The notes beneath the pieces are model-generated. The model was not told the origin of the DNA. It ran no database searches and saw only the letters and a list, made by a program, of their open reading frames with translations. Below, in pieces: positions 1 through 64,000 of a DNA stretch of 64,000 bases (position 1 is its first letter; every line of letters starts with the position of its first letter). Both the position numbers and the translations under genes were made by a program. The DNA comes from Candidatus Cryptobacteroides sp. (GTDB taxonomy: Bacteria; Bacteroidota; Bacteroidia; Bacteroidales; UBA932), in assembly GCA_045614445.1 (NCBI GenBank), contig JAZLCW010000009.1, positions 5,276 through 69,275 of the forward strand. The letters are read 5' to 3'.

Positions 1-1023
1 TTCTTCATTATTACCCAATCCGAGAGTATATACATAATGTCTACCTGCTTCCCACTTATCAGCTCCCAATGAATTCAGGCGGACTGACTTCGTCTCCTTT
101 TGAGCATCAAGTCTTGTATAAGAGACAATAAGAGATGAAGAATCGTCCAGTATCTGTGGCGCTACGAGGTAAGGTCCTCCGATCGGGCTGTTAAAGTTGA
201 TGGGAGTCGGTATGCCTTTCTCGACTTCAATCCAAAGATCACCAACCTTTGGCTTACCGGTCTGACTGTCTACAGTAAAATCCACAGACCATCCTTCATC
301 AAAGCTATAGATACCCTCGTATTTTATATTAGTCAAGGTAATGTCGTGCAAGGTCATTCGGTAAGATTGTCCCAAATGGAAAGAAACAGCAGCAAAAGGA
401 TGGGAAAAATTCATCTTGATACCTGGATTTGCAGGATCGGCATTCTGAGTCTCTTTTGACTGCGCAGGTACATATGAATATACAAACTCACGAAGTCCTT
501 CCTGATTGGAGACCTTTGAATCGACCTTGGCAGCGTTCCTGTCTGCAGATGGATCGTAAGAATAAAGTGGCAAAGAAAATTTGAATGAAGGACCGCGTTC
601 ATATGTAAATGATACATCCGAAACTGCTGCTTCGTCAGGATTAAGAGGGAAATGACCGAAAAAATCAAGAGTCTCATCACCTAAAGGCCAATAGAAATTC
701 ACATACTGACCTTTTTCATCCATAAAACGCCAATCGCCGGCATCAGGGAAATAATTGACCCTTACATCATTCATAAATATATTTCCTGTCGCTGATGTAT
801 TTCCAGATATAATGGCATACACGGCAAAGTCACCTCCTCCCACGTCAGGATTATTAAGGCTCGCAGGCGAGTCGAATATACTTGCCTTGGTTTCTGGCAC
901 ATCGACAGTCAGACATATGGCAGTCTGCTCCTGATCATCCTCATATGCTTCTTTTGCACAAGAAGACAGTATAGCAAGAGCTGCTATCACAAAAATCATA
1001 TATCTGTTTATCAATGTCATCAT
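1..1023 (-). CDS. Fimbrillin-family lipoprotein (minor/accessory type V pilin), 3' end runs off the window
   Basis: Absent from the ORF track because it is truncated. Manual translation from ATG at 1023: MMTLINRYMIFVIAALAILSS-C-AKE (lipobox), then VPETKAS propeptide-like site, FYWP, EFVYS, MNFSHPFAAVSF and WEAGRHYVYTL, all fimbrillin-like motifs. Confidence 0.8.
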   Translation of the reverse strand, partial: MMTLINRYMIFVIAALAILSSCAKEAYEDDQEQTAICLTVDVPETKASIFDSPASLNNPDVGGGDFAVYAIISGNTSATGNIFMNDVRVNYFPDAGDWRFMDEKGQYVNFYWPLGDETLDFFGHFPLNPDEAAVSDVSFTYERGPSFKFSLPLYSYDPSADRNAAKVDSKVSNQEGLREFVYSYVPAQSKETQNADPANPGIKMNFSHPFAAVSFHLGQSYRMTLHDITLTNIKYEGIYSFDEGWSVDFTVDSQTGKPKVGDLWIEVEKGIPTPINFNSPIGGPYLVAPQILDDSSSLIVSYTRLDAQKETKSVRLNSLGADKWEAGRHYVYTLGLGNNEE

Positions 1024-1043
1024 TGCTGTATGTTAAATTGGCA

Positions 1044-1071
1044 CCCAGCCAGGCGGTCAGGCCTGGTTGGG
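1044..1071 (-). terminator. Intergenic stem-loop between the two fimbrillin genes (partial terminator or mRNA stabiliser)
   Basis: CCCAGCCAGGC-ggtcag-GCCTGGTTGGG inverted repeat just after the 1091 stop; no strong U-tract. Confidence 0.5.
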
Positions 1072-1090
1072 CGGAAAGATTTAGGATTTA

Positions 1091-2131
1091 CTATTTGATA
1101 TCCACTCCTGCATTTACCTTTTCGTGACTAGCATCCCAATCAGTAATGCTTGGAGTAACTTCAATCTCGCTGAGAGTAATGTTGATATTGTAGAAGTACT
1201 TCTTTGCCATTTCCCAATTTCCTTCAGGAAGGGTATATGTGTAATTATAAGTGTTGGCAGTATTATCACTCTGAGTAAGAGTATAATTGATAGTAAATGA
1301 TTCAGCATATCCATTAGGAACAACGAGAAGACCGTTGCCGAAAAGCTGGTAATCACCAGTAAGAGTAACTCCGTCAGCAGTAGTTGTTCCATCTGCTTTT
1401 GGCACTGCAAGATTAACTGGATTTCCTGTTGCCCAAGTTGCGTTTACTTTTCCGGTTTCATTCGCAACATCTGTCCAGCATTGACTATTTTCCAAAGTAA
1501 GAGTACCATCAACTACTGCTGAATTCAATGTAATAGAATTAACTCTGATTGTACAACCCTGTTTCTCATCTTCATCATACGCTGGAGTTGATGTCTTGAT
1601 CTGGAAGTTAATCCATGCAAGTGCATGTTTGAATACCATTGACACTGCATCATAGCCTGCACCCTGAACGTGTTTGCCTGTTCCCGCTGCATACATGAGG
1701 TCGTTCTGATCGGTTGTAGCATTTCCAGCAAGTGTCACGACAGCACCAGATGCTGGAGATGTTTCATCAAACTTAACTGTTGTCTTATCAACATTTCCTC
1801 CATTCTCTGTTACTGCAAGGAAGTTGATTGTTGAGGTTGTAAGTGGCCAATATCTTGCTGGCTGACCAGTCCAATATGCAGCTCCGTCTTCTTTCTGAAA
1901 GAATGTATAACCAAAGAAGTCATTTGGTGTTGTACCATCAACAATATAAGCAGCAACTGCCATATTGTCAAAATCAAGGAACTTGTTGCCAGTTACCGGA
2001 ACCTTAGTAGCAACCTTGTTGACAGCTACAAAAGAAATCTCCTGAAGCTCGCCTGTAGGAACGACCTCAGTCTTGTTGCAAGAAGCCAGCAAGCATGTTG
2101 CAGCTACTGCCAAAAAGAAAAATCTTTTCAT
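1091..2131 (-). CDS. Fimbrillin-family lipoprotein (probable major type V pilin)
   Basis: Lipobox LLAS-C, VATK processing-like site, YWP, DLMYA, FKHALAWINF, and C-terminal YxYNINITLSEIEVTPSITDW strand. Confidence 0.85.
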   Translation of the reverse strand: MKRFFFLAVAATCLLASCNKTEVVPTGELQEISFVAVNKVATKVPVTGNKFLDFDNMAVAAYIVDGTTPNDFFGYTFFQKEDGAAYWTGQPARYWPLTTSTINFLAVTENGGNVDKTTVKFDETSPASGAVVTLAGNATTDQNDLMYAAGTGKHVQGAGYDAVSMVFKHALAWINFQIKTSTPAYDEDEKQGCTIRVNSITLNSAVVDGTLTLENSQCWTDVANETGKVNATWATGNPVNLAVPKADGTTTADGVTLTGDYQLFGNGLLVVPNGYAESFTINYTLTQSDNTANTYNYTYTLPEGNWEMAKKYFYNINITLSEIEVTPSITDWDASHEKVNAGVDIK

Positions 2132-2196
2132 AATTTGTTTGTGTTAAATGTTAATGAATAGTTGTTATATTTTTTGTATTGTTGTGTTGCCTGTCT

Positions 2197-3231
2197 TTAT
2201 GCCAACGGAACATCGATATCCTCTCTCTCCCACTCATCGATTTCCGGACTGAAGCCTCCTCCACCATGCTCTGCCTTCGGAATGTCGATTATCTCTCCAT
2301 CGATGACAAGCTGGTGATCCTCGTTGCCCGGATCATCGAACTGGTCTGTCACATCATATATATATCGGTACTGTCCTCCTCCGGAATCCGTCACCGTTAT
2401 GTCAAGGAATATCTGATTCTGCCCCCCTGGAAGCTTTCCGAAGGTATTGAATACTGTATAGAGACGGCTGTTCTCCACGTCCACGCTCATATCCACATAT
2501 ACAGTAGCCGGAGAACTGTCCCTTTCCGGTCTTCCGAAGTAGTTCGACAGGATCTGGCCTGTCACGAATGCCTCGACCTTTTCGATATTCTCTGCACCCT
2601 TGATGTTCAGCACCTCGAGACTATAGACGTCGAGGATGGTGGATACAGTAGTGCGGATCGTGACCGCCTGCTCGCCTCCTGTGAATGCATCAATGGTCAC
2701 ATCCATCTCATTAGAGGTATAGAGATGATCCGGCTCATTGATAATAGGGTCGTCCTCATATCCCTTTGAGACATACTCTCTCGCCGGCTCGTTTATCTTG
2801 GATTTGATAATTTCGCCTTTTGATGCTGTGATGTCAGTCGTTAATGCATTAGCCGTATTTCGGTTGTGAAGATCCTTCTGCTGAGTGGATTCTGTTCCGA
2901 AACTGTATATCACAAGGTGATAGGTGCCGGGGAAGATGTTCAGCGAGCCACCTTTCTCTCCGACTATATTTGAGGAGATGAGGTCGTTTGTGACTGTATC
3001 ATACACAAGGACTTCGTAGTAGTTGGGAACAACGCCCTCGATCTTGTCGGTGTAGATCTTTTCCAGAGGCTTGTCCACAGACATGACAATATCATGGTCG
3101 AGTTCCCTGTCCAGGTCTATGATGATATCGACCCTTGTGGACCTGTCATACAATGGTATACGCCTGCAACCTGCTGAAAAAATCAGCAGAACTGCAGCCA
3201 TTGTGACATATGCCAGGAATCTCTTCATCAA
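2197..3231 (-). CDS. DUF5119-like / Mfa2-FimB-type pilus anchor lipoprotein
   Basis: Lipobox FSAG-C-RRIPLY, FNTFG motif, C-terminal GGGFSPEIDEW; located between DUF3575 and fimbrillin genes. Confidence 0.7.
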   Translation of the reverse strand: MMKRFLAYVTMAAVLLIFSAGCRRIPLYDRSTRVDIIIDLDRELDHDIVMSVDKPLEKIYTDKIEGVVPNYYEVLVYDTVTNDLISSNIVGEKGGSLNIFPGTYHLVIYSFGTESTQQKDLHNRNTANALTTDITASKGEIIKSKINEPAREYVSKGYEDDPIINEPDHLYTSNEMDVTIDAFTGGEQAVTIRTTVSTILDVYSLEVLNIKGAENIEKVEAFVTGQILSNYFGRPERDSSPATVYVDMSVDVENSRLYTVFNTFGKLPGGQNQIFLDITVTDSGGGQYRYIYDVTDQFDDPGNEDHQLVIDGEIIDIPKAEHGGGGFSPEIDEWEREDIDVPLA

Positions 3232-3244
3232 TTTATATTTCTGT

Positions 3245-4489
3245 TTATTTTCTTGTCATGTAAATAGGGACTACAAGAGACACACCTGCTTTAAGAGGGC
3301 CTGCCCAGTGGATGTTCTTTGTGTAGCCTTCCCTGAAAGCCTTGCCGCCCGACTCGAAGACATCGTAAGGACGTGCATAGGAATAAAGATATCCAAGGCC
3401 GACGGTGAATTCGAGATGCATCCTGTTATTGAATACAGGCATTGCATACATATAGTCAAGGCATACAGAGGTGAACTCTCCCTGATGGCCTGTATAATTG
3501 CGCTCAAAGTCATAATAACCTGCATATGCTCCGAGTCCTACAGAATGCCCGAGGAGTCTGCTCGTATATGTCCGGTTCTTCCCAAGCCAGTATCGTCCGG
3601 TAACTCCCCAGGCAAGCATCTGCATGGCATTCTTATGGTCTGCCTTTCTGCACAGCCAGGGGAAATAATAGTCAGCTTCCACTGACCAGCTGTCATTTAT
3701 ACAGATCTCAGCTCCTACATTTGAAAGAGGAGAGAGAAGATTGGTGCGCGCTGCAGCCACTATATGTCTTCCAGGTAATATGATGGCGGGCAAATCGAAG
3801 GCAATATCCGAATGAGGTACTTCAAGAACAGGTTTGTAACACAGGGGCTCTATTGGCTCGAGTGATGGTTCTCTGGCATACTCATCCCGTTCTCCGCGCA
3901 CGGTAAGGGTAATGGAAGCGTTTCGAAGGGCGTAGATATGATTGATCATGAAGTATTCCCATCCTTCACTACATCCTCGCAGATACTTTTCCTTATCGTC
4001 TGCAGAAAGGGAACTTTCGATTATCCGGAGCATTTCATGTCTTTGAGGAAAGTCCTGGCCCGACTTGAGGATCTGACGCAGACCATCCCAATCCTCATCA
4101 ACATACTGAACCTTGATATTCAATGCAGCGGACTCCGGAAATAGCTCGAGTATAAGTCTGCTTGTGCTCTCTGCTCGCCTCCTTGCAAGATTCCTGTTGA
4201 ATTCCAATGATCCGTCAGGTGATGAAGTGGCTATGATAAGGATAGAATCCGTCTCAAATTGAAGAGTGCTCTCAGCGCAAAATGTATTACGTATATCCTG
4301 ACGTAATGTCTGTATTGTATGCGAGTTTCTATGGAAGATACTGTCTACATTCGAAGTGTTGATCGGGAAGAAGATGTTATAACGTTTCTCAACATATGAC
4401 AGATTTGATGGTTCTGCCGTTTGTCCGAAAGAGACATATGACATAAGCAGACACACTATCGTGAGCAAAATATGTTTTGAAGTTTTCAT
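3245..4489 (-). CDS. DUF3575 outer-membrane barrel protein with N-terminal OmpA-like domain
   Basis: SSPDG...NRNLARRRA OmpA-like motif, EDWDGL, RTNLL, WSVEADYYFPW, GPLKAGVSLV. Confidence 0.85.
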   Translation of the reverse strand: MKTSKHILLTIVCLLMSYVSFGQTAEPSNLSYVEKRYNIFFPINTSNVDSIFHRNSHTIQTLRQDIRNTFCAESTLQFETDSILIIATSSPDGSLEFNRNLARRRAESTSRLILELFPESAALNIKVQYVDEDWDGLRQILKSGQDFPQRHEMLRIIESSLSADDKEKYLRGCSEGWEYFMINHIYALRNASITLTVRGERDEYAREPSLEPIEPLCYKPVLEVPHSDIAFDLPAIILPGRHIVAAARTNLLSPLSNVGAEICINDSWSVEADYYFPWLCRKADHKNAMQMLAWGVTGRYWLGKNRTYTSRLLGHSVGLGAYAGYYDFERNYTGHQGEFTSVCLDYMYAMPVFNNRMHLEFTVGLGYLYSYARPYDVFESGGKAFREGYTKNIHWAGPLKAGVSLVVPIYMTRK

Positions 4490-4541
4490 TAAAATCTTTT
4501 ACCCGGAAAATTCTTAAATACCGCGTTTACAAAAGGGCAGA

Positions 4542-4620
4542 CAAATATATTTTTGCATCATTACAACACAAAACATCACTTGTCGCAATTTCACAAAAGA
4601 AATGTTGCAACATTACAAAA
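4542..4620 (-). promoter_or_regulatory. Pilus operon promoter (-7 box) with upstream direct repeats and palindrome, candidate AraC site
   Basis: TATATTTG on minus strand at 4542-4549; repeats TGTcGCAAtttcACAAAA (4581) and TGTtGCAAcattACAAAA (4603) 22 bp apart; perfect palindrome AATGTTGCAACATT at 4601-4614. Confidence 0.55.
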
Positions 4621-4632
4621 AAAACGAAGGTA

Positions 4633-4689
4633 GAAGGCCGTAAAACAGCTAAACGGCCTTTTTCCATTGTGGAATAAGGCCGTTTAGTT
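4633..4689 (-). terminator. Terminator of the AraC gene, with three mutually pairing arms
   Basis: CTAAACGGCCTTTTTCC-attgt-GGAATAAGGCCGTTTAG plus a third arm GAAGGCCGT; U-tracts follow on the minus strand. Confidence 0.6.
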
Positions 4690-5743
4690 ATTTAAGATTT
4701 TCGAGATATTCTGTCAGAGTGACTCCCATTATTTTCTGAAAGTTCCTGTATGCTGTGGAACGCTGTCGGAATCCAGCGTAACTGAATAAAGCCTGCAGAT
4801 TTGCTTTAGGATTGCGCTTAAGCTCGGACACTACATATTCGATCCGTCGCTTTGCTATATATTCGCTGAATGTGCACCCGGCAAATTTCTTGAATGCTTC
4901 GCCGACATAAGTACGGTTGGATGCCAGTTCTTCAGACAGTGACATGAGACTCAGTTCTGGATTTCGCCAGCCTTGCTGCTCTATAAGCAGATGGGTCACA
5001 TCTATCCACAACTTATCAATAATGTCATACGGCTTATCCTCAGCACCGGCTATGCTGTCATTTTCCGGTACCGGGAGACGTTCTTTCAACTCGTACCATA
5101 TAAGCCAGAAAAAGAAGAAAAGCATGCTCAACTGATGTAGAATGGTGAAAATTCTTGCATGAGTAATAAATAGTCCAAAGAGCAGTAATCCTATCGAGCA
5201 GAATCCTAACGAATATTTAAGAATGTACTTTTTATCCGCTCCACTATTCTGCCAGTCATATGGAACAAGGAAAAGGGCAAAAGAATATACAAGCATCATT
5301 GTAACTGCAAACAATCTGAACATGACATCCGGTTTCCAGACATTATGCAACAGATCTGCAAATGTGTCAAGTGCAGTGTACTGAATACCTGCGAACATTC
5401 CTACAGCAGCAATTGCTGCAAGAGGTGCAAAAAGGATGGTGAGGGTTCTGCCTGGTTTTGAAATGGAACGGATGAACACTAAAGGATATAAAAAGTATGT
5501 CATCTGCATTATGATCGAAGCAAAAGTAGACTCGGGGTCCAGTAAGCCTTTATTGACCACGACATTTCCAACCCAGTGACGGATGATGAAGAAGAAGGAA
5601 TTCAGCGATGTAAACCAGCAGAAAATTGCCAGGACATAACGTGAATAATCATTTGTCTCCTTGCGTCGCATCCATAACATGATGCCGCCGGCAACAAGCT
5701 CAAAAGTTATCAGCACAGAAATTACAGATAAAATAAGTCTCAA
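4688..5743 (-). CDS. Membrane-anchored AraC-family transcriptional regulator
   Basis: Multiple N-terminal TM segments; C-terminal WRNPELSL..LASNRTYV..FSEYI..RRIEY..AGFRQRSTAYRNFQK HTH; -7 box at 5785-5792. Confidence 0.9.
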   Translation of the reverse strand: MRLILSVISVLITFELVAGGIMLWMRRKETNDYSRYVLAIFCWFTSLNSFFFIIRHWVGNVVVNKGLLDPESTFASIIMQMTYFLYPLVFIRSISKPGRTLTILFAPLAAIAAVGMFAGIQYTALDTFADLLHNVWKPDVMFRLFAVTMMLVYSFALFLVPYDWQNSGADKKYILKYSLGFCSIGLLLFGLFITHARIFTILHQLSMLFFFFWLIWYELKERLPVPENDSIAGAEDKPYDIIDKLWIDVTHLLIEQQGWRNPELSLMSLSEELASNRTYVGEAFKKFAGCTFSEYIAKRRIEYVVSELKRNPKANLQALFSYAGFRQRSTAYRNFQKIMGVTLTEYLENLK

Positions 5744-5893
5744 AATGCAACAAGTTAATTGTTATATATACTCTTCACTATAAGCAAAATTATGAAATCC
5801 TGATTTCATTCACAATAATTTCAATCAGAAATCATCTTGCTTCAATCTTTATTTCCAGGACCATAGTCCAGATTTTACTGCAACGGGATCTGA

Positions 5894-5980
5894 TTATGCT
5901 GACGACAAAAACGACAATTGCAGCAAGAAAGCATTTACGGATACTATCAATATCGGGATAAACCAGCCTCGCTTATTCAT
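5894..5980 (-). CDS. Putative 28-aa hydrophobic small protein (MNKRGWFIPILIVSVNAFLLQLSFLSSA)
   Basis: Preceded by a canonical TATCTTTGCA -7 box (6006-6013, minus) and an A-rich leader; too short for the ORF track. Confidence 0.3.
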   Translation of the reverse strand: MNKRGWFIPILIVSVNAFLLQLSFLSSA

Positions 5981-6176
5981 ATTCTGTTTTTTATGTTTGA
6001 GGGTGCAAAGATATTGAATTTTACGTTACATCATATCCTATCTATGACTGACGAATCGCAGTTCGGGGCATAAAAGAAATATTTGTTCATGATTGAATCG
6101 GATCGTAGAAATTTTTATGACACATGTAAGTCGTCAGGTGACATGGATACATTTCTAAGTAGGATATTAAACCATC

Positions 6177-6191
6177 TGGCAAAGAGATTGT
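6177..6191 (+). promoter_or_regulatory. Possible sigma54-like promoter
   Basis: TGGCAAAGAGATTGT: GG-N10-GT, imperfect -12 element. Confidence 0.3.
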
Positions 6192-6227
6192 CATAATATA
6201 GTTGTATAGACATTAACCACATAAAAA

Positions 6228-7580
6228 ATGAAAACTTTAAAATCAATTCTCGCCGCAATGGCAATGACCGCAGCGGTGACAGCAGGAGCTCAGACGCTCA
6301 AAATGGAACATCAGGTATCTGGAGTAACAACTTACGAAGCTTCGACAGCTGTAAACCTCTTGGTTGTTAAACCGGAAATCAAGATCGAAAATCTCGATCC
6401 ATCAGTTCTTACAGTGAACACAAACGGTACAGAGCGCAATGTCGTTTCTGTTTACCCATGTGATGCAAGAGGTGCATACAATCCAGAGGGCGAATACCTT
6501 GCTCTCGGTCTTGAGAAAGCAAACGGCAGAGGTCTCGGTCTCTCAAAGGCAGGAAGCGTATGGAAAGAGGAATACGCAGTAAAGGTTGGTCTCAAGAAAG
6601 GCAAGACAATCAAGGTCGGAAAGCAGAAATTCACTGCCATCGAATGTGAGACAGAGAAGGCTCTGAAGGATTTCGTATCTGAGGCTGACTATTTCAACAA
6701 AGGTACTTACACAGGAAGATTCACAGGAAAGCCAGGTGACGTAACTCTCACTTATGCTTCTTACGAGCCTTGGTCACTCAAGGGTGACGGCGTGGCTAAT
6801 CCATTGGTAATCTGGCTTCATGGCGGTGGAGAAGGTGGAGTGGACGTATCCATCACTCTTCTTGGCAACGAGGTGGTATCTCTCATCCGTCCTCAGATCC
6901 AGTCACATTTCACCACAGAAGGCGGTGCAGGCGGAGCATATGTTCTCTCTATCCAGTGCCCTACAATGTGGATGGGAACTTCGAAAGGATTCGGTCACGG
7001 AGAGTATCCTTCACTCTATGCTGACGTACTCAAATCATGCATCGACGAATTCGTTGACCAGCATCCTGACGTAGACCGCACCCGTATCTACATTGGCGGC
7101 TGCTCTAACGGAGGTTACATGACAATGCACATGCTGATCCGCAATCCAAGATATTTCGCAGCTGCATACCCTACATGCCAGGCTTACATGGACAAGAACA
7201 TCTCTGACAATGAGATCGCAGCACTTGCAGAGGAAAACATCTGGTTCGTACAGTCATACGATGACACAACCGTTGACGCCAAGACTCACTGCATCCCTAC
7301 TTTCCAGCGTCTTGTTAAAGCCGGAGCAAAGAATGTATGGATGTCAATGTTCGAGACTGTAGAGGGTATCGACAATCCTGGCCAGAAGCTCTTCGGTCAC
7401 TTCTCATGGTGCTACCTCTTCAATGACGCTGTTACAATGTCACAGGAGCAGAGCGAAGGTGATGTGAAGCCAAGCAACAACGGTGGCGGCAGCGTCGCAC
7501 CTCAGGGTCACGCCAATATCTTCGAGTGGATGAACGCTCAGGTTCTTACAGCACCGGAGATCACAAATCCAAGATGGTAA
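6228..7580 (+). CDS. Secreted alpha/beta-hydrolase (predicted esterase/peptidase, COG4099-like) with an N-terminal extra domain
   Basis: Signal peptide, PLVIWLHGGGEGG, GCSNGG nucleophile elbow, DDTTV, GHFSW. Confidence 0.8.
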   Translation: MKTLKSILAAMAMTAAVTAGAQTLKMEHQVSGVTTYEASTAVNLLVVKPEIKIENLDPSVLTVNTNGTERNVVSVYPCDARGAYNPEGEYLALGLEKANGRGLGLSKAGSVWKEEYAVKVGLKKGKTIKVGKQKFTAIECETEKALKDFVSEADYFNKGTYTGRFTGKPGDVTLTYASYEPWSLKGDGVANPLVIWLHGGGEGGVDVSITLLGNEVVSLIRPQIQSHFTTEGGAGGAYVLSIQCPTMWMGTSKGFGHGEYPSLYADVLKSCIDEFVDQHPDVDRTRIYIGGCSNGGYMTMHMLIRNPRYFAAAYPTCQAYMDKNISDNEIAALAEENIWFVQSYDDTTVDAKTHCIPTFQRLVKAGAKNVWMSMFETVEGIDNPGQKLFGHFSWCYLFNDAVTMSQEQSEGDVKPSNNGGGSVAPQGHANIFEWMNAQVLTAPEITNPRW

Positions 7581-7674
7581 TACAAAATCCAGAATAAGAA
7601 GAAAAGGGGCTGACTAAAAAGTCAATTAGACTTTGAGGTTAGCCTCTTTTCGTTTTTATATTACACCAGGATAA

Positions 7675-7819
7675 TAGCAGTGATTACGGAGGACTCCTTT
7701 CGCTTCGCTCACTCCGGACCCTCCCAACGTATCCTGCGTGGTATAACGACCACTTGTCTCCGTCGGGCCCCACCCGCTACCCGTGTCCACGGTTGGACAC
7801 GCCTCCTCAATCACTACTG
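7675..7819 (-). repeat. Structured repeat, copy 1 (REP/MITE-like or ncRNA)
   Basis: Minus strand: CAGTAGTGATTGAGGAGG..CCTCCGTAATCACTGCTA outer stem; CGTGTCC/GGACACG hairpin; GGGTGGGG-CCCGACG..CGTTGGG-AGGG core shared with copies 2 and 3. Confidence 0.75.
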
Positions 7820-7929
7820 TCCTCCCTCTTGGAAGACCTCGGAAATAAATTGGCTGATTTTTCGTCAAGGTATATTTGTTTTTGGGGGCAAAATGAACAT
7901 TTCTAATGACACCTTGACAAAGAATCAAT

Positions 7930-8130
7930 GAAATTCTTGTCAAGGTGAAGTCTATCCTCCGTGAAACAGAAAGAGTACTCGACATAGAACTCAGAGATGA
8001 GTCTGACAATGTCATGACAGCTGAGGAAATGCAGAAACGCACTGATGACATCCTTGCTCAGATGGACGAGAAAGGCATCAGTGACAAGAAGTTACGCAAG
8101 TCTGTAGCTAAGGTGAAGGAGGAATCAGGT
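7930..8130 (+). pseudogene. Transposase fragment, IS1182-family-like helical region
   Basis: ILVKVKSILRETERVLDIELRDESDNVMTAEEMQKRTDDILAQMDEKGISDKKLRKSVAKVKEES resembles, from memory, the segment preceding RNSYSKTD in Bacteroidales IS1182 transposases; no catalytic motifs remain. Confidence 0.5.
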
Positions 8131-8140
8131 ACATTCAGAA

Positions 8141-8275
8141 GCGGTAGTAGGGTAAGTTTGGATGGCGTGGTCAAGCGCGACCACGTAAGCGGGAGGGGCC
8201 CGACGCGTAGCGTTGGGAGGGATGGAGTCGGAACTTGTTCCGACGGAACCAAGCCAAACTTACCCCTACTACCGC
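8141..8275 (+). repeat. Structured repeat, copy 2
   Basis: Outer stem GCGGTAGTAGGGTAAGTTTGG/CCAAACTTACCCCTACTACCGC; hairpins GCGTGGTC/GACCACGT, CCCGACG/CGTTGGG, GTCGGAAC/GTTCCGAC. Confidence 0.85.
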
Positions 8276-8337
8276 GCCACAGTAACCTATAAACAAAGAA
8301 AGCCGACTAAAAAAATCACTTTTTAGTCGGCTTCATC

Positions 8338-9555
8338 TTATACCTTCAATTTACATCCGCACTTGACCAAAGCTGTGGTAATAGCCAGACACAGTAAAGA
8401 GAACAAGGCACATTTGATAAGTCCTATCGGGCCGGACAACCATTCAGGAGCAGTAAATCCGCAGAATCCTCTGACGCTATATAGAACATATGGGATCATA
8501 TAGACAGTCAATGTTGCAAGTCCTGAATATCGGAAAGGCTTGAACCAGGATAGTCTGTCGAAAGTTTCCATTGAACGTAGAATTGTATAAAAAGCGACAG
8601 ATATTGAGCCGACATACAGGCACCATGGCAGAGTACCGATATTCTTCGAAATAATCCACATATTGTGTGAAAGTGCCGCTGCAATGGCCAAGATGCCAGA
8701 TGCTGCAATAGCCATAAGGACCCTATTGCGGAATTTCAGACCACTGATGCTTGTCTCTGCCAATGAGACAAGGATACCGGCCATCGCCATTATTACAGAG
8801 GATCCGTTGCCGATATTCAGAGCCCCTGCCATATCCTGTATGAATGTAGGACCGCCGAGCAATGTTTCCCCTCCTCTGAGACGGGTCGCAAACATATTTA
8901 GAAGAAGAAGTGCCCCCCAGATGAGGAACAGATATACCGGCTTTTTGCGAAGGAGCAGATATGATGTCGAGCTGAACAGGTAAGCCCAGCCGATCAGACC
9001 AAGTATACCCCACCAGCCGGCTCTGAAAAACCCGCCTTCATCAGTGCGGAATGTGATCGCAAGAAATGTCAGAATCGCCACACCCAGAATCTGAAGCCAC
9101 CTTTTAGCCTTGAAATCCTTCGGATAAGCATTCCAGATAAGGAAGAAGGCAAGTACCATAAGGATACGGTATATTCCGACTCCGTATCCAAGGGTAGAAT
9201 CGAATCCCCCTTCTGAATTGACAATGAAGACGCCCATTATCAGCAGTGCAAATGTTCTGGAGATGATATGCCCCAAGGTGGATTCACCGGAATATCCTTT
9301 GGCAAATCTGCTTTCTACAGCATAAGGAATAGACATTCCCATCGCAAAGAGAAACATCGGAAAGACAATATCCGAAAGGCCGAGACCGTCTTCAAATGTA
9401 CCGAAGTGCTCCAGCCAGTGAGGTACCTCATGCACTGTCCAGAAATCATTGACAAAGACCATCAGAAGCATGACGAGTCCTCTGAACACATCGATTGCGG
9501 TATTGCGCCTGGTAAATAATCCGGAATCGGAATCTTCCTTGAATAGTTTTAACAT
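8338..9555 (-). CDS. DUF5009 / heparan-alpha-glucosaminide N-acetyltransferase-like membrane protein
   Basis: IDVFRGLVMLLMVFVN, DIVFPMFLFAMGMS, WWGILGLIGWAY; multi-pass membrane protein. Confidence 0.85.
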   Translation of the reverse strand: MLKLFKEDSDSGLFTRRNTAIDVFRGLVMLLMVFVNDFWTVHEVPHWLEHFGTFEDGLGLSDIVFPMFLFAMGMSIPYAVESRFAKGYSGESTLGHIISRTFALLIMGVFIVNSEGGFDSTLGYGVGIYRILMVLAFFLIWNAYPKDFKAKRWLQILGVAILTFLAITFRTDEGGFFRAGWWGILGLIGWAYLFSSTSYLLLRKKPVYLFLIWGALLLLNMFATRLRGGETLLGGPTFIQDMAGALNIGNGSSVIMAMAGILVSLAETSISGLKFRNRVLMAIAASGILAIAAALSHNMWIISKNIGTLPWCLYVGSISVAFYTILRSMETFDRLSWFKPFRYSGLATLTVYMIPYVLYSVRGFCGFTAPEWLSGPIGLIKCALFSLLCLAITTALVKCGCKLKV

Positions 9556-9659
9556 AGTATCCGTCTTTATTTTCCAAATGTACGGTTTTTCATCTGATTA
9601 ACAACTCAAGATTCAGTTTATATCACTAACTTTGTATAGCATTACTTACTGGATCGAAT

Positions 9660-11312
9660 ATGAAAATCCTCTGGCTCGACATAAACAGTTCTTACTCTCA
9701 TTCATCAGTTGCACTACCTGCAATTCATGCTCAAGTCAGCGGGAATTGCCAATGGGAATGGTGCGTGGTCAGAGGCACGATCAATGACAATCCCGGAACA
9801 ATCGCAGCAGCAGTCGCACGGCAGAAACCTGACATTATTGCTGCGACATTCTGGCTCTTTACCCATAGGATGCAGATCGAGGTCCTGTCAAGGGTATCAA
9901 TGCTTCTGGAAGGAGTGAAAGTGATATGCGGAGGACCGGAATTTCTCGGCGACAATGAGGACTTCCTTAGAACCAACAGGTTCATTACAGCAATAATTCG
10001 AGGTGAGGGCGAAAAGGCACTACCCCAGTGGCTGGAAACAGTCGCGACAGAAAGCGGTTGGAACTGCGTAGAAGGTCTGTGCTGGATAGACTCTGTAACA
10101 GGAAAATATATGGACAACGGTATCGCCAGAGTTGCAGATTTTGCTGCTTTGAAATATCCTGAACAGAGCAGTTTCTTCAATTGGGACAAACCTTTTGTAC
10201 AGCTCGAAACTACCAGAGGCTGCTTCAACACCTGTGCATTCTGCGTCAGCGGTGGTGAGAAGCCTGTCAGATATCAGAGTATCGGACAAGTCAGAGAAAG
10301 ACTTGAAAATATATCCGCGCACGGAATAAAGGACGTCAGAGTACTGGACAGAACATTCAATTACGATACAGACCGTGCATGCGAGATGCTGGACCTGTTT
10401 TCAGAGTATTCAGGCAGAATGCGTTTCCACCTGGAGATACATCCGGCGCTGCTTTCAGAGCCATTGAAAAGAAAGATTGAAACTTTACCTGAAGGTCTGC
10501 TTCATCTTGAGGCAGGGATTCAGAGTCTTGACAGCAAGGTCCTGTCAGAAAGCGGTAGAAAAGGAAGCCTCGAAGCATCACTCAAGGGTCTGGAATATCT
10601 ATGTTCCTTGAATAACCTTCAGACTCATGCCGACTTGATCGCCGGCCTGCCGGAATATACTCTTGAGATGCTCTGCAAAGATATCTTCAAACTGATCGAG
10701 ATCGGAGTGGATGAACTTCAGATAGAATCTCTTAAAGTATTGCCAGGCACTAAGATGCGTTCTGATGCAGAGAAGAAAGGAATGAAGTATTCGCTACTGG
10801 CACCATATGAAGTCCTTCAGACTCCGTCAATGTCTCCAGATGATATCCTGAAGGCGATGCAGATATCCAGAATGGTGGACCTGTACTACAATTGCCCTAC
10901 CTGGCAGAAAGTTATCAGGAGCATGATTTCGGAGGAATTCGTAAAAGATTTTACCGGATATCTGAAGACCAGGATGATCCTCGACTCCCCTGTCAGCATC
11001 GAAAGACGTGGCGTCATACTATATGAGTACTGTAAAGAAAAGTATCCGGAAAAGCTTATTGATGTATCAATTGCGTGGATCGAGGCCGGGCTATCGCTTA
11101 AGAAAGAGCCGGCAGGAGAAATCAGCAAGGTAAAGCATCTGGAAGCCTTTCTGGAAAGGGAAAATCTGCAGTTGAGTGGAAGATACGGCTGCGCGGAATC
11201 TTCACACAGGTACTTCCTGCTGAATTCAGCCGACAAAAGAATCATAATCGGCTATGACTCTCAGAATCATCAGCCGTCACCGGTATTTATAGGAGAATTA
11301 ACAAACAAATAA
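9660..11312 (+). CDS. B12-binding radical SAM protein (DUF4080-type)
   Basis: ETTRGCFNTCAFC CxxxCxxC motif, DRTFN, GIQS, HADLIAGLP; -7 box TAACTTTG at 9627-9634. Confidence 0.9.
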   Translation: MKILWLDINSSYSHSSVALPAIHAQVSGNCQWEWCVVRGTINDNPGTIAAAVARQKPDIIAATFWLFTHRMQIEVLSRVSMLLEGVKVICGGPEFLGDNEDFLRTNRFITAIIRGEGEKALPQWLETVATESGWNCVEGLCWIDSVTGKYMDNGIARVADFAALKYPEQSSFFNWDKPFVQLETTRGCFNTCAFCVSGGEKPVRYQSIGQVRERLENISAHGIKDVRVLDRTFNYDTDRACEMLDLFSEYSGRMRFHLEIHPALLSEPLKRKIETLPEGLLHLEAGIQSLDSKVLSESGRKGSLEASLKGLEYLCSLNNLQTHADLIAGLPEYTLEMLCKDIFKLIEIGVDELQIESLKVLPGTKMRSDAEKKGMKYSLLAPYEVLQTPSMSPDDILKAMQISRMVDLYYNCPTWQKVIRSMISEEFVKDFTGYLKTRMILDSPVSIERRGVILYEYCKEKYPEKLIDVSIAWIEAGLSLKKEPAGEISKVKHLEAFLERENLQLSGRYGCAESSHRYFLLNSADKRIIIGYDSQNHQPSPVFIGELTNK

Positions 11313-11325
11313 TGACACTGACACT

Positions 11326-12513
11326 ATGAACACTTTATTTCAAAAAGCTATCCAGCTCATTGCAGCAGTCACATTGGCCAGCTCGGCACTCTCTGCCCAG
11401 GAGATGAATTCACTGATGTTCAGAAAGCCAGTAAAATCTCCGGAAGTCACAGAGGACGGCATCACCTTCAGATTCAAGGCTCCTAAAGCCAGAAAGGTAC
11501 AGGTCTCTGCATCATGGCTCGGATATAACCCGGCCAATGCTGAAATGATCCAGGGTCCGGACGGAGTATGGTCACTCACACTTCCGTTACCATCTCCTGA
11601 ACTCTATACATATAACTTTGTAGTAGATGGATTATCGACTCTGGATCCGGCTAATGTAGTCGTGCTAAGAGACGGTTCAAGATATATGAATGCCGTCCTG
11701 GTGGAAGGCGATTACGCTGACTATTACAAGGAGTCAGACAAGCCGGGCAATCTGGAACAAGTCTGGTACCACTCTGCAGAAAACGACATGACACGCAGGC
11801 TCTATGTCTATACCCCATATGGTTACGATCCGAAAAAGACAAAGGTGAAATATCCTGTTCTCTACCTTCTTCATGGAGGCGGCGGTGATGAGGACGCATG
11901 GAGCACTCTCGGCCGTACATGCCAGATACTGGATAATCTCATTGCTGCAGGAAAGGCTGAGCCGATGCTCGTTGTAATGCCGAACGGCAACCCTTCACAA
12001 TACGCATCACAGACTCTTCAGATCCCTGAGAATCAGAATATCAGGAAATATAATTCCGGATTCGACAACTACACATCGCTCACAGCTGATATTGTTCCTT
12101 TCATCGAAAGCAGATACAATGTGATCGCAAAGAAGAGCGGCAGATCGGTCGCAGGTCTTTCAATGGGTGGCGGTCAGTCATTCTACATCGGATTCCGCAA
12201 TGTGGACAAATTCTCATCAGTCGGTATCTTCTCATCTGGTCTGATCGGTGCCTCAGCTATCGGCGGAGAGCCATTCGATGCTGAAAAACAGATTCCGGGA
12301 ATGCTCACTAACCCAGAAAAGTTCAATAAGTTCGATGTAATCTATCTCGCGTGCGGAGAGCAGGACAACCGCATCGACGGAATGAAGGAATTCAAGGAAA
12401 CACTTGATTCAAAAGGATATGAGGGTGTCGTATGGGAACAGTGTCCGGGAGGACACGAGTGGAAGGTCTGGAGACGTAACCTCACATCATTCGTGCAGCT
12501 GATATTCAGATAA
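11326..12513 (+). CDS. CE1-type esterase with N-terminal CBM48-like domain
   Basis: Signal peptide, [33 protein letters not shown]. Confidence 0.9.
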   Translation: MNTLFQKAIQLIAAVTLASSALSAQEMNSLMFRKPVKSPEVTEDGITFRFKAPKARKVQVSASWLGYNPANAEMIQGPDGVWSLTLPLPSPELYTYNFVVDGLSTLDPANVVVLRDGSRYMNAVLVEGDYADYYKESDKPGNLEQVWYHSAENDMTRRLYVYTPYGYDPKKTKVKYPVLYLLHGGGGDEDAWSTLGRTCQILDNLIAAGKAEPMLVVMPNGNPSQYASQTLQIPENQNIRKYNSGFDNYTSLTADIVPFIESRYNVIAKKSGRSVAGLSMGGGQSFYIGFRNVDKFSSVGIFSSGLIGASAIGGEPFDAEKQIPGMLTNPEKFNKFDVIYLACGEQDNRIDGMKEFKETLDSKGYEGVVWEQCPGGHEWKVWRRNLTSFVQLIFR

Positions 12514-12514
12514 A

Positions 12515-13141
12515 TTGGCAAAGAAAAACATCATATCGGACTTCAGTTCTCTGAAAGGGAAAGTAACCTTTTCAGAGAAGAAGTCCGTATCTGAGCCGCA
12601 GAAGGCCAAGACACCGCTTCCTTCTAAACCGAAAGAGGATATCCTGAAAGTCGGACAAAGCGTAGTCCTGATGGATTCCGATCTCAGGGGAAAAATAATC
12701 AGAATAGGCAGGAGTGTACAGATCGAACTGGAGGACGGTCTGATCATAGAAGCCGCTTTCAGTGAATTTGCAGTTACTCACGAAAGCGAGATCTACAGTC
12801 TGAAAGAAACGAAAATCCGACAGCTGAAGATCAACACCAAGGGCAGAACAGCCTCAAAGACGAAAAGTTCGGACAGCACGCTTGAAATTGATCTTCATAT
12901 AGATGCCATCCCAGGGGGCAGAACCGTTGCCAAGGGCCAGCAGCTCCAATTCCAGATGGATACTTTCCGAAACGCCATTCACCGTAACCTTAAGCACAAA
13001 GGAATGAAGATCACCTTCATACACGGAATAGGTGACGGCATATTAAAAGCTGCAATCCGAAAGGAACTGGACGAAGTCCTCGCTCTCAGATGCAGCTATT
13101 CGATAGGTGACCCGGCAGTCACCACTGTGATTATCAAATGA
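12515..13141 (+). CDS. Smr/MutS2-domain protein
   Basis: TTG start; EIDLHI and FIHGIGDGILK Smr motifs; KOW-like segment. Confidence 0.8.
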   Translation: MAKKNIISDFSSLKGKVTFSEKKSVSEPQKAKTPLPSKPKEDILKVGQSVVLMDSDLRGKIIRIGRSVQIELEDGLIIEAAFSEFAVTHESEIYSLKETKIRQLKINTKGRTASKTKSSDSTLEIDLHIDAIPGGRTVAKGQQLQFQMDTFRNAIHRNLKHKGMKITFIHGIGDGILKAAIRKELDEVLALRCSYSIGDPAVTTVIIK

Positions 13142-13789
13142 TTATTCTGGCCAGACGAACTTCGAATTGATGGATTCTCCTCCGTCCACTACTATGCTCT
13201 GTCCTGTGCAGAAACGATTCTCGACAGTAATAAAATATGCCCACCGTGCAATCTCTTCAGCAGTGGCCCATCTTTTCAATGGAGTCTGCTGCATAATCTC
13301 ATCCCACAGAACGGGATCGTTCACGACACAGTCATTGAGCGGAGTCAGAACTCCACCTGGATCCAGACTGTTGCAGACGGCACCGAATGCAGCGACTCTC
13401 AGTGCCACATTCTTGGTGTAAGCGATCACTCCACCTTTGCTGGCACAATATTCTGGGAACTCAGATCCAGTATGACCGCTCGCTGATCCGATGTTCAGAA
13501 TCGACTTTATTCCTTTGCGGACTCCATACTTTTCAGTAACTCTGATAAGAGCCTTGAGATTCACATCGATATCATCTTCATTCTGGACTCCGGCATTATT
13601 GACCAATATCTCAACGCCTTCGATTTCTGGCAGCGGGCCTCTCACATCACAGCAGACATGAGTATAATTGTCACCGATAAGGGACGATTCCTTACGGTCA
13701 AGTCCCACTACATGGTGGCCATTACTCAGGAATATCTCTGCTATTGCTCTTCCTATTCCCTGTGATGCTCCTGTTACCAGTACTTTCAT
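13142..13789 (-). CDS. Short-chain dehydrogenase/reductase
   Basis: TGASQGIG, NNAG, YCASK. Confidence 0.92.
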   Translation of the reverse strand: MKVLVTGASQGIGRAIAEIFLSNGHHVVGLDRKESSLIGDNYTHVCCDVRGPLPEIEGVEILVNNAGVQNEDDIDVNLKALIRVTEKYGVRKGIKSILNIGSASGHTGSEFPEYCASKGGVIAYTKNVALRVAAFGAVCNSLDPGGVLTPLNDCVVNDPVLWDEIMQQTPLKRWATAEEIARWAYFITVENRFCTGQSIVVDGGESINSKFVWPE

Positions 13790-13790
13790 A

Positions 13791-14120
13791 TTACTTCTTC
13801 AGGAAGCAGGTCTTGAGAACAATACTGCTGCCGTCGATCTTGCAGTCCACTTCTTCCGGATTTTCAGTCAGGCGGATACTCTTCACCTTGGTTCCACGCT
13901 TGATAACCATAGAAGAACCCTTGACCTTAAGATCCTTGATAACTGTAACAGCGTCACCATCAAAGAGTTCTGCACCATTAGAATCTCTTGCCACATCATC
14001 AGCCTCAGCTGCTTCTTCTACAGAATCGAACTCATATGCACAGTCAGGGCAAACATAAAGCGATCCGTCAAAATAAGTGTATTCACTGCCACACTTGGGG
14101 CACTTTGGAATTTCGTTCAT
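13791..14120 (-). CDS. yjdM: PhnA/YjdM zinc-ribbon protein
   Basis: CPKC..CPDC; DSNGAELFDGDAVTVIKDLKVKGSS..GTKVKSIRL. Confidence 0.92.
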   Translation of the reverse strand: MNEIPKCPKCGSEYTYFDGSLYVCPDCAYEFDSVEEAAEADDVARDSNGAELFDGDAVTVIKDLKVKGSSMVIKRGTKVKSIRLTENPEEVDCKIDGSSIVLKTCFLKK

Positions 14121-14151
14121 ATATTTTCTTGTTAAAGGGCGGCAAAAATAA

Positions 14152-14625
14152 TCATTTTGACATTACTTTCCAACGCAGCCTCCATACGCCCTCGGAATAC
14201 GAATGGCTGATTATCTTGAAGGTTCCTATCTCTGCGGTATTGGAGACATGGGCTCCGATACATGCACAAGCGTCGTAATCCCCTATCCTTACTATCCTGA
14301 GCGTCTGGGAAGCATCTTCAGGAAGCTTGCTAAGATCCACTATAGCTGCGGCCTCGTCACGTGACACAAACTCCACTGTCACATCAAGTCCTGCCGCTAT
14401 CATCTCATTGACCTTTCCCTCGATCTGAGCCACTTCTTCCGCACTCGGCTCAGCCTCCAGAATATAATCACATTTAGACTTTTTCTTCTCCACGTGGGCA
14501 TTCCTCGAGCGAGGACATCCGAACATCTTTACCATAGTGGCATTTAGAAGATGCTCCGCCGTATGAGCCGGCTCGTATTCCTGTTTATTGTGCTGATTGA
14601 GTACGATTGTTTCCATATAGAACAT
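14152..14625 (-). CDS. Stand-alone AlaX-like tRNA editing protein (tRNA_SAD)
   Basis: HTAEH and CACIGAHV Zn-binding motifs; LRIVRIGDYD. Confidence 0.8.
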   Translation of the reverse strand: MFYMETIVLNQHNKQEYEPAHTAEHLLNATMVKMFGCPRSRNAHVEKKKSKCDYILEAEPSAEEVAQIEGKVNEMIAAGLDVTVEFVSRDEAAAIVDLSKLPEDASQTLRIVRIGDYDACACIGAHVSNTAEIGTFKIISHSYSEGVWRLRWKVMSK

Positions 14626-14634
14626 TCATGGAGA

Positions 14635-15234
14635 TTAATGTGCAAAGATAAATCCGAAATAGACTCTCGGACCATAAGGTCTGTTGAGACCTTTGTGGTG
14701 GATAGCCATAAGCCAGTCTGCCTTGACGGTCAGACGTAGAGCTTCTCCCACTGCTATATCACATCCGACGAACGGATCGACTGCAAAAAAAGGCTGCTTA
14801 TTGAAGACTGCATTTGCTTCAGGAAGCCAGTCGTGACTGTCACCTTCGAACATATAATATGCTGTCTCCATTCCACCTCCGACTGTAGCTCCAAAATATG
14901 GATAAAAATGTCCTGCCTTCCAATACCAGTCAGCAAGTACACCTGTCCAGAAAAGTTTATTGTGACTTCCTTTGACAAGATCTTTTTTCAGTCCGAGAGT
15001 CGAGAAATAGCCTTCGAAGCCAGTACGGAAATGATCAGATAGATGCAGTCTTGCCACGCCCCCGATACCGAAAGTCGCTCCCTTCGGATTGAAGTCATAT
15101 GGGTTGTCACCACCGGACTGATAGCCGGAATGCAGCATCATACCTCCCGAAAATCCCTTGATGAATTTCTTTTCCTGAGCCATGCCGCAGATACAAAGCA
15201 AGCTCGTCATGCAGATCAAAATAAAACGTTTCAT
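14635..15234 (-). CDS. Hypothetical outer-membrane beta-barrel protein
   Basis: Start moved to MKRFILIC (15234); signal peptide, amphipathic strands, C-terminal YFGFIFAH. Confidence 0.65.
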   Translation of the reverse strand: MKRFILICMTSLLCICGMAQEKKFIKGFSGGMMLHSGYQSGGDNPYDFNPKGATFGIGGVARLHLSDHFRTGFEGYFSTLGLKKDLVKGSHNKLFWTGVLADWYWKAGHFYPYFGATVGGGMETAYYMFEGDSHDWLPEANAVFNKQPFFAVDPFVGCDIAVGEALRLTVKADWLMAIHHKGLNRPYGPRVYFGFIFAH

Positions 15235-15430
15235 AATTAGTTTAAGCCTTAAACAATCGATTTGGACCGACAAAAATAGGAAAATTCCTCGATATATCGC
15301 TACCCTCATTTTCTCTCTCATATCAGGTTTATAACAATGAACCGTGCATTTACGGCAGGTAGGCTTGTCATTACTTCTACGGTCTTTTCTCCTTTTCTAT
15401 CCTGTTCATATCGGCAAATATAATCATAAG

Positions 15431-15445
15431 TGGCACAATTTGTGA
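15431..15445 (+). promoter_or_regulatory. Sigma54-like promoter candidate for gadBC
   Basis: TGGCACAATTTGTGA: perfect -24 element, GA instead of GC at -12. Confidence 0.4.
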
Positions 15446-15488
15446 CCAGCCGGGACAAGAATATTACAATTTTTAAATATTATAAACT

Positions 15489-16901
15489 ATGAACACAAGA
15501 AAAAAGACGCAGGACAACAGGGACGAGATTTTCGGATCAAAGGAAATGAGGGAACCTGCACCTTCGGAATTCATCCCGAAACATAGGACACCGGCTGAAA
15601 CCGCATATCAGATGGTCAAGGACGAGACCTTTCCGCAAACCCAGCCAAGACTGAATCTCGCTACATTCGTCACGACATATATGGACGATTACGGCACCCG
15701 CCTTATGAACGAGGCTGTGGGCGTTAATTTCATCGATGAAACAGAGTATCCACGTGTAGCAGTAATGTGCGGACGATGCATCAATATGGTCGCCAATATG
15801 TGGAACACCCCTGAAAAGGGAGCATGGAAGACAGGTGCCGTAGGTATCGGTTCATCTGAAGCCTGCATGCTCGGAGGAGTGGCAGCCTGGCTCCGATGGC
15901 GTGACAGACGCAAGGCTGAAGGAAAGCCATATGACAAGCCTAATCTGGTCATGAGTACAGCATATCAGGTAGTATGGGAGAAATTCTGTCAGCTATGGCA
16001 GATAGAGATGCGTACAGTTCCGATCACACTCGAGAACCCTACATTGGATATCGAAGAGGCAATCAGGATGTGCGATGAAAATACGATCTGCATCGTGCCG
16101 ATCATGGGAGTGACCTGGACAGGAATGAACGATGATGTGGAAGGATTGAACAATGCACTTGAGGAATACAATGCAAAGACTGGATATAATATTCCTATCC
16201 ATATCGATGCGGCATCTGGCGGCTTCATCCTCCCGTTCCTGTTCCCTGAAAAGAAATGGGATTTCAGACTCAAATGGGTCTATTCGATCTCGACATCAGG
16301 TCATAAATATGGTCTGGTATATCCGGGTCTCGGCTGGGTCGTATGGCGCGACAAGAAATACCTCCCAGATGATATGTCATTCAGTGTTAATTACTTGGGG
16401 GCAAGCATCTCGCAGGTAGGACTGAACTTCTCACGTCCAGCCGCACAGATCCTGGCTCAATACTACAATTTCATCCACCTTGGAATGGAAGGCTATAAGG
16501 ACATCCATACAAATTCAATGGATATCGCAGAATACTGCCACAAGGAAATCGGAAAGATGCGCTGCTTCGAGAATTATTCCGAAAAGCTGGACAACCCTCT
16601 TTTCATCTGGAAAATGAAACCGGAATATGAAGAAAAGGCCAATTGGACCCTCTTCGACCTTCAGGACAAGCTGATGCAGAGCGGATGGATGGTACCGGCT
16701 TATACGATGCCGAAGAACATCGAGGATATGGTGGTAATGCGAATCGTAGTGCGCCAGGGCATGTCCCGCGATATGGCAGACATGCTGATCCAGGACATAC
16801 ATAATGCAGTCGTGGAACTGGAAAAGCTCAAATTCCCTACTCCATCCCGCCTGTCTTATATGAAACAGGAAAAGCAGAAAGGAAAGGTTTACACCCACTG
16901 A
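15489..16901 (+). CDS. gadB: Glutamate decarboxylase
   Basis: NLATFVTTYM, IDETEYP, GSSEACML, HIDAASGG, SGHKYG (PLP lysine). Confidence 0.97.
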   Translation: MNTRKKTQDNRDEIFGSKEMREPAPSEFIPKHRTPAETAYQMVKDETFPQTQPRLNLATFVTTYMDDYGTRLMNEAVGVNFIDETEYPRVAVMCGRCINMVANMWNTPEKGAWKTGAVGIGSSEACMLGGVAAWLRWRDRRKAEGKPYDKPNLVMSTAYQVVWEKFCQLWQIEMRTVPITLENPTLDIEEAIRMCDENTICIVPIMGVTWTGMNDDVEGLNNALEEYNAKTGYNIPIHIDAASGGFILPFLFPEKKWDFRLKWVYSISTSGHKYGLVYPGLGWVVWRDKKYLPDDMSFSVNYLGASISQVGLNFSRPAAQILAQYYNFIHLGMEGYKDIHTNSMDIAEYCHKEIGKMRCFENYSEKLDNPLFIWKMKPEYEEKANWTLFDLQDKLMQSGWMVPAYTMPKNIEDMVVMRIVVRQGMSRDMADMLIQDIHNAVVELEKLKFPTPSRLSYMKQEKQKGKVYTH

Positions 16902-16922
16902 TAATCCCCGTATGATTTTACA

Positions 16923-16968
16923 ATGTCATCCTGAGCCTGTAAAACAGATCCGTGGCGCAGGATGACAT
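16923..16968. repeat. REP-like intergenic hairpin between gadB and gadC
   Basis: ATGTCATCCTGAGCC...GGCGCAGGATGACAT. Confidence 0.55.
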
Positions 16969-16985
16969 AAAAAACGAACTGAATT

Positions 16986-18443
16986 ATGGACACAAAGAAA
17001 ACAAACACAGGATTCAAGCTGAGCGTAGCCACACTGGCCATCATGAACATCACAGCTGTGGTGAGCCTTCGCGGACTGCCTGCAGAAGCGGTGTACGGTC
17101 CCTCATCTGCATTCTATTATCTGTTTGCTGCCATTGTATTTCTGATTCCTACAGCAATGGTTGCGGCTGAGATGGCTGCAATGTTTTCAGACAAACAGGG
17201 CGGAGTGTTCCGTTGGGTCGGAGAAGCATTCGGTCCCCGCACAGGATTCCTGGCAATATGGCTGCAATGGATCGAATCCACAATATGGTATCCGACAGTA
17301 TTGACCTTCGGAGCTGTATCTTTCGCTTATATCGGCCTTAACGATGCATCTGATGCAGCATTGGCATCAAACAAGCTCTTCACTCTCGTTACAGTACTCG
17401 CGATATATTGGATAGCGACATTCATTGCCATGAAGGGACTCGGCTGGGTCGGCAAGATCAGTAAATGGGGCGGCATGATCGGAACAATCATACCTGCAGG
17501 ACTTCTGATCATCCTTGGAATCATTTATATTGCCTCAGGTGGTCACAATCATATGGATATGTCGCAGGGATTCTTCCCTGACCTGACGAAATTCGACAAT
17601 CTGGTTCTGGCCAGCAGCATATTCCTATTCTATGCCGGTATGGAGATGATGGGCGTGCATGTGATGGATGTAAACAATCCTTCGAAAAACTATCCTAAGG
17701 CGATAATTATCGGCTCGCTGGCAACAGTAGCCATCTTCGTACTGGGAACATTTGCACTTGGTTTCATCATCCCCGCAAAAGACATCAATCTCACACAGTC
17801 ACTGCTGATAGGATTTGACAATTACTTCAGACACTTCCATATCTCATGGGCAGGCCCGTTAATCGCCATCGCATTGATGTTCGGAGTATTGGCAAGCGTA
17901 TTGACCTGGGTAGCAGGACCTTCCAAGGGTATTTTCACTGTCGGAAAGGCTGGTTATCTGCCTCCGTTCTTCCAGAAGACCAACAGCAACGGAGTACAGC
18001 GCAACATCCTTCTTGTACAAGGAGGTATCGTGACTCTTCTTTCACTGCTGTTCGTGGTGATGCCTTCAGTACAATCATTCTATCAGATACTTTCTCAGCT
18101 TACCATTCTGCTGTACCTGATAATGTATATGCTGATGTTCGCAGCAGGCATTGTGCTACGCTACAAGATGAAGGATACTCCTCGTCCGTTCCGTCTGGGT
18201 AAAGGAAACACACTGATGTGGATTCTCGGAGTGGTCGGATTCGCTGGTTCCCTTCTTGCATTCGTCCTCAGTTTCATCCCTCCGGGACAGATCGCCACAG
18301 GCAGCAATGCCGTATGGTACTCTGTATTGATCATCGGATGCATCGTGATGGTAGTGATTCCGTTCATAATCTATGGAATGAGAAAGCCTTCATGGCGGGA
18401 CCCGAACGCAGAGTTCGCCCCATTCCACTGGGACCAGAAATAA
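16986..18443 (+). CDS. gadC: Glutamate:GABA antiporter
   Basis: APC-family transporter directly downstream of gadB; SLRGLP, GGVFRWVGEAFG, YAGME. Confidence 0.93.
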   Translation: MDTKKTNTGFKLSVATLAIMNITAVVSLRGLPAEAVYGPSSAFYYLFAAIVFLIPTAMVAAEMAAMFSDKQGGVFRWVGEAFGPRTGFLAIWLQWIESTIWYPTVLTFGAVSFAYIGLNDASDAALASNKLFTLVTVLAIYWIATFIAMKGLGWVGKISKWGGMIGTIIPAGLLIILGIIYIASGGHNHMDMSQGFFPDLTKFDNLVLASSIFLFYAGMEMMGVHVMDVNNPSKNYPKAIIIGSLATVAIFVLGTFALGFIIPAKDINLTQSLLIGFDNYFRHFHISWAGPLIAIALMFGVLASVLTWVAGPSKGIFTVGKAGYLPPFFQKTNSNGVQRNILLVQGGIVTLLSLLFVVMPSVQSFYQILSQLTILLYLIMYMLMFAAGIVLRYKMKDTPRPFRLGKGNTLMWILGVVGFAGSLLAFVLSFIPPGQIATGSNAVWYSVLIIGCIVMVVIPFIIYGMRKPSWRDPNAEFAPFHWDQK

Positions 18444-18467
18444 CAGCAGTCAATTATAAGAATATCG

Positions 18468-18511
18468 ATACAGCTTGACCACACTTTGAATAATTTGCGG
18501 TCAAGCTGTAT
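18468..18511 (+). terminator. Hairpin after gadC
   Basis: ATACAGCTTGACC...GGTCAAGCTGTAT 13-bp stem. Confidence 0.6.
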
Positions 18512-18634
18512 TACATCATAAAAGCTCCGTGGCCGGCCAGGAAAACGGCCTGATTTCCGGCCATATCAGTGCATTGATGATTATTGGTGTCATATAATAG
18601 ATATTCGGACAATAATTGATAACTTTGTACTGCT

Positions 18635-19819
18635 ATGATTAAGACAATTTACTTTGCTGGAGGATGCTTCTGGGGCACCGAACATTACCTGAGACAGTTT
18701 GATGGCATCGTCGGGACATCAGCAGGATATGCGAACGGAAACATTCCTGATCCGACATACAAGGAAGTATATACTGATACGACCGGTCATGCGGAATGCG
18801 TGAAGGTATCTTATGACTCGGAGGTCATATCCCTCCAGACCCTGTGCAGACTGTTTTTCCGGTCGATCGATCCGCTTCTGAAAAACCGTCAGGGAGAGGA
18901 CATCGGCACCAGATACAGAACAGGAATCTATTGGGCTGACCCGCAGGACAAGAAGGACATCGAATTGATTTATGATCAGGTCCAAGCTGCATATTCCGCT
19001 CCTCTGGCTGTCGAAAAAGAGTCTCTGAAATGTTTTTACCCCGCAGAGGAATACCATCAGGACTACCTTGTCAAGAATCCTGACGGATATTGTCATCTCT
19101 CCCCTCTGACCCTGAAGGCCGCACGGCAATATTCTGAAACTCTTAAATCACTCAGATCATATTCTGACGAAGAAAAGAAGAAAGTCCTGCCTCGTTTCTT
19201 CAAGACAGGAAAAGGTCAATATGGTGAGGGCGACCGTTTTATCGGAGTGACAGTCCCGAACACGCGCAAGGTAGCCAAAGCTGCTGCCGGACTACCGCTG
19301 GAAGTCGTGGAAATGCTGCTGGAAAGCGAATGGCACGAAAGCAGGCTTTGCGCGTTATTGATATTGATCGAAAAATACAGGAAGGATCCGGAAACGATTG
19401 TCCGTTTTTATCTGAATCATACAAGATGGGTGAACAATTGGGATCTTGTGGATCTTTCTGCGCCATATATACTGGGTGATTATCTGAGTGAACGGGAAGA
19501 CCGCAGCATCATTTATGAACTTGCAGGATCATCCGTGATGTGGGAACAGAGAATAGCTGTCGTATCTACATTGATGCTTATCAGGAAGGGGCAGCTTGAG
19601 GATACGATGAGATTGGCCGGGATGCTATTGTCAGCAAGGCACGACCTTATGCAGAAAGCTGTGGGGTGGATGTTACGCGAAGTCGGAAAGAGGGACGAAG
19701 AACTTCTGTGCGGATTCCTGGAAAAGCACAAGAATGTCATGCCTCGCACAATGCTGAGATACGCCATCGAGAAATTCAGTCAGAATCAGAGGATGCACTT
19801 CATGTCGAAAGAAGTATAA
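18635..19819 (+). CDS. msrA: Fusion of peptide methionine sulfoxide reductase A and an AlkD-like DNA alkylation repair protein
   Basis: N-half YFAGGCFWG, GHAE, YRTGIY, AEEYHQDY, GYCH; C-half FFKTGKGQYGEGD, NNWDLVD, QKAVGWMLRE, LRYAIEK; -7 box at 18620-18627. Confidence 0.88.
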   Translation: MIKTIYFAGGCFWGTEHYLRQFDGIVGTSAGYANGNIPDPTYKEVYTDTTGHAECVKVSYDSEVISLQTLCRLFFRSIDPLLKNRQGEDIGTRYRTGIYWADPQDKKDIELIYDQVQAAYSAPLAVEKESLKCFYPAEEYHQDYLVKNPDGYCHLSPLTLKAARQYSETLKSLRSYSDEEKKKVLPRFFKTGKGQYGEGDRFIGVTVPNTRKVAKAAAGLPLEVVEMLLESEWHESRLCALLILIEKYRKDPETIVRFYLNHTRWVNNWDLVDLSAPYILGDYLSEREDRSIIYELAGSSVMWEQRIAVVSTLMLIRKGQLEDTMRLAGMLLSARHDLMQKAVGWMLREVGKRDEELLCGFLEKHKNVMPRTMLRYAIEKFSQNQRMHFMSKEV

Positions 19820-19915
19820 AACATCTCTTAAATCGATAATCCATTCCGCAAAGCAAGTCATTTTGACTTTCAAGGAATTGTAACTAACTTCGTAAGACTT
19901 TTTAGTATCGGAACT

Positions 19916-20692
19916 ATGAGAAATAAGACCATTCTGCTGCTTCTCGCAGCATTTACCCTCAGCAATGCGTGTCAGAACACTGCATCGGAAGTAGAAATCC
20001 ACCCGATCCAGGACAATGTCCAGCCAAGGATGATGCAGAGAGCTCTTTTCCAGGATGCTCCTGACAGCCTGATCTCGGCACTTGGTCTGGAAGAAGGAAT
20101 TCCAGCATCGGTATGCGCATTCCTCGTAAAGACTGAAGGCAAGGAGATTCTGTTCGATGCAGCTAACGGAGCGCCTGATTCACAACTTCTTCCGACTCTC
20201 GCTTCATTGGAAGTGAAACCTGAAGATATTGACCATATATTCATCACACACCTGCATGGTGACCACTTCGGAGGTCTGACAGCTGATGACAAAGCCGTTT
20301 TCCCAAATGCTCAATTGCATATCAACACCGTCGAACTTGATGCTTGGATGGCTATGCCGCAGGAGCAGACTGCAGGCCTGAGAAAGACAATCGCGCTTTA
20401 TAAAGACAGGCTCCGCACATTCACTCCCGATGAGACTCTGCCATGCGGAATAAAGGCGATCGAAGCCTACGGACACACTCCGGGACATACAGTCTATCAG
20501 GTAGGAAAGAACATTATTGCCGGTGACATCATGCACGGAACCGCACTTCAGGTAGACTATCCTCAGTACAGCGCACGTTTCGACATGGATAAGGAGAAGG
20601 CTGTAGAGACACGCAAGACTATCATGAAGTCTGCAGAAGAGGAAGGTCTCAAGGTTTACGGAATGCACTTCCCTGCTCCATACTGGCTCTAA
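19916..20692 (+). CDS. MBL-fold metallohydrolase (AHL-lactonase-like clan), likely lipoprotein
   Basis: THLHGDH, GHTPGH, GD, HFP; LSNA-C lipobox. Confidence 0.85.
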   Translation: MRNKTILLLLAAFTLSNACQNTASEVEIHPIQDNVQPRMMQRALFQDAPDSLISALGLEEGIPASVCAFLVKTEGKEILFDAANGAPDSQLLPTLASLEVKPEDIDHIFITHLHGDHFGGLTADDKAVFPNAQLHINTVELDAWMAMPQEQTAGLRKTIALYKDRLRTFTPDETLPCGIKAIEAYGHTPGHTVYQVGKNIIAGDIMHGTALQVDYPQYSARFDMDKEKAVETRKTIMKSAEEEGLKVYGMHFPAPYWL

Positions 20693-20703
20693 AAGAAGAA
20701 ATC

Positions 20704-21675
20704 ATGTTCAGAATAGGAATAATAGGTGCAGGATGGATTGCTGAAAAAATGGCTGAGGCCCTGGCTCCGCTGCATGATATTGAAACATATGCCATAGCCT
20801 CAAGATCACTCGAAAAGGCAAAGGGATTCGCTCAGAAGCATAACATTCCGAAGGCATACGGCAGCTATGAAGAAATGGTTGCCGATTCTGAGATTGACCT
20901 TGTATATATAGCCACTCCGCATTCGCACCACTTCGAGCATTCGATGCTGGCCCTCGAATACGGAAAACCTGTATTGGTGGAAAAGGCATTCACTGCGAAT
21001 GCTGCTCAGGCTGAGGAACTCATCGGCACAGCCAGAAGAAAAGGACTTTTCATAACCGAGGCAATCTGGACCAGATACATTCCTATGTCACACAGGGTGA
21101 CGGAGATCATGAAGAGCGGAATCATTGGAGAGCCGCGCATCATTACTGCTACACTCTGCTATATGATGGAACATAGGGAAAGGATAGTGAGGGCGGATCT
21201 CTGCGGAGGTGCCTTGCTGGATCTGGGAGTATATGCATTGAATTTCGCAAGGATGTATTTCGGCACGGACATAGTCAGGACGGTCAGCAACTGCCACCTC
21301 GGCCCTACCGGAATGGATATGCACGAATGCATATCTCTCAGCTACTCTGACGGCAGAATGGCCAATCTCCAGGCGGGAACTCTCTGCCTTAACGACCGTC
21401 AGGGTATAATCAGCGGCACGGAAGGCTATATCCGCATCGACAATATCAATTGCCCCGAGTGCATAGAGGTCTGGAGGAATTACGAGCTTGTAGAAAGAAT
21501 CACAAGGCCTGAAGACATGGTGAACGGCTATGAATATCAGGTGCTGGAATGCAAGCGATGCATCGAGAACGGCTTGACTGAATCTCCGCTGATGCCTCAC
21601 CAGGAGACAATCGACATTATGAAACAGATGGACAGCCTTAGAAAAGAATGGGGCGTCATTTACCCGATGGATTAA
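20704..21675 (+). CDS. Gfo/Idh/MocA oxidoreductase
   Basis: GIIGAGWIA, YIATPH, VLVEK, GGALLDLGVY. Confidence 0.92.
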   Translation: MFRIGIIGAGWIAEKMAEALAPLHDIETYAIASRSLEKAKGFAQKHNIPKAYGSYEEMVADSEIDLVYIATPHSHHFEHSMLALEYGKPVLVEKAFTANAAQAEELIGTARRKGLFITEAIWTRYIPMSHRVTEIMKSGIIGEPRIITATLCYMMEHRERIVRADLCGGALLDLGVYALNFARMYFGTDIVRTVSNCHLGPTGMDMHECISLSYSDGRMANLQAGTLCLNDRQGIISGTEGYIRIDNINCPECIEVWRNYELVERITRPEDMVNGYEYQVLECKRCIENGLTESPLMPHQETIDIMKQMDSLRKEWGVIYPMD

Positions 21676-22676
21676 TGAAGAGATTATTCAAGAAATACAT
21701 TGTCGATGCTATGAGTCATATGGCGATGGGCTTGTTCTGTTCCCTTATTATGGGACTGATCATAGGCCAGATCTCCAGGATTCCAGGACTCGGGTTTCTG
21801 GATTTCATTGCAGAAGCTTTGTCCAGCACTTCGCCATTGACGGGAGCATGTATTGGTCTTGCCATGGCATCAGGACTGTCCTGTGCACCCCTGGTTACGA
21901 TTTCATCAGCAATCACCGGTGCACTTGGTTACCAGTTCGGAGGGCCTGTGGGAGCATACATCAGCGTGATCATCGGATCAGAAATCGGAATGCTGATTTC
22001 AAAGAAAACTCCGGTAGATATCATTCTGACACCGATGGTTACGATAATCTGCGGAGGACTTTTCGCAAGATATTGCTGCTCCCCTATAAATGATTTCATG
22101 CTTTACCTTGGAGCTGTCATCAACAATGCCACTCAACTCAGTCCCTTCCTGATGGGTATCACTGTGTCTGTACTGGTAGGCTGTGCTCTTACTCTTCCGA
22201 TAAGTTCCGTAGCCATCTGTGTGATGCTTGGAATTGACGGACTTGCTGCAGGAGCGGCGACTGCCGGATGCTGTGCACAGATGATAGGATTCGCTGTGAT
22301 AAGCTATAGGGACAATGGACTGGGAGGTCTGCTTTCGCAAGGAGCAGGCACTTCAATGCTGCAGATCGGAAACATCATGCGAAAGCCGGTCATATGGCTG
22401 GCTCCTACCCTTACCTCAGCCATCCTGGGTCCGATATCCACCGTCTGGTTGGAAATGACCAACAATTCTCTTGGAGCAGGAATGGGTACATCCGGCCTCG
22501 TCGGCCCACTTGCCACATATGCGACAATGTATCCGGAGACTGATTCCCCAGGCATGCTGATAGTAAAGATTGTATGCCTCTATTTCATTGCACCTGCAAT
22601 TCTCAGCCTGGGCATCAATGCAATAATGACAAGACTTGGCTGGATAAAGCCTGGCGACATGAAACTGAATCAATGA
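21675..22676 (+). CDS. PTS EIIC-like (PfoR-type) membrane protein
   Basis: Start at TAATG overlap; MAMGLFCSLIMG, GGPVGAY, LPISS, GTSMLQ, GMGTSGLVG. Confidence 0.85.
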   Translation: MKRLFKKYIVDAMSHMAMGLFCSLIMGLIIGQISRIPGLGFLDFIAEALSSTSPLTGACIGLAMASGLSCAPLVTISSAITGALGYQFGGPVGAYISVIIGSEIGMLISKKTPVDIILTPMVTIICGGLFARYCCSPINDFMLYLGAVINNATQLSPFLMGITVSVLVGCALTLPISSVAICVMLGIDGLAAGAATAGCCAQMIGFAVISYRDNGLGGLLSQGAGTSMLQIGNIMRKPVIWLAPTLTSAILGPISTVWLEMTNNSLGAGMGTSGLVGPLATYATMYPETDSPGMLIVKIVCLYFIAPAILSLGINAIMTRLGWIKPGDMKLNQ

Positions 22677-23158
22677 TCAGAAAAGCTACATACAATGATA
22701 TTCCTTCCCTTATGGAGATATTCCATAAGGCGAAGGGAATCATGCGTGCAAGCGGCAATCTGCATCAATGGAACGACTTATATCCGTCTGAGGAAATAGT
22801 CAGAAAGGATATTGACGCCGGTCACAGCATCGTTCTCTGCAAAGATTCCCGTATCATAGCTACAATGGCATTCATTCCTGGACCGGATCCGACATATGCC
22901 CATATGGAAGGCAGCTGGCTGAATGATGATCCCTATCATGTGATTCATCGCATAGCAGCAGTAGAGCCCGGGCATAAAGCAGCTGAAACCCTGATAGACT
23001 GGGCATTCACCCATACCGGATGCATCAGGATCGACACACATAAGGACAATGTGATCATGCACCATATCCTGACGCGCTACGGTTTCACTCATTGCGGCAT
23101 CATCTATCTTGCCAATGGAGATCCCCGCGAAGCATATCAGAAACGAAATCAAAAATAA
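22673..23158 (+). CDS. GNAT-family N-acetyltransferase
   Basis: Start at ATGA overlap; IRKAT, QWNDLYPS, VIHRIA, IRIDTHKDN, GFTHCGII. Confidence 0.85.
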   Translation: MIRKATYNDIPSLMEIFHKAKGIMRASGNLHQWNDLYPSEEIVRKDIDAGHSIVLCKDSRIIATMAFIPGPDPTYAHMEGSWLNDDPYHVIHRIAAVEPGHKAAETLIDWAFTHTGCIRIDTHKDNVIMHHILTRYGFTHCGIIYLANGDPREAYQKRNQK

Positions 23159-23187
23159 ATAGGGACGGCCGCTTGGTCGTCCCTATT
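23158..23187. terminator. Bidirectional terminator
   Basis: AATAGGGACGGCC-gctt-GGTCGTCCCTATT between convergent genes. Confidence 0.7.
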
Positions 23188-23207
23188 CATATGATCATAA
23201 GTGGTTC

Positions 23208-25421
<2,214 letters not shown>

Positions 25422-25507
25422 TTATACACTATTTTCGATTTTCCATCGAGGCTCCGCCACAGTGGGCGGAATTTGAAAATAAATGGAACGAAATTGACAA
25501 AAGCAGC

Positions 25508-26866
25508 CTATTTTACCTGCCACCAGTCGAAGTCAAAGAACTGCTCGTCGCCTCCGCGGAAGAGAATATATACATCATGTTTACCCGTTACAGAGCGCGC
25601 AGGGAATGTTTTCATTGCACCGGAAGCATTGACATTGAAGGTCGCAAAAGGATCTCCGCCCAATGAATCAATATAAAATTCCACGACTCCCGGAGTACGG
25701 AAATTCAAGGTCATAAGTTCAATCTCAGACGGACTTTTCTCTCCAAAATCCACCTCACGGACCCTGATCCAGTCCCCATTATGGATCTGTGTGACATAGT
25801 GATCGAAACCAGCGAGTCTGTCAGTCTTCACTCCCCACGACCAGGCCATTGTCTCCGCCTCTACCCTATTATAAGGATTGACCGTACCTACAGGACGAGG
25901 GCCCTGCTTTGTGAACGGAATGAACGGAATGCTGCCATCCTCGTTGTAAGTGAATTCCTCTACGCAGGCCGAACGATGGAAACCGCCTCCGTTAGGAAGG
26001 GCTCCATTGTGATAGAACATATAGTTCCTGCCTTTGAACTCGACTTCACCGCCGTGGATAGTAAAGGCATTTTCTGCCTCATCCATTATACGGCCTTTGT
26101 ATGTCCACGGTCCATCGACAGAAGGAGCTGTCGAATAAGCCATATGCTCGGGAACGCCACCAGCCGGGTAAGTCATGTAGTAAATATCACCTCGACGTGA
26201 AACCCATGGCCCTTCCTCATATCCTACCATCATCTCCTCACGCCCTTTAGCCCAATTCATCTTCATGGACTCAGGGCCAAAAGAGGCCGGATCATGAAAA
26301 CCAGGTACTTCCTTATATCCGTTCTCAAACGATACCATGTCCTTTCCAAGTTTTCCGTACCAGCATCCTTTGTTTCCCCAGAAAAGGTATGCACTGCCGT
26401 CGCGGTCGATGAACACTGTCGGATCGATGAATGACCATCCTGTCGCGAGCGGTCCGCCTATGGCATCCTTATACGGTCCCTGCGGATGATCAGCTACAGC
26501 CACTGCAAGGGCATCTGCATTGGTCGCAGCCTCCGTAAGACAAACATACCAATACCATTTTCCATCCCTTTCCACGGCCTGCGAAGCCCAGGCGCGGTCA
26601 CCTTGAAAGGCCCAATCGAATGTCGCAGTCGAAACAGGAGTACCCAGATAGGTCCAGTTCACCATATCCTCTGTGGAATACAGCATCCAGTCCTTCATCT
26701 TGAAATAAGTGGCATCATCCTCATCATGCCCCGTAAACATGTAAAGTTTATCACCGGATGCGAATGGTGCCGGATCGGGAGTGTAGGCTGTGGTTACAAC
26801 AGGATTCTGAGCGGAGCAGATGGCTGCCACCAGACTCAGAGCCAAAATAATGGAAGTCTTCTTCAT
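25508..26866 (-). CDS. GH43 xylosidase/arabinofuranosidase with C-terminal CBM6
   Basis: PDPAP, AWASQ, IDPTVFID, EEGPW; NPYNRVEAET..GKHDVY..FDWWQ. Confidence 0.9.
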   Translation of the reverse strand: MKKTSIILALSLVAAICSAQNPVVTTAYTPDPAPFASGDKLYMFTGHDEDDATYFKMKDWMLYSTEDMVNWTYLGTPVSTATFDWAFQGDRAWASQAVERDGKWYWYVCLTEAATNADALAVAVADHPQGPYKDAIGGPLATGWSFIDPTVFIDRDGSAYLFWGNKGCWYGKLGKDMVSFENGYKEVPGFHDPASFGPESMKMNWAKGREEMMVGYEEGPWVSRRGDIYYMTYPAGGVPEHMAYSTAPSVDGPWTYKGRIMDEAENAFTIHGGEVEFKGRNYMFYHNGALPNGGGFHRSACVEEFTYNEDGSIPFIPFTKQGPRPVGTVNPYNRVEAETMAWSWGVKTDRLAGFDHYVTQIHNGDWIRVREVDFGEKSPSEIELMTLNFRTPGVVEFYIDSLGGDPFATFNVNASGAMKTFPARSVTGKHDVYILFRGGDEQFFDFDWWQVK

Positions 26867-26952
26867 ATAAGTCGATTTTTCACAAATATAGCTGATTTAA
26901 GTATATGAAAGCCATATTTTATCCATATATTTGTGTCCACTAACACATACTT

Positions 26953-27981
26953 ATGAAACACATATTCATCACAGCATTGGCTGCTATGATATCGGTTGCA
27001 GCTGCTGCACAGGAAGCAAGTCTTCTCAAGCTCGATGTCGAGGCCAGAGTCGATTATATGCAGGATTATCAGGCTGGTGCGAAAATCAATGACGCCAGCG
27101 GATTTAAAGGCAGATATCTGAATATCCGCATGGACGGAAATCTCGCGGAAAATGTTTCTTATTCGTATCGCCAGAGGCTGAACAAGCCTAACAAAGATGC
27201 GACTTTCTTCGACGCGACCGACTGGATCATGCTCAATTACTCATTAGGAAACTGGACTCTTTCCGGCGGCAAGCAGGTAGTCGGCATCGGTGGATTCGAA
27301 TATGACGGGGCCCCTATCGATCTATATTTCTGCTCGGAGTATTGGAACAATATTGCCTGTTATCAGTATGGTGCCAGCCTTGCCTGGGATACTGATTCCA
27401 AAGCTGACAGACTGATGTTCCAGTTCTGCGAAAGCCCTTTCCGCCGCAATGCCAGGAATACGGAAAACGATGAAATGTTCGCATATAATATCATGTGGAT
27501 AGGCTCGCACGGTATCTACAGTTCATTATATTCATTGAATTTCATAGAATATCTTCCTGGCAGATTCATCAACTATCTTGCACTCGGAAACCGTTTCACT
27601 GTCGGGGATTTCAGACTCGACCTCGACTTCATGAACAGAGCGGTCAGCGCGAAGGATTTCGGAAAAGACTTCTCTGTGATGTGTGAGCTTAAATGGTTCC
27701 CTCTAAACAGCCTTGATATCTTCGCCAAAGTCACTCACGACAGAAATCTTTCCGACGATGAGGGAGACTGGTGCGTGACTCCAGGTACTGCCCTTACCAG
27801 AATCGGTGGCGGTATCGAGTACTACCCTATCAAGAACTCCAAGGCATTAAGACTGCATCTGAACTGCTGCTATACTTATGGTAAAGCTACGACAGCAACA
27901 GTCCTTCAGAACAAGCAGACAATAATAGACGCAGGTATCACCTGGAAAATGAACATGCTGAACCTCAAACGCCGATCATAA
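26953..27981 (+). CDS. Outer-membrane porin (OprO/P-like Bacteroidales family)
   Basis: Signal peptide, YRQRLNK, GKQVVGIGGFEYD; paralogous to 58327-59520; -7 box at 26926-26933. Confidence 0.75.
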   Translation: MKHIFITALAAMISVAAAAQEASLLKLDVEARVDYMQDYQAGAKINDASGFKGRYLNIRMDGNLAENVSYSYRQRLNKPNKDATFFDATDWIMLNYSLGNWTLSGGKQVVGIGGFEYDGAPIDLYFCSEYWNNIACYQYGASLAWDTDSKADRLMFQFCESPFRRNARNTENDEMFAYNIMWIGSHGIYSSLYSLNFIEYLPGRFINYLALGNRFTVGDFRLDLDFMNRAVSAKDFGKDFSVMCELKWFPLNSLDIFAKVTHDRNLSDDEGDWCVTPGTALTRIGGGIEYYPIKNSKALRLHLNCCYTYGKATTATVLQNKQTIIDAGITWKMNMLNLKRRS

Positions 27982-29126
27982 TGAAATTCTCATTCCGCAA
28001 GCTTTGGAAGCTTATCCCATCAGGAGTCGTATGTCTTGTAATCGTATTCGGACTTTTCTCCTACCTCGGAGCAGTCATGGGCACTCCGAATATGCTGAAT
28101 ACAGTAATGAACACGGCTCACGACCTTCTGCTGAACACAGTATTCTACCTTATGGCCATCTGCGTCATCACCGGTGCCATTGGCCGTATATTCATGGAAT
28201 TCGGAGTTGTAGATCTGCTCGAGAAGCTTCTGAGGCCTCTCATGAAGCCGCTTTTCAATCTGCCGGGAGTGGCATCTTTAGGAGCTGTCCTGACCTTCCT
28301 TTCGGACAATCCTGCCATAATATCATTGACTAATGACAAGCGCTTCAGCAGCTATTTCAAGAAATACCAGTTCATATCCCTCACCAATTTCGGCACAGCC
28401 TTCGGAATGGGACTTCTGGTAATAGTATTCATGGTAGGCCAAGGTTACTACGCCGAGCCATTCATCGGACTTTTCGGTGCCATCTGCGGCTGTATCGTTT
28501 CCACACGTCTTATGCAGCATTTCGTGATCAAAGCATACCCGCAATATCTGACCGAGAACGCATGTGTCACTGACACCGAAGAACATAATGAGAAACAAGA
28601 TGAAGAAAAACCCCTTTTCCAGAGAATACTTGACTCGCTTCTTGACGGAGGCCGTACTGGTGTAGATGTGGGTCTTGCCATCATTCCCGGTGTCCTTATC
28701 ATATCTACCCTTGTGATGCTCCTGACCTTCGGTCCTTCTGACACTGGAGCCTACACCGGTGCGGCATATCAGGGTATCGAGCTTCTGCCTTGGATCGGAG
28801 AAAAGATAGACTTTGTATTCAAATGGCTTTTCGGATTCGAGGACCCTCACCTTATCGCCTTCCCTATCACAGCGCTTGGAGCAGTGGGAGCTGCCCTCGG
28901 ACTTATTCCTAACTTCATTTCACAGGGATGGATCGACGGCAACGCGATTGCAGTGTTCACAGCAATCGGTATGTGCTGGAGCGGATATCTCAGCACCCAC
29001 ACTGCAATGCTTGACAGCCTCGGCTACCGCCGACTCACATCCAAGGCGATCATTGCCCATACCATAGGAGGAATTGTTGCCGCAATCGTAGCGCACTGGA
29101 CTTTCGTGTTGTATTCATTGATATAA
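27981..29126 (+). CDS. Gate-domain (nucleoside-recognition-like) membrane transporter
   Basis: Multi-TM; PLFNLPG, FLSDNPAI, NFGTAFGMG, WSGYLSTHTAM; TAATG coupling to the porin. Confidence 0.7.
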   Translation: MKFSFRKLWKLIPSGVVCLVIVFGLFSYLGAVMGTPNMLNTVMNTAHDLLLNTVFYLMAICVITGAIGRIFMEFGVVDLLEKLLRPLMKPLFNLPGVASLGAVLTFLSDNPAIISLTNDKRFSSYFKKYQFISLTNFGTAFGMGLLVIVFMVGQGYYAEPFIGLFGAICGCIVSTRLMQHFVIKAYPQYLTENACVTDTEEHNEKQDEEKPLFQRILDSLLDGGRTGVDVGLAIIPGVLIISTLVMLLTFGPSDTGAYTGAAYQGIELLPWIGEKIDFVFKWLFGFEDPHLIAFPITALGAVGAALGLIPNFISQGWIDGNAIAVFTAIGMCWSGYLSTHTAMLDSLGYRRLTSKAIIAHTIGGIVAAIVAHWTFVLYSLI

Positions 29127-29129
29127 GCG

Positions 29130-29603
29130 ATGGCTGAGCAACTCATCATATCAGACGGCAGCAAGGAAGAAAAATACGCACTGCTGTATTCGCAGGTCGC
29201 AGCATTGACTGAAAGTGAAAGCGACATGATTGCCAATATGGCCAATATCGCTTCAATGATCCACTGCACCTTCGGTTTCTGGTGGACCGGATTCTACCGT
29301 GTGATAGATGACCGATTGATATTGGGCCCTTTCCAAGGTCCTCTTGCCTGCAGCAGGATCGGATTCGGTAAAGGAGTCTGCGGAACAGCCTGGAAACTTC
29401 AGGAAACCGTCATTGTCCCGGATGTGGAAAAATTCCCAGGGCATATTGCATGCAGCAGCGCCTCCCGAAGCGAGATTGTCGTGCCGGTCTTCGACAAGGA
29501 ACGACATATAGTCATAGCAGTCCTGGACATAGACAGCGACTCGCTGGATACATTCGACCAGACCGATGCGATCTGGCTTGAAAAGATTGTAAACAAGATT
29601 TGA
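29130..29603 (+). CDS. msrC: GAF-domain free methionine-R-sulfoxide reductase (fRMsr)
   Basis: WTGFY, LGPFQG, ACSRI, GKGVCG, HIAC, SEIVVP, LDIDS. Confidence 0.88.
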   Translation: MAEQLIISDGSKEEKYALLYSQVAALTESESDMIANMANIASMIHCTFGFWWTGFYRVIDDRLILGPFQGPLACSRIGFGKGVCGTAWKLQETVIVPDVEKFPGHIACSSASRSEIVVPVFDKERHIVIAVLDIDSDSLDTFDQTDAIWLEKIVNKI

Positions 29604-29663
29604 ATCAATAATATACAGAATCATCTGAATGCAATGATTTCTGATAAATAATCCTGACCTGAT

Positions 29664-32018
29664 ATGAAAAAGAGAACGTATCTCACCCTTATCACCTGTA
29701 TAACTATTTCATTCTCAAGCATTCAGACCGGTGCTCAGATTCCAGCCCAGCTGGAACATTTCGAAATCAAGGATGTCCATCTCACAGAAAGCGCATTCAA
29801 GAAGGCGCAGGACATGGACATCAGATATCTCCTGTCATTGGATCCTGACAGACTGCTTGCTCCTTACATGAAGGAAGCAGGGCTGAAGCCTAAGGCTGAG
29901 AACTATACGAACTGGGAGAATACCGGACTGGACGGTCACGTAGGCGGTCACTATCTGTCCGCACTTTCCTATATGTATGCATCCACAGGGAATCAGGAAA
30001 TCAAAGACAGGCTGGACTACTATATCTCGGAGCTGAAACGATGCGTGGACCAGGAGGGTTACCTGAGCGGTGTTCCACACGGAAGGCAGATCTGGAAGGA
30101 GATTTCCGAAGGCAATATCAGAGCGGCTTCATTCGGTCTGAACGACAGATGGGTACCTCTGTATAATATCCATAAGATATATGCAGGACTTCGCGACGCA
30201 TATCTTATTACAGGCAGCAAGGATGCATTGAAGATGTTCCTTGGCCTGACTGAGTGGATGTACCAGCTCACAGAGGGACTGAGTGAAGAACAGCTCCAGG
30301 ATATGCTGAGGAGTGAGCAAGGAGGTCTGAATGAAGTATTTGCGGATGCAGCGGCATTGAGTGGCGACCCAAGATATCTTGATCTGGCAAAGAGATTTTC
30401 ACACAAATACCTCCTCGGCTTCCTTCTGGAAAAAGAGGACAGGCTCACAGGAATGCACGCCAACACCCAGATTCCTAAGGTAATCGGATATAAGAGGATT
30501 GCAGATATCGAAGGTCTGCAGGACTGGGATGAGGCAGCGGAATTCTTCTGGGAGACTGTGGTCGAGAAAAGAAGCATCAGCATCGGAGGAAACAGTGTCT
30601 ATGAACACTTCCATCCGGCTGAAGACTTCTCATCAATGCTCACCAGCGAACAGGGTCCGGAGACCTGCAACACTTACAATATGCTGAGACTCACCAAGAT
30701 GCTTTACACCACAAGCAGTGATTCAAAGTATATGGACTATTACGAAAGGGCTCTTTACAATCATATCCTTTCCACCATCAATCCGATCCAGGGAGGATTC
30801 GTATATTTCACCCCTATGCGTTCAGGGCACTACAGAGTGTATTCACAGCCTCAGACAAGTTTCTGGTGCTGCGTAGGCTCAGGTATCGAGAATCACGCAC
30901 GCTACGGTGAAATGATCTATTCTCACAAAGGAGACAAAGAGTTGATTGTGAATCTGTTCATCCCGTCTGTCCTGCGATGGGGCAAGACCGTCATCGAGCA
31001 GAAGAATAGCTTCCCTGCAGAGGAAGGAACTACACTCATCATTAGCCCGAAGAAAAACACAGAATTCACCGTCAGCATACGTATTCCGGAATGGACCGAA
31101 GCTGACAATATGAATCCGAAGGTCAATGGCATGGCTGTCGAATATGTGATCGAGAACAATCTCCTGAAGATAGACAGGAAATGGTCGGAAGGTGACAGAT
31201 TGACAATAAATCTTCCGATGACTCTCAGAGCGGTGCAACTTCCGGACAAGTCTGAAAATTACTCCTTCATGTATGGTCCGATGGTATTGGCAGCTTCTCT
31301 TGGAAAAGAGGATCAGCTGGGAATGTACGCCGATGACAGCAGGGGTGGACATATCGCCGCAGGCAAGCAGCTGCCGCTCAATGAGATGCCTCTGATAGTA
31401 GGAGAAAAGGAGGATATGCTCTCGCTCATAAGCAAGGTGGAAGGCAAGCCGCTTACCTTCAGGATGACAGGACTTGCTCCGTTGAAATACAAGGAACTGA
31501 CTCTGGTACCATTCTCTTCTCTGCACGAATGCCGCTATATGGTGTATTGGCCATTGGTCTCAGACAATGAGTGGAAGGCAAGACTTGCAAAGCAGGAGAT
31601 GGATGAGAGAGCCAGAATTGCTCTGGAAATGATCACTGCAGATAAGGTGATATGTGGAGAGCAGCAGCCGGAAAGCGACCATTTCGCAGCTGTGGCACAT
31701 TCGGTAAACGGCGACAACGACGGCCGTCATTGGAGAATGACAGGTCCGGAGGGATGGTTCAGCTATACGATGAATCCTAAAGACAATACAATCCAGCATA
31801 TCAGAATCACATGCAGAGGATCGGAAGGCAATGAGGCAATGGTCATGGTAAACGGAGTCGAGGCAGGCAGTTTCAAGACGATGATGCCTGGAAATGACGA
31901 GATGCACCTGGTTCCGGTTCCGGCAGAGCTTCAGAATGCGGATCTTATGACAGTGACGGTCAAAGGTATAAATGGTCAGTCTTCTCCTATGATTTACGAA
32001 GTGAGATTGTCTTTATAA
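29664..32018 (+). CDS. GH127/GH146 beta-L-arabinofuranosidase
   Basis: GHVGGHYLSA, HANTQIPK, ETCNTYNM, WCCVGSG; C-terminal GEQQPESDH domain. Confidence 0.9.
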   Translation: MKKRTYLTLITCITISFSSIQTGAQIPAQLEHFEIKDVHLTESAFKKAQDMDIRYLLSLDPDRLLAPYMKEAGLKPKAENYTNWENTGLDGHVGGHYLSALSYMYASTGNQEIKDRLDYYISELKRCVDQEGYLSGVPHGRQIWKEISEGNIRAASFGLNDRWVPLYNIHKIYAGLRDAYLITGSKDALKMFLGLTEWMYQLTEGLSEEQLQDMLRSEQGGLNEVFADAAALSGDPRYLDLAKRFSHKYLLGFLLEKEDRLTGMHANTQIPKVIGYKRIADIEGLQDWDEAAEFFWETVVEKRSISIGGNSVYEHFHPAEDFSSMLTSEQGPETCNTYNMLRLTKMLYTTSSDSKYMDYYERALYNHILSTINPIQGGFVYFTPMRSGHYRVYSQPQTSFWCCVGSGIENHARYGEMIYSHKGDKELIVNLFIPSVLRWGKTVIEQKNSFPAEEGTTLIISPKKNTEFTVSIRIPEWTEADNMNPKVNGMAVEYVIENNLLKIDRKWSEGDRLTINLPMTLRAVQLPDKSENYSFMYGPMVLAASLGKEDQLGMYADDSRGGHIAAGKQLPLNEMPLIVGEKEDMLSLISKVEGKPLTFRMTGLAPLKYKELTLVPFSSLHECRYMVYWPLVSDNEWKARLAKQEMDERARIALEMITADKVICGEQQPESDHFAAVAHSVNGDNDGRHWRMTGPEGWFSYTMNPKDNTIQHIRITCRGSEGNEAMVMVNGVEAGSFKTMMPGNDEMHLVPVPAELQNADLMTVTVKGINGQSSPMIYEVRLSL

Positions 32019-32020
32019 CA

Positions 32021-32187
32021 GATAATAAAATTGAAGAGCGAGTAGGTAAGTTTGGCGGGCGTGGCCACCCTCGGCCTCGCCGCGTTAGAGGGAGGGGCCC
32101 GCCGCGCAGCGGTGGGAGGGACGAAGTCGGAACTTGTTCCGACGAAGCCACGCCAGACTTACCTGCTCAGTGGTCAATTTTATTATC
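32021..32187 (+). repeat. Structured repeat, copy 3 (core 32040-32168) inside a 14-bp perfect outer inverted repeat
   Basis: GAGTAGGTAAGTTTGGCG/CGCCAGACTTACCTGCTC stem; GGGAGGGG-CCCGCCG/CGGTGGG-AGGG; GTCGGAACTTGTTCCGAC identical to copy 2; flanks GATAATAAAATTGA and TCAATTTTATTATC. Confidence 0.85.
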
Positions 32188-34750
32188 GACTGCAAGGAGA
32201 TTCCGTTCCCATAAGATAGGATTCCTGATAGCCGCCAAAATCGATTACAAACTTCTCGAAAACGATACCCGGATCGAGAGGTTCTACGACCAGCTCATAC
32301 ATACCAGACTCATTTTCCGGCAGCTTCAGATCAATTTTCTCTATTGCAACCCTTCTGGCGACAGTAGGATAATAGATTGAATAGATGTTCTCCGGCTTTT
32401 CATTCAGATCATCATTGAAGCAACGCTCCACAGTTTCACCACCTTTGAATCCGACACGATAGCTGTGTCCGTTCTCATCGTGAAACGCCAGAGTCGATTT
32501 GGTAGCCACATACACTCTTACATTCTTCACATCCGAAGGAAGGGTCATCTTGTAGGTCAGTGCCGCACCATCCACAGGCACGGTATAAGGCATCAGAGCC
32601 ACGCCTCCCAGCGTCCTGCCCATGTCCGGAATCAGTGTCCAGCGACCTTCAGCAGAATCCGATTTAGAAAAGACATGAGGTGCCTCGATTGAAACGTACC
32701 CATTACTTGGGGAGAAGACAAACTCATCAGCAAAATCCTCGTAATCAATGCGATACACTTCAGGCACGGTATCCTCAGGGAAAGTATCGTTCCAGATTGT
32801 ATAACCGATATGCTTCTGGATCATCATATTCTTCCACTTGCCCCCTGCCATCACATTATTGTATTGATCTGTAAGGAACTTGTCACGTGCAAAGCATGCC
32901 TCGACCTTGTCGGCCCATTGATTCGCAGCAGGGTCGCCGCAGGCATAAAGATGATGGTTCATTGCCTGCGCATAGTACATTTCGTAAAGATTGGCCATCG
33001 CCTGCACAGGGAAAAGGATGAGCTGGAAATACGCATCCTTGACATTGTCAGGAAGAGTCAGATATTGTCTCAAAGCCTCTGTCTCCAGCTTAAGATATTC
33101 GTGGGAAACCTGTTTCCATTCGCCTGTATGGAGATTATATGTATGACGGTCGAGCATTTCCGGCGTAATGCGGCCATTGTATTTGCTGTAGAGATTTAAG
33201 ATTCTTGCAGCCTCAGCGGCATGGTCCGGGCCGAACTGCTGACGGCAGAAATCCAAGGTGTGGTCCTTGAGGTTGGATATATTGAAGCGCTCCGGATTCC
33301 AGGCCATATCCAGGAAAAGAGTGATAGGATATTCCATCGGCTTGAGGTCGCCGACATTAAGCACCCAAAGGCGGTCGACTCCGTATGAATATGTCAGCTG
33401 CATCTGCTCCCATATATTCTGCACAGGAGTGATATTGAGCCACTTGGAGTTACGCGGGGCACCGACATAATCCACATGGTAATACATTCCCCAGCCTCCG
33501 GCTCTCTCCCGCTCGGCTGCATTCGGAAGACGGCGTACATCTCCCCAATTGTCGTCGGAAAGAAGGATTGTGACATCATCCGGCACACGAAGACCTTTCT
33601 CATAGAGGGTCTGGACCTCCTTGTAAAGTGCCCATACCTGCGGACGCTCTGAAGCCGGACGTCCTGTAGCTTTCTTTATGATCCTACGCTGATTGTCAAA
33701 GATCTTCTGCATCATACGGATCATATAATCATAGTCAGGAACAAACTTGTCATCCTGTCCTTCCTTTCCTCCCATTGCAGTATCTCCGTCACCTCGCATT
33801 CCGATAGTGATAAGATCCTCTGTATCAGCGGCTCTTTCGATTCCCTCGCGGAAGAACTTATCGATTACCTTCTGATTGGATGCATAATCCCATACACCAT
33901 ATTCACTCCTTCTGCGTGCCCATTCCTGATGGTTTCTGGCCATCGGCTCATGATGTGATGTTCCGACAATGATTCCCATTTCATCAGCTGTCCTGCTGTT
34001 CAGAGGATCATCTTCATAGAAGGCCCAGCTCCACATTGCCGGCCATATGAAATTTGCTCTGAGACGAAGGAGAAGCTCGAATACACGCTCATAGAAACGA
34101 TGATCGCCATAATCTGTTCCGTATGTATGCTTTACCCAACCGGTCAGACAAGGTGCTTCATCATTAAGGAAAATACCCCTGTACCGGACTGCAGGTTCAC
34201 CTGCTGTGTATGTTCCTCGGGCAATTGTCATATCCTTATGCTGAGCCACCGGAACATCGGCCCAGTCATACCAAGGAGAGACTCCTATCTGTTCTGAAAG
34301 TTCATAGATTCCATAGACAGTTCCTCTGCGGTCGCTTCCGGCGATCACCAACGCCTCGCAAACCCCGTCCATAGGATTGCTCACAAATGCCATAAGATAC
34401 TTCTCATTACATCCTTGTAAAGGAGTCACATCCAGCACTCCTTCAGAAACAAGGCTTTGGATGAGTTCCGATTCCAACGATCCAACTATTATAGCACGGT
34501 CGGAAACAACAGACTCGCACAGCTGAGGCTTCACACCGGAAACCATCATGAAATCATTCTGCAGATCCTTGACAGCGTGCATGACAGCCTTATTGTCAGA
34601 GAAAGAAACGATTATCGGGACAGGCTGTCCGTTTTCGATAAGAACGAAACCTTCAGAATGGCAGCCAGGTTTAGTAATACCAGGATGATCTATCGCAAAA
34701 ACATTGGCCGAAAATGCCAAAACAAGCAGAATTGTCAGAATCTTTTTCAT
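32183..34750 (-). CDS. GH115 xylan alpha-glucuronidase
   Basis: YRGIFLNDE, WPAMW, TSHHEPM, GMRGDGD, DDNWG, YYHVDYVG, NVGDLKP. Confidence 0.93.
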   Translation of the reverse strand: MKKILTILLVLAFSANVFAIDHPGITKPGCHSEGFVLIENGQPVPIIVSFSDNKAVMHAVKDLQNDFMMVSGVKPQLCESVVSDRAIIVGSLESELIQSLVSEGVLDVTPLQGCNEKYLMAFVSNPMDGVCEALVIAGSDRRGTVYGIYELSEQIGVSPWYDWADVPVAQHKDMTIARGTYTAGEPAVRYRGIFLNDEAPCLTGWVKHTYGTDYGDHRFYERVFELLLRLRANFIWPAMWSWAFYEDDPLNSRTADEMGIIVGTSHHEPMARNHQEWARRRSEYGVWDYASNQKVIDKFFREGIERAADTEDLITIGMRGDGDTAMGGKEGQDDKFVPDYDYMIRMMQKIFDNQRRIIKKATGRPASERPQVWALYKEVQTLYEKGLRVPDDVTILLSDDNWGDVRRLPNAAERERAGGWGMYYHVDYVGAPRNSKWLNITPVQNIWEQMQLTYSYGVDRLWVLNVGDLKPMEYPITLFLDMAWNPERFNISNLKDHTLDFCRQQFGPDHAAEAARILNLYSKYNGRITPEMLDRHTYNLHTGEWKQVSHEYLKLETEALRQYLTLPDNVKDAYFQLILFPVQAMANLYEMYYAQAMNHHLYACGDPAANQWADKVEACFARDKFLTDQYNNVMAGGKWKNMMIQKHIGYTIWNDTFPEDTVPEVYRIDYEDFADEFVFSPSNGYVSIEAPHVFSKSDSAEGRWTLIPDMGRTLGGVALMPYTVPVDGAALTYKMTLPSDVKNVRVYVATKSTLAFHDENGHSYRVGFKGGETVERCFNDDLNEKPENIYSIYYPTVARRVAIEKIDLKLPENESGMYELVVEPLDPGIVFEKFVIDFGGYQESYLMGTESPCSR

Positions 34751-34768
34751 ATTGACTGATTATTTGCA

Positions 34769-34839
34769 CAAATTTAAAAAACTTAGACGGTATAATTAAA
34801 GGAGGAATTTCAATTTCCTCCCAATAAATATTAAATTTG
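34769..34839. promoter_or_regulatory. Divergent promoters for GH115 and GH3 with a central inverted repeat
   Basis: TAAATTTG on both strands (34769-34776 minus, 34832-34839 plus); GGAGGAA-N7-TTCCTCC at 34801-34821. Confidence 0.5.
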
Positions 34840-34861
34840 AGACAATTTTAACGATCCCACA

Positions 34862-37798
34862 ATGAAACGCATTGCATCACTCCTGATGGCCGCTCTTTTT
34901 TTCGCGGCTTCAATCAGCGCGGCAGTCTGGAAAAGCCCGCTTTCCTTTGATTCATATCAGTGGAATTTCGGAAGCATCAATCCATCAGAAGGCACCGTCT
35001 GTCACACATTCACATTCACCAACAAGTCCAAGGCCGCAGTGAGCATTCATGCAGATATTCCAAGCTGCGAATGCATCAGGGCATTCTACGACAATGACGC
35101 AGTTGAGCCTGGAGAAAGCGCCGAGGTGATGATAGCCTATTCTCCGAGAAAAGACAGAGGCAAAAGTTACAGAAGAGTGGAACTGACTGACAGAGACGGC
35201 AATACATTGGCCTCCCTGTCCATCGAAGCGGATGTCACAGAGCCTTCAGAGGTGGCAAACGATGAATATCCTTACCTCGACACTTCCCTCTCCTACGCCG
35301 AGCGTACAGAGAATCTGATCTCACTGCTGACTCCAGAAGAAAAGGTAGGCCTGATGATGAACAAATCCGTTTCAGTCGACAGGCTCGGCATTCCATCATA
35401 CAACTGGTGGAGCGAGGCTTGCCACGGCGTACGTCAGGATGGCTACACAGTCTATCCTCAGCCGATCGGAATGGCTGCGGCATTCAACGCTGAAATGGTC
35501 TATGAAGTATTCTCTACCGTTTCAGACGAGGCTCGTGCCAACTGGAACCGCTCAGATCATAATGTATTCAATGTTCCGATGGGAGTAATCTATTACCCTG
35601 GAAACCCTGAACTTACCTTCTGGTGTCCCAATGTGAACATATTCCGTGACCCACGCTGGGGACGAGGCCAGGAGACCTGCGGAGAAGACCCTTACCTTAA
35701 TGCGGTACTGGGAGTCCAGACAGTATTGGGTATGCAGGGAAATGACGACCGTTATTTCAAGACACACGCCTGCGCCAAGCATTATGCGGTACACAGCGGT
35801 CCGGAGCCACTACGTCACACTTACGATGCATCCGTTTCGATGCGCGACCTTTGGGAAACCTACCTCCCTGCTTTCAAGGCTCTTGTAAAGAAAGGCAATG
35901 TACGCGAAGTGATGTGTGCCTACAACCGATACGAAGGTATTCCTTGCTGTACCAGTGACCGTCTCCTGGTGGATATCCTTCGCCGCAAATGGGACTATGA
36001 CGGAATCGTGCTTACCGACTGTGATGCCATCAACAATTTCTATAATAAAGGCCAGCACGAAACTCACCCAGACCCGCTTTCCGCTTCTGTCGATGCAATA
36101 TTGAACGGTACGGACCTCGAATGCGGAAAAGTGTTCATGGTTCTGACCGAAGCCCTTGACAAAGGGATGATCGACGAAGCTGTTCTCGACGGACATCTCC
36201 GCAAGACCTTGTACGGCAGATTTGAGCTGGGTATGTTCGACCCTGCCGAAATGCTCCCATGGGCCGATATGGGTGAAGATGTGATAAGCAGCGAATCAAA
36301 TCACAGACTCGCAGTGCAGGCGGCACGCGAGTCAATGGTACTGCTTCATAACAACGGCATCCTCCCACTTGCAAAGAATCTGAAGAAGATTGCAGTGGTA
36401 GGACCGAATGCTGATGACGCCGCCCTCCTTAACGGTAACTACGGCGGAACTCCGACCAAGGAACACACCCGCACCCTTCTCGAAGGAATCCGCGCAGCGG
36501 TCCCAGGAACCGAAATATATTACAGCAAGGCCTGTGAACTGGATGATGACTACGAAACTGTTCCGCATCTGCACGAATTCAATGATGGAAAAGGAGTATT
36601 CGTAGAGTTCTTCAACAACAAGGAACTCAGTGGAGAACCTGACAGGACCGGTTATTACAACACCCTGAACTTCTCGACATTCGGAGCATGGGGATTTGCA
36701 GAAGGAATCAGCACAGACAATGTATCTGTAAGAGTGACAGGACAATACAAGGCCACATACACTGGAGAGATGAAGTATAGCATAGCAAGCGACAACGGCT
36801 ATGTTCTCAAGATCAATGGCGAAGTGATCGACGACGGAGCATCGAGCGGAATGCGCCGCGGTTTCGGATTCAGAAGACAGGTGGAATACAAATCATTCCC
36901 TGTTGTCGAAGGTCAGACTTATGACATGCAGATCGAATACAGAAGAGGAAACGGCAATTTCGCTATGTTCCGCACTGAGATCTGCGAAAGAAGACTCATC
37001 GAATTCGACTCACTCGCATCTGAAGTGGCAGATGCCGATGCAATAATAATCATCGGAGGTATCTCGGCGCAGATGGAAGGCGAAGGCGGTGACAAAGAGA
37101 CAATCGAGCTTCCGAGCGTCCAGCAGAGACTTCTGCGTGCAATGCACAAGACCGGGAAGCCTGTAGTATTCGTAAACTGCTCAGGCTCTGCCATTGCATT
37201 CGGATGTCTGGAAGGTGAATATGATGCTCTCCTTCAGGCATGGTATCCAGGACAGGGTGGTTCAGAGGCTCTCGCAGATGTGATCTTCGGAGACTATAAC
37301 CCTGGAGGAAAGCTCCCTGTGACATTCTATGCTTCAAATGACGATCTTCCTGACTTCCTCGACTACAGCATGGAGAACCGCACTTACCGTTATTTCTGCG
37401 GCACACCGCAGTACGCATTCGGATACGGTCTTTCATACACCGGTTTCGAGGTAGGCAAGGCAAAGATTTCAGGAAAATCGATGAAGACAGACGGTTCTGT
37501 GAAGATTACAGTACCTGTGACCAACATCGGTGATCGTGAAGGAACTGAGACTATCCAGATATATGTCAAGGCTCTCGACTACGCTGAAGCTCCTGTCAAA
37601 TCCCTCAGAGGATTCCAGAAAGTCCGTCTCCAGCCTGGGGAAACAGCAAAAGCTGAGATTGTTCTCGATGGTGAAGCATTCGAATACTACGACCCATCGA
37701 TTGATGAACTCTCTCCAAGGCCAGGCAGATACCAGATCCTCTACGGAACCTCATCACTTGAAAAAGACTTGAAAACAATAAATTTAATAGTAAAATAA
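34862..37798 (+). CDS. GH3 beta-xylosidase with PA14 insertion, Fn3-like tail and N-terminal DUF1573-like domain
   Basis: WWSEACHG, RDPRWGRGQE, KHYA, TDCDA, AWYPGQ; N-terminal FGSI..HTFTFTN..SCEC. Confidence 0.9.
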   Translation: MKRIASLLMAALFFAASISAAVWKSPLSFDSYQWNFGSINPSEGTVCHTFTFTNKSKAAVSIHADIPSCECIRAFYDNDAVEPGESAEVMIAYSPRKDRGKSYRRVELTDRDGNTLASLSIEADVTEPSEVANDEYPYLDTSLSYAERTENLISLLTPEEKVGLMMNKSVSVDRLGIPSYNWWSEACHGVRQDGYTVYPQPIGMAAAFNAEMVYEVFSTVSDEARANWNRSDHNVFNVPMGVIYYPGNPELTFWCPNVNIFRDPRWGRGQETCGEDPYLNAVLGVQTVLGMQGNDDRYFKTHACAKHYAVHSGPEPLRHTYDASVSMRDLWETYLPAFKALVKKGNVREVMCAYNRYEGIPCCTSDRLLVDILRRKWDYDGIVLTDCDAINNFYNKGQHETHPDPLSASVDAILNGTDLECGKVFMVLTEALDKGMIDEAVLDGHLRKTLYGRFELGMFDPAEMLPWADMGEDVISSESNHRLAVQAARESMVLLHNNGILPLAKNLKKIAVVGPNADDAALLNGNYGGTPTKEHTRTLLEGIRAAVPGTEIYYSKACELDDDYETVPHLHEFNDGKGVFVEFFNNKELSGEPDRTGYYNTLNFSTFGAWGFAEGISTDNVSVRVTGQYKATYTGEMKYSIASDNGYVLKINGEVIDDGASSGMRRGFGFRRQVEYKSFPVVEGQTYDMQIEYRRGNGNFAMFRTEICERRLIEFDSLASEVADADAIIIIGGISAQMEGEGGDKETIELPSVQQRLLRAMHKTGKPVVFVNCSGSAIAFGCLEGEYDALLQAWYPGQGGSEALADVIFGDYNPGGKLPVTFYASNDDLPDFLDYSMENRTYRYFCGTPQYAFGYGLSYTGFEVGKAKISGKSMKTDGSVKITVPVTNIGDREGTETIQIYVKALDYAEAPVKSLRGFQKVRLQPGETAKAEIVLDGEAFEYYDPSIDELSPRPGRYQILYGTSSLEKDLKTINLIVK

Positions 37799-37804
37799 AG
37801 ACCT

Positions 37805-37930
37805 ATGAAACATGATTACAAAGCGCCTGAGATAGAAATCATCAGGCTTGAAACAGAACAATGTATTATGAGCGGAAGCAATGCTCCGGGATTTGGTCCG
37901 GGGACAGACTTAGATGAATTCTTAGACTAA
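37805..37930 (+). CDS. 41-aa micropeptide MKHDYKAPEIEIIRLETEQCIMSGSNAPGFGPGTDLDEFLD
   Basis: Clean ORF filling the gap with 6-nt spacers on each side; YxxP-E-I-E-I-I motif seen in small Bacteroidales ORFs preceding fimbrillin-like lipoproteins; missed by the ORF track. Confidence 0.75.
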   Translation: MKHDYKAPEIEIIRLETEQCIMSGSNAPGFGPGTDLDEFLD

Positions 37931-37936
37931 AGTGTT

Positions 37937-40063
37937 ATGAAAAGACTGTTTTATTCTACAATATACGCTGCCACACTGTTTACATCTACCATCTTCAGCA
38001 GTTGCGTTAAAGAGGCAGTTATACCCGAGTCCCATGAAGAGGAGACCATTACACTCAGAATAACTGCGAATCTCCCCGAAGACCCGCAGACCCGTCTCAA
38101 TTACTATGAAAGCGGCAAGTCTTTGAAGGCATACTGGAGCAGCGATGACCAGCTGGCGGTCAACGGCCAGCCACACACCACCTCCTACCTCTATATATTC
38201 AATCTTGTAGAAGGTGAGAATACTTCCACAGGTGTATTTGAATGTACAGCAAGTACAACAAACAGGCTGCCGCAATATCTGAAGACAAACGCATGGACTA
38301 TATATTTCCCTGGCTCAAAGATAGTATGCGAGAGTGACTACCTGAATTTCTCTTATAACGGACAGGTTCAGACAGGCAACAACAACCTGGATCATCTGAA
38401 GGATTACCATACGATAAGACTGCTATGTACTGACGGAAGTGAAGAATCCTCTACTGTATTCCAAGATGCATTCATAGATTTCTCTGGAGATGAATACGAA
38501 GAGTCGTCTTGTATGAAATTCCAGCTTACAGGGTTTCCATCCGTTACCCCTACTGAAGTTTCATTGAAATACACAGCTCCATCCGGGTATAGTTCGCAAT
38601 GTTTCCACACATATAACTATCTTGATGAATACTGGAGCGGAAGTTCATCTCCAAATCCGAATGTTTCCGATAAGATTTCTATCAGACTGGATGAATTTGC
38701 GCCTTGCACCGAAGCGAATGTATATATGATGATGTCAAATTATCCTGTAAAGCTCAAAGCCGGAGGTAAACTGACCATCAGTGTAAAGAGCAGGGAAGGA
38801 AAGCTTTTAAGCTGCCAGAAAACCTTGAGATCCGATGTCACCCTCGAAGGAGGCCGCCTCCACAGGATAAGCGGCTCGGAATGGACAGAAACCATGGTAG
38901 AAAACATTGATGGATTTGACGATCCTGATAACGGCATTATCGTCCTTCAGGAAGCGACAAGAGGCACCGGAACCGATATCATCATTATGGGTGACGGATT
39001 CTCGAAAACACATTTCGGCAAAAACGGAAATTATGAACAAATAATGCAGAAAGCTTATGATGATCTGTTCAGCGTAGAGCCATATGCATCATTGCAGGAT
39101 TATTTCAATGTATATTATATCAAGGCCGTATCTGACGAAGACCACGATGCCACTCCACAACTGAACGGCGCTATCCAGGGTGATGCCAATACAGTATTCT
39201 CTACACAATTCAAAAGAGGCAGCACCAGTATAAACGGAGATGATGGTGCCGTGCTTTCATATGCTCAGCAGGCCATCCGCTATAAGGGAGGAAAAGGCGG
39301 CACCAGATGCACTGATGAATCTGAAATCCTATCGCGCACCAATTCTTCACTTATGGTGGTGATGGTGAATGTAGCATGCCACGCCGGAACATGCACTATA
39401 AGTTACAACAACCAGAATGACTATTGCAAGACAAATTCTATAGCCTATTGCTCCCTTTCTACCAGCGCTGAGCACCGCAGACTTACACTCTTGCACGAAG
39501 CAGGTGGCCACGGATTCGGAAAACTTGCTGATGAATATGACGGAGAGTTCATAAGCAGCTTCTACACAGGAGACTGGAACAATCTCATCACATATCATGG
39601 CTGGGGCCTATACAGAAACGTAAACGAGCACTGGACAGCACAGGAAAAGGCAGACGGCTGGAGTAAGGATTTAAGAGACACTTATACAGACGAAAGCAAT
39701 GTATATTGGACAGAACTTTTTGATCCTGATTTCGGATATGTAGAATCAGAAGGTCTCGGTATATACAGAGGTGCATACACCTTTGACAATCTCTACTGCC
39801 GTTCTACCAATAACAGTCTGATGCGTGACCAGTTCGCCACAAACGGAAATTTCTTCAATGCGATTTCAAGATGGACGATATGGTACCGCCTGATGAAACT
39901 TACAGGCAGCACATCTGCGACTGATTTCAAATCATCACTGAACGAATTCATAGCATTCGACAATACGCTTACAATCGACATGAGCAGTTCTGCGATGACA
40001 CGTAGCAGTGATACAGAAGGTTTGCTGCCTCTTGCGCCACCTGTTCTTAAAGAGGTTGAATAA
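37937..40063 (+). CDS. Lipoprotein with fimbrillin-like N-terminus and C-terminal M64 (IgA-peptidase-like) metallopeptidase domain
   Basis: IFSS-C lipobox, PQTR, W..DD.L.V; DIIIMGDGF, FSVEPY..YFNVY, HEAGGHGFGKLADEY, SLMR, FNAISR. Confidence 0.82.
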   Translation: MKRLFYSTIYAATLFTSTIFSSCVKEAVIPESHEEETITLRITANLPEDPQTRLNYYESGKSLKAYWSSDDQLAVNGQPHTTSYLYIFNLVEGENTSTGVFECTASTTNRLPQYLKTNAWTIYFPGSKIVCESDYLNFSYNGQVQTGNNNLDHLKDYHTIRLLCTDGSEESSTVFQDAFIDFSGDEYEESSCMKFQLTGFPSVTPTEVSLKYTAPSGYSSQCFHTYNYLDEYWSGSSSPNPNVSDKISIRLDEFAPCTEANVYMMMSNYPVKLKAGGKLTISVKSREGKLLSCQKTLRSDVTLEGGRLHRISGSEWTETMVENIDGFDDPDNGIIVLQEATRGTGTDIIIMGDGFSKTHFGKNGNYEQIMQKAYDDLFSVEPYASLQDYFNVYYIKAVSDEDHDATPQLNGAIQGDANTVFSTQFKRGSTSINGDDGAVLSYAQQAIRYKGGKGGTRCTDESEILSRTNSSLMVVMVNVACHAGTCTISYNNQNDYCKTNSIAYCSLSTSAEHRRLTLLHEAGGHGFGKLADEYDGEFISSFYTGDWNNLITYHGWGLYRNVNEHWTAQEKADGWSKDLRDTYTDESNVYWTELFDPDFGYVESEGLGIYRGAYTFDNLYCRSTNNSLMRDQFATNGNFFNAISRWTIWYRLMKLTGSTSATDFKSSLNEFIAFDNTLTIDMSSSAMTRSSDTEGLLPLAPPVLKEVE

Positions 40064-40070
40064 CATAAAG

Positions 40071-40100
40071 ATTGAGGCTGGGAAATTTCCCGGCCTCAAT
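40071..40100. terminator. Bidirectional terminator
   Basis: ATTGAGGCTGGGA-aatt-TCCCGGCCTCAAT between convergent genes. Confidence 0.7.
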
Positions 40101-40459
40101 TATTTAAGAGTCTTATAAGACAATATGTGAGCAGTAACTGCTGTAGCGATCACGATGAAGAGTGTCCTCAATGCCCAATGTTCAGCGACACATACTGCAC
40201 AGTAAATCAATGTAATCCAGATAAGGGATATGGATACGACCTTGACTCTGAGAGGTATGGCCTTATGCTCCAGAAAATTACGGATATACGGACCAAGCCG
40301 GGGATGATTCATCAGCCAGTCGTAGAGTCCTTTATCGGACTTCAGGAACAATGTGGCCGCAAGGAGTAGAAAAGGAGTAGTGGGCAATACGGGAAGAAAG
40401 GCCCCGAGAATCCCGAGGCCAAGTGATATCAATCCTATGATTGTCAGAAATAATCTCAT
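40100..40459 (-). CDS. ybaN: YbaN/DUF454 membrane protein
   Basis: LGILGAFLPVLPTTPFLLLA, WLMNHPRLGPYI. Confidence 0.9.
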   Translation of the reverse strand: MRLFLTIIGLISLGLGILGAFLPVLPTTPFLLLAATLFLKSDKGLYDWLMNHPRLGPYIRNFLEHKAIPLRVKVVSISLIWITLIYCAVCVAEHWALRTLFIVIATAVTAHILSYKTLK

Positions 40460-40470
40460 CAGAAATACAG

Positions 40471-42138
40471 TTATAGACTGCTGCCTCCGATGAAGCTTCG
40501 GAGCAATGAAGTCGATGGTACATCCTTGTCTGAAACCGGCGTGAAGTAACTGAGGAATTTCTTCAGTCTGTGCACCTCACTGTATTCTGGACAATTCTTC
40601 GGCACGGTCATCAGGATCTTCTCAGCGTGGGCACGTATGACAGCGAATTCTACAAGATATGCTGAATTGAAGAGTACATCTGCATTTTCCTGATATGGAT
40701 ATATCCACTGAACCTCAGAACGTCGGACATTAGGCCAGTGCATTATCGATTCGCGGGCTGTAAATGCTCCCTTATTGAAATCACGGACAATACGCCTGAG
40801 GAGACGATTGTCACTTGTCGGGATGCAGTTATGGTCATCAAGGGAGATGCTGGTGATGGTATTGATGAAGATCCTGTATTTGGAGGCGTCATCCACCTGA
40901 TCGGTCAGGCGAGGATTAAGGGCGTGGATTCCTTCGATGATGAGGATGGATCCCGGCTCAAGCTTCAATTTCTTTCCATTGAACTCCCTGAGTCCTGTAA
41001 CAAAGTTATATTCAGGCACATCCACTGTTTCTCCGGAAAGAAGTTTAAGGACATCACTCTGCAGATACCGGTGATCTACAGTCTCGAAATTATCGAAATC
41101 AAATTCCCCGTTCGGAAGTCTCGGTGTATCCAGACGGTTCACGAAATAATCATCGGTCGAGAAGGAAATCGGGCGGATTCCGCAAGCCTTGAGCTGAATG
41201 CTCAGACGTTTGCAGAAAGTGGATTTACCGCTGGAGCTCGGTCCTGTTATCAGTACAAGACGTACCGGATTCTCCTTATCATTCACCCTCCTCTCGATTT
41301 CCTCAGCTATCTGGACAATCTTCTTTTCCTGAAGAGCCTCTGCAATCTTGATAAGGTCGCTAGCCTCTCCTCTCTGGCAGGCGAGATTCACATCACCGAC
41401 ATTTTCCAGACCCATTATCCTGTTCCACTTCTGATTCTCAGCGAATACATCAAAGGTCTTCGGCTGCTCGATGAAAGGAGCAAGTTCCTGAGGTTTATGT
41501 CTGTTCGGAACTCTTAGAAGCATGCCGCCACGATACATATCAAGGCTCCATACCTTCAAATGACCCGTACTTGAAAGAAGAGCTTCGTAATAATAATCAG
41601 GAGTATTTCCCAAGGTATAGTAATTCACATATACCTCTCCTGAAGTCTCCAGAAGTTTTACCTTATCTTCATATCCGAGCTTACGGAAGATTTCAATAGC
41701 CTCTTCCAGAAGCACTTCGTGCCTGCGGAAAGGAAGGTCAGCTTCAACAAGTTCCGTCATACGTGCCTTGATACGGGACAGATCGTCTGCTGTCATCTCC
41801 GTACCGTCGCCCTTGTCAATCGAGCAGAAATATCCCTTTGAAATAGGTCTTCGCAGAATCACACGGCAATCAGGGAATATATCTCTCGCAGCCTTGCACA
41901 GGAGGAAGCATAATGAATTGCAATATACGCTTCTGCCAAGATATGAGGTATAATCCAGGAATTCGACCTGTCTGCTGTTGAAAGCCCTGTATTTAAGTCC
42001 CTGGCTGACATTGTTTACCTTGGCACATAAAATAGGGTAAGGCTTCTCGAATTCAAATGCAGGAAGCATGTCCATAAGGGTAGTACCCTCAGGAAATATC
42101 GCACTGGTCTGTGTATTGACACAAAAAATCTTCACCAT
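40471..42138 (-). CDS. Nucleoside (uridine) kinase with ThrRS-like N-terminal domains
   Basis: GPSSSGKST P-loop, DDYF, IEGIHALN, RLLRRIVRD. Confidence 0.88.
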   Translation of the reverse strand: MVKIFCVNTQTSAIFPEGTTLMDMLPAFEFEKPYPILCAKVNNVSQGLKYRAFNSRQVEFLDYTSYLGRSVYCNSLCFLLCKAARDIFPDCRVILRRPISKGYFCSIDKGDGTEMTADDLSRIKARMTELVEADLPFRRHEVLLEEAIEIFRKLGYEDKVKLLETSGEVYVNYYTLGNTPDYYYEALLSSTGHLKVWSLDMYRGGMLLRVPNRHKPQELAPFIEQPKTFDVFAENQKWNRIMGLENVGDVNLACQRGEASDLIKIAEALQEKKIVQIAEEIERRVNDKENPVRLVLITGPSSSGKSTFCKRLSIQLKACGIRPISFSTDDYFVNRLDTPRLPNGEFDFDNFETVDHRYLQSDVLKLLSGETVDVPEYNFVTGLREFNGKKLKLEPGSILIIEGIHALNPRLTDQVDDASKYRIFINTITSISLDDHNCIPTSDNRLLRRIVRDFNKGAFTARESIMHWPNVRRSEVQWIYPYQENADVLFNSAYLVEFAVIRAHAEKILMTVPKNCPEYSEVHRLKKFLSYFTPVSDKDVPSTSLLRSFIGGSSL

Positions 42139-42190
42139 CGGAAATAAGTTTTAGATGGTGAAGATACGAATATTTTTTATAATCCTATCG

Positions 42191-43621
42191 CTATTCCTTG
42201 ACCTTGATGTCAAGTTTGACAGGCTTGATCATATTTTCCGGTGAGAGAATGGTATCAAGATCTTCCTTTGAAAGGATATCATGCTCCAGAACAAGGTCGT
42301 AAATGCTCTTTCCGGTAGCCATAGCCTCCTTGGCGATGCGGGTTGAATATTTATAGCCGATGACCGGATTGAGTGCAGTAACCACTCCGAAGCTTGAATG
42401 GATATACTTGTCACATTGTTCCACATTTGCAATGATACCGTCCACGCAATTGATTCTGAGAGTGTCGAAACCGTTCATCATGATGGCAGCAGATTCGAAA
42501 CAGCACTGTGCCATTACAGGCTCCATTGCATTGAGCTCCATCTGCGCAGCCTCCGAAGACATTGCCACGCAAAGGTCATTACCGATAACCTTGTAGCATA
42601 TCTGGTTCATCACTTCAGGTATTACAGGATTGACCTTTCCTGGCATGATGGAAGAACCTGGCTGACGTGCAGGAAGATCGAATTCATGGAAACCGCAACG
42701 AGGTCCTGACGAAAGGAGGCGAAGGTCGTTGCATATCTTGTTCATCTTGGTCGCGATACGACGCAGAGCTGATGAATATCCCACCATGCAGGATGTGTCG
42801 GAAGTAGCGGCAACGAGATTGTCGGCAAGCTTCATATCCCATCCTGTGATTTCACGCAATGCTGCAATACACTTCTCGGAATATCCTGGCTCAGAGCAGA
42901 TTCCGGTTCCGATTGCGGTAGCACCCATATTGACTGTAAGGAATTCCTGAGCGGCAAAATTGATATTGCGGATTTCATCGCGAAGTATCGATGCGAAGGC
43001 TCCGAAAGACTGTCCTAGAGTCATAGGCACAGCGTCCTCGAGCTGGGTACGTCCCATTTTGAGGATACCCTTGAATTCTTCAGCCTTAGCCTCAAATGAC
43101 TTGATGATAAGTTCATAATGCTTCATGAACTCCAGATGCGTAGCATAAAGACCGATATGTATAGCTGTAGGATAAGCGTCATTTGTCGACTGCGAGCAGT
43201 TCACATGATCGTTAGGTGAACAATGCTTATATTTACCCAGTGGAAGACCCATGATCTGCAGAGCGCGGTTAGCAATGACCTCGTTCGCGTTCATATTGGT
43301 GGTGGTTCCGGCACCTCCCTGAATCATATCGACAGGGAAATATTCATGATGCTTGCCCTCGAGAATCTCGCGGCATGCCTGTGAAATGGCATTGAACTGT
43401 TCATCGGTAAGAAGACCAAGCTTATGATTGGCCTGCGCGGCTGCAAGCTTGGTTATCGCAAGTCCGTTGATGAACAAAGGATAATCATTAAGATGGAACG
43501 AACTGATAGGGAAATTCTCGATTCCTCTGAGAGTCTGGACACCATAGAGAGCATCGGCAGGAACTTCCATAGATCCTATCAAATCACTCTCCGTACGGGT
43601 ATTTTTAACACAATCTTCCAT
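42191..43621 (-). CDS. aspA: Aspartate ammonia-lyase
   Basis: YGVQTLR, QGGAGTTTNMN, GSSIMPGKVNPVIPE. Confidence 0.96.
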   Translation of the reverse strand: MEDCVKNTRTESDLIGSMEVPADALYGVQTLRGIENFPISSFHLNDYPLFINGLAITKLAAAQANHKLGLLTDEQFNAISQACREILEGKHHEYFPVDMIQGGAGTTTNMNANEVIANRALQIMGLPLGKYKHCSPNDHVNCSQSTNDAYPTAIHIGLYATHLEFMKHYELIIKSFEAKAEEFKGILKMGRTQLEDAVPMTLGQSFGAFASILRDEIRNINFAAQEFLTVNMGATAIGTGICSEPGYSEKCIAALREITGWDMKLADNLVAATSDTSCMVGYSSALRRIATKMNKICNDLRLLSSGPRCGFHEFDLPARQPGSSIMPGKVNPVIPEVMNQICYKVIGNDLCVAMSSEAAQMELNAMEPVMAQCCFESAAIMMNGFDTLRINCVDGIIANVEQCDKYIHSSFGVVTALNPVIGYKYSTRIAKEAMATGKSIYDLVLEHDILSKEDLDTILSPENMIKPVKLDIKVKE

Positions 43622-43746
43622 AATTTACGAAATATTGATAACGATTTATAAGTGATATGAGCAACAAAGTTAACAATCATTATCTGGAAAGCAAATAATG
43701 AGAACAGAATTTGATTATATTTGCATAAATCGGAGATTTTTCAGCT

Positions 43747-44865
43747 ATGAGATATAAGGAAATTGAAAATATCGAGGACCTCAGAAGTATTCTGGAAGCA
43801 GGAGGAACTCTCAGGCATTACGCATTTCAAGGCATTGATTTCAAACCTTTTATGGATGCAGCCTCAAGATGCCGATATTCGGACTGTCTGTTTATGGGAG
43901 GATCTGGTGTGGATGAGCTGAAGTCTCTGATGGATGAGAAATGCCTTGTCTATCCCCCATTCAGAGACCTTCCGTTCAGAGTCTTCAGGAGCAGTCTTTA
44001 CAATGCCGCATCTCTGTATGAAGGATACATACCTGGAGATCCTGATTCCTATAAGGATTCATTCGATTTCAAAGTATATGAACATTATCTCACCGCAGGA
44101 AAGCAGACAGGTGACATCAAGGAGACATTGGCCCGCATCCTGCACGACCATTCCATGAATGACGGAGTGGACGATTTCCTGGGAGCATTCGATGACAAAA
44201 GCATAGTCGGCATAATGGGAGGTCACGGTCTTTCACGCTGCGATGAAAGCTACAGAAAGGTGGTATTCATAAGCAAGAAACTCACGGAAAGCGGCAGCAT
44301 CATGGTCAGCGGAGGTGGTCCGGGAGCAATGGAGGCAACGCATCTGGGAGCATGGATGGCTGGCCGTAGCGAAAAGGATGTGGAAGAAGCATTGGAAATT
44401 CTTTCGCAGGCGCCATCATACAAGGACAGACTTTGGCTGGACACGGCATTCAGAGTCATGGAAAGGTTCCCTGATTCCAGATATGTGAGCCTCGGCGTTC
44501 CGACCTGGCTATACGGACATGAGCCTGCCACTCCTTTTGCCACACACATCGCCAAATATTTCGACAACAGCACCAGAGAAGATTCCATCCTGACAATATC
44601 CAAGGGAGGCGTCATATATTCACCGGGAAGTGCCGGAACAATGCAGGAAATATTCCAGGATGCCGTACAGAACCACTACCTCAGTTTCGGATATGCCAGT
44701 CCGATGGTATTCCTCGGAAAAGAATACTGGACTGAAGAAATGCCGGTTTACAGACTGATGCAATATCTGATAGAAAAAGGAAAATACAATAATCTTCTGC
44801 TGTCGATAAGTGACTCAGTGGAAGAAATAGTGAAGGAGATCGAGAATTTCAGAGAAAGCAAATGA
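43747..44865 (+). CDS. LOG/SLOG-family nucleotide-binding protein with long N-terminal extension
   Basis: GIMGGH, SGGGPGAMEA, PTWLYGHEP, PGSAGTMQE. Confidence 0.8.
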   Translation: MRYKEIENIEDLRSILEAGGTLRHYAFQGIDFKPFMDAASRCRYSDCLFMGGSGVDELKSLMDEKCLVYPPFRDLPFRVFRSSLYNAASLYEGYIPGDPDSYKDSFDFKVYEHYLTAGKQTGDIKETLARILHDHSMNDGVDDFLGAFDDKSIVGIMGGHGLSRCDESYRKVVFISKKLTESGSIMVSGGGPGAMEATHLGAWMAGRSEKDVEEALEILSQAPSYKDRLWLDTAFRVMERFPDSRYVSLGVPTWLYGHEPATPFATHIAKYFDNSTREDSILTISKGGVIYSPGSAGTMQEIFQDAVQNHYLSFGYASPMVFLGKEYWTEEMPVYRLMQYLIEKGKYNNLLLSISDSVEEIVKEIENFRESK

Positions 44866-45300
44866 TTATTTGTTCCTTCTGTGAAATGTAAGGAATTCAT
44901 TTATTTCGGGGTCTGAAGACTTCAGATCGCCCTTACACGCAGTTCTCTCAGCAACAACAGGTTCGACAGTCTGTCGAGCCTGTTTCCGTTTTCTCGGCTT
45001 GGGAATCGGCAATTCCTCCCACATCGCCTGACTTACACTTTTCAGAAGATGTGAATTGCTTTCATCGGGAAAGACTACGAATAATTTGGACCCAGGAAAG
45101 AGTTCCCGTCTTTCAGCTTCCGGCAGAAGTCTGCGGGAGGTCGGAGTATCCTGAAGCAATATCATCTCATTACATAGGAAACCCAGTACCCTGCCCTGAA
45201 GATAGATCGCATATTCACCGAACATACGTCGCATCGAGAATCCGTCCAACCCTCTGAACTGATTCTCGACGAACAATGCATATTCAGTTGAAGTAGCCAT
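44866..45300 (-). CDS. TfoX N-terminal domain protein
   Basis: MATSTEY, RRMFGEYAIY, ELPIPKP. Confidence 0.75.
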   Translation of the reverse strand: MATSTEYALFVENQFRGLDGFSMRRMFGEYAIYLQGRVLGFLCNEMILLQDTPTSRRLLPEAERRELFPGSKLFVVFPDESNSHLLKSVSQAMWEELPIPKPRKRKQARQTVEPVVAERTACKGDLKSSDPEINEFLTFHRRNK

Positions 45301-45698
45301 TATCTGACATCCAGCAATGTGATGTCAAAGATCAATGTGGAGAAAGCCTTGATGGCACCGGCAGGTCTTGAACCGTAACCGAGATTGTAAGGAATCACCA
45401 CCTCCCATCTGGATCCGGCAGGCATTTCCCTCATCGCTGTGATCCAGCCTGTTATGAGTTCATTGAGGCGGAAGGTAGCCGGGCGTCCTTTCTGGGTCTG
45501 GTCGAATATCTTTCCGTTTATTAGTTTTCCTGTGTAATAGACTGTAACGAAACTCTTCGGAGAAGGCTTCTGTCCCTTTCCCTTGGTGATTTCGCGATAC
45601 ATCACCCCATTGAACATAATCTTGACACCCGGTCTCTGGGCGTACTCCTGAAGAAACTCCTGATTCCTCAGCTTATAGGCATTATCAACTGGCGGCAT
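45300..45698 (-). CDS. FKBP-type peptidyl-prolyl isomerase
   Basis: VYYTGKLINGKIFD, LITGW, IPYNLGYG, STLIFDITL; start placed at MPPVDN. Confidence 0.92.
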   Translation of the reverse strand: MPPVDNAYKLRNQEFLQEYAQRPGVKIMFNGVMYREITKGKGQKPSPKSFVTVYYTGKLINGKIFDQTQKGRPATFRLNELITGWITAMREMPAGSRWEVVIPYNLGYGSRPAGAIKAFSTLIFDITLLDVR

Positions 45699-45700
45699 AA

Positions 45701-46048
45701 TTAATGACAATCATGGTGATCACAAACCTCACCGTTATCCTTTATATTTCCTGAAAGATATTGATTTACAAGTTCTTCCACATCACCGGAGCAGCCTCTG
45801 ATGACTTCGATGCGCTGAGCCTCGAGCACATTCTTCGCACCCTGCCCCATATTTCCGGCAAGCATCACAGCCACGCCCATCTGCTTGAGGACAGGAGCTA
45901 TTCCGCTCTTGCATCCGCATCCCTGAGGCGATGCCATCCTGGTGACATCTGCCACCTTGCCGTCAATGATATTGAATATCGTATAATATGCACAATGTCC
46001 GAAATGATCGTCCACGCGTCCGTCTCTTGTCGGTACTGCTATCTTCAT
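45701..46048 (-). CDS. NifB/NifX-family (FeMo-cofactor-binding-like) protein
   Basis: MKIAVPT, HFGHC, GCGCKS, GNMGQGA; C-terminal CDHHDCH. Confidence 0.88.
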   Translation of the reverse strand: MKIAVPTRDGRVDDHFGHCAYYTIFNIIDGKVADVTRMASPQGCGCKSGIAPVLKQMGVAVMLAGNMGQGAKNVLEAQRIEVIRGCSGDVEELVNQYLSGNIKDNGEVCDHHDCH

Positions 46049-46081
46049 CCTTGAGTATTTTTCTTCAAAGGTAGTCCTTAA

Positions 46082-46118
46082 TGCATAATTATGCAAATCA
46101 TATGGCACAAGCATTGCT
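46082..46118 (+). promoter_or_regulatory. Consensus sigma54 promoter with adjacent 14-bp palindrome
   Basis: TGGCACAAGCATTGCT (46103-46118) matches TGGCAC-N5-TTGCW; TGCATAATTATGCA at 46082-46095. Confidence 0.7.
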
Positions 46119-46151
46119 TTCCGCCTCTGCGTAAACGTCTGAACAAGGAAT

Positions 46152-47393
46152 ATGAAGATCAGTGAAAAAATCCGCTATGTCGGAGTAAACGACTGCGAAA
46201 AGCAATTGTTTGAAGGCATTTGGCCTTTACCCTTTGGTATAAGTTATAACTCGTATCTGGTTATCGATCAGAAAATTGCATTGATCGACACGATTGACAA
46301 AGGATTCGAAGAGGAATACCTCAGAAAAATCAGCAAGGAGATAGGAAACCGGAGCATAGATTACCTTATCGTAAACCACGCGGAGCCGGATCATTCATCA
46401 CTGATCTCTCTGCTGCTGAACATCTATCCGGGGATACTGATAGTAGCTTCGCCAAAGGCAATCCCTATGCTGAAAGGCTTCTATGGACTGACGGAAGATG
46501 ATATACTGGCAGTGAGAGACGGGGACAGATTGAGCCTCGGAAATGTGGATCTGACATTCTATCATACACCGATGGTCCATTGGCCGGAAACGATGATGAC
46601 CTGGATGGCAGCAGAGTCCACACTTTTCTCAGGCGACGCCTTCGGAACATTCGGAGCATTGAAGCACGGAATCACGGACTCTACCTTCAAATGTGGCTGT
46701 CCGCCCGGAGAACAGTGCCATTATTCTGCCAACGGATTCCACGACGGCACGGCAGACGCCTTCTCCATGTACACAGACGAAATGATCAGATATTATTCCA
46801 ATATCGTCGGCAAATACGGATCGGCGGTCCAAGTCGCACTGAAGAAGCTCTCACACCTGAAAATCGACAGGATATGCAGTACTCACGGCCCAATATGGGA
46901 GAAGCAGGTTTCGAGAGTAAAAGCGCTGTACGACCGTCTGAGCCGTTACGAAGCAGAAGATGGAGTCTGCATCGCGTATGGTTCGATGTACGGCAATACG
47001 GCCGAAGCAGCACGAGAGCTGGCTCATGAACTCAGTGCCATAGGCATACCGGTCGCCCTGCACGATCTCAGCACAGAAAACATCTCCACTTCCCTGCGCG
47101 ACATCTTCCGATACAACACTCTCGCCCTCGGCTCCCCTACATATAACGGAGGTATCTTCCCACAAGTGGAAGCCTTGCTTCACTCAATATCAGCCAGAAT
47201 GCTCAAAGGACGCAATTTCATTGCCTTCGGCTCCTACACATGGGCAGCGGCAAGCGTACGCCTGATGAACGATTATGCAGCCACGCACGGTTTCAACCTG
47301 CTGCACCCCGGCATATCCTTCCCTCAGGCATACAGCCCTGAAAAATGTGACATGAAAGCCCTGGCCCATGTGATCCGGAAAGCACTGAAATAA
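46152..47393 (+). CDS. fprA: Flavodiiron protein (FprA-type O2/NO reductase)
   Basis: [33 protein letters not shown] flavodoxin domain. Confidence 0.93.
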
Positions 47394-47455
47394 TGTTTCC
47401 CCGACCGGAAACAGAGAAAACTTCAGAATACAAACCATATAACATCGTTGAAAAT

Positions 47456-47617
47456 ATGAAAAAGTACAAATGCGCTAAATGCGGCTGGATCTACGATCCC
47501 GCCATCGGAGACCCTAAGAACGGCATCCCTCCAGGAACCCCATTCGAGAAACTCCCCGCAGGCTGGCGCTGCCCGGTATGCGGCCAGCCGAAGAGCATGT
47601 TCTTTCCGGAGGAGTGA
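47456..47617 (+). CDS. Rubredoxin
   Basis: [30 protein letters not shown]. Confidence 0.95.
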
Positions 47618-47695
47618 AAATCTGAAATCATCAGATATCAGGCAAATGCCACAAAAAAAGTTATATTTGCACCTGGAATCAGGAAGCAATGGATT

Positions 47696-48337
47696 ATGAG
47701 CAGGATAAAACTAGTGATATTGGACTTTGACGGAACTTTGGGAGATACGACAGCACTGATCGTACGGACGACACAGGCGGCGATCAAGGAACTGGGGCTT
47801 CCGGCAAGGAGCGACGAAGAATGCGCGTCGATGATCGGATTGAGACTGGTGGAGATCCCGCCTGTGCTGTTTCCGGGGCATGATATCGACTGCGATCTAT
47901 ATGCAGCCACATATCGAAGGCTTTTTCATGAATTCGATACCGACGGGGCCGTAAAGCTTTATCCTAATGTGATCGAGACTCTGAAAGAACTTGACAGACA
48001 AGGCATTATCCTGACTATTGCAAGCAGCAGGAGCCGCAATACCCTGGTCAGATATGTTGAAAATCTTGGACTTTCAGACATCATCAGATACGTTCTCGGG
48101 GCAGATGACGTAAAAGAAGGAAAGCCGTATCCTGAAGGCATTTACAAGACACTTGAAAAATTCGATATCCCAGCCGGTCAGACTGTGATGGTGGGTGATA
48201 CGATTTTCGACATCGAGATGGGACTGAATGCAGGCACCAGGACCTGCGGAGTGACTTATGGCAACGGTTCCAGAGCCAGCCTTGCAAAGGCTGACCGGCT
48301 GATAGATGATTTCAGCGGATTATTGGAAATTGTCTGA
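47696..48337 (+). CDS. HAD-family hydrolase (phosphoglycolate phosphatase-like)
   Basis: DFDGTL, KP, MVGD..DI; -7 box at 47662-47669. Confidence 0.9.
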   Translation: MSRIKLVILDFDGTLGDTTALIVRTTQAAIKELGLPARSDEECASMIGLRLVEIPPVLFPGHDIDCDLYAATYRRLFHEFDTDGAVKLYPNVIETLKELDRQGIILTIASSRSRNTLVRYVENLGLSDIIRYVLGADDVKEGKPYPEGIYKTLEKFDIPAGQTVMVGDTIFDIEMGLNAGTRTCGVTYGNGSRASLAKADRLIDDFSGLLEIV

Positions 48338-48423
48338 TTCTGACTCACTGAAAGATACGGGATGAACTGATGGAAATCTGAGAACTTAGTGGTATCTTTG
48401 CACTTTTAATTTTTAAAAGAGCA

Positions 48424-49605
48424 ATGTACACTCATTCAGGCAAACCGAATACGCGAATCGACGTCGCGGACATCCTCAGAGGAATAGCCATCGGAGGCAT
48501 CATCCTCATCCATTTCATCGAACACATGAATTTCTACAGCTTCCCTGAAGCATCAAGTGCATTTTGGGCGAAGATGAATCAAGCTGTATGGGATTCTACA
48601 TTCTTCCTTCTTGCCGGAAAGATGTATGCCATTTTTGCGATGCTTTTCGGACTCAGCTTCTACATACAGCACGATAACCAGGCCCAGAAAGGCATTGACT
48701 TCAGACCGAGATTCGCCTGGAGAATGGTCCTGCTGATGATGTTCGGACTTTTCGATCTGCTGTTCTACAATGGAGATATCCTCTTCCTTTATGCAGTCTG
48801 CGGATTTTTCGTGATACCTTTCATCAGAGCCAGCGACAAGTTCATCTTCTGGACTGCGTTCTTGCTTCTGCTTCAGCCGGTGGAACTGTTCTACATATTC
48901 AAGGGTATTTTCGATCCTTCCGCATTGCCAATGGACTTAGGTAGCGGAAAGCATTGGGGAGGCCTTTATCAGGCTACCGGAGCGGGCTCGATACTGGATG
49001 TAGCACTCGCCGGACTCAAGCACGGACTGCCTGTAAACTTCCTTTGGGCCATCGAAAACGGCCGTATGACCCAGACTGTGTGCTTTTTCCTCTTCGGAAT
49101 CCTTCTCGGACGTAAAAGACTGTTCTACAATGAAGGAAACAATCTTGTCAGATGGAAGAACATTTTTGTTAGTGCCCTGATAGGCTTCATAATCCTTGTT
49201 CCGGCCTATTATCTGATACCAAAAGCAGTCGAATCCAACGCTTGCGCACACCACGGACTGAACGTAATGCTGAATATGTGGAAGAACTTCTCGATGATGC
49301 TTCTGATCGTATCCGGAGTGACACTTCTTTACTATAAGACCAGCGCTAAGAACTGGCTTATAAAGATCGCTCCTTACGGAAAGATGAGCCTTACAAACTA
49401 CCTGAGCCAGTCGATTGTCGGAGGCCTGCTTTTCTACAATTGGGGCTTCGGTCTGTTCAGACATTGCGGCCATACTGCCAGCATCCTGATGGGCGCGGGA
49501 TTCATCGTGATCCAGTTCCTTTTCTGCCGCTGGTGGCTGAAAAACCATAAGCGAGGACCATTCGAAGAGCTTTGGAGCAGAGCGACCTGGCTCGGAAAGA
49601 AATAA
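48424..49605 (+). CDS. DUF418/YeiB-family membrane protein
   Basis: DILRGIAI, GKMYAIFAMLFG, GDIL, GKMSLTNY, RGPFE. Confidence 0.9.
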   Translation: MYTHSGKPNTRIDVADILRGIAIGGIILIHFIEHMNFYSFPEASSAFWAKMNQAVWDSTFFLLAGKMYAIFAMLFGLSFYIQHDNQAQKGIDFRPRFAWRMVLLMMFGLFDLLFYNGDILFLYAVCGFFVIPFIRASDKFIFWTAFLLLLQPVELFYIFKGIFDPSALPMDLGSGKHWGGLYQATGAGSILDVALAGLKHGLPVNFLWAIENGRMTQTVCFFLFGILLGRKRLFYNEGNNLVRWKNIFVSALIGFIILVPAYYLIPKAVESNACAHHGLNVMLNMWKNFSMMLLIVSGVTLLYYKTSAKNWLIKIAPYGKMSLTNYLSQSIVGGLLFYNWGFGLFRHCGHTASILMGAGFIVIQFLFCRWWLKNHKRGPFEELWSRATWLGKK

Positions 49606-49633
49606 AACGGATTCTATAGATTAAACGACGTAA

Positions 49634-50341
49634 ATGACCATACCTAACGAAATACTCATAATACTATCTTTCCTGATCACTTACGGAGGTGTAGTAGCCT
49701 TCTACCGCTTCTTCGGCAAGACCGGCCTTCTGGCTTTCAATATATTGGCGACAATATTGGCCAATATCGAAGTACTGCTGCTGGTGAGGGCCTTCGGAGT
49801 GGAAATGACATTGGGAAACGTATTGTTCGCCAGCACTTTCCTCGTTACGGACGTACTTAGCGAGAACCATAGCCGCAAAGATGCAAACAAGGCAGTGGTA
49901 ATCAGCACATTATGTTCGATAATGTTTGTAGCATTGTCTCAGATGTGGCTCCTTTACAGCCTTAGCGAAAACGATTGGGCCGGCGGAGCGATCCATACTA
50001 TCTTCAGCAGTACGCCACGCATCGTCTGTGCATCATTGGCCGTTTATCTTGTATCCCAGCTTACTGATGTGTGGCTTTATCACAAATGGTGGGACTGGTG
50101 CAAGAAGCGTTTCGGGGACGAAAAGAAGGGTCTGTGGATCAGAAACAACGGTTCGACGATGATATCCCAGCTGCTGAACACCTTCTTATATACGATACTT
50201 GCCTTCTACGGAACATACGATATCCAGACGCTCGTATCGATCTTCGTCAGCAGCTATATCATTTATATCTGCACAAGCCTTCTTGACACGCCTTTCGTAT
50301 ATTGGTGCAGAAGGATCCACGAGAAACATAATATTGAATAA
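49634..50341 (+). CDS. yhhQ: Queuosine precursor transporter (YhhQ/Vut_1)
   Basis: ANIEV, TDVLSE, PRIVCAS, SQLTD, RNNGSTMISQ, DTPF. Confidence 0.88.
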   Translation: MTIPNEILIILSFLITYGGVVAFYRFFGKTGLLAFNILATILANIEVLLLVRAFGVEMTLGNVLFASTFLVTDVLSENHSRKDANKAVVISTLCSIMFVALSQMWLLYSLSENDWAGGAIHTIFSSTPRIVCASLAVYLVSQLTDVWLYHKWWDWCKKRFGDEKKGLWIRNNGSTMISQLLNTFLYTILAFYGTYDIQTLVSIFVSSYIIYICTSLLDTPFVYWCRRIHEKHNIE

Positions 50342-50342
50342 T

Positions 50343-50645
50343 ATGGCACAGGAAGAACTCCAGAACCAAGGACGCACAGTCCTGCGTACAGCTCCGAAAG
50401 AGCCACGTAAATATACTGTGTACATTCTGAACGATGACTTCACTACATTCGAGTTCGTGATCATGGTAGTGATGACTGTCTTCGGCAAGACGGAAGCTGA
50501 GGCTTGCAATATCGCCGAGACCACACATGTACATCAGAAGGCCACCGTAGGCAGCTATACTCTCGACATCGCGAAAAGCAAGGTAGCAAAGGCTACGGCA
50601 ATGGCAAGGGCGGAAGGATTTCCTTTGAGATTCGAGATTCAATAA
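50343..50645 (+). CDS. clpS: ClpA adaptor ClpS
   Basis: YTVYILNDDFTTFEFV, TTHVH, FPLRF; start at MAQEEL. Confidence 0.92.
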   Translation: MAQEELQNQGRTVLRTAPKEPRKYTVYILNDDFTTFEFVIMVVMTVFGKTEAEACNIAETTHVHQKATVGSYTLDIAKSKVAKATAMARAEGFPLRFEIQ

Positions 50646-50677
50646 GAAATCGTAGAAAAAGTAAACAGTTTCATAAT

Positions 50678-52708
50678 ATGAAGAATTTAATGATTACACT
50701 CGGAGCAGCTGCGATGGTATTCGCAGGCTGCGCTCAAAACAATAATGAAGGCAAGCCGGCAATAGATCTGGCCAATTTCGACAACACTACAGCCCCTTCA
50801 GAGGACTTCTACCAGTATGCCTGCGGCGGATGGATGGAAGCCAATCCTTTGACTCCGGAATATGCACGTTACGGCATCTTCGACCAGCTGGAAAAGGAAA
50901 ACAACGAGAAGCTTAAGGTGCTGATCGAGGAATTGGGCAGCACTCCTCAGAAGCCGGGAAGCGTCGGAGAGAAGATCCAGATGATGTATGCGATGGGACT
51001 GGACAGCACCAAGCGCAACGCAGACGCAGCTGCACCGGTCATGGAGCAGCTTGCTGCCATCAATGCCGTTTCCGACCACAAGGAGCTCAGTGCAATGGTA
51101 GGAAAGATGCAGGTGGAAAGCTCAAGTCCGTTCTTCAATTTCTATATCGGAGCCGATGAGAAGAACAGTACGATGAATCTCCTTCAGTTCTATCAGGGAG
51201 GTATTTCAATGAGCGACAGAGACTATTATCTGCTTGAGGACGAGAGCACTCTTAAGATCCGCAATGCTTACAGACAGTATATCGACAAGCTCTTCGTTCT
51301 GGCAGGTTACAGCGCAGAAGAGGCTGCTGAAGCAGCTGATGCAGTCCTGGCACTCGAGACTGAGATCGCAAGAATTTCAGTAGACAGAGCTACCCTGAGG
51401 GATGTGCATAAGAATTATAACAAGATGAGTGTCAAGGATTTCACATCGAAGTATGACTTCATCGACTGGAGCGAATTCTTCAAGGAGACAGGCATCAGCA
51501 AGTCAACTGAGCTCAATGCAGGACAGATTCCGTTCTTTGAAGGCCTCACCAAAGTCCTTAAGAATACATCCCTCGAGGATCAGAAGCACTATCTCTCATT
51601 CAAGCTTCTCAATGCAGCTTCAAGCTACCTCAGTGACGATTTCGTAAATGCCAATTTCGACTTCTATGGCAGAGCCCTCCAGGGTAAGGAAGAGCTTCAG
51701 CCACGATGGAAGAGTTCTCTTGCAGTGGTGAACCGATCACTTGCAGAGGCATTCGGACAGATGTATGTGGAGAAATACTTCCCAGCATCTTCAAAGGAGA
51801 AGATGATCGAGATGGTGGCGAATCTCCAGACAGCCCTCGGAGAGAGAATCGAAGCATTGGAATGGATGAGCGACCAGACCAAGAGCAAGGCTCAGGAGAA
51901 GCTCGCAACATTCATCGTGAAGGTAGGATATCCTGACACCTGGAAGGATTACACAGCTCTTGAAATCAAGAACGATTCTTACTGGGCTAACATCTGCCGT
52001 GCGAATGTTTTCGCACACAATGACATGATGCAGGATGAGGGACAGCCTGTTGACAGGACAGAATGGGCAATGAGTCCTCAGACAGTCAATGCATACTACA
52101 ACCCGACCACCAACGAGATCTGCTTCCCTGCAGCCATTCTTCAGCCACCTTTCTTCAATCCTGACGCAGACGACGCTGTGAACTATGGAGGAATCGGAGT
52201 AGTTATCGGACACGAAATGACACATGGCTTCGATGACCAGGGAAGAAATTATGACAAGGACGGAAACCTCAGTTCATGGTGGACAGAGGAAGATGAAGAG
52301 AAGTTCAATGAGCGCGCAAAGGTACTCGTGGAGCAGTACGACAAGATCGTGGTACTGGATTCACTTCACGCAGACGGAAGCTACACCCTCGGCGAGAACA
52401 TCGCTGACCAGGGAGGTCTGCTTGTATCTTACCAGGCTTATATGAACACTTTAAAAGACAAGGGCGTTCCTTCTGATATTGACGGTTTTACATATAGCCA
52501 GAGATTCTACATCGGATATGCAAACCTCTGGGCTCAGAACCTCAGACCTCAGGAAATCATGCGCAGAACCAAGACCGATGTCCACTCGCTCGGAAAGTGG
52601 CGTGTCAATGCAGCGCTGAGAAATATCGAAGACTTCTACACTGCATTCGACATCCAGGAAGGAGACGCGATGTATCTCGCGCCTGAAGAAAGAATCAATA
52701 TCTGGTAA
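50678..52708 (+). CDS. pepO: M13 (neprilysin/PepO) metalloendopeptidase, lipoprotein
   Basis: VFAG-C lipobox, DFYQYACGGW, VNAYY, GHEMTHGFD, GENIAD. Confidence 0.93.
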   Translation: MKNLMITLGAAAMVFAGCAQNNNEGKPAIDLANFDNTTAPSEDFYQYACGGWMEANPLTPEYARYGIFDQLEKENNEKLKVLIEELGSTPQKPGSVGEKIQMMYAMGLDSTKRNADAAAPVMEQLAAINAVSDHKELSAMVGKMQVESSSPFFNFYIGADEKNSTMNLLQFYQGGISMSDRDYYLLEDESTLKIRNAYRQYIDKLFVLAGYSAEEAAEAADAVLALETEIARISVDRATLRDVHKNYNKMSVKDFTSKYDFIDWSEFFKETGISKSTELNAGQIPFFEGLTKVLKNTSLEDQKHYLSFKLLNAASSYLSDDFVNANFDFYGRALQGKEELQPRWKSSLAVVNRSLAEAFGQMYVEKYFPASSKEKMIEMVANLQTALGERIEALEWMSDQTKSKAQEKLATFIVKVGYPDTWKDYTALEIKNDSYWANICRANVFAHNDMMQDEGQPVDRTEWAMSPQTVNAYYNPTTNEICFPAAILQPPFFNPDADDAVNYGGIGVVIGHEMTHGFDDQGRNYDKDGNLSSWWTEEDEEKFNERAKVLVEQYDKIVVLDSLHADGSYTLGENIADQGGLLVSYQAYMNTLKDKGVPSDIDGFTYSQRFYIGYANLWAQNLRPQEIMRRTKTDVHSLGKWRVNAALRNIEDFYTAFDIQEGDAMYLAPEERINIW

Positions 52709-52714
52709 CAATCT

Positions 52715-54910
52715 ATGCCTATCAACCAAACAGCAAACATATCCAATGCCTTGGTAGAGGCATACGGAATAGCATCCGAAAAACGTAACGAATTCATTAC
52801 GCCCGAACATCTGCTTGCCGGATTCCTGAAAGACAGTGACTTTTGGGAAGCTCTCGGCAGATGCGGCCGTGCGGAAGAACTTGAAAAGAATCTCTACGAA
52901 TACATAAACAGCCTGGACAGGATTCCGGATGAAGCTGACTTGTCTATCGAGTTCTCATCACAGCTTCAGGAACTATTCGAGAAGGCGGGAGAAACAGCAG
53001 CATCCGCAATGGCTCAGACCGTCCAGACCCATCATCTGATATTCTCCATATTCCATCTGGAGGAATCCTATGCACGCTTTCACCTGGAATCATGCCTGGA
53101 ATGCAGCATTCCCGACTTCCTGAACTCCCTTCTGGAATTTTCTGAAGCAGAAACGCCGGAAGGAATGCAGTCCTGGAGAAAATATTTCAAGGACCTGGAA
53201 AACATCGGTGAATTTGTGGGCAAGAAAGCGGAGGTCCAGAAGATAGTCCGCACACTCTGCCGTCACAAGAAGGCCAATGTCCTGATCGTCGGAGACAGGG
53301 GCGTCGGCAAGACCGCTCTGGCATGTGAGATCGCCAGACTCCTGCAGGACAGAAGCGCCTGGAAAACCGATATTCCGGAAAAGCTGCACGAGATGAGTCT
53401 GATGGAGCTGGATGTTCCGCTTCTTTTAGGAGGCACACAATACAGAGGTGACCTGGAGATGCGCGTCAAGGAGATAATGGAGCGTGTTTCAGAAGAAGAG
53501 GATCCTATAATATATATCGACGACCTGAGGACATTAGGTGGCAACAGCAGGAACGATGACGGCTCGAAAGACATTCTCAGTCTATTGATTCCATACTTGA
53601 AATCAGGCAATGTAAGATGCATCATATCTGCCACATACGAAGATATAAAGAAGGTAGAGAACATCAATTCAGGAGCACTGTCTGTATTCCAGAGGGTCGA
53701 GCTGAAGGAGCCGGATGCAGAAGAAACATTCGAGATCATAAAGCACAATACCCTCGCTCAGCTGGAGGCCAGTCATAGGACAAGATATCCGGAAGCTGTA
53801 TGTCGTTTCGCGATTGATAAAAGCATCAGATTCATCAGCGACAGATACCTGCCGGAGAAAGCCATTGACCTTCTGGATCAGGCTGGCGCATATTGCGAAA
53901 CCAAGAAACAGAAGAAAGTTTCGGAAACCAGCGTGATGGCTGCACTCAAGGATATCTGCCGCGAAGACATTTCATCCAGCGCTTCCAATGAAAACCTCGC
54001 CGGCCTGGAGGCAGGTCTCAAGACCAGGATTTACGGCCAGGATCAGGCCATTCAGAAACTCACCGAGTGCATCCTCATGTCCAAGGCAGGACTTCTGGAC
54101 AGGGACAAGACTATAGGAAGCTTCCTCTTTGTCGGTCCCACCGGAGTCGGAAAGACAGAGCTCAGCAAGGTTCTGGCCCAGCAGCTCAATGTCCCTTTGC
54201 ACCGTTTCGATATGAGCGAGTATTCTGAAAAGCATTCGGTGGCCAAGCTCATAGGCTCCCCTGCCGGATATGTCGGATACGATGACGGTGGCATATTGAC
54301 CGACACCATCAGAAAGAACCCATATTGCGTGCTTCTGTTGGACGAAATCGAGAAGGCTCACGAAGACATTTACAATCTGCTGCTGCAGGTTATGGACTAC
54401 GCTGTCATCTCGGACAACAAAGGCCGTAAGGTCGATTTCCGCAATGTCGTGCTGATAATGACATCCAATGCAGGCGCACGCTATGCACACAAGGCCTCTG
54501 TCGGATTCGAGCGCAAGGTCAATGCAGGCGAAGCAATGGCAAAGGAGGTCAAGAATGTATTCGCACCGGAATTCATAAACAGGCTCAGTTCTGTGGTCGT
54601 GTTCAATGATATGGACGAGAAGATGGCCGGACTGATTCTGGACGACAAGATCCGCAAGCTCCAGGAAAGGCTCGATTCAAAGAAAGTCAAGCTGGAAATC
54701 CAGCCTGAAGCATATGCACAGCTTCTCAAGGAGGGATTCTCGCCAGAATACGGAGCACGTGAGATCGAACGAGTCCTGAATGCCAGACTCACCCCTCTCC
54801 TGATGAAGGAAATCCTCTTCGGAGGACACAAGGATGGCTTCACAGCCATCGTCACCCTCACACAGGAGGGTCTTGCCATTGATTGTCATCAGACCAGACT
54901 GTCATCCTGA
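52715..54910 (+). CDS. clpA: ClpA-type AAA+ unfoldase with degenerate first ATPase domain
   Basis: Clp N-domain EHLL; D1 GVGKT; D2 GPTGVGKT, LLLDEIEK, GAR; VGF ClpP-docking loop; same operon as clpS and aat. Confidence 0.88.
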   Translation: MPINQTANISNALVEAYGIASEKRNEFITPEHLLAGFLKDSDFWEALGRCGRAEELEKNLYEYINSLDRIPDEADLSIEFSSQLQELFEKAGETAASAMAQTVQTHHLIFSIFHLEESYARFHLESCLECSIPDFLNSLLEFSEAETPEGMQSWRKYFKDLENIGEFVGKKAEVQKIVRTLCRHKKANVLIVGDRGVGKTALACEIARLLQDRSAWKTDIPEKLHEMSLMELDVPLLLGGTQYRGDLEMRVKEIMERVSEEEDPIIYIDDLRTLGGNSRNDDGSKDILSLLIPYLKSGNVRCIISATYEDIKKVENINSGALSVFQRVELKEPDAEETFEIIKHNTLAQLEASHRTRYPEAVCRFAIDKSIRFISDRYLPEKAIDLLDQAGAYCETKKQKKVSETSVMAALKDICREDISSSASNENLAGLEAGLKTRIYGQDQAIQKLTECILMSKAGLLDRDKTIGSFLFVGPTGVGKTELSKVLAQQLNVPLHRFDMSEYSEKHSVAKLIGSPAGYVGYDDGGILTDTIRKNPYCVLLLDEIEKAHEDIYNLLLQVMDYAVISDNKGRKVDFRNVVLIMTSNAGARYAHKASVGFERKVNAGEAMAKEVKNVFAPEFINRLSSVVVFNDMDEKMAGLILDDKIRKLQERLDSKKVKLEIQPEAYAQLLKEGFSPEYGAREIERVLNARLTPLLMKEILFGGHKDGFTAIVTLTQEGLAIDCHQTRLSS

Positions 54911-54926
54911 AGAAATTGTAGGAACT

Positions 54927-55604
54927 ATGATATTCCAGTTAGACCATACTGACTCATTCCCCGATCCGCGTTACGGCAACGCGGACGGGTTCTATGCGGT
55001 CGGAGGTGAAATCACCCCTGAAAGGCTCGCCAAGGCCTATCCGATGGGCATATTCCCCTACTTCTCATTCCGCGAGGAACCGATAATATGGTGGGCTCCC
55101 CAGGAAAGATTCGTGATCAGTTCAGATAAGATACATGTTTCTCATTCAATGAGGAATATGATGAACAAACGCCGTTACCGCTGCACCATCAATAAAGCTT
55201 TCGCTGATGTATTGGCCGGATGTGCCTGCACCGACAACAGGATCGAAGAAGCCAATGCCTGGCTTGGTCCGGACCTTCTGGACACCTGGATGATATTGAA
55301 TGAAGAAGGATACGCGAAAAGCGTCGAAGTGTGGGATGGCGACGAACTGGTCGGAGGACTTTACGGCTTTGTGTGCGGAAGAGCCTTCATCGGCGACAGC
55401 ATGTTCTCGCTTATCCCGAGCGCATCGAAACTTGCCCTCATCCACCTTGCCCGCTATATCCAGGCACAGGGAGGCGGCATAATCGACTGCCAGCTGGAGA
55501 CTCCGCATCTGAAATCAATGGGAGCCTCGTACATAAGCTACGAGGAATACCTCGCCAGCACCCGCTCGGCCGATCCTCTAACCTGGCCAGCATACAAGAT
55601 ATAG
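54927..55604 (+). CDS. aat: Leucyl/phenylalanyl-tRNA--protein transferase
   Basis: GG..TPERL..AY..GIFP, WWAP, SVEVW..ELVGGLYG, SMFS, ASK, DCQ..HLKSMGA. Confidence 0.93.
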   Translation: MIFQLDHTDSFPDPRYGNADGFYAVGGEITPERLAKAYPMGIFPYFSFREEPIIWWAPQERFVISSDKIHVSHSMRNMMNKRRYRCTINKAFADVLAGCACTDNRIEEANAWLGPDLLDTWMILNEEGYAKSVEVWDGDELVGGLYGFVCGRAFIGDSMFSLIPSASKLALIHLARYIQAQGGGIIDCQLETPHLKSMGASYISYEEYLASTRSADPLTWPAYKI

Positions 55605-55627
55605 CTAACACTCGTTCACTCAGCCAC

Positions 55628-55673
55628 TTACAAATTATGCCTGCTGTATTTTGACAGCAGGCATAATTTGTAA
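55628..55673. terminator. Long bidirectional terminator hairpin
   Basis: 20-bp perfect stem TTACAAATTATGCCTGCTGT-attttg-ACAGCAGGCATAATTTGTAA between convergent genes. Confidence 0.75.
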
Positions 55674-55708
55674 AATGCAGTATATCAGCATTTTACCCGA
55701 CCGCTATA

Positions 55709-56734
55709 TTACAGAGAGGCGATCAGAGCATCTACAGCTTCCTCTCTGGTAGCCCAGCTGGTACAGAAACGCACCGCTGTATGTCCGGCATCCACCTTCT
55801 GCCATACAGAAAAACGGAAGTCCTTGGAAAGACGCTCCATTGTCTCATTGTCCAATATAGGGAACTGCTGGTTCGTAGGGCTGTCCACAAGAAATGAGAA
55901 ACCCTTCGAGCGGAAAGCATCCCTGATCTTCATTGCCTGTGATACAGCGTGGTGCGAAAGCTCAAGATACAGTCCGTCCTCGAACAATGTCAGGAACTGA
56001 ATGCCCAGAAGCCTTCCCTTTGCGAGCATTCCCCCATTCTGCTTGATATTGTATCTGAAATCCTTCTTCAATGAATCATTGACGATAACCACAGCCTCGC
56101 CGAAGAGCACACCCTGCTTGGTTCCTCCGAGATAGAACACATCTGCAAGTGAGGCAATATCAGCCAGTGTCACATCACCTCCTTCAGCAGCAAGTCCATA
56201 TCCCATCCTGGCACCGTCGATAAAAAGAGGAAGGCCATATTCACGGCACACAGCACTGATATCCTTCAATTGCCGCAACGAATAAACCGTACCGACTTCA
56301 GATGAGAAGGATATATATACCATTCCAGGCTGCACAGTATGCTCCGGACCATCTTCAGCGAGATGCTCCTCCATCGCTTCACGGATCTGTGAAGCCTTGA
56401 GCAATCCGTTTTCTGCCGGAATAGCCAGCACCTTATGACCGCTATGCTCGATCGCACCGGTCTCATGTACATTGATATGTCCTGTGGTAGCACAGATCAC
56501 ACCCTGGTAGGGTCTGAGAACAGAAGAAATCACAGTAGCGTTGGCCTGTGTACCGCCGACCAGAAAATGCACATCAGCACACTCGCATCCGACCGCTTTC
56601 TTCACAGCATCTCGTGCCTGGGCACAATATTCATCCATTCCATATCCGACTGTCTGCTCCAGATTGGTTTCCATCAGACGCTCCATAATCCTCGGATGTG
56701 CACCCTCGCTGTAATCACATTGAAACTGATACAT
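55709..56734 (-). CDS. ltaE: Low-specificity L-threonine aldolase
   Basis: DYSEGAHP, GGTQAN, HETGA, DGAR, GGTK (PLP lysine), RFCTSWAT; start at MYQF. Confidence 0.9.
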   Translation of the reverse strand: MYQFQCDYSEGAHPRIMERLMETNLEQTVGYGMDEYCAQARDAVKKAVGCECADVHFLVGGTQANATVISSVLRPYQGVICATTGHINVHETGAIEHSGHKVLAIPAENGLLKASQIREAMEEHLAEDGPEHTVQPGMVYISFSSEVGTVYSLRQLKDISAVCREYGLPLFIDGARMGYGLAAEGGDVTLADIASLADVFYLGGTKQGVLFGEAVVIVNDSLKKDFRYNIKQNGGMLAKGRLLGIQFLTLFEDGLYLELSHHAVSQAMKIRDAFRSKGFSFLVDSPTNQQFPILDNETMERLSKDFRFSVWQKVDAGHTAVRFCTSWATREEAVDALIASL

Positions 56735-56813
56735 TGTCTTAAATTTTATCCGGGACAAATATATCAAACTCTTTGCTATTTTAATTATATTTGTAGGATA
56801 AACTTTATACGAT

Positions 56814-56993
56814 ATGAACTATTTTCCAAAAGATCCGGCAATGCTGATGAGCTGGATAAACCTGAAGCTCCGAGACTTCTACGGAGGCCTTGACGAGCTC
56901 TGTGACGACCTCGAAATCGACCGTGACGAGGTCGAAAACATCCTGAAACAGGGTGGATACGAATATAACGACCAGCTCCACAAGGTCTGGTAG
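56814..56993 (+). CDS. DUF4250-family small protein (59 aa)
   Basis: MNYFPKDPAMLMSWINLKLRDFYGGLDELCDDL..GYEY; -7 box at 56786-56793; missed by the ORF track. Confidence 0.85.
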   Translation: MNYFPKDPAMLMSWINLKLRDFYGGLDELCDDLEIDRDEVENILKQGGYEYNDQLHKVW

Positions 56994-57109
56994 ACCATGT
57001 AAGTATAAATCACTGATTACCAACAATTAAAACAAAATAATTACCACTATTAACATTTTTGTTAACTACGCGAAAAGGCTAAAGACAAGGCTTGACGGCA
57101 AGTTTTTGA

Positions 57110-58324
<1,215 letters not shown>

Positions 58325-58326
58325 GA

Positions 58327-59520
58327 TTACAGAACAGGAATTACATATACCATTCCCAATGAAATGCGCTGAGTGTGAGGCATTGATGCCATCATCACCT
58401 CAGCGTTTTTTGTCAGGTTATATCCCTTGTAGAGATAATGTGCGAATACCTTCAGGCCATTCGCCTCAGTGAAAGGATACCACTCCAGACAAACCTGAGC
58501 CTGCCATCCGGTCATAAAACGACCCTTCTGGAAAATACCGTTGGCCTCATATACACCGGCAGTTTCATATGCTCCCTTGATGAAAGCATTCCACTTCGGA
58601 CTGAACTGGTAGTCGAAATTGGCGATGAAGGAGAGGTACTGGGTGTTCTGAGCTGTTACCGGAGTTCCCTGCCCCTGCAGAGCTGTGATACGCTGCTGGC
58701 TGTCAATACCTTCACGTGAATACATCACATCGAAATATGCGATATAAGGATCTTTTTCGTAAATGTTTCCGCAAGTCAGATAATAGATGTTCTTGCCCTT
58801 TGCAAGCTGTCCTGCAGAAGCAGAATAACGGAAATGAAGGGCATCATCAAGGAAAAGACCGTTCCAGTTCAAAGTAGCCAGCAATGGCAGTTTGGCAGCC
58901 TCTATGCCTTCCGGACGGCCATAGAGATAAAGATCGCTGTCACTGCCGCTGCGGTTGTTCACCACCTGAAGGATCAATTGCTGGGAAGGATTGAACTGCA
59001 CCACTCCCATGAGTCCGGTCTGATAGACTGCCACATTATTGTTGAAGTCACAGAACTCCATCAGTCTCATTGCATTGACATATGCTTCATATCCTCCTAA
59101 AGCGACGAACTGCTTACCTGCCACAAGGCTGAACTTCTCTGAAGTCTGCCATGTTATGTTGGCATACTCGATGGACGAAGAAAGATTGTCCATCGAATAC
59201 GGATTAGTATATTTGTTGAACGACTGACGGAAATGATAAGACAGATTATCATTCAACTTTCCTACAAATTCCAGTCGTACACGATTCATCTTGAATGACA
59301 TCTCATCGAATTTGCCATCAGTGAAATACGCATTGGATGTAGTATAGAATTCGAGATTGATATTGGACTTTATCTTTCTGATCTTATATCCACCTTCGCG
59401 CTGCTCGATAATACGCTCTACAATGGACGGTATGGAGTCATTCTGGGATATAAGTGTCTGATTCTGGGCAGCCGCAAACATGGGCAGCATAAACAATATG
59501 GCAATAAACAGTCTTTTCAT
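58327..59520 (-). CDS. Outer-membrane porin (OprO/P-like Bacteroidales family)
   Basis: Signal peptide, YHFRQSFNK, GKQFVALGGYE; -7 box at 59540-59547. Confidence 0.75.
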   Translation of the reverse strand: MKRLFIAILFMLPMFAAAQNQTLISQNDSIPSIVERIIEQREGGYKIRKIKSNINLEFYTTSNAYFTDGKFDEMSFKMNRVRLEFVGKLNDNLSYHFRQSFNKYTNPYSMDNLSSSIEYANITWQTSEKFSLVAGKQFVALGGYEAYVNAMRLMEFCDFNNNVAVYQTGLMGVVQFNPSQQLILQVVNNRSGSDSDLYLYGRPEGIEAAKLPLLATLNWNGLFLDDALHFRYSASAGQLAKGKNIYYLTCGNIYEKDPYIAYFDVMYSREGIDSQQRITALQGQGTPVTAQNTQYLSFIANFDYQFSPKWNAFIKGAYETAGVYEANGIFQKGRFMTGWQAQVCLEWYPFTEANGLKVFAHYLYKGYNLTKNAEVMMASMPHTQRISLGMVYVIPVL

Positions 59521-59558
59521 ATCTTTAGTTATAAGGCTGCAAATATAACCAAAATAAC

Positions 59559-60410
59559 TTAAACCATATCATATACGCTTGCCCTAAGGAAATTTCGCAA
59601 GGCCTTCAGATCCCTGCCATATTCCTGGATTTCCCCGGCACTTATCAATCTGCCGATCCCGATCCGGAAATTACGGCCCCGTTTGTTGAACACCTCTGCC
59701 GGCAATCTCAGCAATCGCACTCTCCAGTCAATCAGCCCCAGAGAGTAGTAGAATACCGAATTTCCGTCAAAGAACCTGACGGGCAGCACAGGCACTCCGG
59801 CTCTTTCAATCAGTTTTATCACAGATTCCTGCCATTCCCTATCCCTGACACAACGGTCTTTCAGGCTAAGGTCTGACACTGCTCCGGACGGAAAAAGTCC
59901 GAGAGCACCCCCATTGTGAAGATGATTCAATGCAGCCTTCACTCCGGAAAGACTGGCCTGACTCGGAGCTGTCCTGTGGCTTCCTGCCGGGGTAACCGTT
60001 ATGAAACAGGATTCAAGAGGTCTGATCATGGAAAGCATCTGATTGGCCATTACCTTGTAGTCCGGCCTTATATGTCCGAAAACATCCACTAAGGCGATAC
60101 CGTCAAGGTGACCGCAAGGATGGTTGCTGATAGTGATGAACGGGCCTTGAGGTATGAGATCGGTAATATCATCGAAGGGATCATTTCCGATACCTGTGGA
60201 CTCAGCGAATCCTATGCTGTATTCAAGTCCTACATCCTTCAATATCGCCTCGGCAAAATCAGGTCCTTCCAGATGAGAATTGCGGTCGTAAAGTTCATTG
60301 ACACGGTCGATCGACAGGAGCATCATCAATCCCTCGGCAAAGGCTTTCCCCGCCTTTCCCCGAAACATTCCGGACATCTGTTCCAAGTCCTCCGATTGCA
60401 ATAGCGGCAT
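59559..60410 (-). CDS. PlsC-like lysolipid acyltransferase
   Basis: SNHPCGHLDG (HX4D), FPSGAVS, DREW, LRLPAE. Confidence 0.85.
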   Translation of the reverse strand: MPLLQSEDLEQMSGMFRGKAGKAFAEGLMMLLSIDRVNELYDRNSHLEGPDFAEAILKDVGLEYSIGFAESTGIGNDPFDDITDLIPQGPFITISNHPCGHLDGIALVDVFGHIRPDYKVMANQMLSMIRPLESCFITVTPAGSHRTAPSQASLSGVKAALNHLHNGGALGLFPSGAVSDLSLKDRCVRDREWQESVIKLIERAGVPVLPVRFFDGNSVFYYSLGLIDWRVRLLRLPAEVFNKRGRNFRIGIGRLISAGEIQEYGRDLKALRNFLRASVYDMV

Positions 60411-60411
60411 A

Positions 60412-60837
60412 TTATCTCTTCCTTCTGAAAATTACCCATTCACCCATACTGAAATTGATCAACCCCGAAATGCAAAGTGCTGCAAGATTGCATATTACCA
60501 CATTCCATCCAAACAAACGCTCGAACAGAAGCAGGAAGCACATCTTGATCAGAAATACGCCACTCGCAGAGAGATTGTAGAATACATATTTACCGAGAAA
60601 CCGCTTGAGAGTCCTCGGTTTCATCCTGTCTCCCCAGACAAAGAAGAATGCAGTGCAATAATTCGTGAATACCGCACACTCGAATGAAATGACAGGAGCT
60701 ATAAGATAATCACCTGCATACTTCTGAAAGACAAAATGAGAAAGCAGCCAGAGCACGGCCGTATCCACGACCGTGCCCAATCCTTCCGCAAGAACAAACT
60801 TGGGAAACTTCCTTATCACTTCAATTGCCCGTCCCAT
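60412..60837 (-). CDS. GtrA-family membrane protein
   Basis: KFVL..GTVVD, NF..WVIF; four TM segments. Confidence 0.85.
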   Translation of the reverse strand: MGRAIEVIRKFPKFVLAEGLGTVVDTAVLWLLSHFVFQKYAGDYLIAPVISFECAVFTNYCTAFFFVWGDRMKPRTLKRFLGKYVFYNLSASGVFLIKMCFLLLFERLFGWNVVICNLAALCISGLINFSMGEWVIFRRKR

Positions 60838-61535
60838 TCTCTAAGCGGATCAAGCTTTGCATATCCCCTGGCATCGCACACGAAGTTTCTGGTATATATT
60901 ACTATGAGTACCAAAAGAATAGCTATTCCCACGTAATCAAATGCTCCAAGTGAAACTTCTTTACCGAAAACTTCAAATTCAGTAGTGAACCTCCTTAATG
61001 GAGCGACATAGATGAAGAGAGTATTGACTATGATCATTATCACTCTGAATTCCGTAGGGCCCATTCCTGCAAATGTCAGTTTGAACTCACCTTTGAGATG
61101 AGCATTGATATAGACACAGATGGAAAGCAGGAGATAGGCTGTTAGCACAGCCATCGCGATGGAAAGATTCAGCATCTGGGAAAAGCCTGCGCCGATGCAC
61201 ATCACAGCCATGGTCACGCCATCCACACAGTGATCCAGATAGAATCCGTAGATCGGTCTTTGAAGGTTCCTTACGCGAGCCAGAGTACCATCCAGAGAAT
61301 CACCATACCAATTCACGAAAAAGCCGAAGGAGGCCAGCCAGAGCCATTGAATGGAATAATTGGAGAGAGCATATCCAAGAGCTGTGATGACCGCTCCTGC
61401 GACACCGATGAGGGTAAGAATATCAGATGTCATCCATCTCGGCTGCCTTGCGGCGAGCCACACAAGGACCTTCTTTTCTGCTGCATTGAGAACCGAGGTC
61501 TGAATCCGTTTCGATTGTTCCTTTAACATAAGCAT
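60816..61535 (-). CDS. CDP-alcohol phosphatidyltransferase family protein
   Basis: DSLDGTLARVR..YGFYLDHCVD signature, GPTEFR. Confidence 0.9.
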   Translation of the reverse strand: MLMLKEQSKRIQTSVLNAAEKKVLVWLAARQPRWMTSDILTLIGVAGAVITALGYALSNYSIQWLWLASFGFFVNWYGDSLDGTLARVRNLQRPIYGFYLDHCVDGVTMAVMCIGAGFSQMLNLSIAMAVLTAYLLLSICVYINAHLKGEFKLTFAGMGPTEFRVIMIIVNTLFIYVAPLRRFTTEFEVFGKEVSLGAFDYVGIAILLVLIVIYTRNFVCDARGYAKLDPLREWDGQLK

Positions 61536-61566
61536 CAGATATTGATGCCGTCGGAAAAATCAAAAC

Positions 61567-62595
61567 CTATGCCTTTGAAAACACCTTTGCGAATATCTGG
61601 AGCAGAAGAATTATAAGAGCGAATGTCAGCACAAATGCCCAGACATTGATCTTGCGGGACACGGCCTCCAGAATGAGGTCTCCGTCCACAAGCCTGAACG
61701 CATCCACCTTCCAGGAAGGACTGCCATCGATGAAATCCACCGCATTGCCTTCATAGTAGCGGCCAGGCAGATTTATTGAGTAAATAAATGAATAAGAAAA
61801 ATATGAAATCAGCTTCGAAGCTTCAGTATAAGCCTCTTTAAGCGGTTGTTCATTAATACGATATACATCTTCAAACTCCGCTTCCGGATAAAGCTCTGCC
61901 AATCTTTCCACAAAAGTGTCCGGCTCCATGACAAAGACAAGATCCCTGTCGATACCATTCATGAATAGCGGTTTGCATCCTTCCAGCATCCGGGCCTGAG
62001 CCTGTGTGCAATATGGTTCAAGGATATCACTGAGAGTGTAAAAGACTGCATCAGAATACCACTCTGCAAACTTCTTGTTCACATCATCCAGAAGGTAGTA
62101 CATCTCCAGGCCGTTCCAGCCCTGAGGAGGGTTGTCTCCTACGAAAAAAAGTTCTCTCTGCTGCGGTGTGATATATCCATCCAACGAAAGAGGAAGCATA
62201 TCCTTCAGGCTCTTGAATTCAGCCCTGTAATCATAGTAAGTATAGAACCACCTGAACCTTTTGGAAAGGGTCTCTGCAGGTGTGAACAGAGGATTTCCTT
62301 TCTGATATTGATCCGGCTGGAAGGAGATGTCTTCGATGTTATCAGCCTTCGCCTGATACCTTTTCATCATCTTGCCGACCTGATCATAGAAGTCCACTTC
62401 AAATGGCGAAGCCACATCCGATCCGACCCATGTTTCTGTAGAAATAAAATCCGACAGATAGTCTTCATTCTCCATATATACAGACCTCTCCACAGATAAA
62501 TCCTCCCGCACATCTGTAGTAACATAATAATATGAAGAACAAGAATTTACAAACATCACTGCAAGCATCGCTGCAAATATACATCTAAGTCTCAT
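61567..62595 (-). CDS. Hypothetical lipoprotein with C-terminal TM helix
   Basis: FVNS-C lipobox, KRFRWFYTYY, C-terminal hydrophobic helix. Confidence 0.7.
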   Translation of the reverse strand: MRLRCIFAAMLAVMFVNSCSSYYYVTTDVREDLSVERSVYMENEDYLSDFISTETWVGSDVASPFEVDFYDQVGKMMKRYQAKADNIEDISFQPDQYQKGNPLFTPAETLSKRFRWFYTYYDYRAEFKSLKDMLPLSLDGYITPQQRELFFVGDNPPQGWNGLEMYYLLDDVNKKFAEWYSDAVFYTLSDILEPYCTQAQARMLEGCKPLFMNGIDRDLVFVMEPDTFVERLAELYPEAEFEDVYRINEQPLKEAYTEASKLISYFSYSFIYSINLPGRYYEGNAVDFIDGSPSWKVDAFRLVDGDLILEAVSRKINVWAFVLTFALIILLLQIFAKVFSKA

Positions 62596-62606
62596 AAGTC
62601 TGTTTC

Positions 62607-62960
62607 CTAAAGGAATCTCTCCCTGATTTCACTTGAATTTCTATAAGCCTCATATAGTCTGGATGCAGGCGTACGTCCACGGTCATCCAGGCGCGCATCT
62701 GTCCATAACTCCTGCTCATGACAGACTTCAGGGCTCGAAAAATAACCGTAAAGAGCGCTACAGAAAGCCACTACCAGCACAGCAGCGGCAGCCACAGTAA
62801 GCCTTTTCAATATCATATAAGCAGTCTGCATCTCAGTAGTCTCTGCCGTCTTTGAAAGTATCCTCTTCCTGAGAGTCTCAGGATCCGCAGGCTCTCCTGT
62901 CACCTTCTTAAGATAACCGGTATAAGCCTTGAAATCAATGTAATCATCTGACCTTTCCAT
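62607..62960 (-). CDS. Putative single-pass anti-sigma factor
   Basis: Overlaps the ECF sigma stop; short N-terminus, one TM helix, short tail. Confidence 0.55.
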   Translation of the reverse strand: MERSDDYIDFKAYTGYLKKVTGEPADPETLRKRILSKTAETTEMQTAYMILKRLTVAAAAVLVVAFCSALYGYFSSPEVCHEQELWTDARLDDRGRTPASRLYEAYRNSSEIRERFL

Positions 62961-63519
62961 ACCTTTCAAGTTCTTGTCTGATTTTCTTTCTTGCTATGTG
63001 GAGATTGCTTTTGATCTGATCGGGAGTCATTCCGGTAACAGCCTCGACTTCCTCCGTTTCCAGTCCTTCAAGATCACGGAGAGTGAAGACCGCTCTCTGT
63101 TTAGGAGAAAGATGGCGCGATGCACGGCAGAAGATTTCCCAGGTCTCCTTTGTGATGAAGTCTTCTTCAGGAGAAAGGGCCATCGGAGCAGAGGTCTCAT
63201 ATACCGAAGGAGTTATCGACAGGAAGGACAATACACTGCGTCTGCGCAGACGGTCATAACATAAATTGCAAGTGATCCGATATATCCAGGTCGACAGACT
63301 GTAACGGCCATCAAAGTCCGAGGCCTTCTTCCATACTTTTATGAACACCTCCTGAGTGACATCCTCGCTGTCATCCCGGTCGCAAAGAATCCTGTAGGAT
63401 GTCCTGGACACCATTGAAATATATCTGTCCAGCACCTGATCCAGAGCGCCCTTGCGTCCAAGGGCGACAGCCCCCATCAGAGCCGCATCATTGTCATATT
63501 TTCCTACATTACGATTCAT
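62944..63519 (-). CDS. ECF RNA polymerase sigma factor
   Basis: EDVTQEVFIKVW, TWIYRITCN, LSPKQRAVFTLR, IKSNLHIARK. Confidence 0.93.
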   Translation of the reverse strand: MNRNVGKYDNDAALMGAVALGRKGALDQVLDRYISMVSRTSYRILCDRDDSEDVTQEVFIKVWKKASDFDGRYSLSTWIYRITCNLCYDRLRRRSVLSFLSITPSVYETSAPMALSPEEDFITKETWEIFCRASRHLSPKQRAVFTLRDLEGLETEEVEAVTGMTPDQIKSNLHIARKKIRQELERYGKVR

Positions 63520-63690
63520 TGCCACGCACCGCTTCAAAAACAATTCCGAACAATATACGCAGCAGGTGGAAGAAAGTAAAATCAGATTGTAAAATAATTA
63601 AAAAAGTTTACAGGCATTGTAAAATTTCTTTACACTCGACCGAGTTTGAAGATTTAAACAAATATCTGACTACTAACAACTTATACACTT

Positions 63691-63705
63691 TGGCACAGCA
63701 AATGA
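63691..63705 (+). promoter_or_regulatory. Sigma54-like promoter candidate for the TolC gene
   Basis: TGGCACAGCAAATGA; upstream repeated GTAAAAT and an imperfect TGTAAA..TTTACA inverted repeat. Confidence 0.4.
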
Positions 63706-63758
63706 AAACATTCCGGCAAAACCGGATAAAAACAACCTTATTATTACATAATAAAGCG

Positions 63759-64000
63759 ATGAAAGGAATCAGACTGACAGCCATAGCAATCGGACTCGCA
63801 GCGACATTGACCGCCTCGGCCCAGCAGGCTATGACACTTGACCAGGCCATCCATACCGCGCGCCACCAGTCGGTGGAAGCATTGGAAGCAAGGCAGGCAT
63901 TCATCTCGACATATTGGGCATACCGTTCCTACAAGGCAAGCCGCCTGCCATCGTTCTACCTCTACGGAGACATCATGAACTTCGACCGTTCACTCACACT
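63759..64000 (+). CDS. TolC-family outer-membrane efflux protein, 5' part only
   Basis: MKGIRLTAIAIGLAATLTASAQQAMTLDQAI..S..A...YWAYRSYKASRLPS, typical Bacteroidales TolC N-terminus. Confidence 0.8.
   Translation, partial: MKGIRLTAIAIGLAATLTASAQQAMTLDQAIHTARHQSVEALEARQAFISTYWAYRSYKASRLPSFYLYGDIMNFDRSLT

Follow-up and report, generated by a model that had tools for sequence, protein, structure and literature searches.

The stretch of DNA analysed here, a 64-kb window from Candidatus Cryptobacteroides sp., carries three structured repeats of divergent sequence. The locus raises a simple question: do these repeats represent RNA genes, the ends of a larger element, or mobile DNA in their own right? 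We assign a probability of roughly 0.6 to the last answer. According to this reading, they belong to a large family of non-autonomous mobile DNA elements that is specific to one lineage, a single taxonomic family. Its members are small palindromes without genes, about 100-170 bp long, with an unusually well-conserved G-rich fold, and in single-strand form this fold would serve their own mobility.

Copy 1 occupies positions 7675..7819 on the minus strand (model R1, E 1.5e-9). It is a long-P3 form with GCGAAGC in P4, and its G-rich core (7719..7775, minus strand) comprises GGGTGGGG, a hairpin P3 with a branched insert, and TGGGAGGG. Copy 2 lies on the plus strand at 8141..8275 (E 2.3e-16), with its G-rich core at 8191..8221 on the same strand. 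Copy 3 (32022..32187, plus strand, E 3.4e-16; G-rich core at 32090..32120, plus strand) is a solo element which fills the gap between two convergent genes. Its conserved part spans 32040-32168 and is flanked, past a 5-nt bubble, by 14-bp outer arms. The core pattern GGGGCCC-N(10-40)-TGGGAGGG yields three matches in the window as opposed to none in 100 dinucleotide-preserving shuffles. The G-rich strands of copies 1, 2 and 3 fold far below shuffled sequences (z -3.4, -6.6 and -5.7, respectively), and the complementary strands also fold well, as palindromes should. The original prediction had located all three copies at the correct coordinates and strands. Its order of parts, P1-P2-GGG(A/T)GGGG-P3-AGGG-P4-P1', is likewise right, and so are the long P3 that it gave copy 1 and the P4 that it described as unchanged between copies 2 and 3. 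It overlooked the pairing of the P2 loop with two bases before GGGAGGGG and the full reach of the copy 3 palindrome (~32022-32187).

The consensus fold consists of the closing stem P1, hairpin P2, GGGAGGGG, hairpin P3, AGGG and an optional hairpin P4. The length of P1 varies from 12 to 41 bp. The P2 loop, CCCNN, pairs with NN-GGG just before GGGAGGGG and forms a covarying pseudoknot or an alternative hairpin. Such a covarying two-helix pseudoknot is more elaborate than known MITEs need, which counts against the reading as mobile DNA. In copy 2 the loop is mutated (AAGCGC, not ACCCGC), so the pseudoknot is broken in this copy. The G-tracts are arranged as GGG-A-GGGG, a hairpin and GGG-A-GGG, and the unpaired purine joiners are invariant across the family. 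The hairpins often end in C-GNA-G triloops (P3 loops of 21 out of 53 copies) or contain GCGAAGC (P4 regions of 25 out of 53), both exceptionally stable DNA mini-hairpins.

The stems, including the pseudoknot or alternative hairpin, are kept by compensatory changes on the G-rich strand. In an alignment of 43 members, 92% of the cells are paired and both sides have changed in 126 cells where 37 are expected, a value which none of 500 shuffles equals. For P2, P3 and the pseudoknot, covariation is higher than in any of the 500 shuffles or any slid control; in the pseudoknot, pairing reaches 99%, with two covarying pairs. P1 is ~94% Watson-Crick though its arms differ between copies, and all five P1 differences in a G149 paralogue are compensated. 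Furthermore, of the 43 sequences, 21 have A-U and 20 have G-U as the fourth pair of P3, and P1 mismatches are G-T 25 times versus A-C 10 times. Covariation and a conserved G-U pair together assign the fold to the G-rich strand. The view taken from the three window copies, namely that pairing is kept despite divergence and that wobbles read as G-U only on the G-rich strand, also holds for the larger alignment.

All three copies are real, but the family is larger than the original prediction had it. Seven copies are present in this genome, and within the same GTDB family a covariance model matches 45 of 141 genomes, some of them with at least 30 copies. These matches fall in 13 of its 37 genera, and outside the family the model has a match in only one of 148 other families of the order. 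Genera are patchy: some are positive in 7/7 or 8/8 genomes (every genome of g26, which has eight, and of g36 carries the element) and others in 0/7 or 0/8. The exact core is present in 13 of 24 genus relatives, at 1-36 per genome, and a reversed control gives no match. The copies are non-coding, dispersed and variable in number, from none to at least 30 among related genomes, and two genomes (G149 and G140) show bursts of near-identical copies. Many matches are found at contig ends, where near-identical copies break assemblies. A GGGAGGGGCCC-hairpin-GGGAGGG core with long variable arms also occurs in Microbacterium and Caloramator, and a variant of it in Alphaproteobacteria.

About one third of the copies elsewhere (18 of 54 within spanning ORFs) are inserted in frame in housekeeping genes such as miaA, aroK, dnaX and ribF, where they measure ~117-135 nt. 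In this genome, in-frame copies are present in miaA, aroK and an M20 peptidase gene. The insert positions are loops and linkers of the encoded proteins. Pfam domains lie on both sides of the insert in ribF, rlmI-like and radical-SAM (ygiQ-like) genes, the dnaX copies are located after domain III, and insert-free orthologues exist. We considered whether the P1 arms could be an inverted local target or pre-existing palindromes; this is not supported in aroK and the M20 gene, where both arms are extra compared with insert-free orthologues. For some intergenic copies with terminator-like arms, such an origin is possible. Copy 3 itself is inverted in another strain: in a 7.4-kb contig of DNA run X6, positions 32030-32189 are flipped relative to both flanks. 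Patchy genera, variable copy number, broken contig ends, in-gene insertions and this inverted locus agree with the earlier proposal of a lineage-specific non-autonomous mobile element.

The covariation could also mean that the fold is selected as RNA and that mobility is secondary, a view which we consider unlikely. The repeats would then be genes for a structured non-coding RNA or RNA modules that act in cis; they might protect 3' ends, soak up a protein through their two GGGAGGG sites, or be a self-cleaving ribozyme of an undescribed type. Covariation above every control, G-U wobbles restricted to the G-rich strand and invariant unpaired purines are all in line with this view, as is the right-end module of related insertion sequences (IS), which is in sense orientation and overlaps the transposase mRNA at its 3' end. 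Contigs of the 3' half of the element sum to a depth of 865 in RNA run X16, versus ~9 on flanking genes, a ratio of ~100x that compares with 4-11x in DNA libraries; however, this RNA depth is summed over many loci and organisms, is strandless and may include DNA carry-over. In 10 of the 13 in-gene copies examined, the sense strand, as read from peptides, is the C-rich one, so no G-rich RNA would be made there, and the flipped strain carries the core in the opposite orientation at the same locus. In addition, GNA triloops and GCGAAGC predominate among the apical loops, in place of the GNRA and UUCG loops that RNA usually has. Neither a promoter nor a terminator accompanies the elements consistently, and at copies 1 and 2 no such signal rises above chance, the IS terminal hairpin excepted. 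At the gathering score, no Rfam family matches the window or eight related loci, and no ribozyme model matches even at E up to 10. The best sub-threshold Rfam match, h2cR (24 bits versus a gathering score of 70), was rejected as chance. In the literature, the core motif as a text string retrieved eukaryotic papers without any relation to it and no others, and a keyword search on REP/G-quadruplex yielded nothing relevant. The multi-way-junction RNA of the original prediction keeps some probability through strong covariation and the many element contigs in the RNA library, but the many antisense in-gene copies, the flipped strain and DNA-type loops speak against it.

More speculative, and in our judgement improbable, is the idea that the G-rich joiners and the pseudoknot constitute an active nucleic-acid device. 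This device would drive hairpin-dependent mobility without a sequence-specific transposase, accompanied by arm-to-arm correction, and the cores in Microbacterium, Caloramator and Alphaproteobacteria would mark a cross-phylum class. It might take the form of a self-cleaving/self-ligating ribozyme, a single-stranded-DNA structure or a hairpin/G-quadruplex switch.

The location of copies 1 and 2 is explained by an insertion sequence. Positions 7601-8333 are an IS1182-like relic, as had been proposed separately, and the two copies are sited here because they are the left and right sub-terminal modules of this internally deleted IS1182-family element. The position between convergent genes originally noted for all three copies is real, but copies 1 and 2 share it as parts of one relic. 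The left terminal hairpin of the relic (7600..7652) is homologous to the AGAGGGTGACTAAAAAGT hairpin ending intact relatives, and the same hairpin is found at the left end of intact ISs in seven genomes (G063, G067, G062, G045, G009, G144 and G209). Between the copies, an ORF on the plus strand (7945..8140) encodes a middle fragment of an IS1182-family transposase (VKSILRE...), and its frame continues without a stop into copy 2, up to 8292. This fragment is 42% identical in tblastn to residues 171-276 of the G067 transposase, and it recurs in the intact element of G063. The right terminal hairpin (8299..8334) is terminator-like on the minus strand, and a repeat common to contig C80 ends just after it.

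In one clade of IS1182-family ISs, the element adjoins both terminal hairpins, just inside. Intact members in G063, G067, G062 and G009 have one module per end, the left one inverted, while the IS of G045 retains degenerate module remnants at both ends. Comparison of different ISs shows conservation within the left type of module and within the right type. The counterpart of copy 1 is the inverted left-end module of the intact IS on contig C37 of G063. Relatives of copy 2 number at least nine in G008 (87-98% identity), several of them directly after the transposase C-terminus. The IS on C80 was evaluated as the parent of copy 1, with its 70-bp inverted flanks as long TIRs, and was rejected since its relatives in G197, G104 and G206 show a 16-bp TIR. 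Instead, it sits inside an element, at the foot of P2, a place where IS1182-type ISs are inserted in three element copies. Its flanks are 88% and 96% identical to copy 1 and look like different loci joined by IS-mediated inversion.

Could the elements then be only cis-acting end structures of IS1182-family ISs, which bind the transposase or insulate, and the solo copies leftovers of deleted ISs? Five diverged ISs have modules at either end, always in the same inverted arrangement, left and right types co-diverge with the IS, and the window relic demonstrates that such deletions occur, all of which would fit. Nevertheless, we regard this as very unlikely. Modules are absent from sister ISs that share the terminal hairpins, and are hence not required for that IS. 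Solo copies, copy 3 included, possess neither IS terminal hairpins nor a transposase remnant, the short in-frame copies in miaA, aroK, ribF and dnaX cannot be IS remnants, and element-rich genomes, complete ones among them, have no such IS.

The suspected link to REP/REPIN-type elements moved by a RAYT (HUH Y1) transposase scarcely survives: single-strand folding with a base-paired guide-like interaction does recall IS200/IS605 and REP chemistry, this genome has genes for two Y1_Tnp-domain proteins of 306-310 aa, and 8 of the 11 genomes with the C90-type protein are element-positive, but the GTAG near the 5' end of all three window copies is not a family trait (8/53 members versus 12% by chance in shuffles), the elements are 100-170 nt with four helices and not 20-40-nt hairpins or simple doublets, and the Y1 proteins neither flank the elements (their genes lie on C90 and C19, contigs without elements) nor track them (present in 11 of 141 genomes, absent from 37 of the 45 element-positive ones, including all eight of g26).

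We return to the reading of the repeats as mobile DNA. The element would be moved in trans while one strand is folded, either as an extruded hairpin, a cruciform or single-stranded DNA at the fork. What the mobilising enzyme recognises would be the conserved core with any stem added to it, and the most plausible candidate is a DDE transposase of the IS1182 kind that depends on structure; stem-loops are the targets of IS1272 and other members of the IS1182 family (PMC5678879). Two processes together may keep P1 paired, namely selection on the hairpin and template switching that corrects one arm from the other; they would explain why P1 differs between copies yet stays largely Watson-Crick.

Several results do not favour this reading. 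No target-site duplication or common terminal sequence is definable, and no consistent direct repeat was seen beside copy 3, the in-gene copies or the G149 and G140 subfamilies. In the flanks of the elements, GCGNAGC mini-hairpins or additional inverted repeats are frequent. At the strain level, no clean pair of filled and empty alleles was found. Where orthologous sites without the element were sought in the DNA of five close relatives, only the repeats matched, the flanks being too diverged, and none of the public contigs over copy 3 skips the element, which is uninformative either way. The P1 arms differ between copies and resemble the TIRs of neither IS1182-type element (AGAGGGTGACTAAAAAGT, GAGGCCACTGAAAAAG). 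Among the 141 genomes, the G067-type transposase occurs in 18, the C80-type in 5 and the element in 45, and they do not track each other, although draft MAGs may hide ISs. The element-positive g26 and g36 genomes have almost no transposase of either type, and in two single-contig genomes with 7 and 11 element copies neither type was detected.

Bacteroidales of the rumen and gut are poorly studied, and the elements add a well-defined repeat family to what is known of them. MAG assemblies break at these repeats, spurious ORFs arise from them, and the inserts lengthen the essential proteins MiaA, AroK, DnaX and RibF by ~40 residues. As mobile DNA, the elements would be an unusually clear case in which a multi-helix, pseudoknotted single-strand fold is conserved while the terminal stems drift, a combination which points to recognition by structure and not by sequence. 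Should the enzyme prove to be an IS1182-type transposase, they are natural substrates for working out a little-studied mechanism; otherwise a new route of mobilisation awaits discovery.

In behaviour, the elements are comparable to the palindromic elements of Rickettsia (Ogata and co-workers, 2000), which are reportedly ~100-150 bp long and tolerated in frame in conserved genes as well as in intergenic DNA. The present copies are likewise palindromic, in frame and stop-free in conserved genes. Membership of that family is unlikely given the different phylum, and Rickettsia palindromic elements are not known to carry a covarying pseudoknot or to flank an IS. REP/REPIN sequences with their RAYT share dispersed extragenic palindromes, one-strand folding and a frequent position between convergent genes. 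In contrast, the present element has no conserved GTAG head, is three to five times longer and multi-helix, and neither flanks nor is co-distributed with a RAYT. IS1272, an autonomous IS with 16-bp IRs, shares the hairpin setting through its targeting of stem-loops (PMC5678879), and the present elements adjoin IS terminal hairpins and lie in convergent-gene gaps. No conserved multi-helix core is described for IS1272, and mobilisation of the present element by such an enzyme is hypothetical. The closest parallels include MITEPye1 of Paracoccus yeei (PMC11578231) and the ISMac2-partnered MITEs of Methanosarcina acetivorans (PMC3852290), which are also ~130-170 bp, gene-less, multi-copy and mostly intergenic, with a long stem-loop and a physical association with IS1182-family elements. 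These IS1182-family MITEs have 18-26-bp TIRs common to the partner IS and 4-bp direct repeats (PMC11578231, PMC3852290), whereas the P1 termini of the present element vary and match neither IS TIR, and no duplication was seen beside them. What the present element conserves instead is an internal asymmetric core with a pseudoknot, and many of its copies reside in genes.

The repeats studied here form a lineage-restricted, non-autonomous family of palindromic mobile DNA whose conserved single-strand fold is unusually elaborate. They are linked to the IS1182 family in two ways: as passengers at IS ends and as the target of one IS. The original prediction had proposed a lineage-specific non-autonomous mobile element or a multi-way-junction ncRNA, the first of which matches our final verdict. 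A covariance model built from 43 copies detects the element in 45 of 141 genomes from the GTDB family to which the window's genome belongs. Thirteen of 37 genera are positive, some of them in 7/7 or 8/8 genomes and others in 0/7 or 0/8, and at least 30 copies are present in one genome (G149). In the other families of the order, a match was found in only 1/148. Within the genus, 13 of 24 relatives have the exact core (1-36 copies per genome), whereas a reversed control pattern gave no match. Public records in which the core is present come from Bacteroidales MAGs of ruminant and gut origin, one under the title Candidatus Cryptobacteroides.

In the genome of the window itself (G000; 2.48 Mb, 109 contigs, 46.5% G+C, 78% complete), pattern search and covariance model give the identical seven copies, those outside the window lying on contigs C36 (one), C40 (two) and C86 (one). 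The three window copies are found where they had been placed: copy 1 at 7675-7819 (-), copy 2 at 8141-8275 (+) and copy 3 at 32040-32168 (+), the palindrome of the last reaching ~32022-32187 in the gap separating two convergent genes. Their alignment shows a mean column identity of 68% and an invariant block, GGG(A/T)GGGGCCCG...TGGGAGGG. The core pattern matches three times in the window versus never in 100 shuffles. Compared with shuffles, the G-rich strands of copies 1, 2 and 3 fold with z values of -3.4, -6.6 and -5.7; the opposite strands likewise fold well, as with any palindrome. No Rfam family was found for the three copies at the gathering score, and the best sub-threshold match, h2cR (24 of 70 bits), is chance-like. 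At the copy 3 locus, a 7.4-kb contig from the public DNA run X6 carries 32030-32189 on the strand opposite to both flanks; thus, the core is present in both orientations there. One public contig from run X1 is without 46 nt (32101-32146; window 32100-32147), inside P3 through P4, and P4-less variants of this type also occur elsewhere in the family.

The consensus anatomy was drawn from about 50 copies. The closing stem P1 comprises 12-41 bp (mean 24), and its inner part is often GAAACC/GGTTTC. It encloses P2, a hairpin with an A-CCCNN loop, and a short joiner which ends in NN and leads to GGGAGGGG. P3 opens with CCC and closes with GGG in all cases, and is followed by AGGG, an optional P4 and the P1 partner. 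Overlooked at first reading, the final two bases of the P2 loop covary with the two bases preceding GGGAGGGG, the pairings being CCCGC/GCGGG, CCCTC/GAGGG, CCCGT/ACGGG, CCCAC/GTGGG and CCCAT/ATGGG. In an alignment of 43 family members, this helix is 99% paired, with variable pairs GC 21 / UA 17 / AU 5 and CG 26 / UA 17 and not a single unpaired cell. Either this is a pseudoknot, or it forms a hairpin in place of P2. In copy 2, the P2 loop is mutated and the pseudoknot broken; near-identical relatives in genome G008 retain it.

In P3, both sides of pairs 5-7 are changed in 16-19 of the 43 sequences. Pair 4 is A-U in 21/43 and G-U in 20/43, and the latter would read as an A-C mismatch on the opposite strand. 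Similarly, P1 is 94% Watson-Crick among 1168 pairs, and G-T mismatches outnumber A-C ones (25 vs 10; p 0.017). Both observations place the selected fold on the G-rich strand, which bears out the strand-specific folding originally implied. C-GNA-G triloops predominate among the apical loops (21 of 53 in P3), and 25 of 53 P4 regions contain the heptamer GCGAAGC. Such triloops and GCGAAGC are classic extra-stable DNA mini-hairpins and not typical RNA tetraloops, which hints at a role of the fold in single-stranded DNA.

Copies 1 and 2 form both ends of an IS relic. An equivalent arrangement in genome G008 has a longer intervening insert, which consists of N- and C-terminal portions of a transposase of the IS1182 family. 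A full IS in G063 (contig C37) contains, in order, a terminal hairpin, an inverted copy-1-type module, a palindromic operator-like site with the transposase gene (KTD.DATFMRMKED motif), a copy-2-type module overlapping the ORF end, and a second terminal hairpin. This layout recurs in the more distantly related ISs of G067, G062 and G009, whose transposases are 55-76% identical to the G008 query over its N-terminal 123 residues; an IS in G045 (72% over the same residues) bears degenerate module remnants at both ends. Left-type modules are conserved between ISs and so are right-type ones, which indicates that the modules travelled with the IS clade. An IS1182-like relic had been claimed separately, and indeed window 7945-8140 aligns with the G067 transposase (residues 171-276), so that 7600-8340 represents an internally deleted IS copy. 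In G144 and G209, sister ISs (~50% identity) share the terminal hairpins, starting AGAGGGTGACTAAAAAGT, but are devoid of modules. The modules are accessory and positioned just inside the IS terminal stem-loops. Between left module and transposase start lies a conserved perfect palindrome (window 7900-7945; L186:215-260; G063/G067/G045/G009), following a AATAGCTATT..N..AATAGCTATT pattern in intact ISs and a TTGACAAGAAT pattern in the window relic; it may serve the IS as an operator or promoter.

A second IS1182-type IS, unrelated to this relic, is located on contig C80 of the same genome (85-1800; L154/L229) and encodes a 488-aa DDE transposase with Pfam DUF772 and DDE_Tnp_1_6. It was considered as the parent of copy 1 and rejected: relatives in G197, G104 and G206 (L230-L235) give a real TIR of 16 bp, GAGGCCACTGAAAAAG, and the IS is inserted into the element. 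Such ISs sit at the P2 foot in three independent element copies (both C80 flanks and G206), consistent with stem-loops being reported targets of IS1272 and further members of the IS1182 family (PMC5678879). The flanks on either side of the C80 IS are not identical (88% and 96% identity to copy 1), and an IS-mediated inversion appears to have produced them.

Several mobilising systems were considered. A REP/RAYT identity had been suggested from a GTAG tetranucleotide, and is not supported: GTAG is not a feature of the family, the element behaved unlike REP elements in all the REP/RAYT tests applied, and a 310-aa Y1 (HUH) protein is present in 11/141 family genomes without tracking the element. 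The G067-type (18/141) and C80-type (5/141) transposases do not track the 45 positive genomes either, and neither was detected in two single-contig genomes with 7 and 11 element copies. No target-site duplication was evident at the copies checked. The Y1 proteins of the window's genome (306-310 aa; C90:3569-4498 (-) and C19:11366-12286 (+); L236, L237) combine an N-terminal HUH Y1-transposase-like domain with a C-terminal helix-turn-helix-like tail. Their genes are single-copy, with no repeat found here adjoining them.

In this genome, three of seven copies occupy housekeeping genes, in frame and without stops: miaA, where ~44 extra residues separate the P-loop helix from EIISADS, an M20 peptidase gene in an arg cluster, and aroK. 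At these sites, the closest relatives carry the element with different arms; more distant genus relatives have no insert, and some retain short remnants. Among relatives, 18 of 54 copies fall within long spanning ORFs. Pfam domains flank the insert on both sides in ribF, an rlmI-like methyltransferase and a THUMP-like protein; in two ygiQ-like radical SAM genes, it falls within one Radical_SAM_N match; and two dnaX genes harbor it after domain III. These Pfam matches identify the insert-bearing ORFs as real genes. As read from the peptides, the C-rich strand is sense in 10 of 13 in-gene copies examined.

Compared with insert-free orthologues, aroK and the M20 gene contain the two P1 arms as additional sequence, so the arms belong to the element. 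Beyond a loose purine-rich consensus, arms are unlike in most assembled copies, even in the same genome with identical cores. They are conserved within the recently expanded subfamilies of G149 and G140, and one G149 paralogue has five changed P1 positions, all compensated on the opposite arm. We infer that the two arms evolve fast and in concert, driven by hairpin selection and by template-switch correction of quasi-palindromes. Draft assemblies favour the retention of old, diverged copies. The G140 subfamily (L238-L247) lacks P4 and forms part of a larger repeat, with inverted CCGGCACTTTCCC / GGGAAAGTG motifs in the flanks of that larger unit.

Less probably, the element acts as a functional RNA or as an active nucleic-acid device. 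In metatranscriptome X16, the summed depth is 865 over the element 3′ half versus ~9 on flanking genes, in unstranded contigs pooled over many loci and organisms; in DNA runs, with contigs pooled likewise, the 3′ half reaches 4-11 times the flanking genes. At most, this hints weakly at an abundance or stability of RNA that contains the element.

Similar cores exist outside Bacteroidales. Loci L031, L052, L134, L115, L145 and about 60 others from Alphaproteobacteria (Caulobacter, Sphingomonas, Azospirillum, Rhodospirillales MAGs) represent a dispersed repeat in which this core stands in another context: CCCTCTCCC-N4-GGGAGA is followed by GGGAGGGGCCC-hairpin-GGGAGGG and then by TGAGGG, frequently as inverted pairs with ~100 nt between. 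No Rfam family was found for it at the gathering score. Its core and that of Bacteroidales reflect either common descent or convergence. The GGGAGGGGCCC-hairpin-GGGAGGG core also appears within long locus-specific closing stems in Microbacterium (Actinobacteria; L036, L049; 20-27 bp) and in the Firmicute Caloramator australicus (L070), without the Bacteroidales-type P2. Further single core matches in high-G+C genomes are probably due to chance.

Among known systems, the element is closest to IS1182-type MITEs (PMC11578231, PMC3852290), although TIR and partner place it outside strict membership. In behaviour, it is closest to the Rickettsia palindromic elements (RPEs), which it resembles as a palindromic element tolerated in frame inside genes, here including essential ones.
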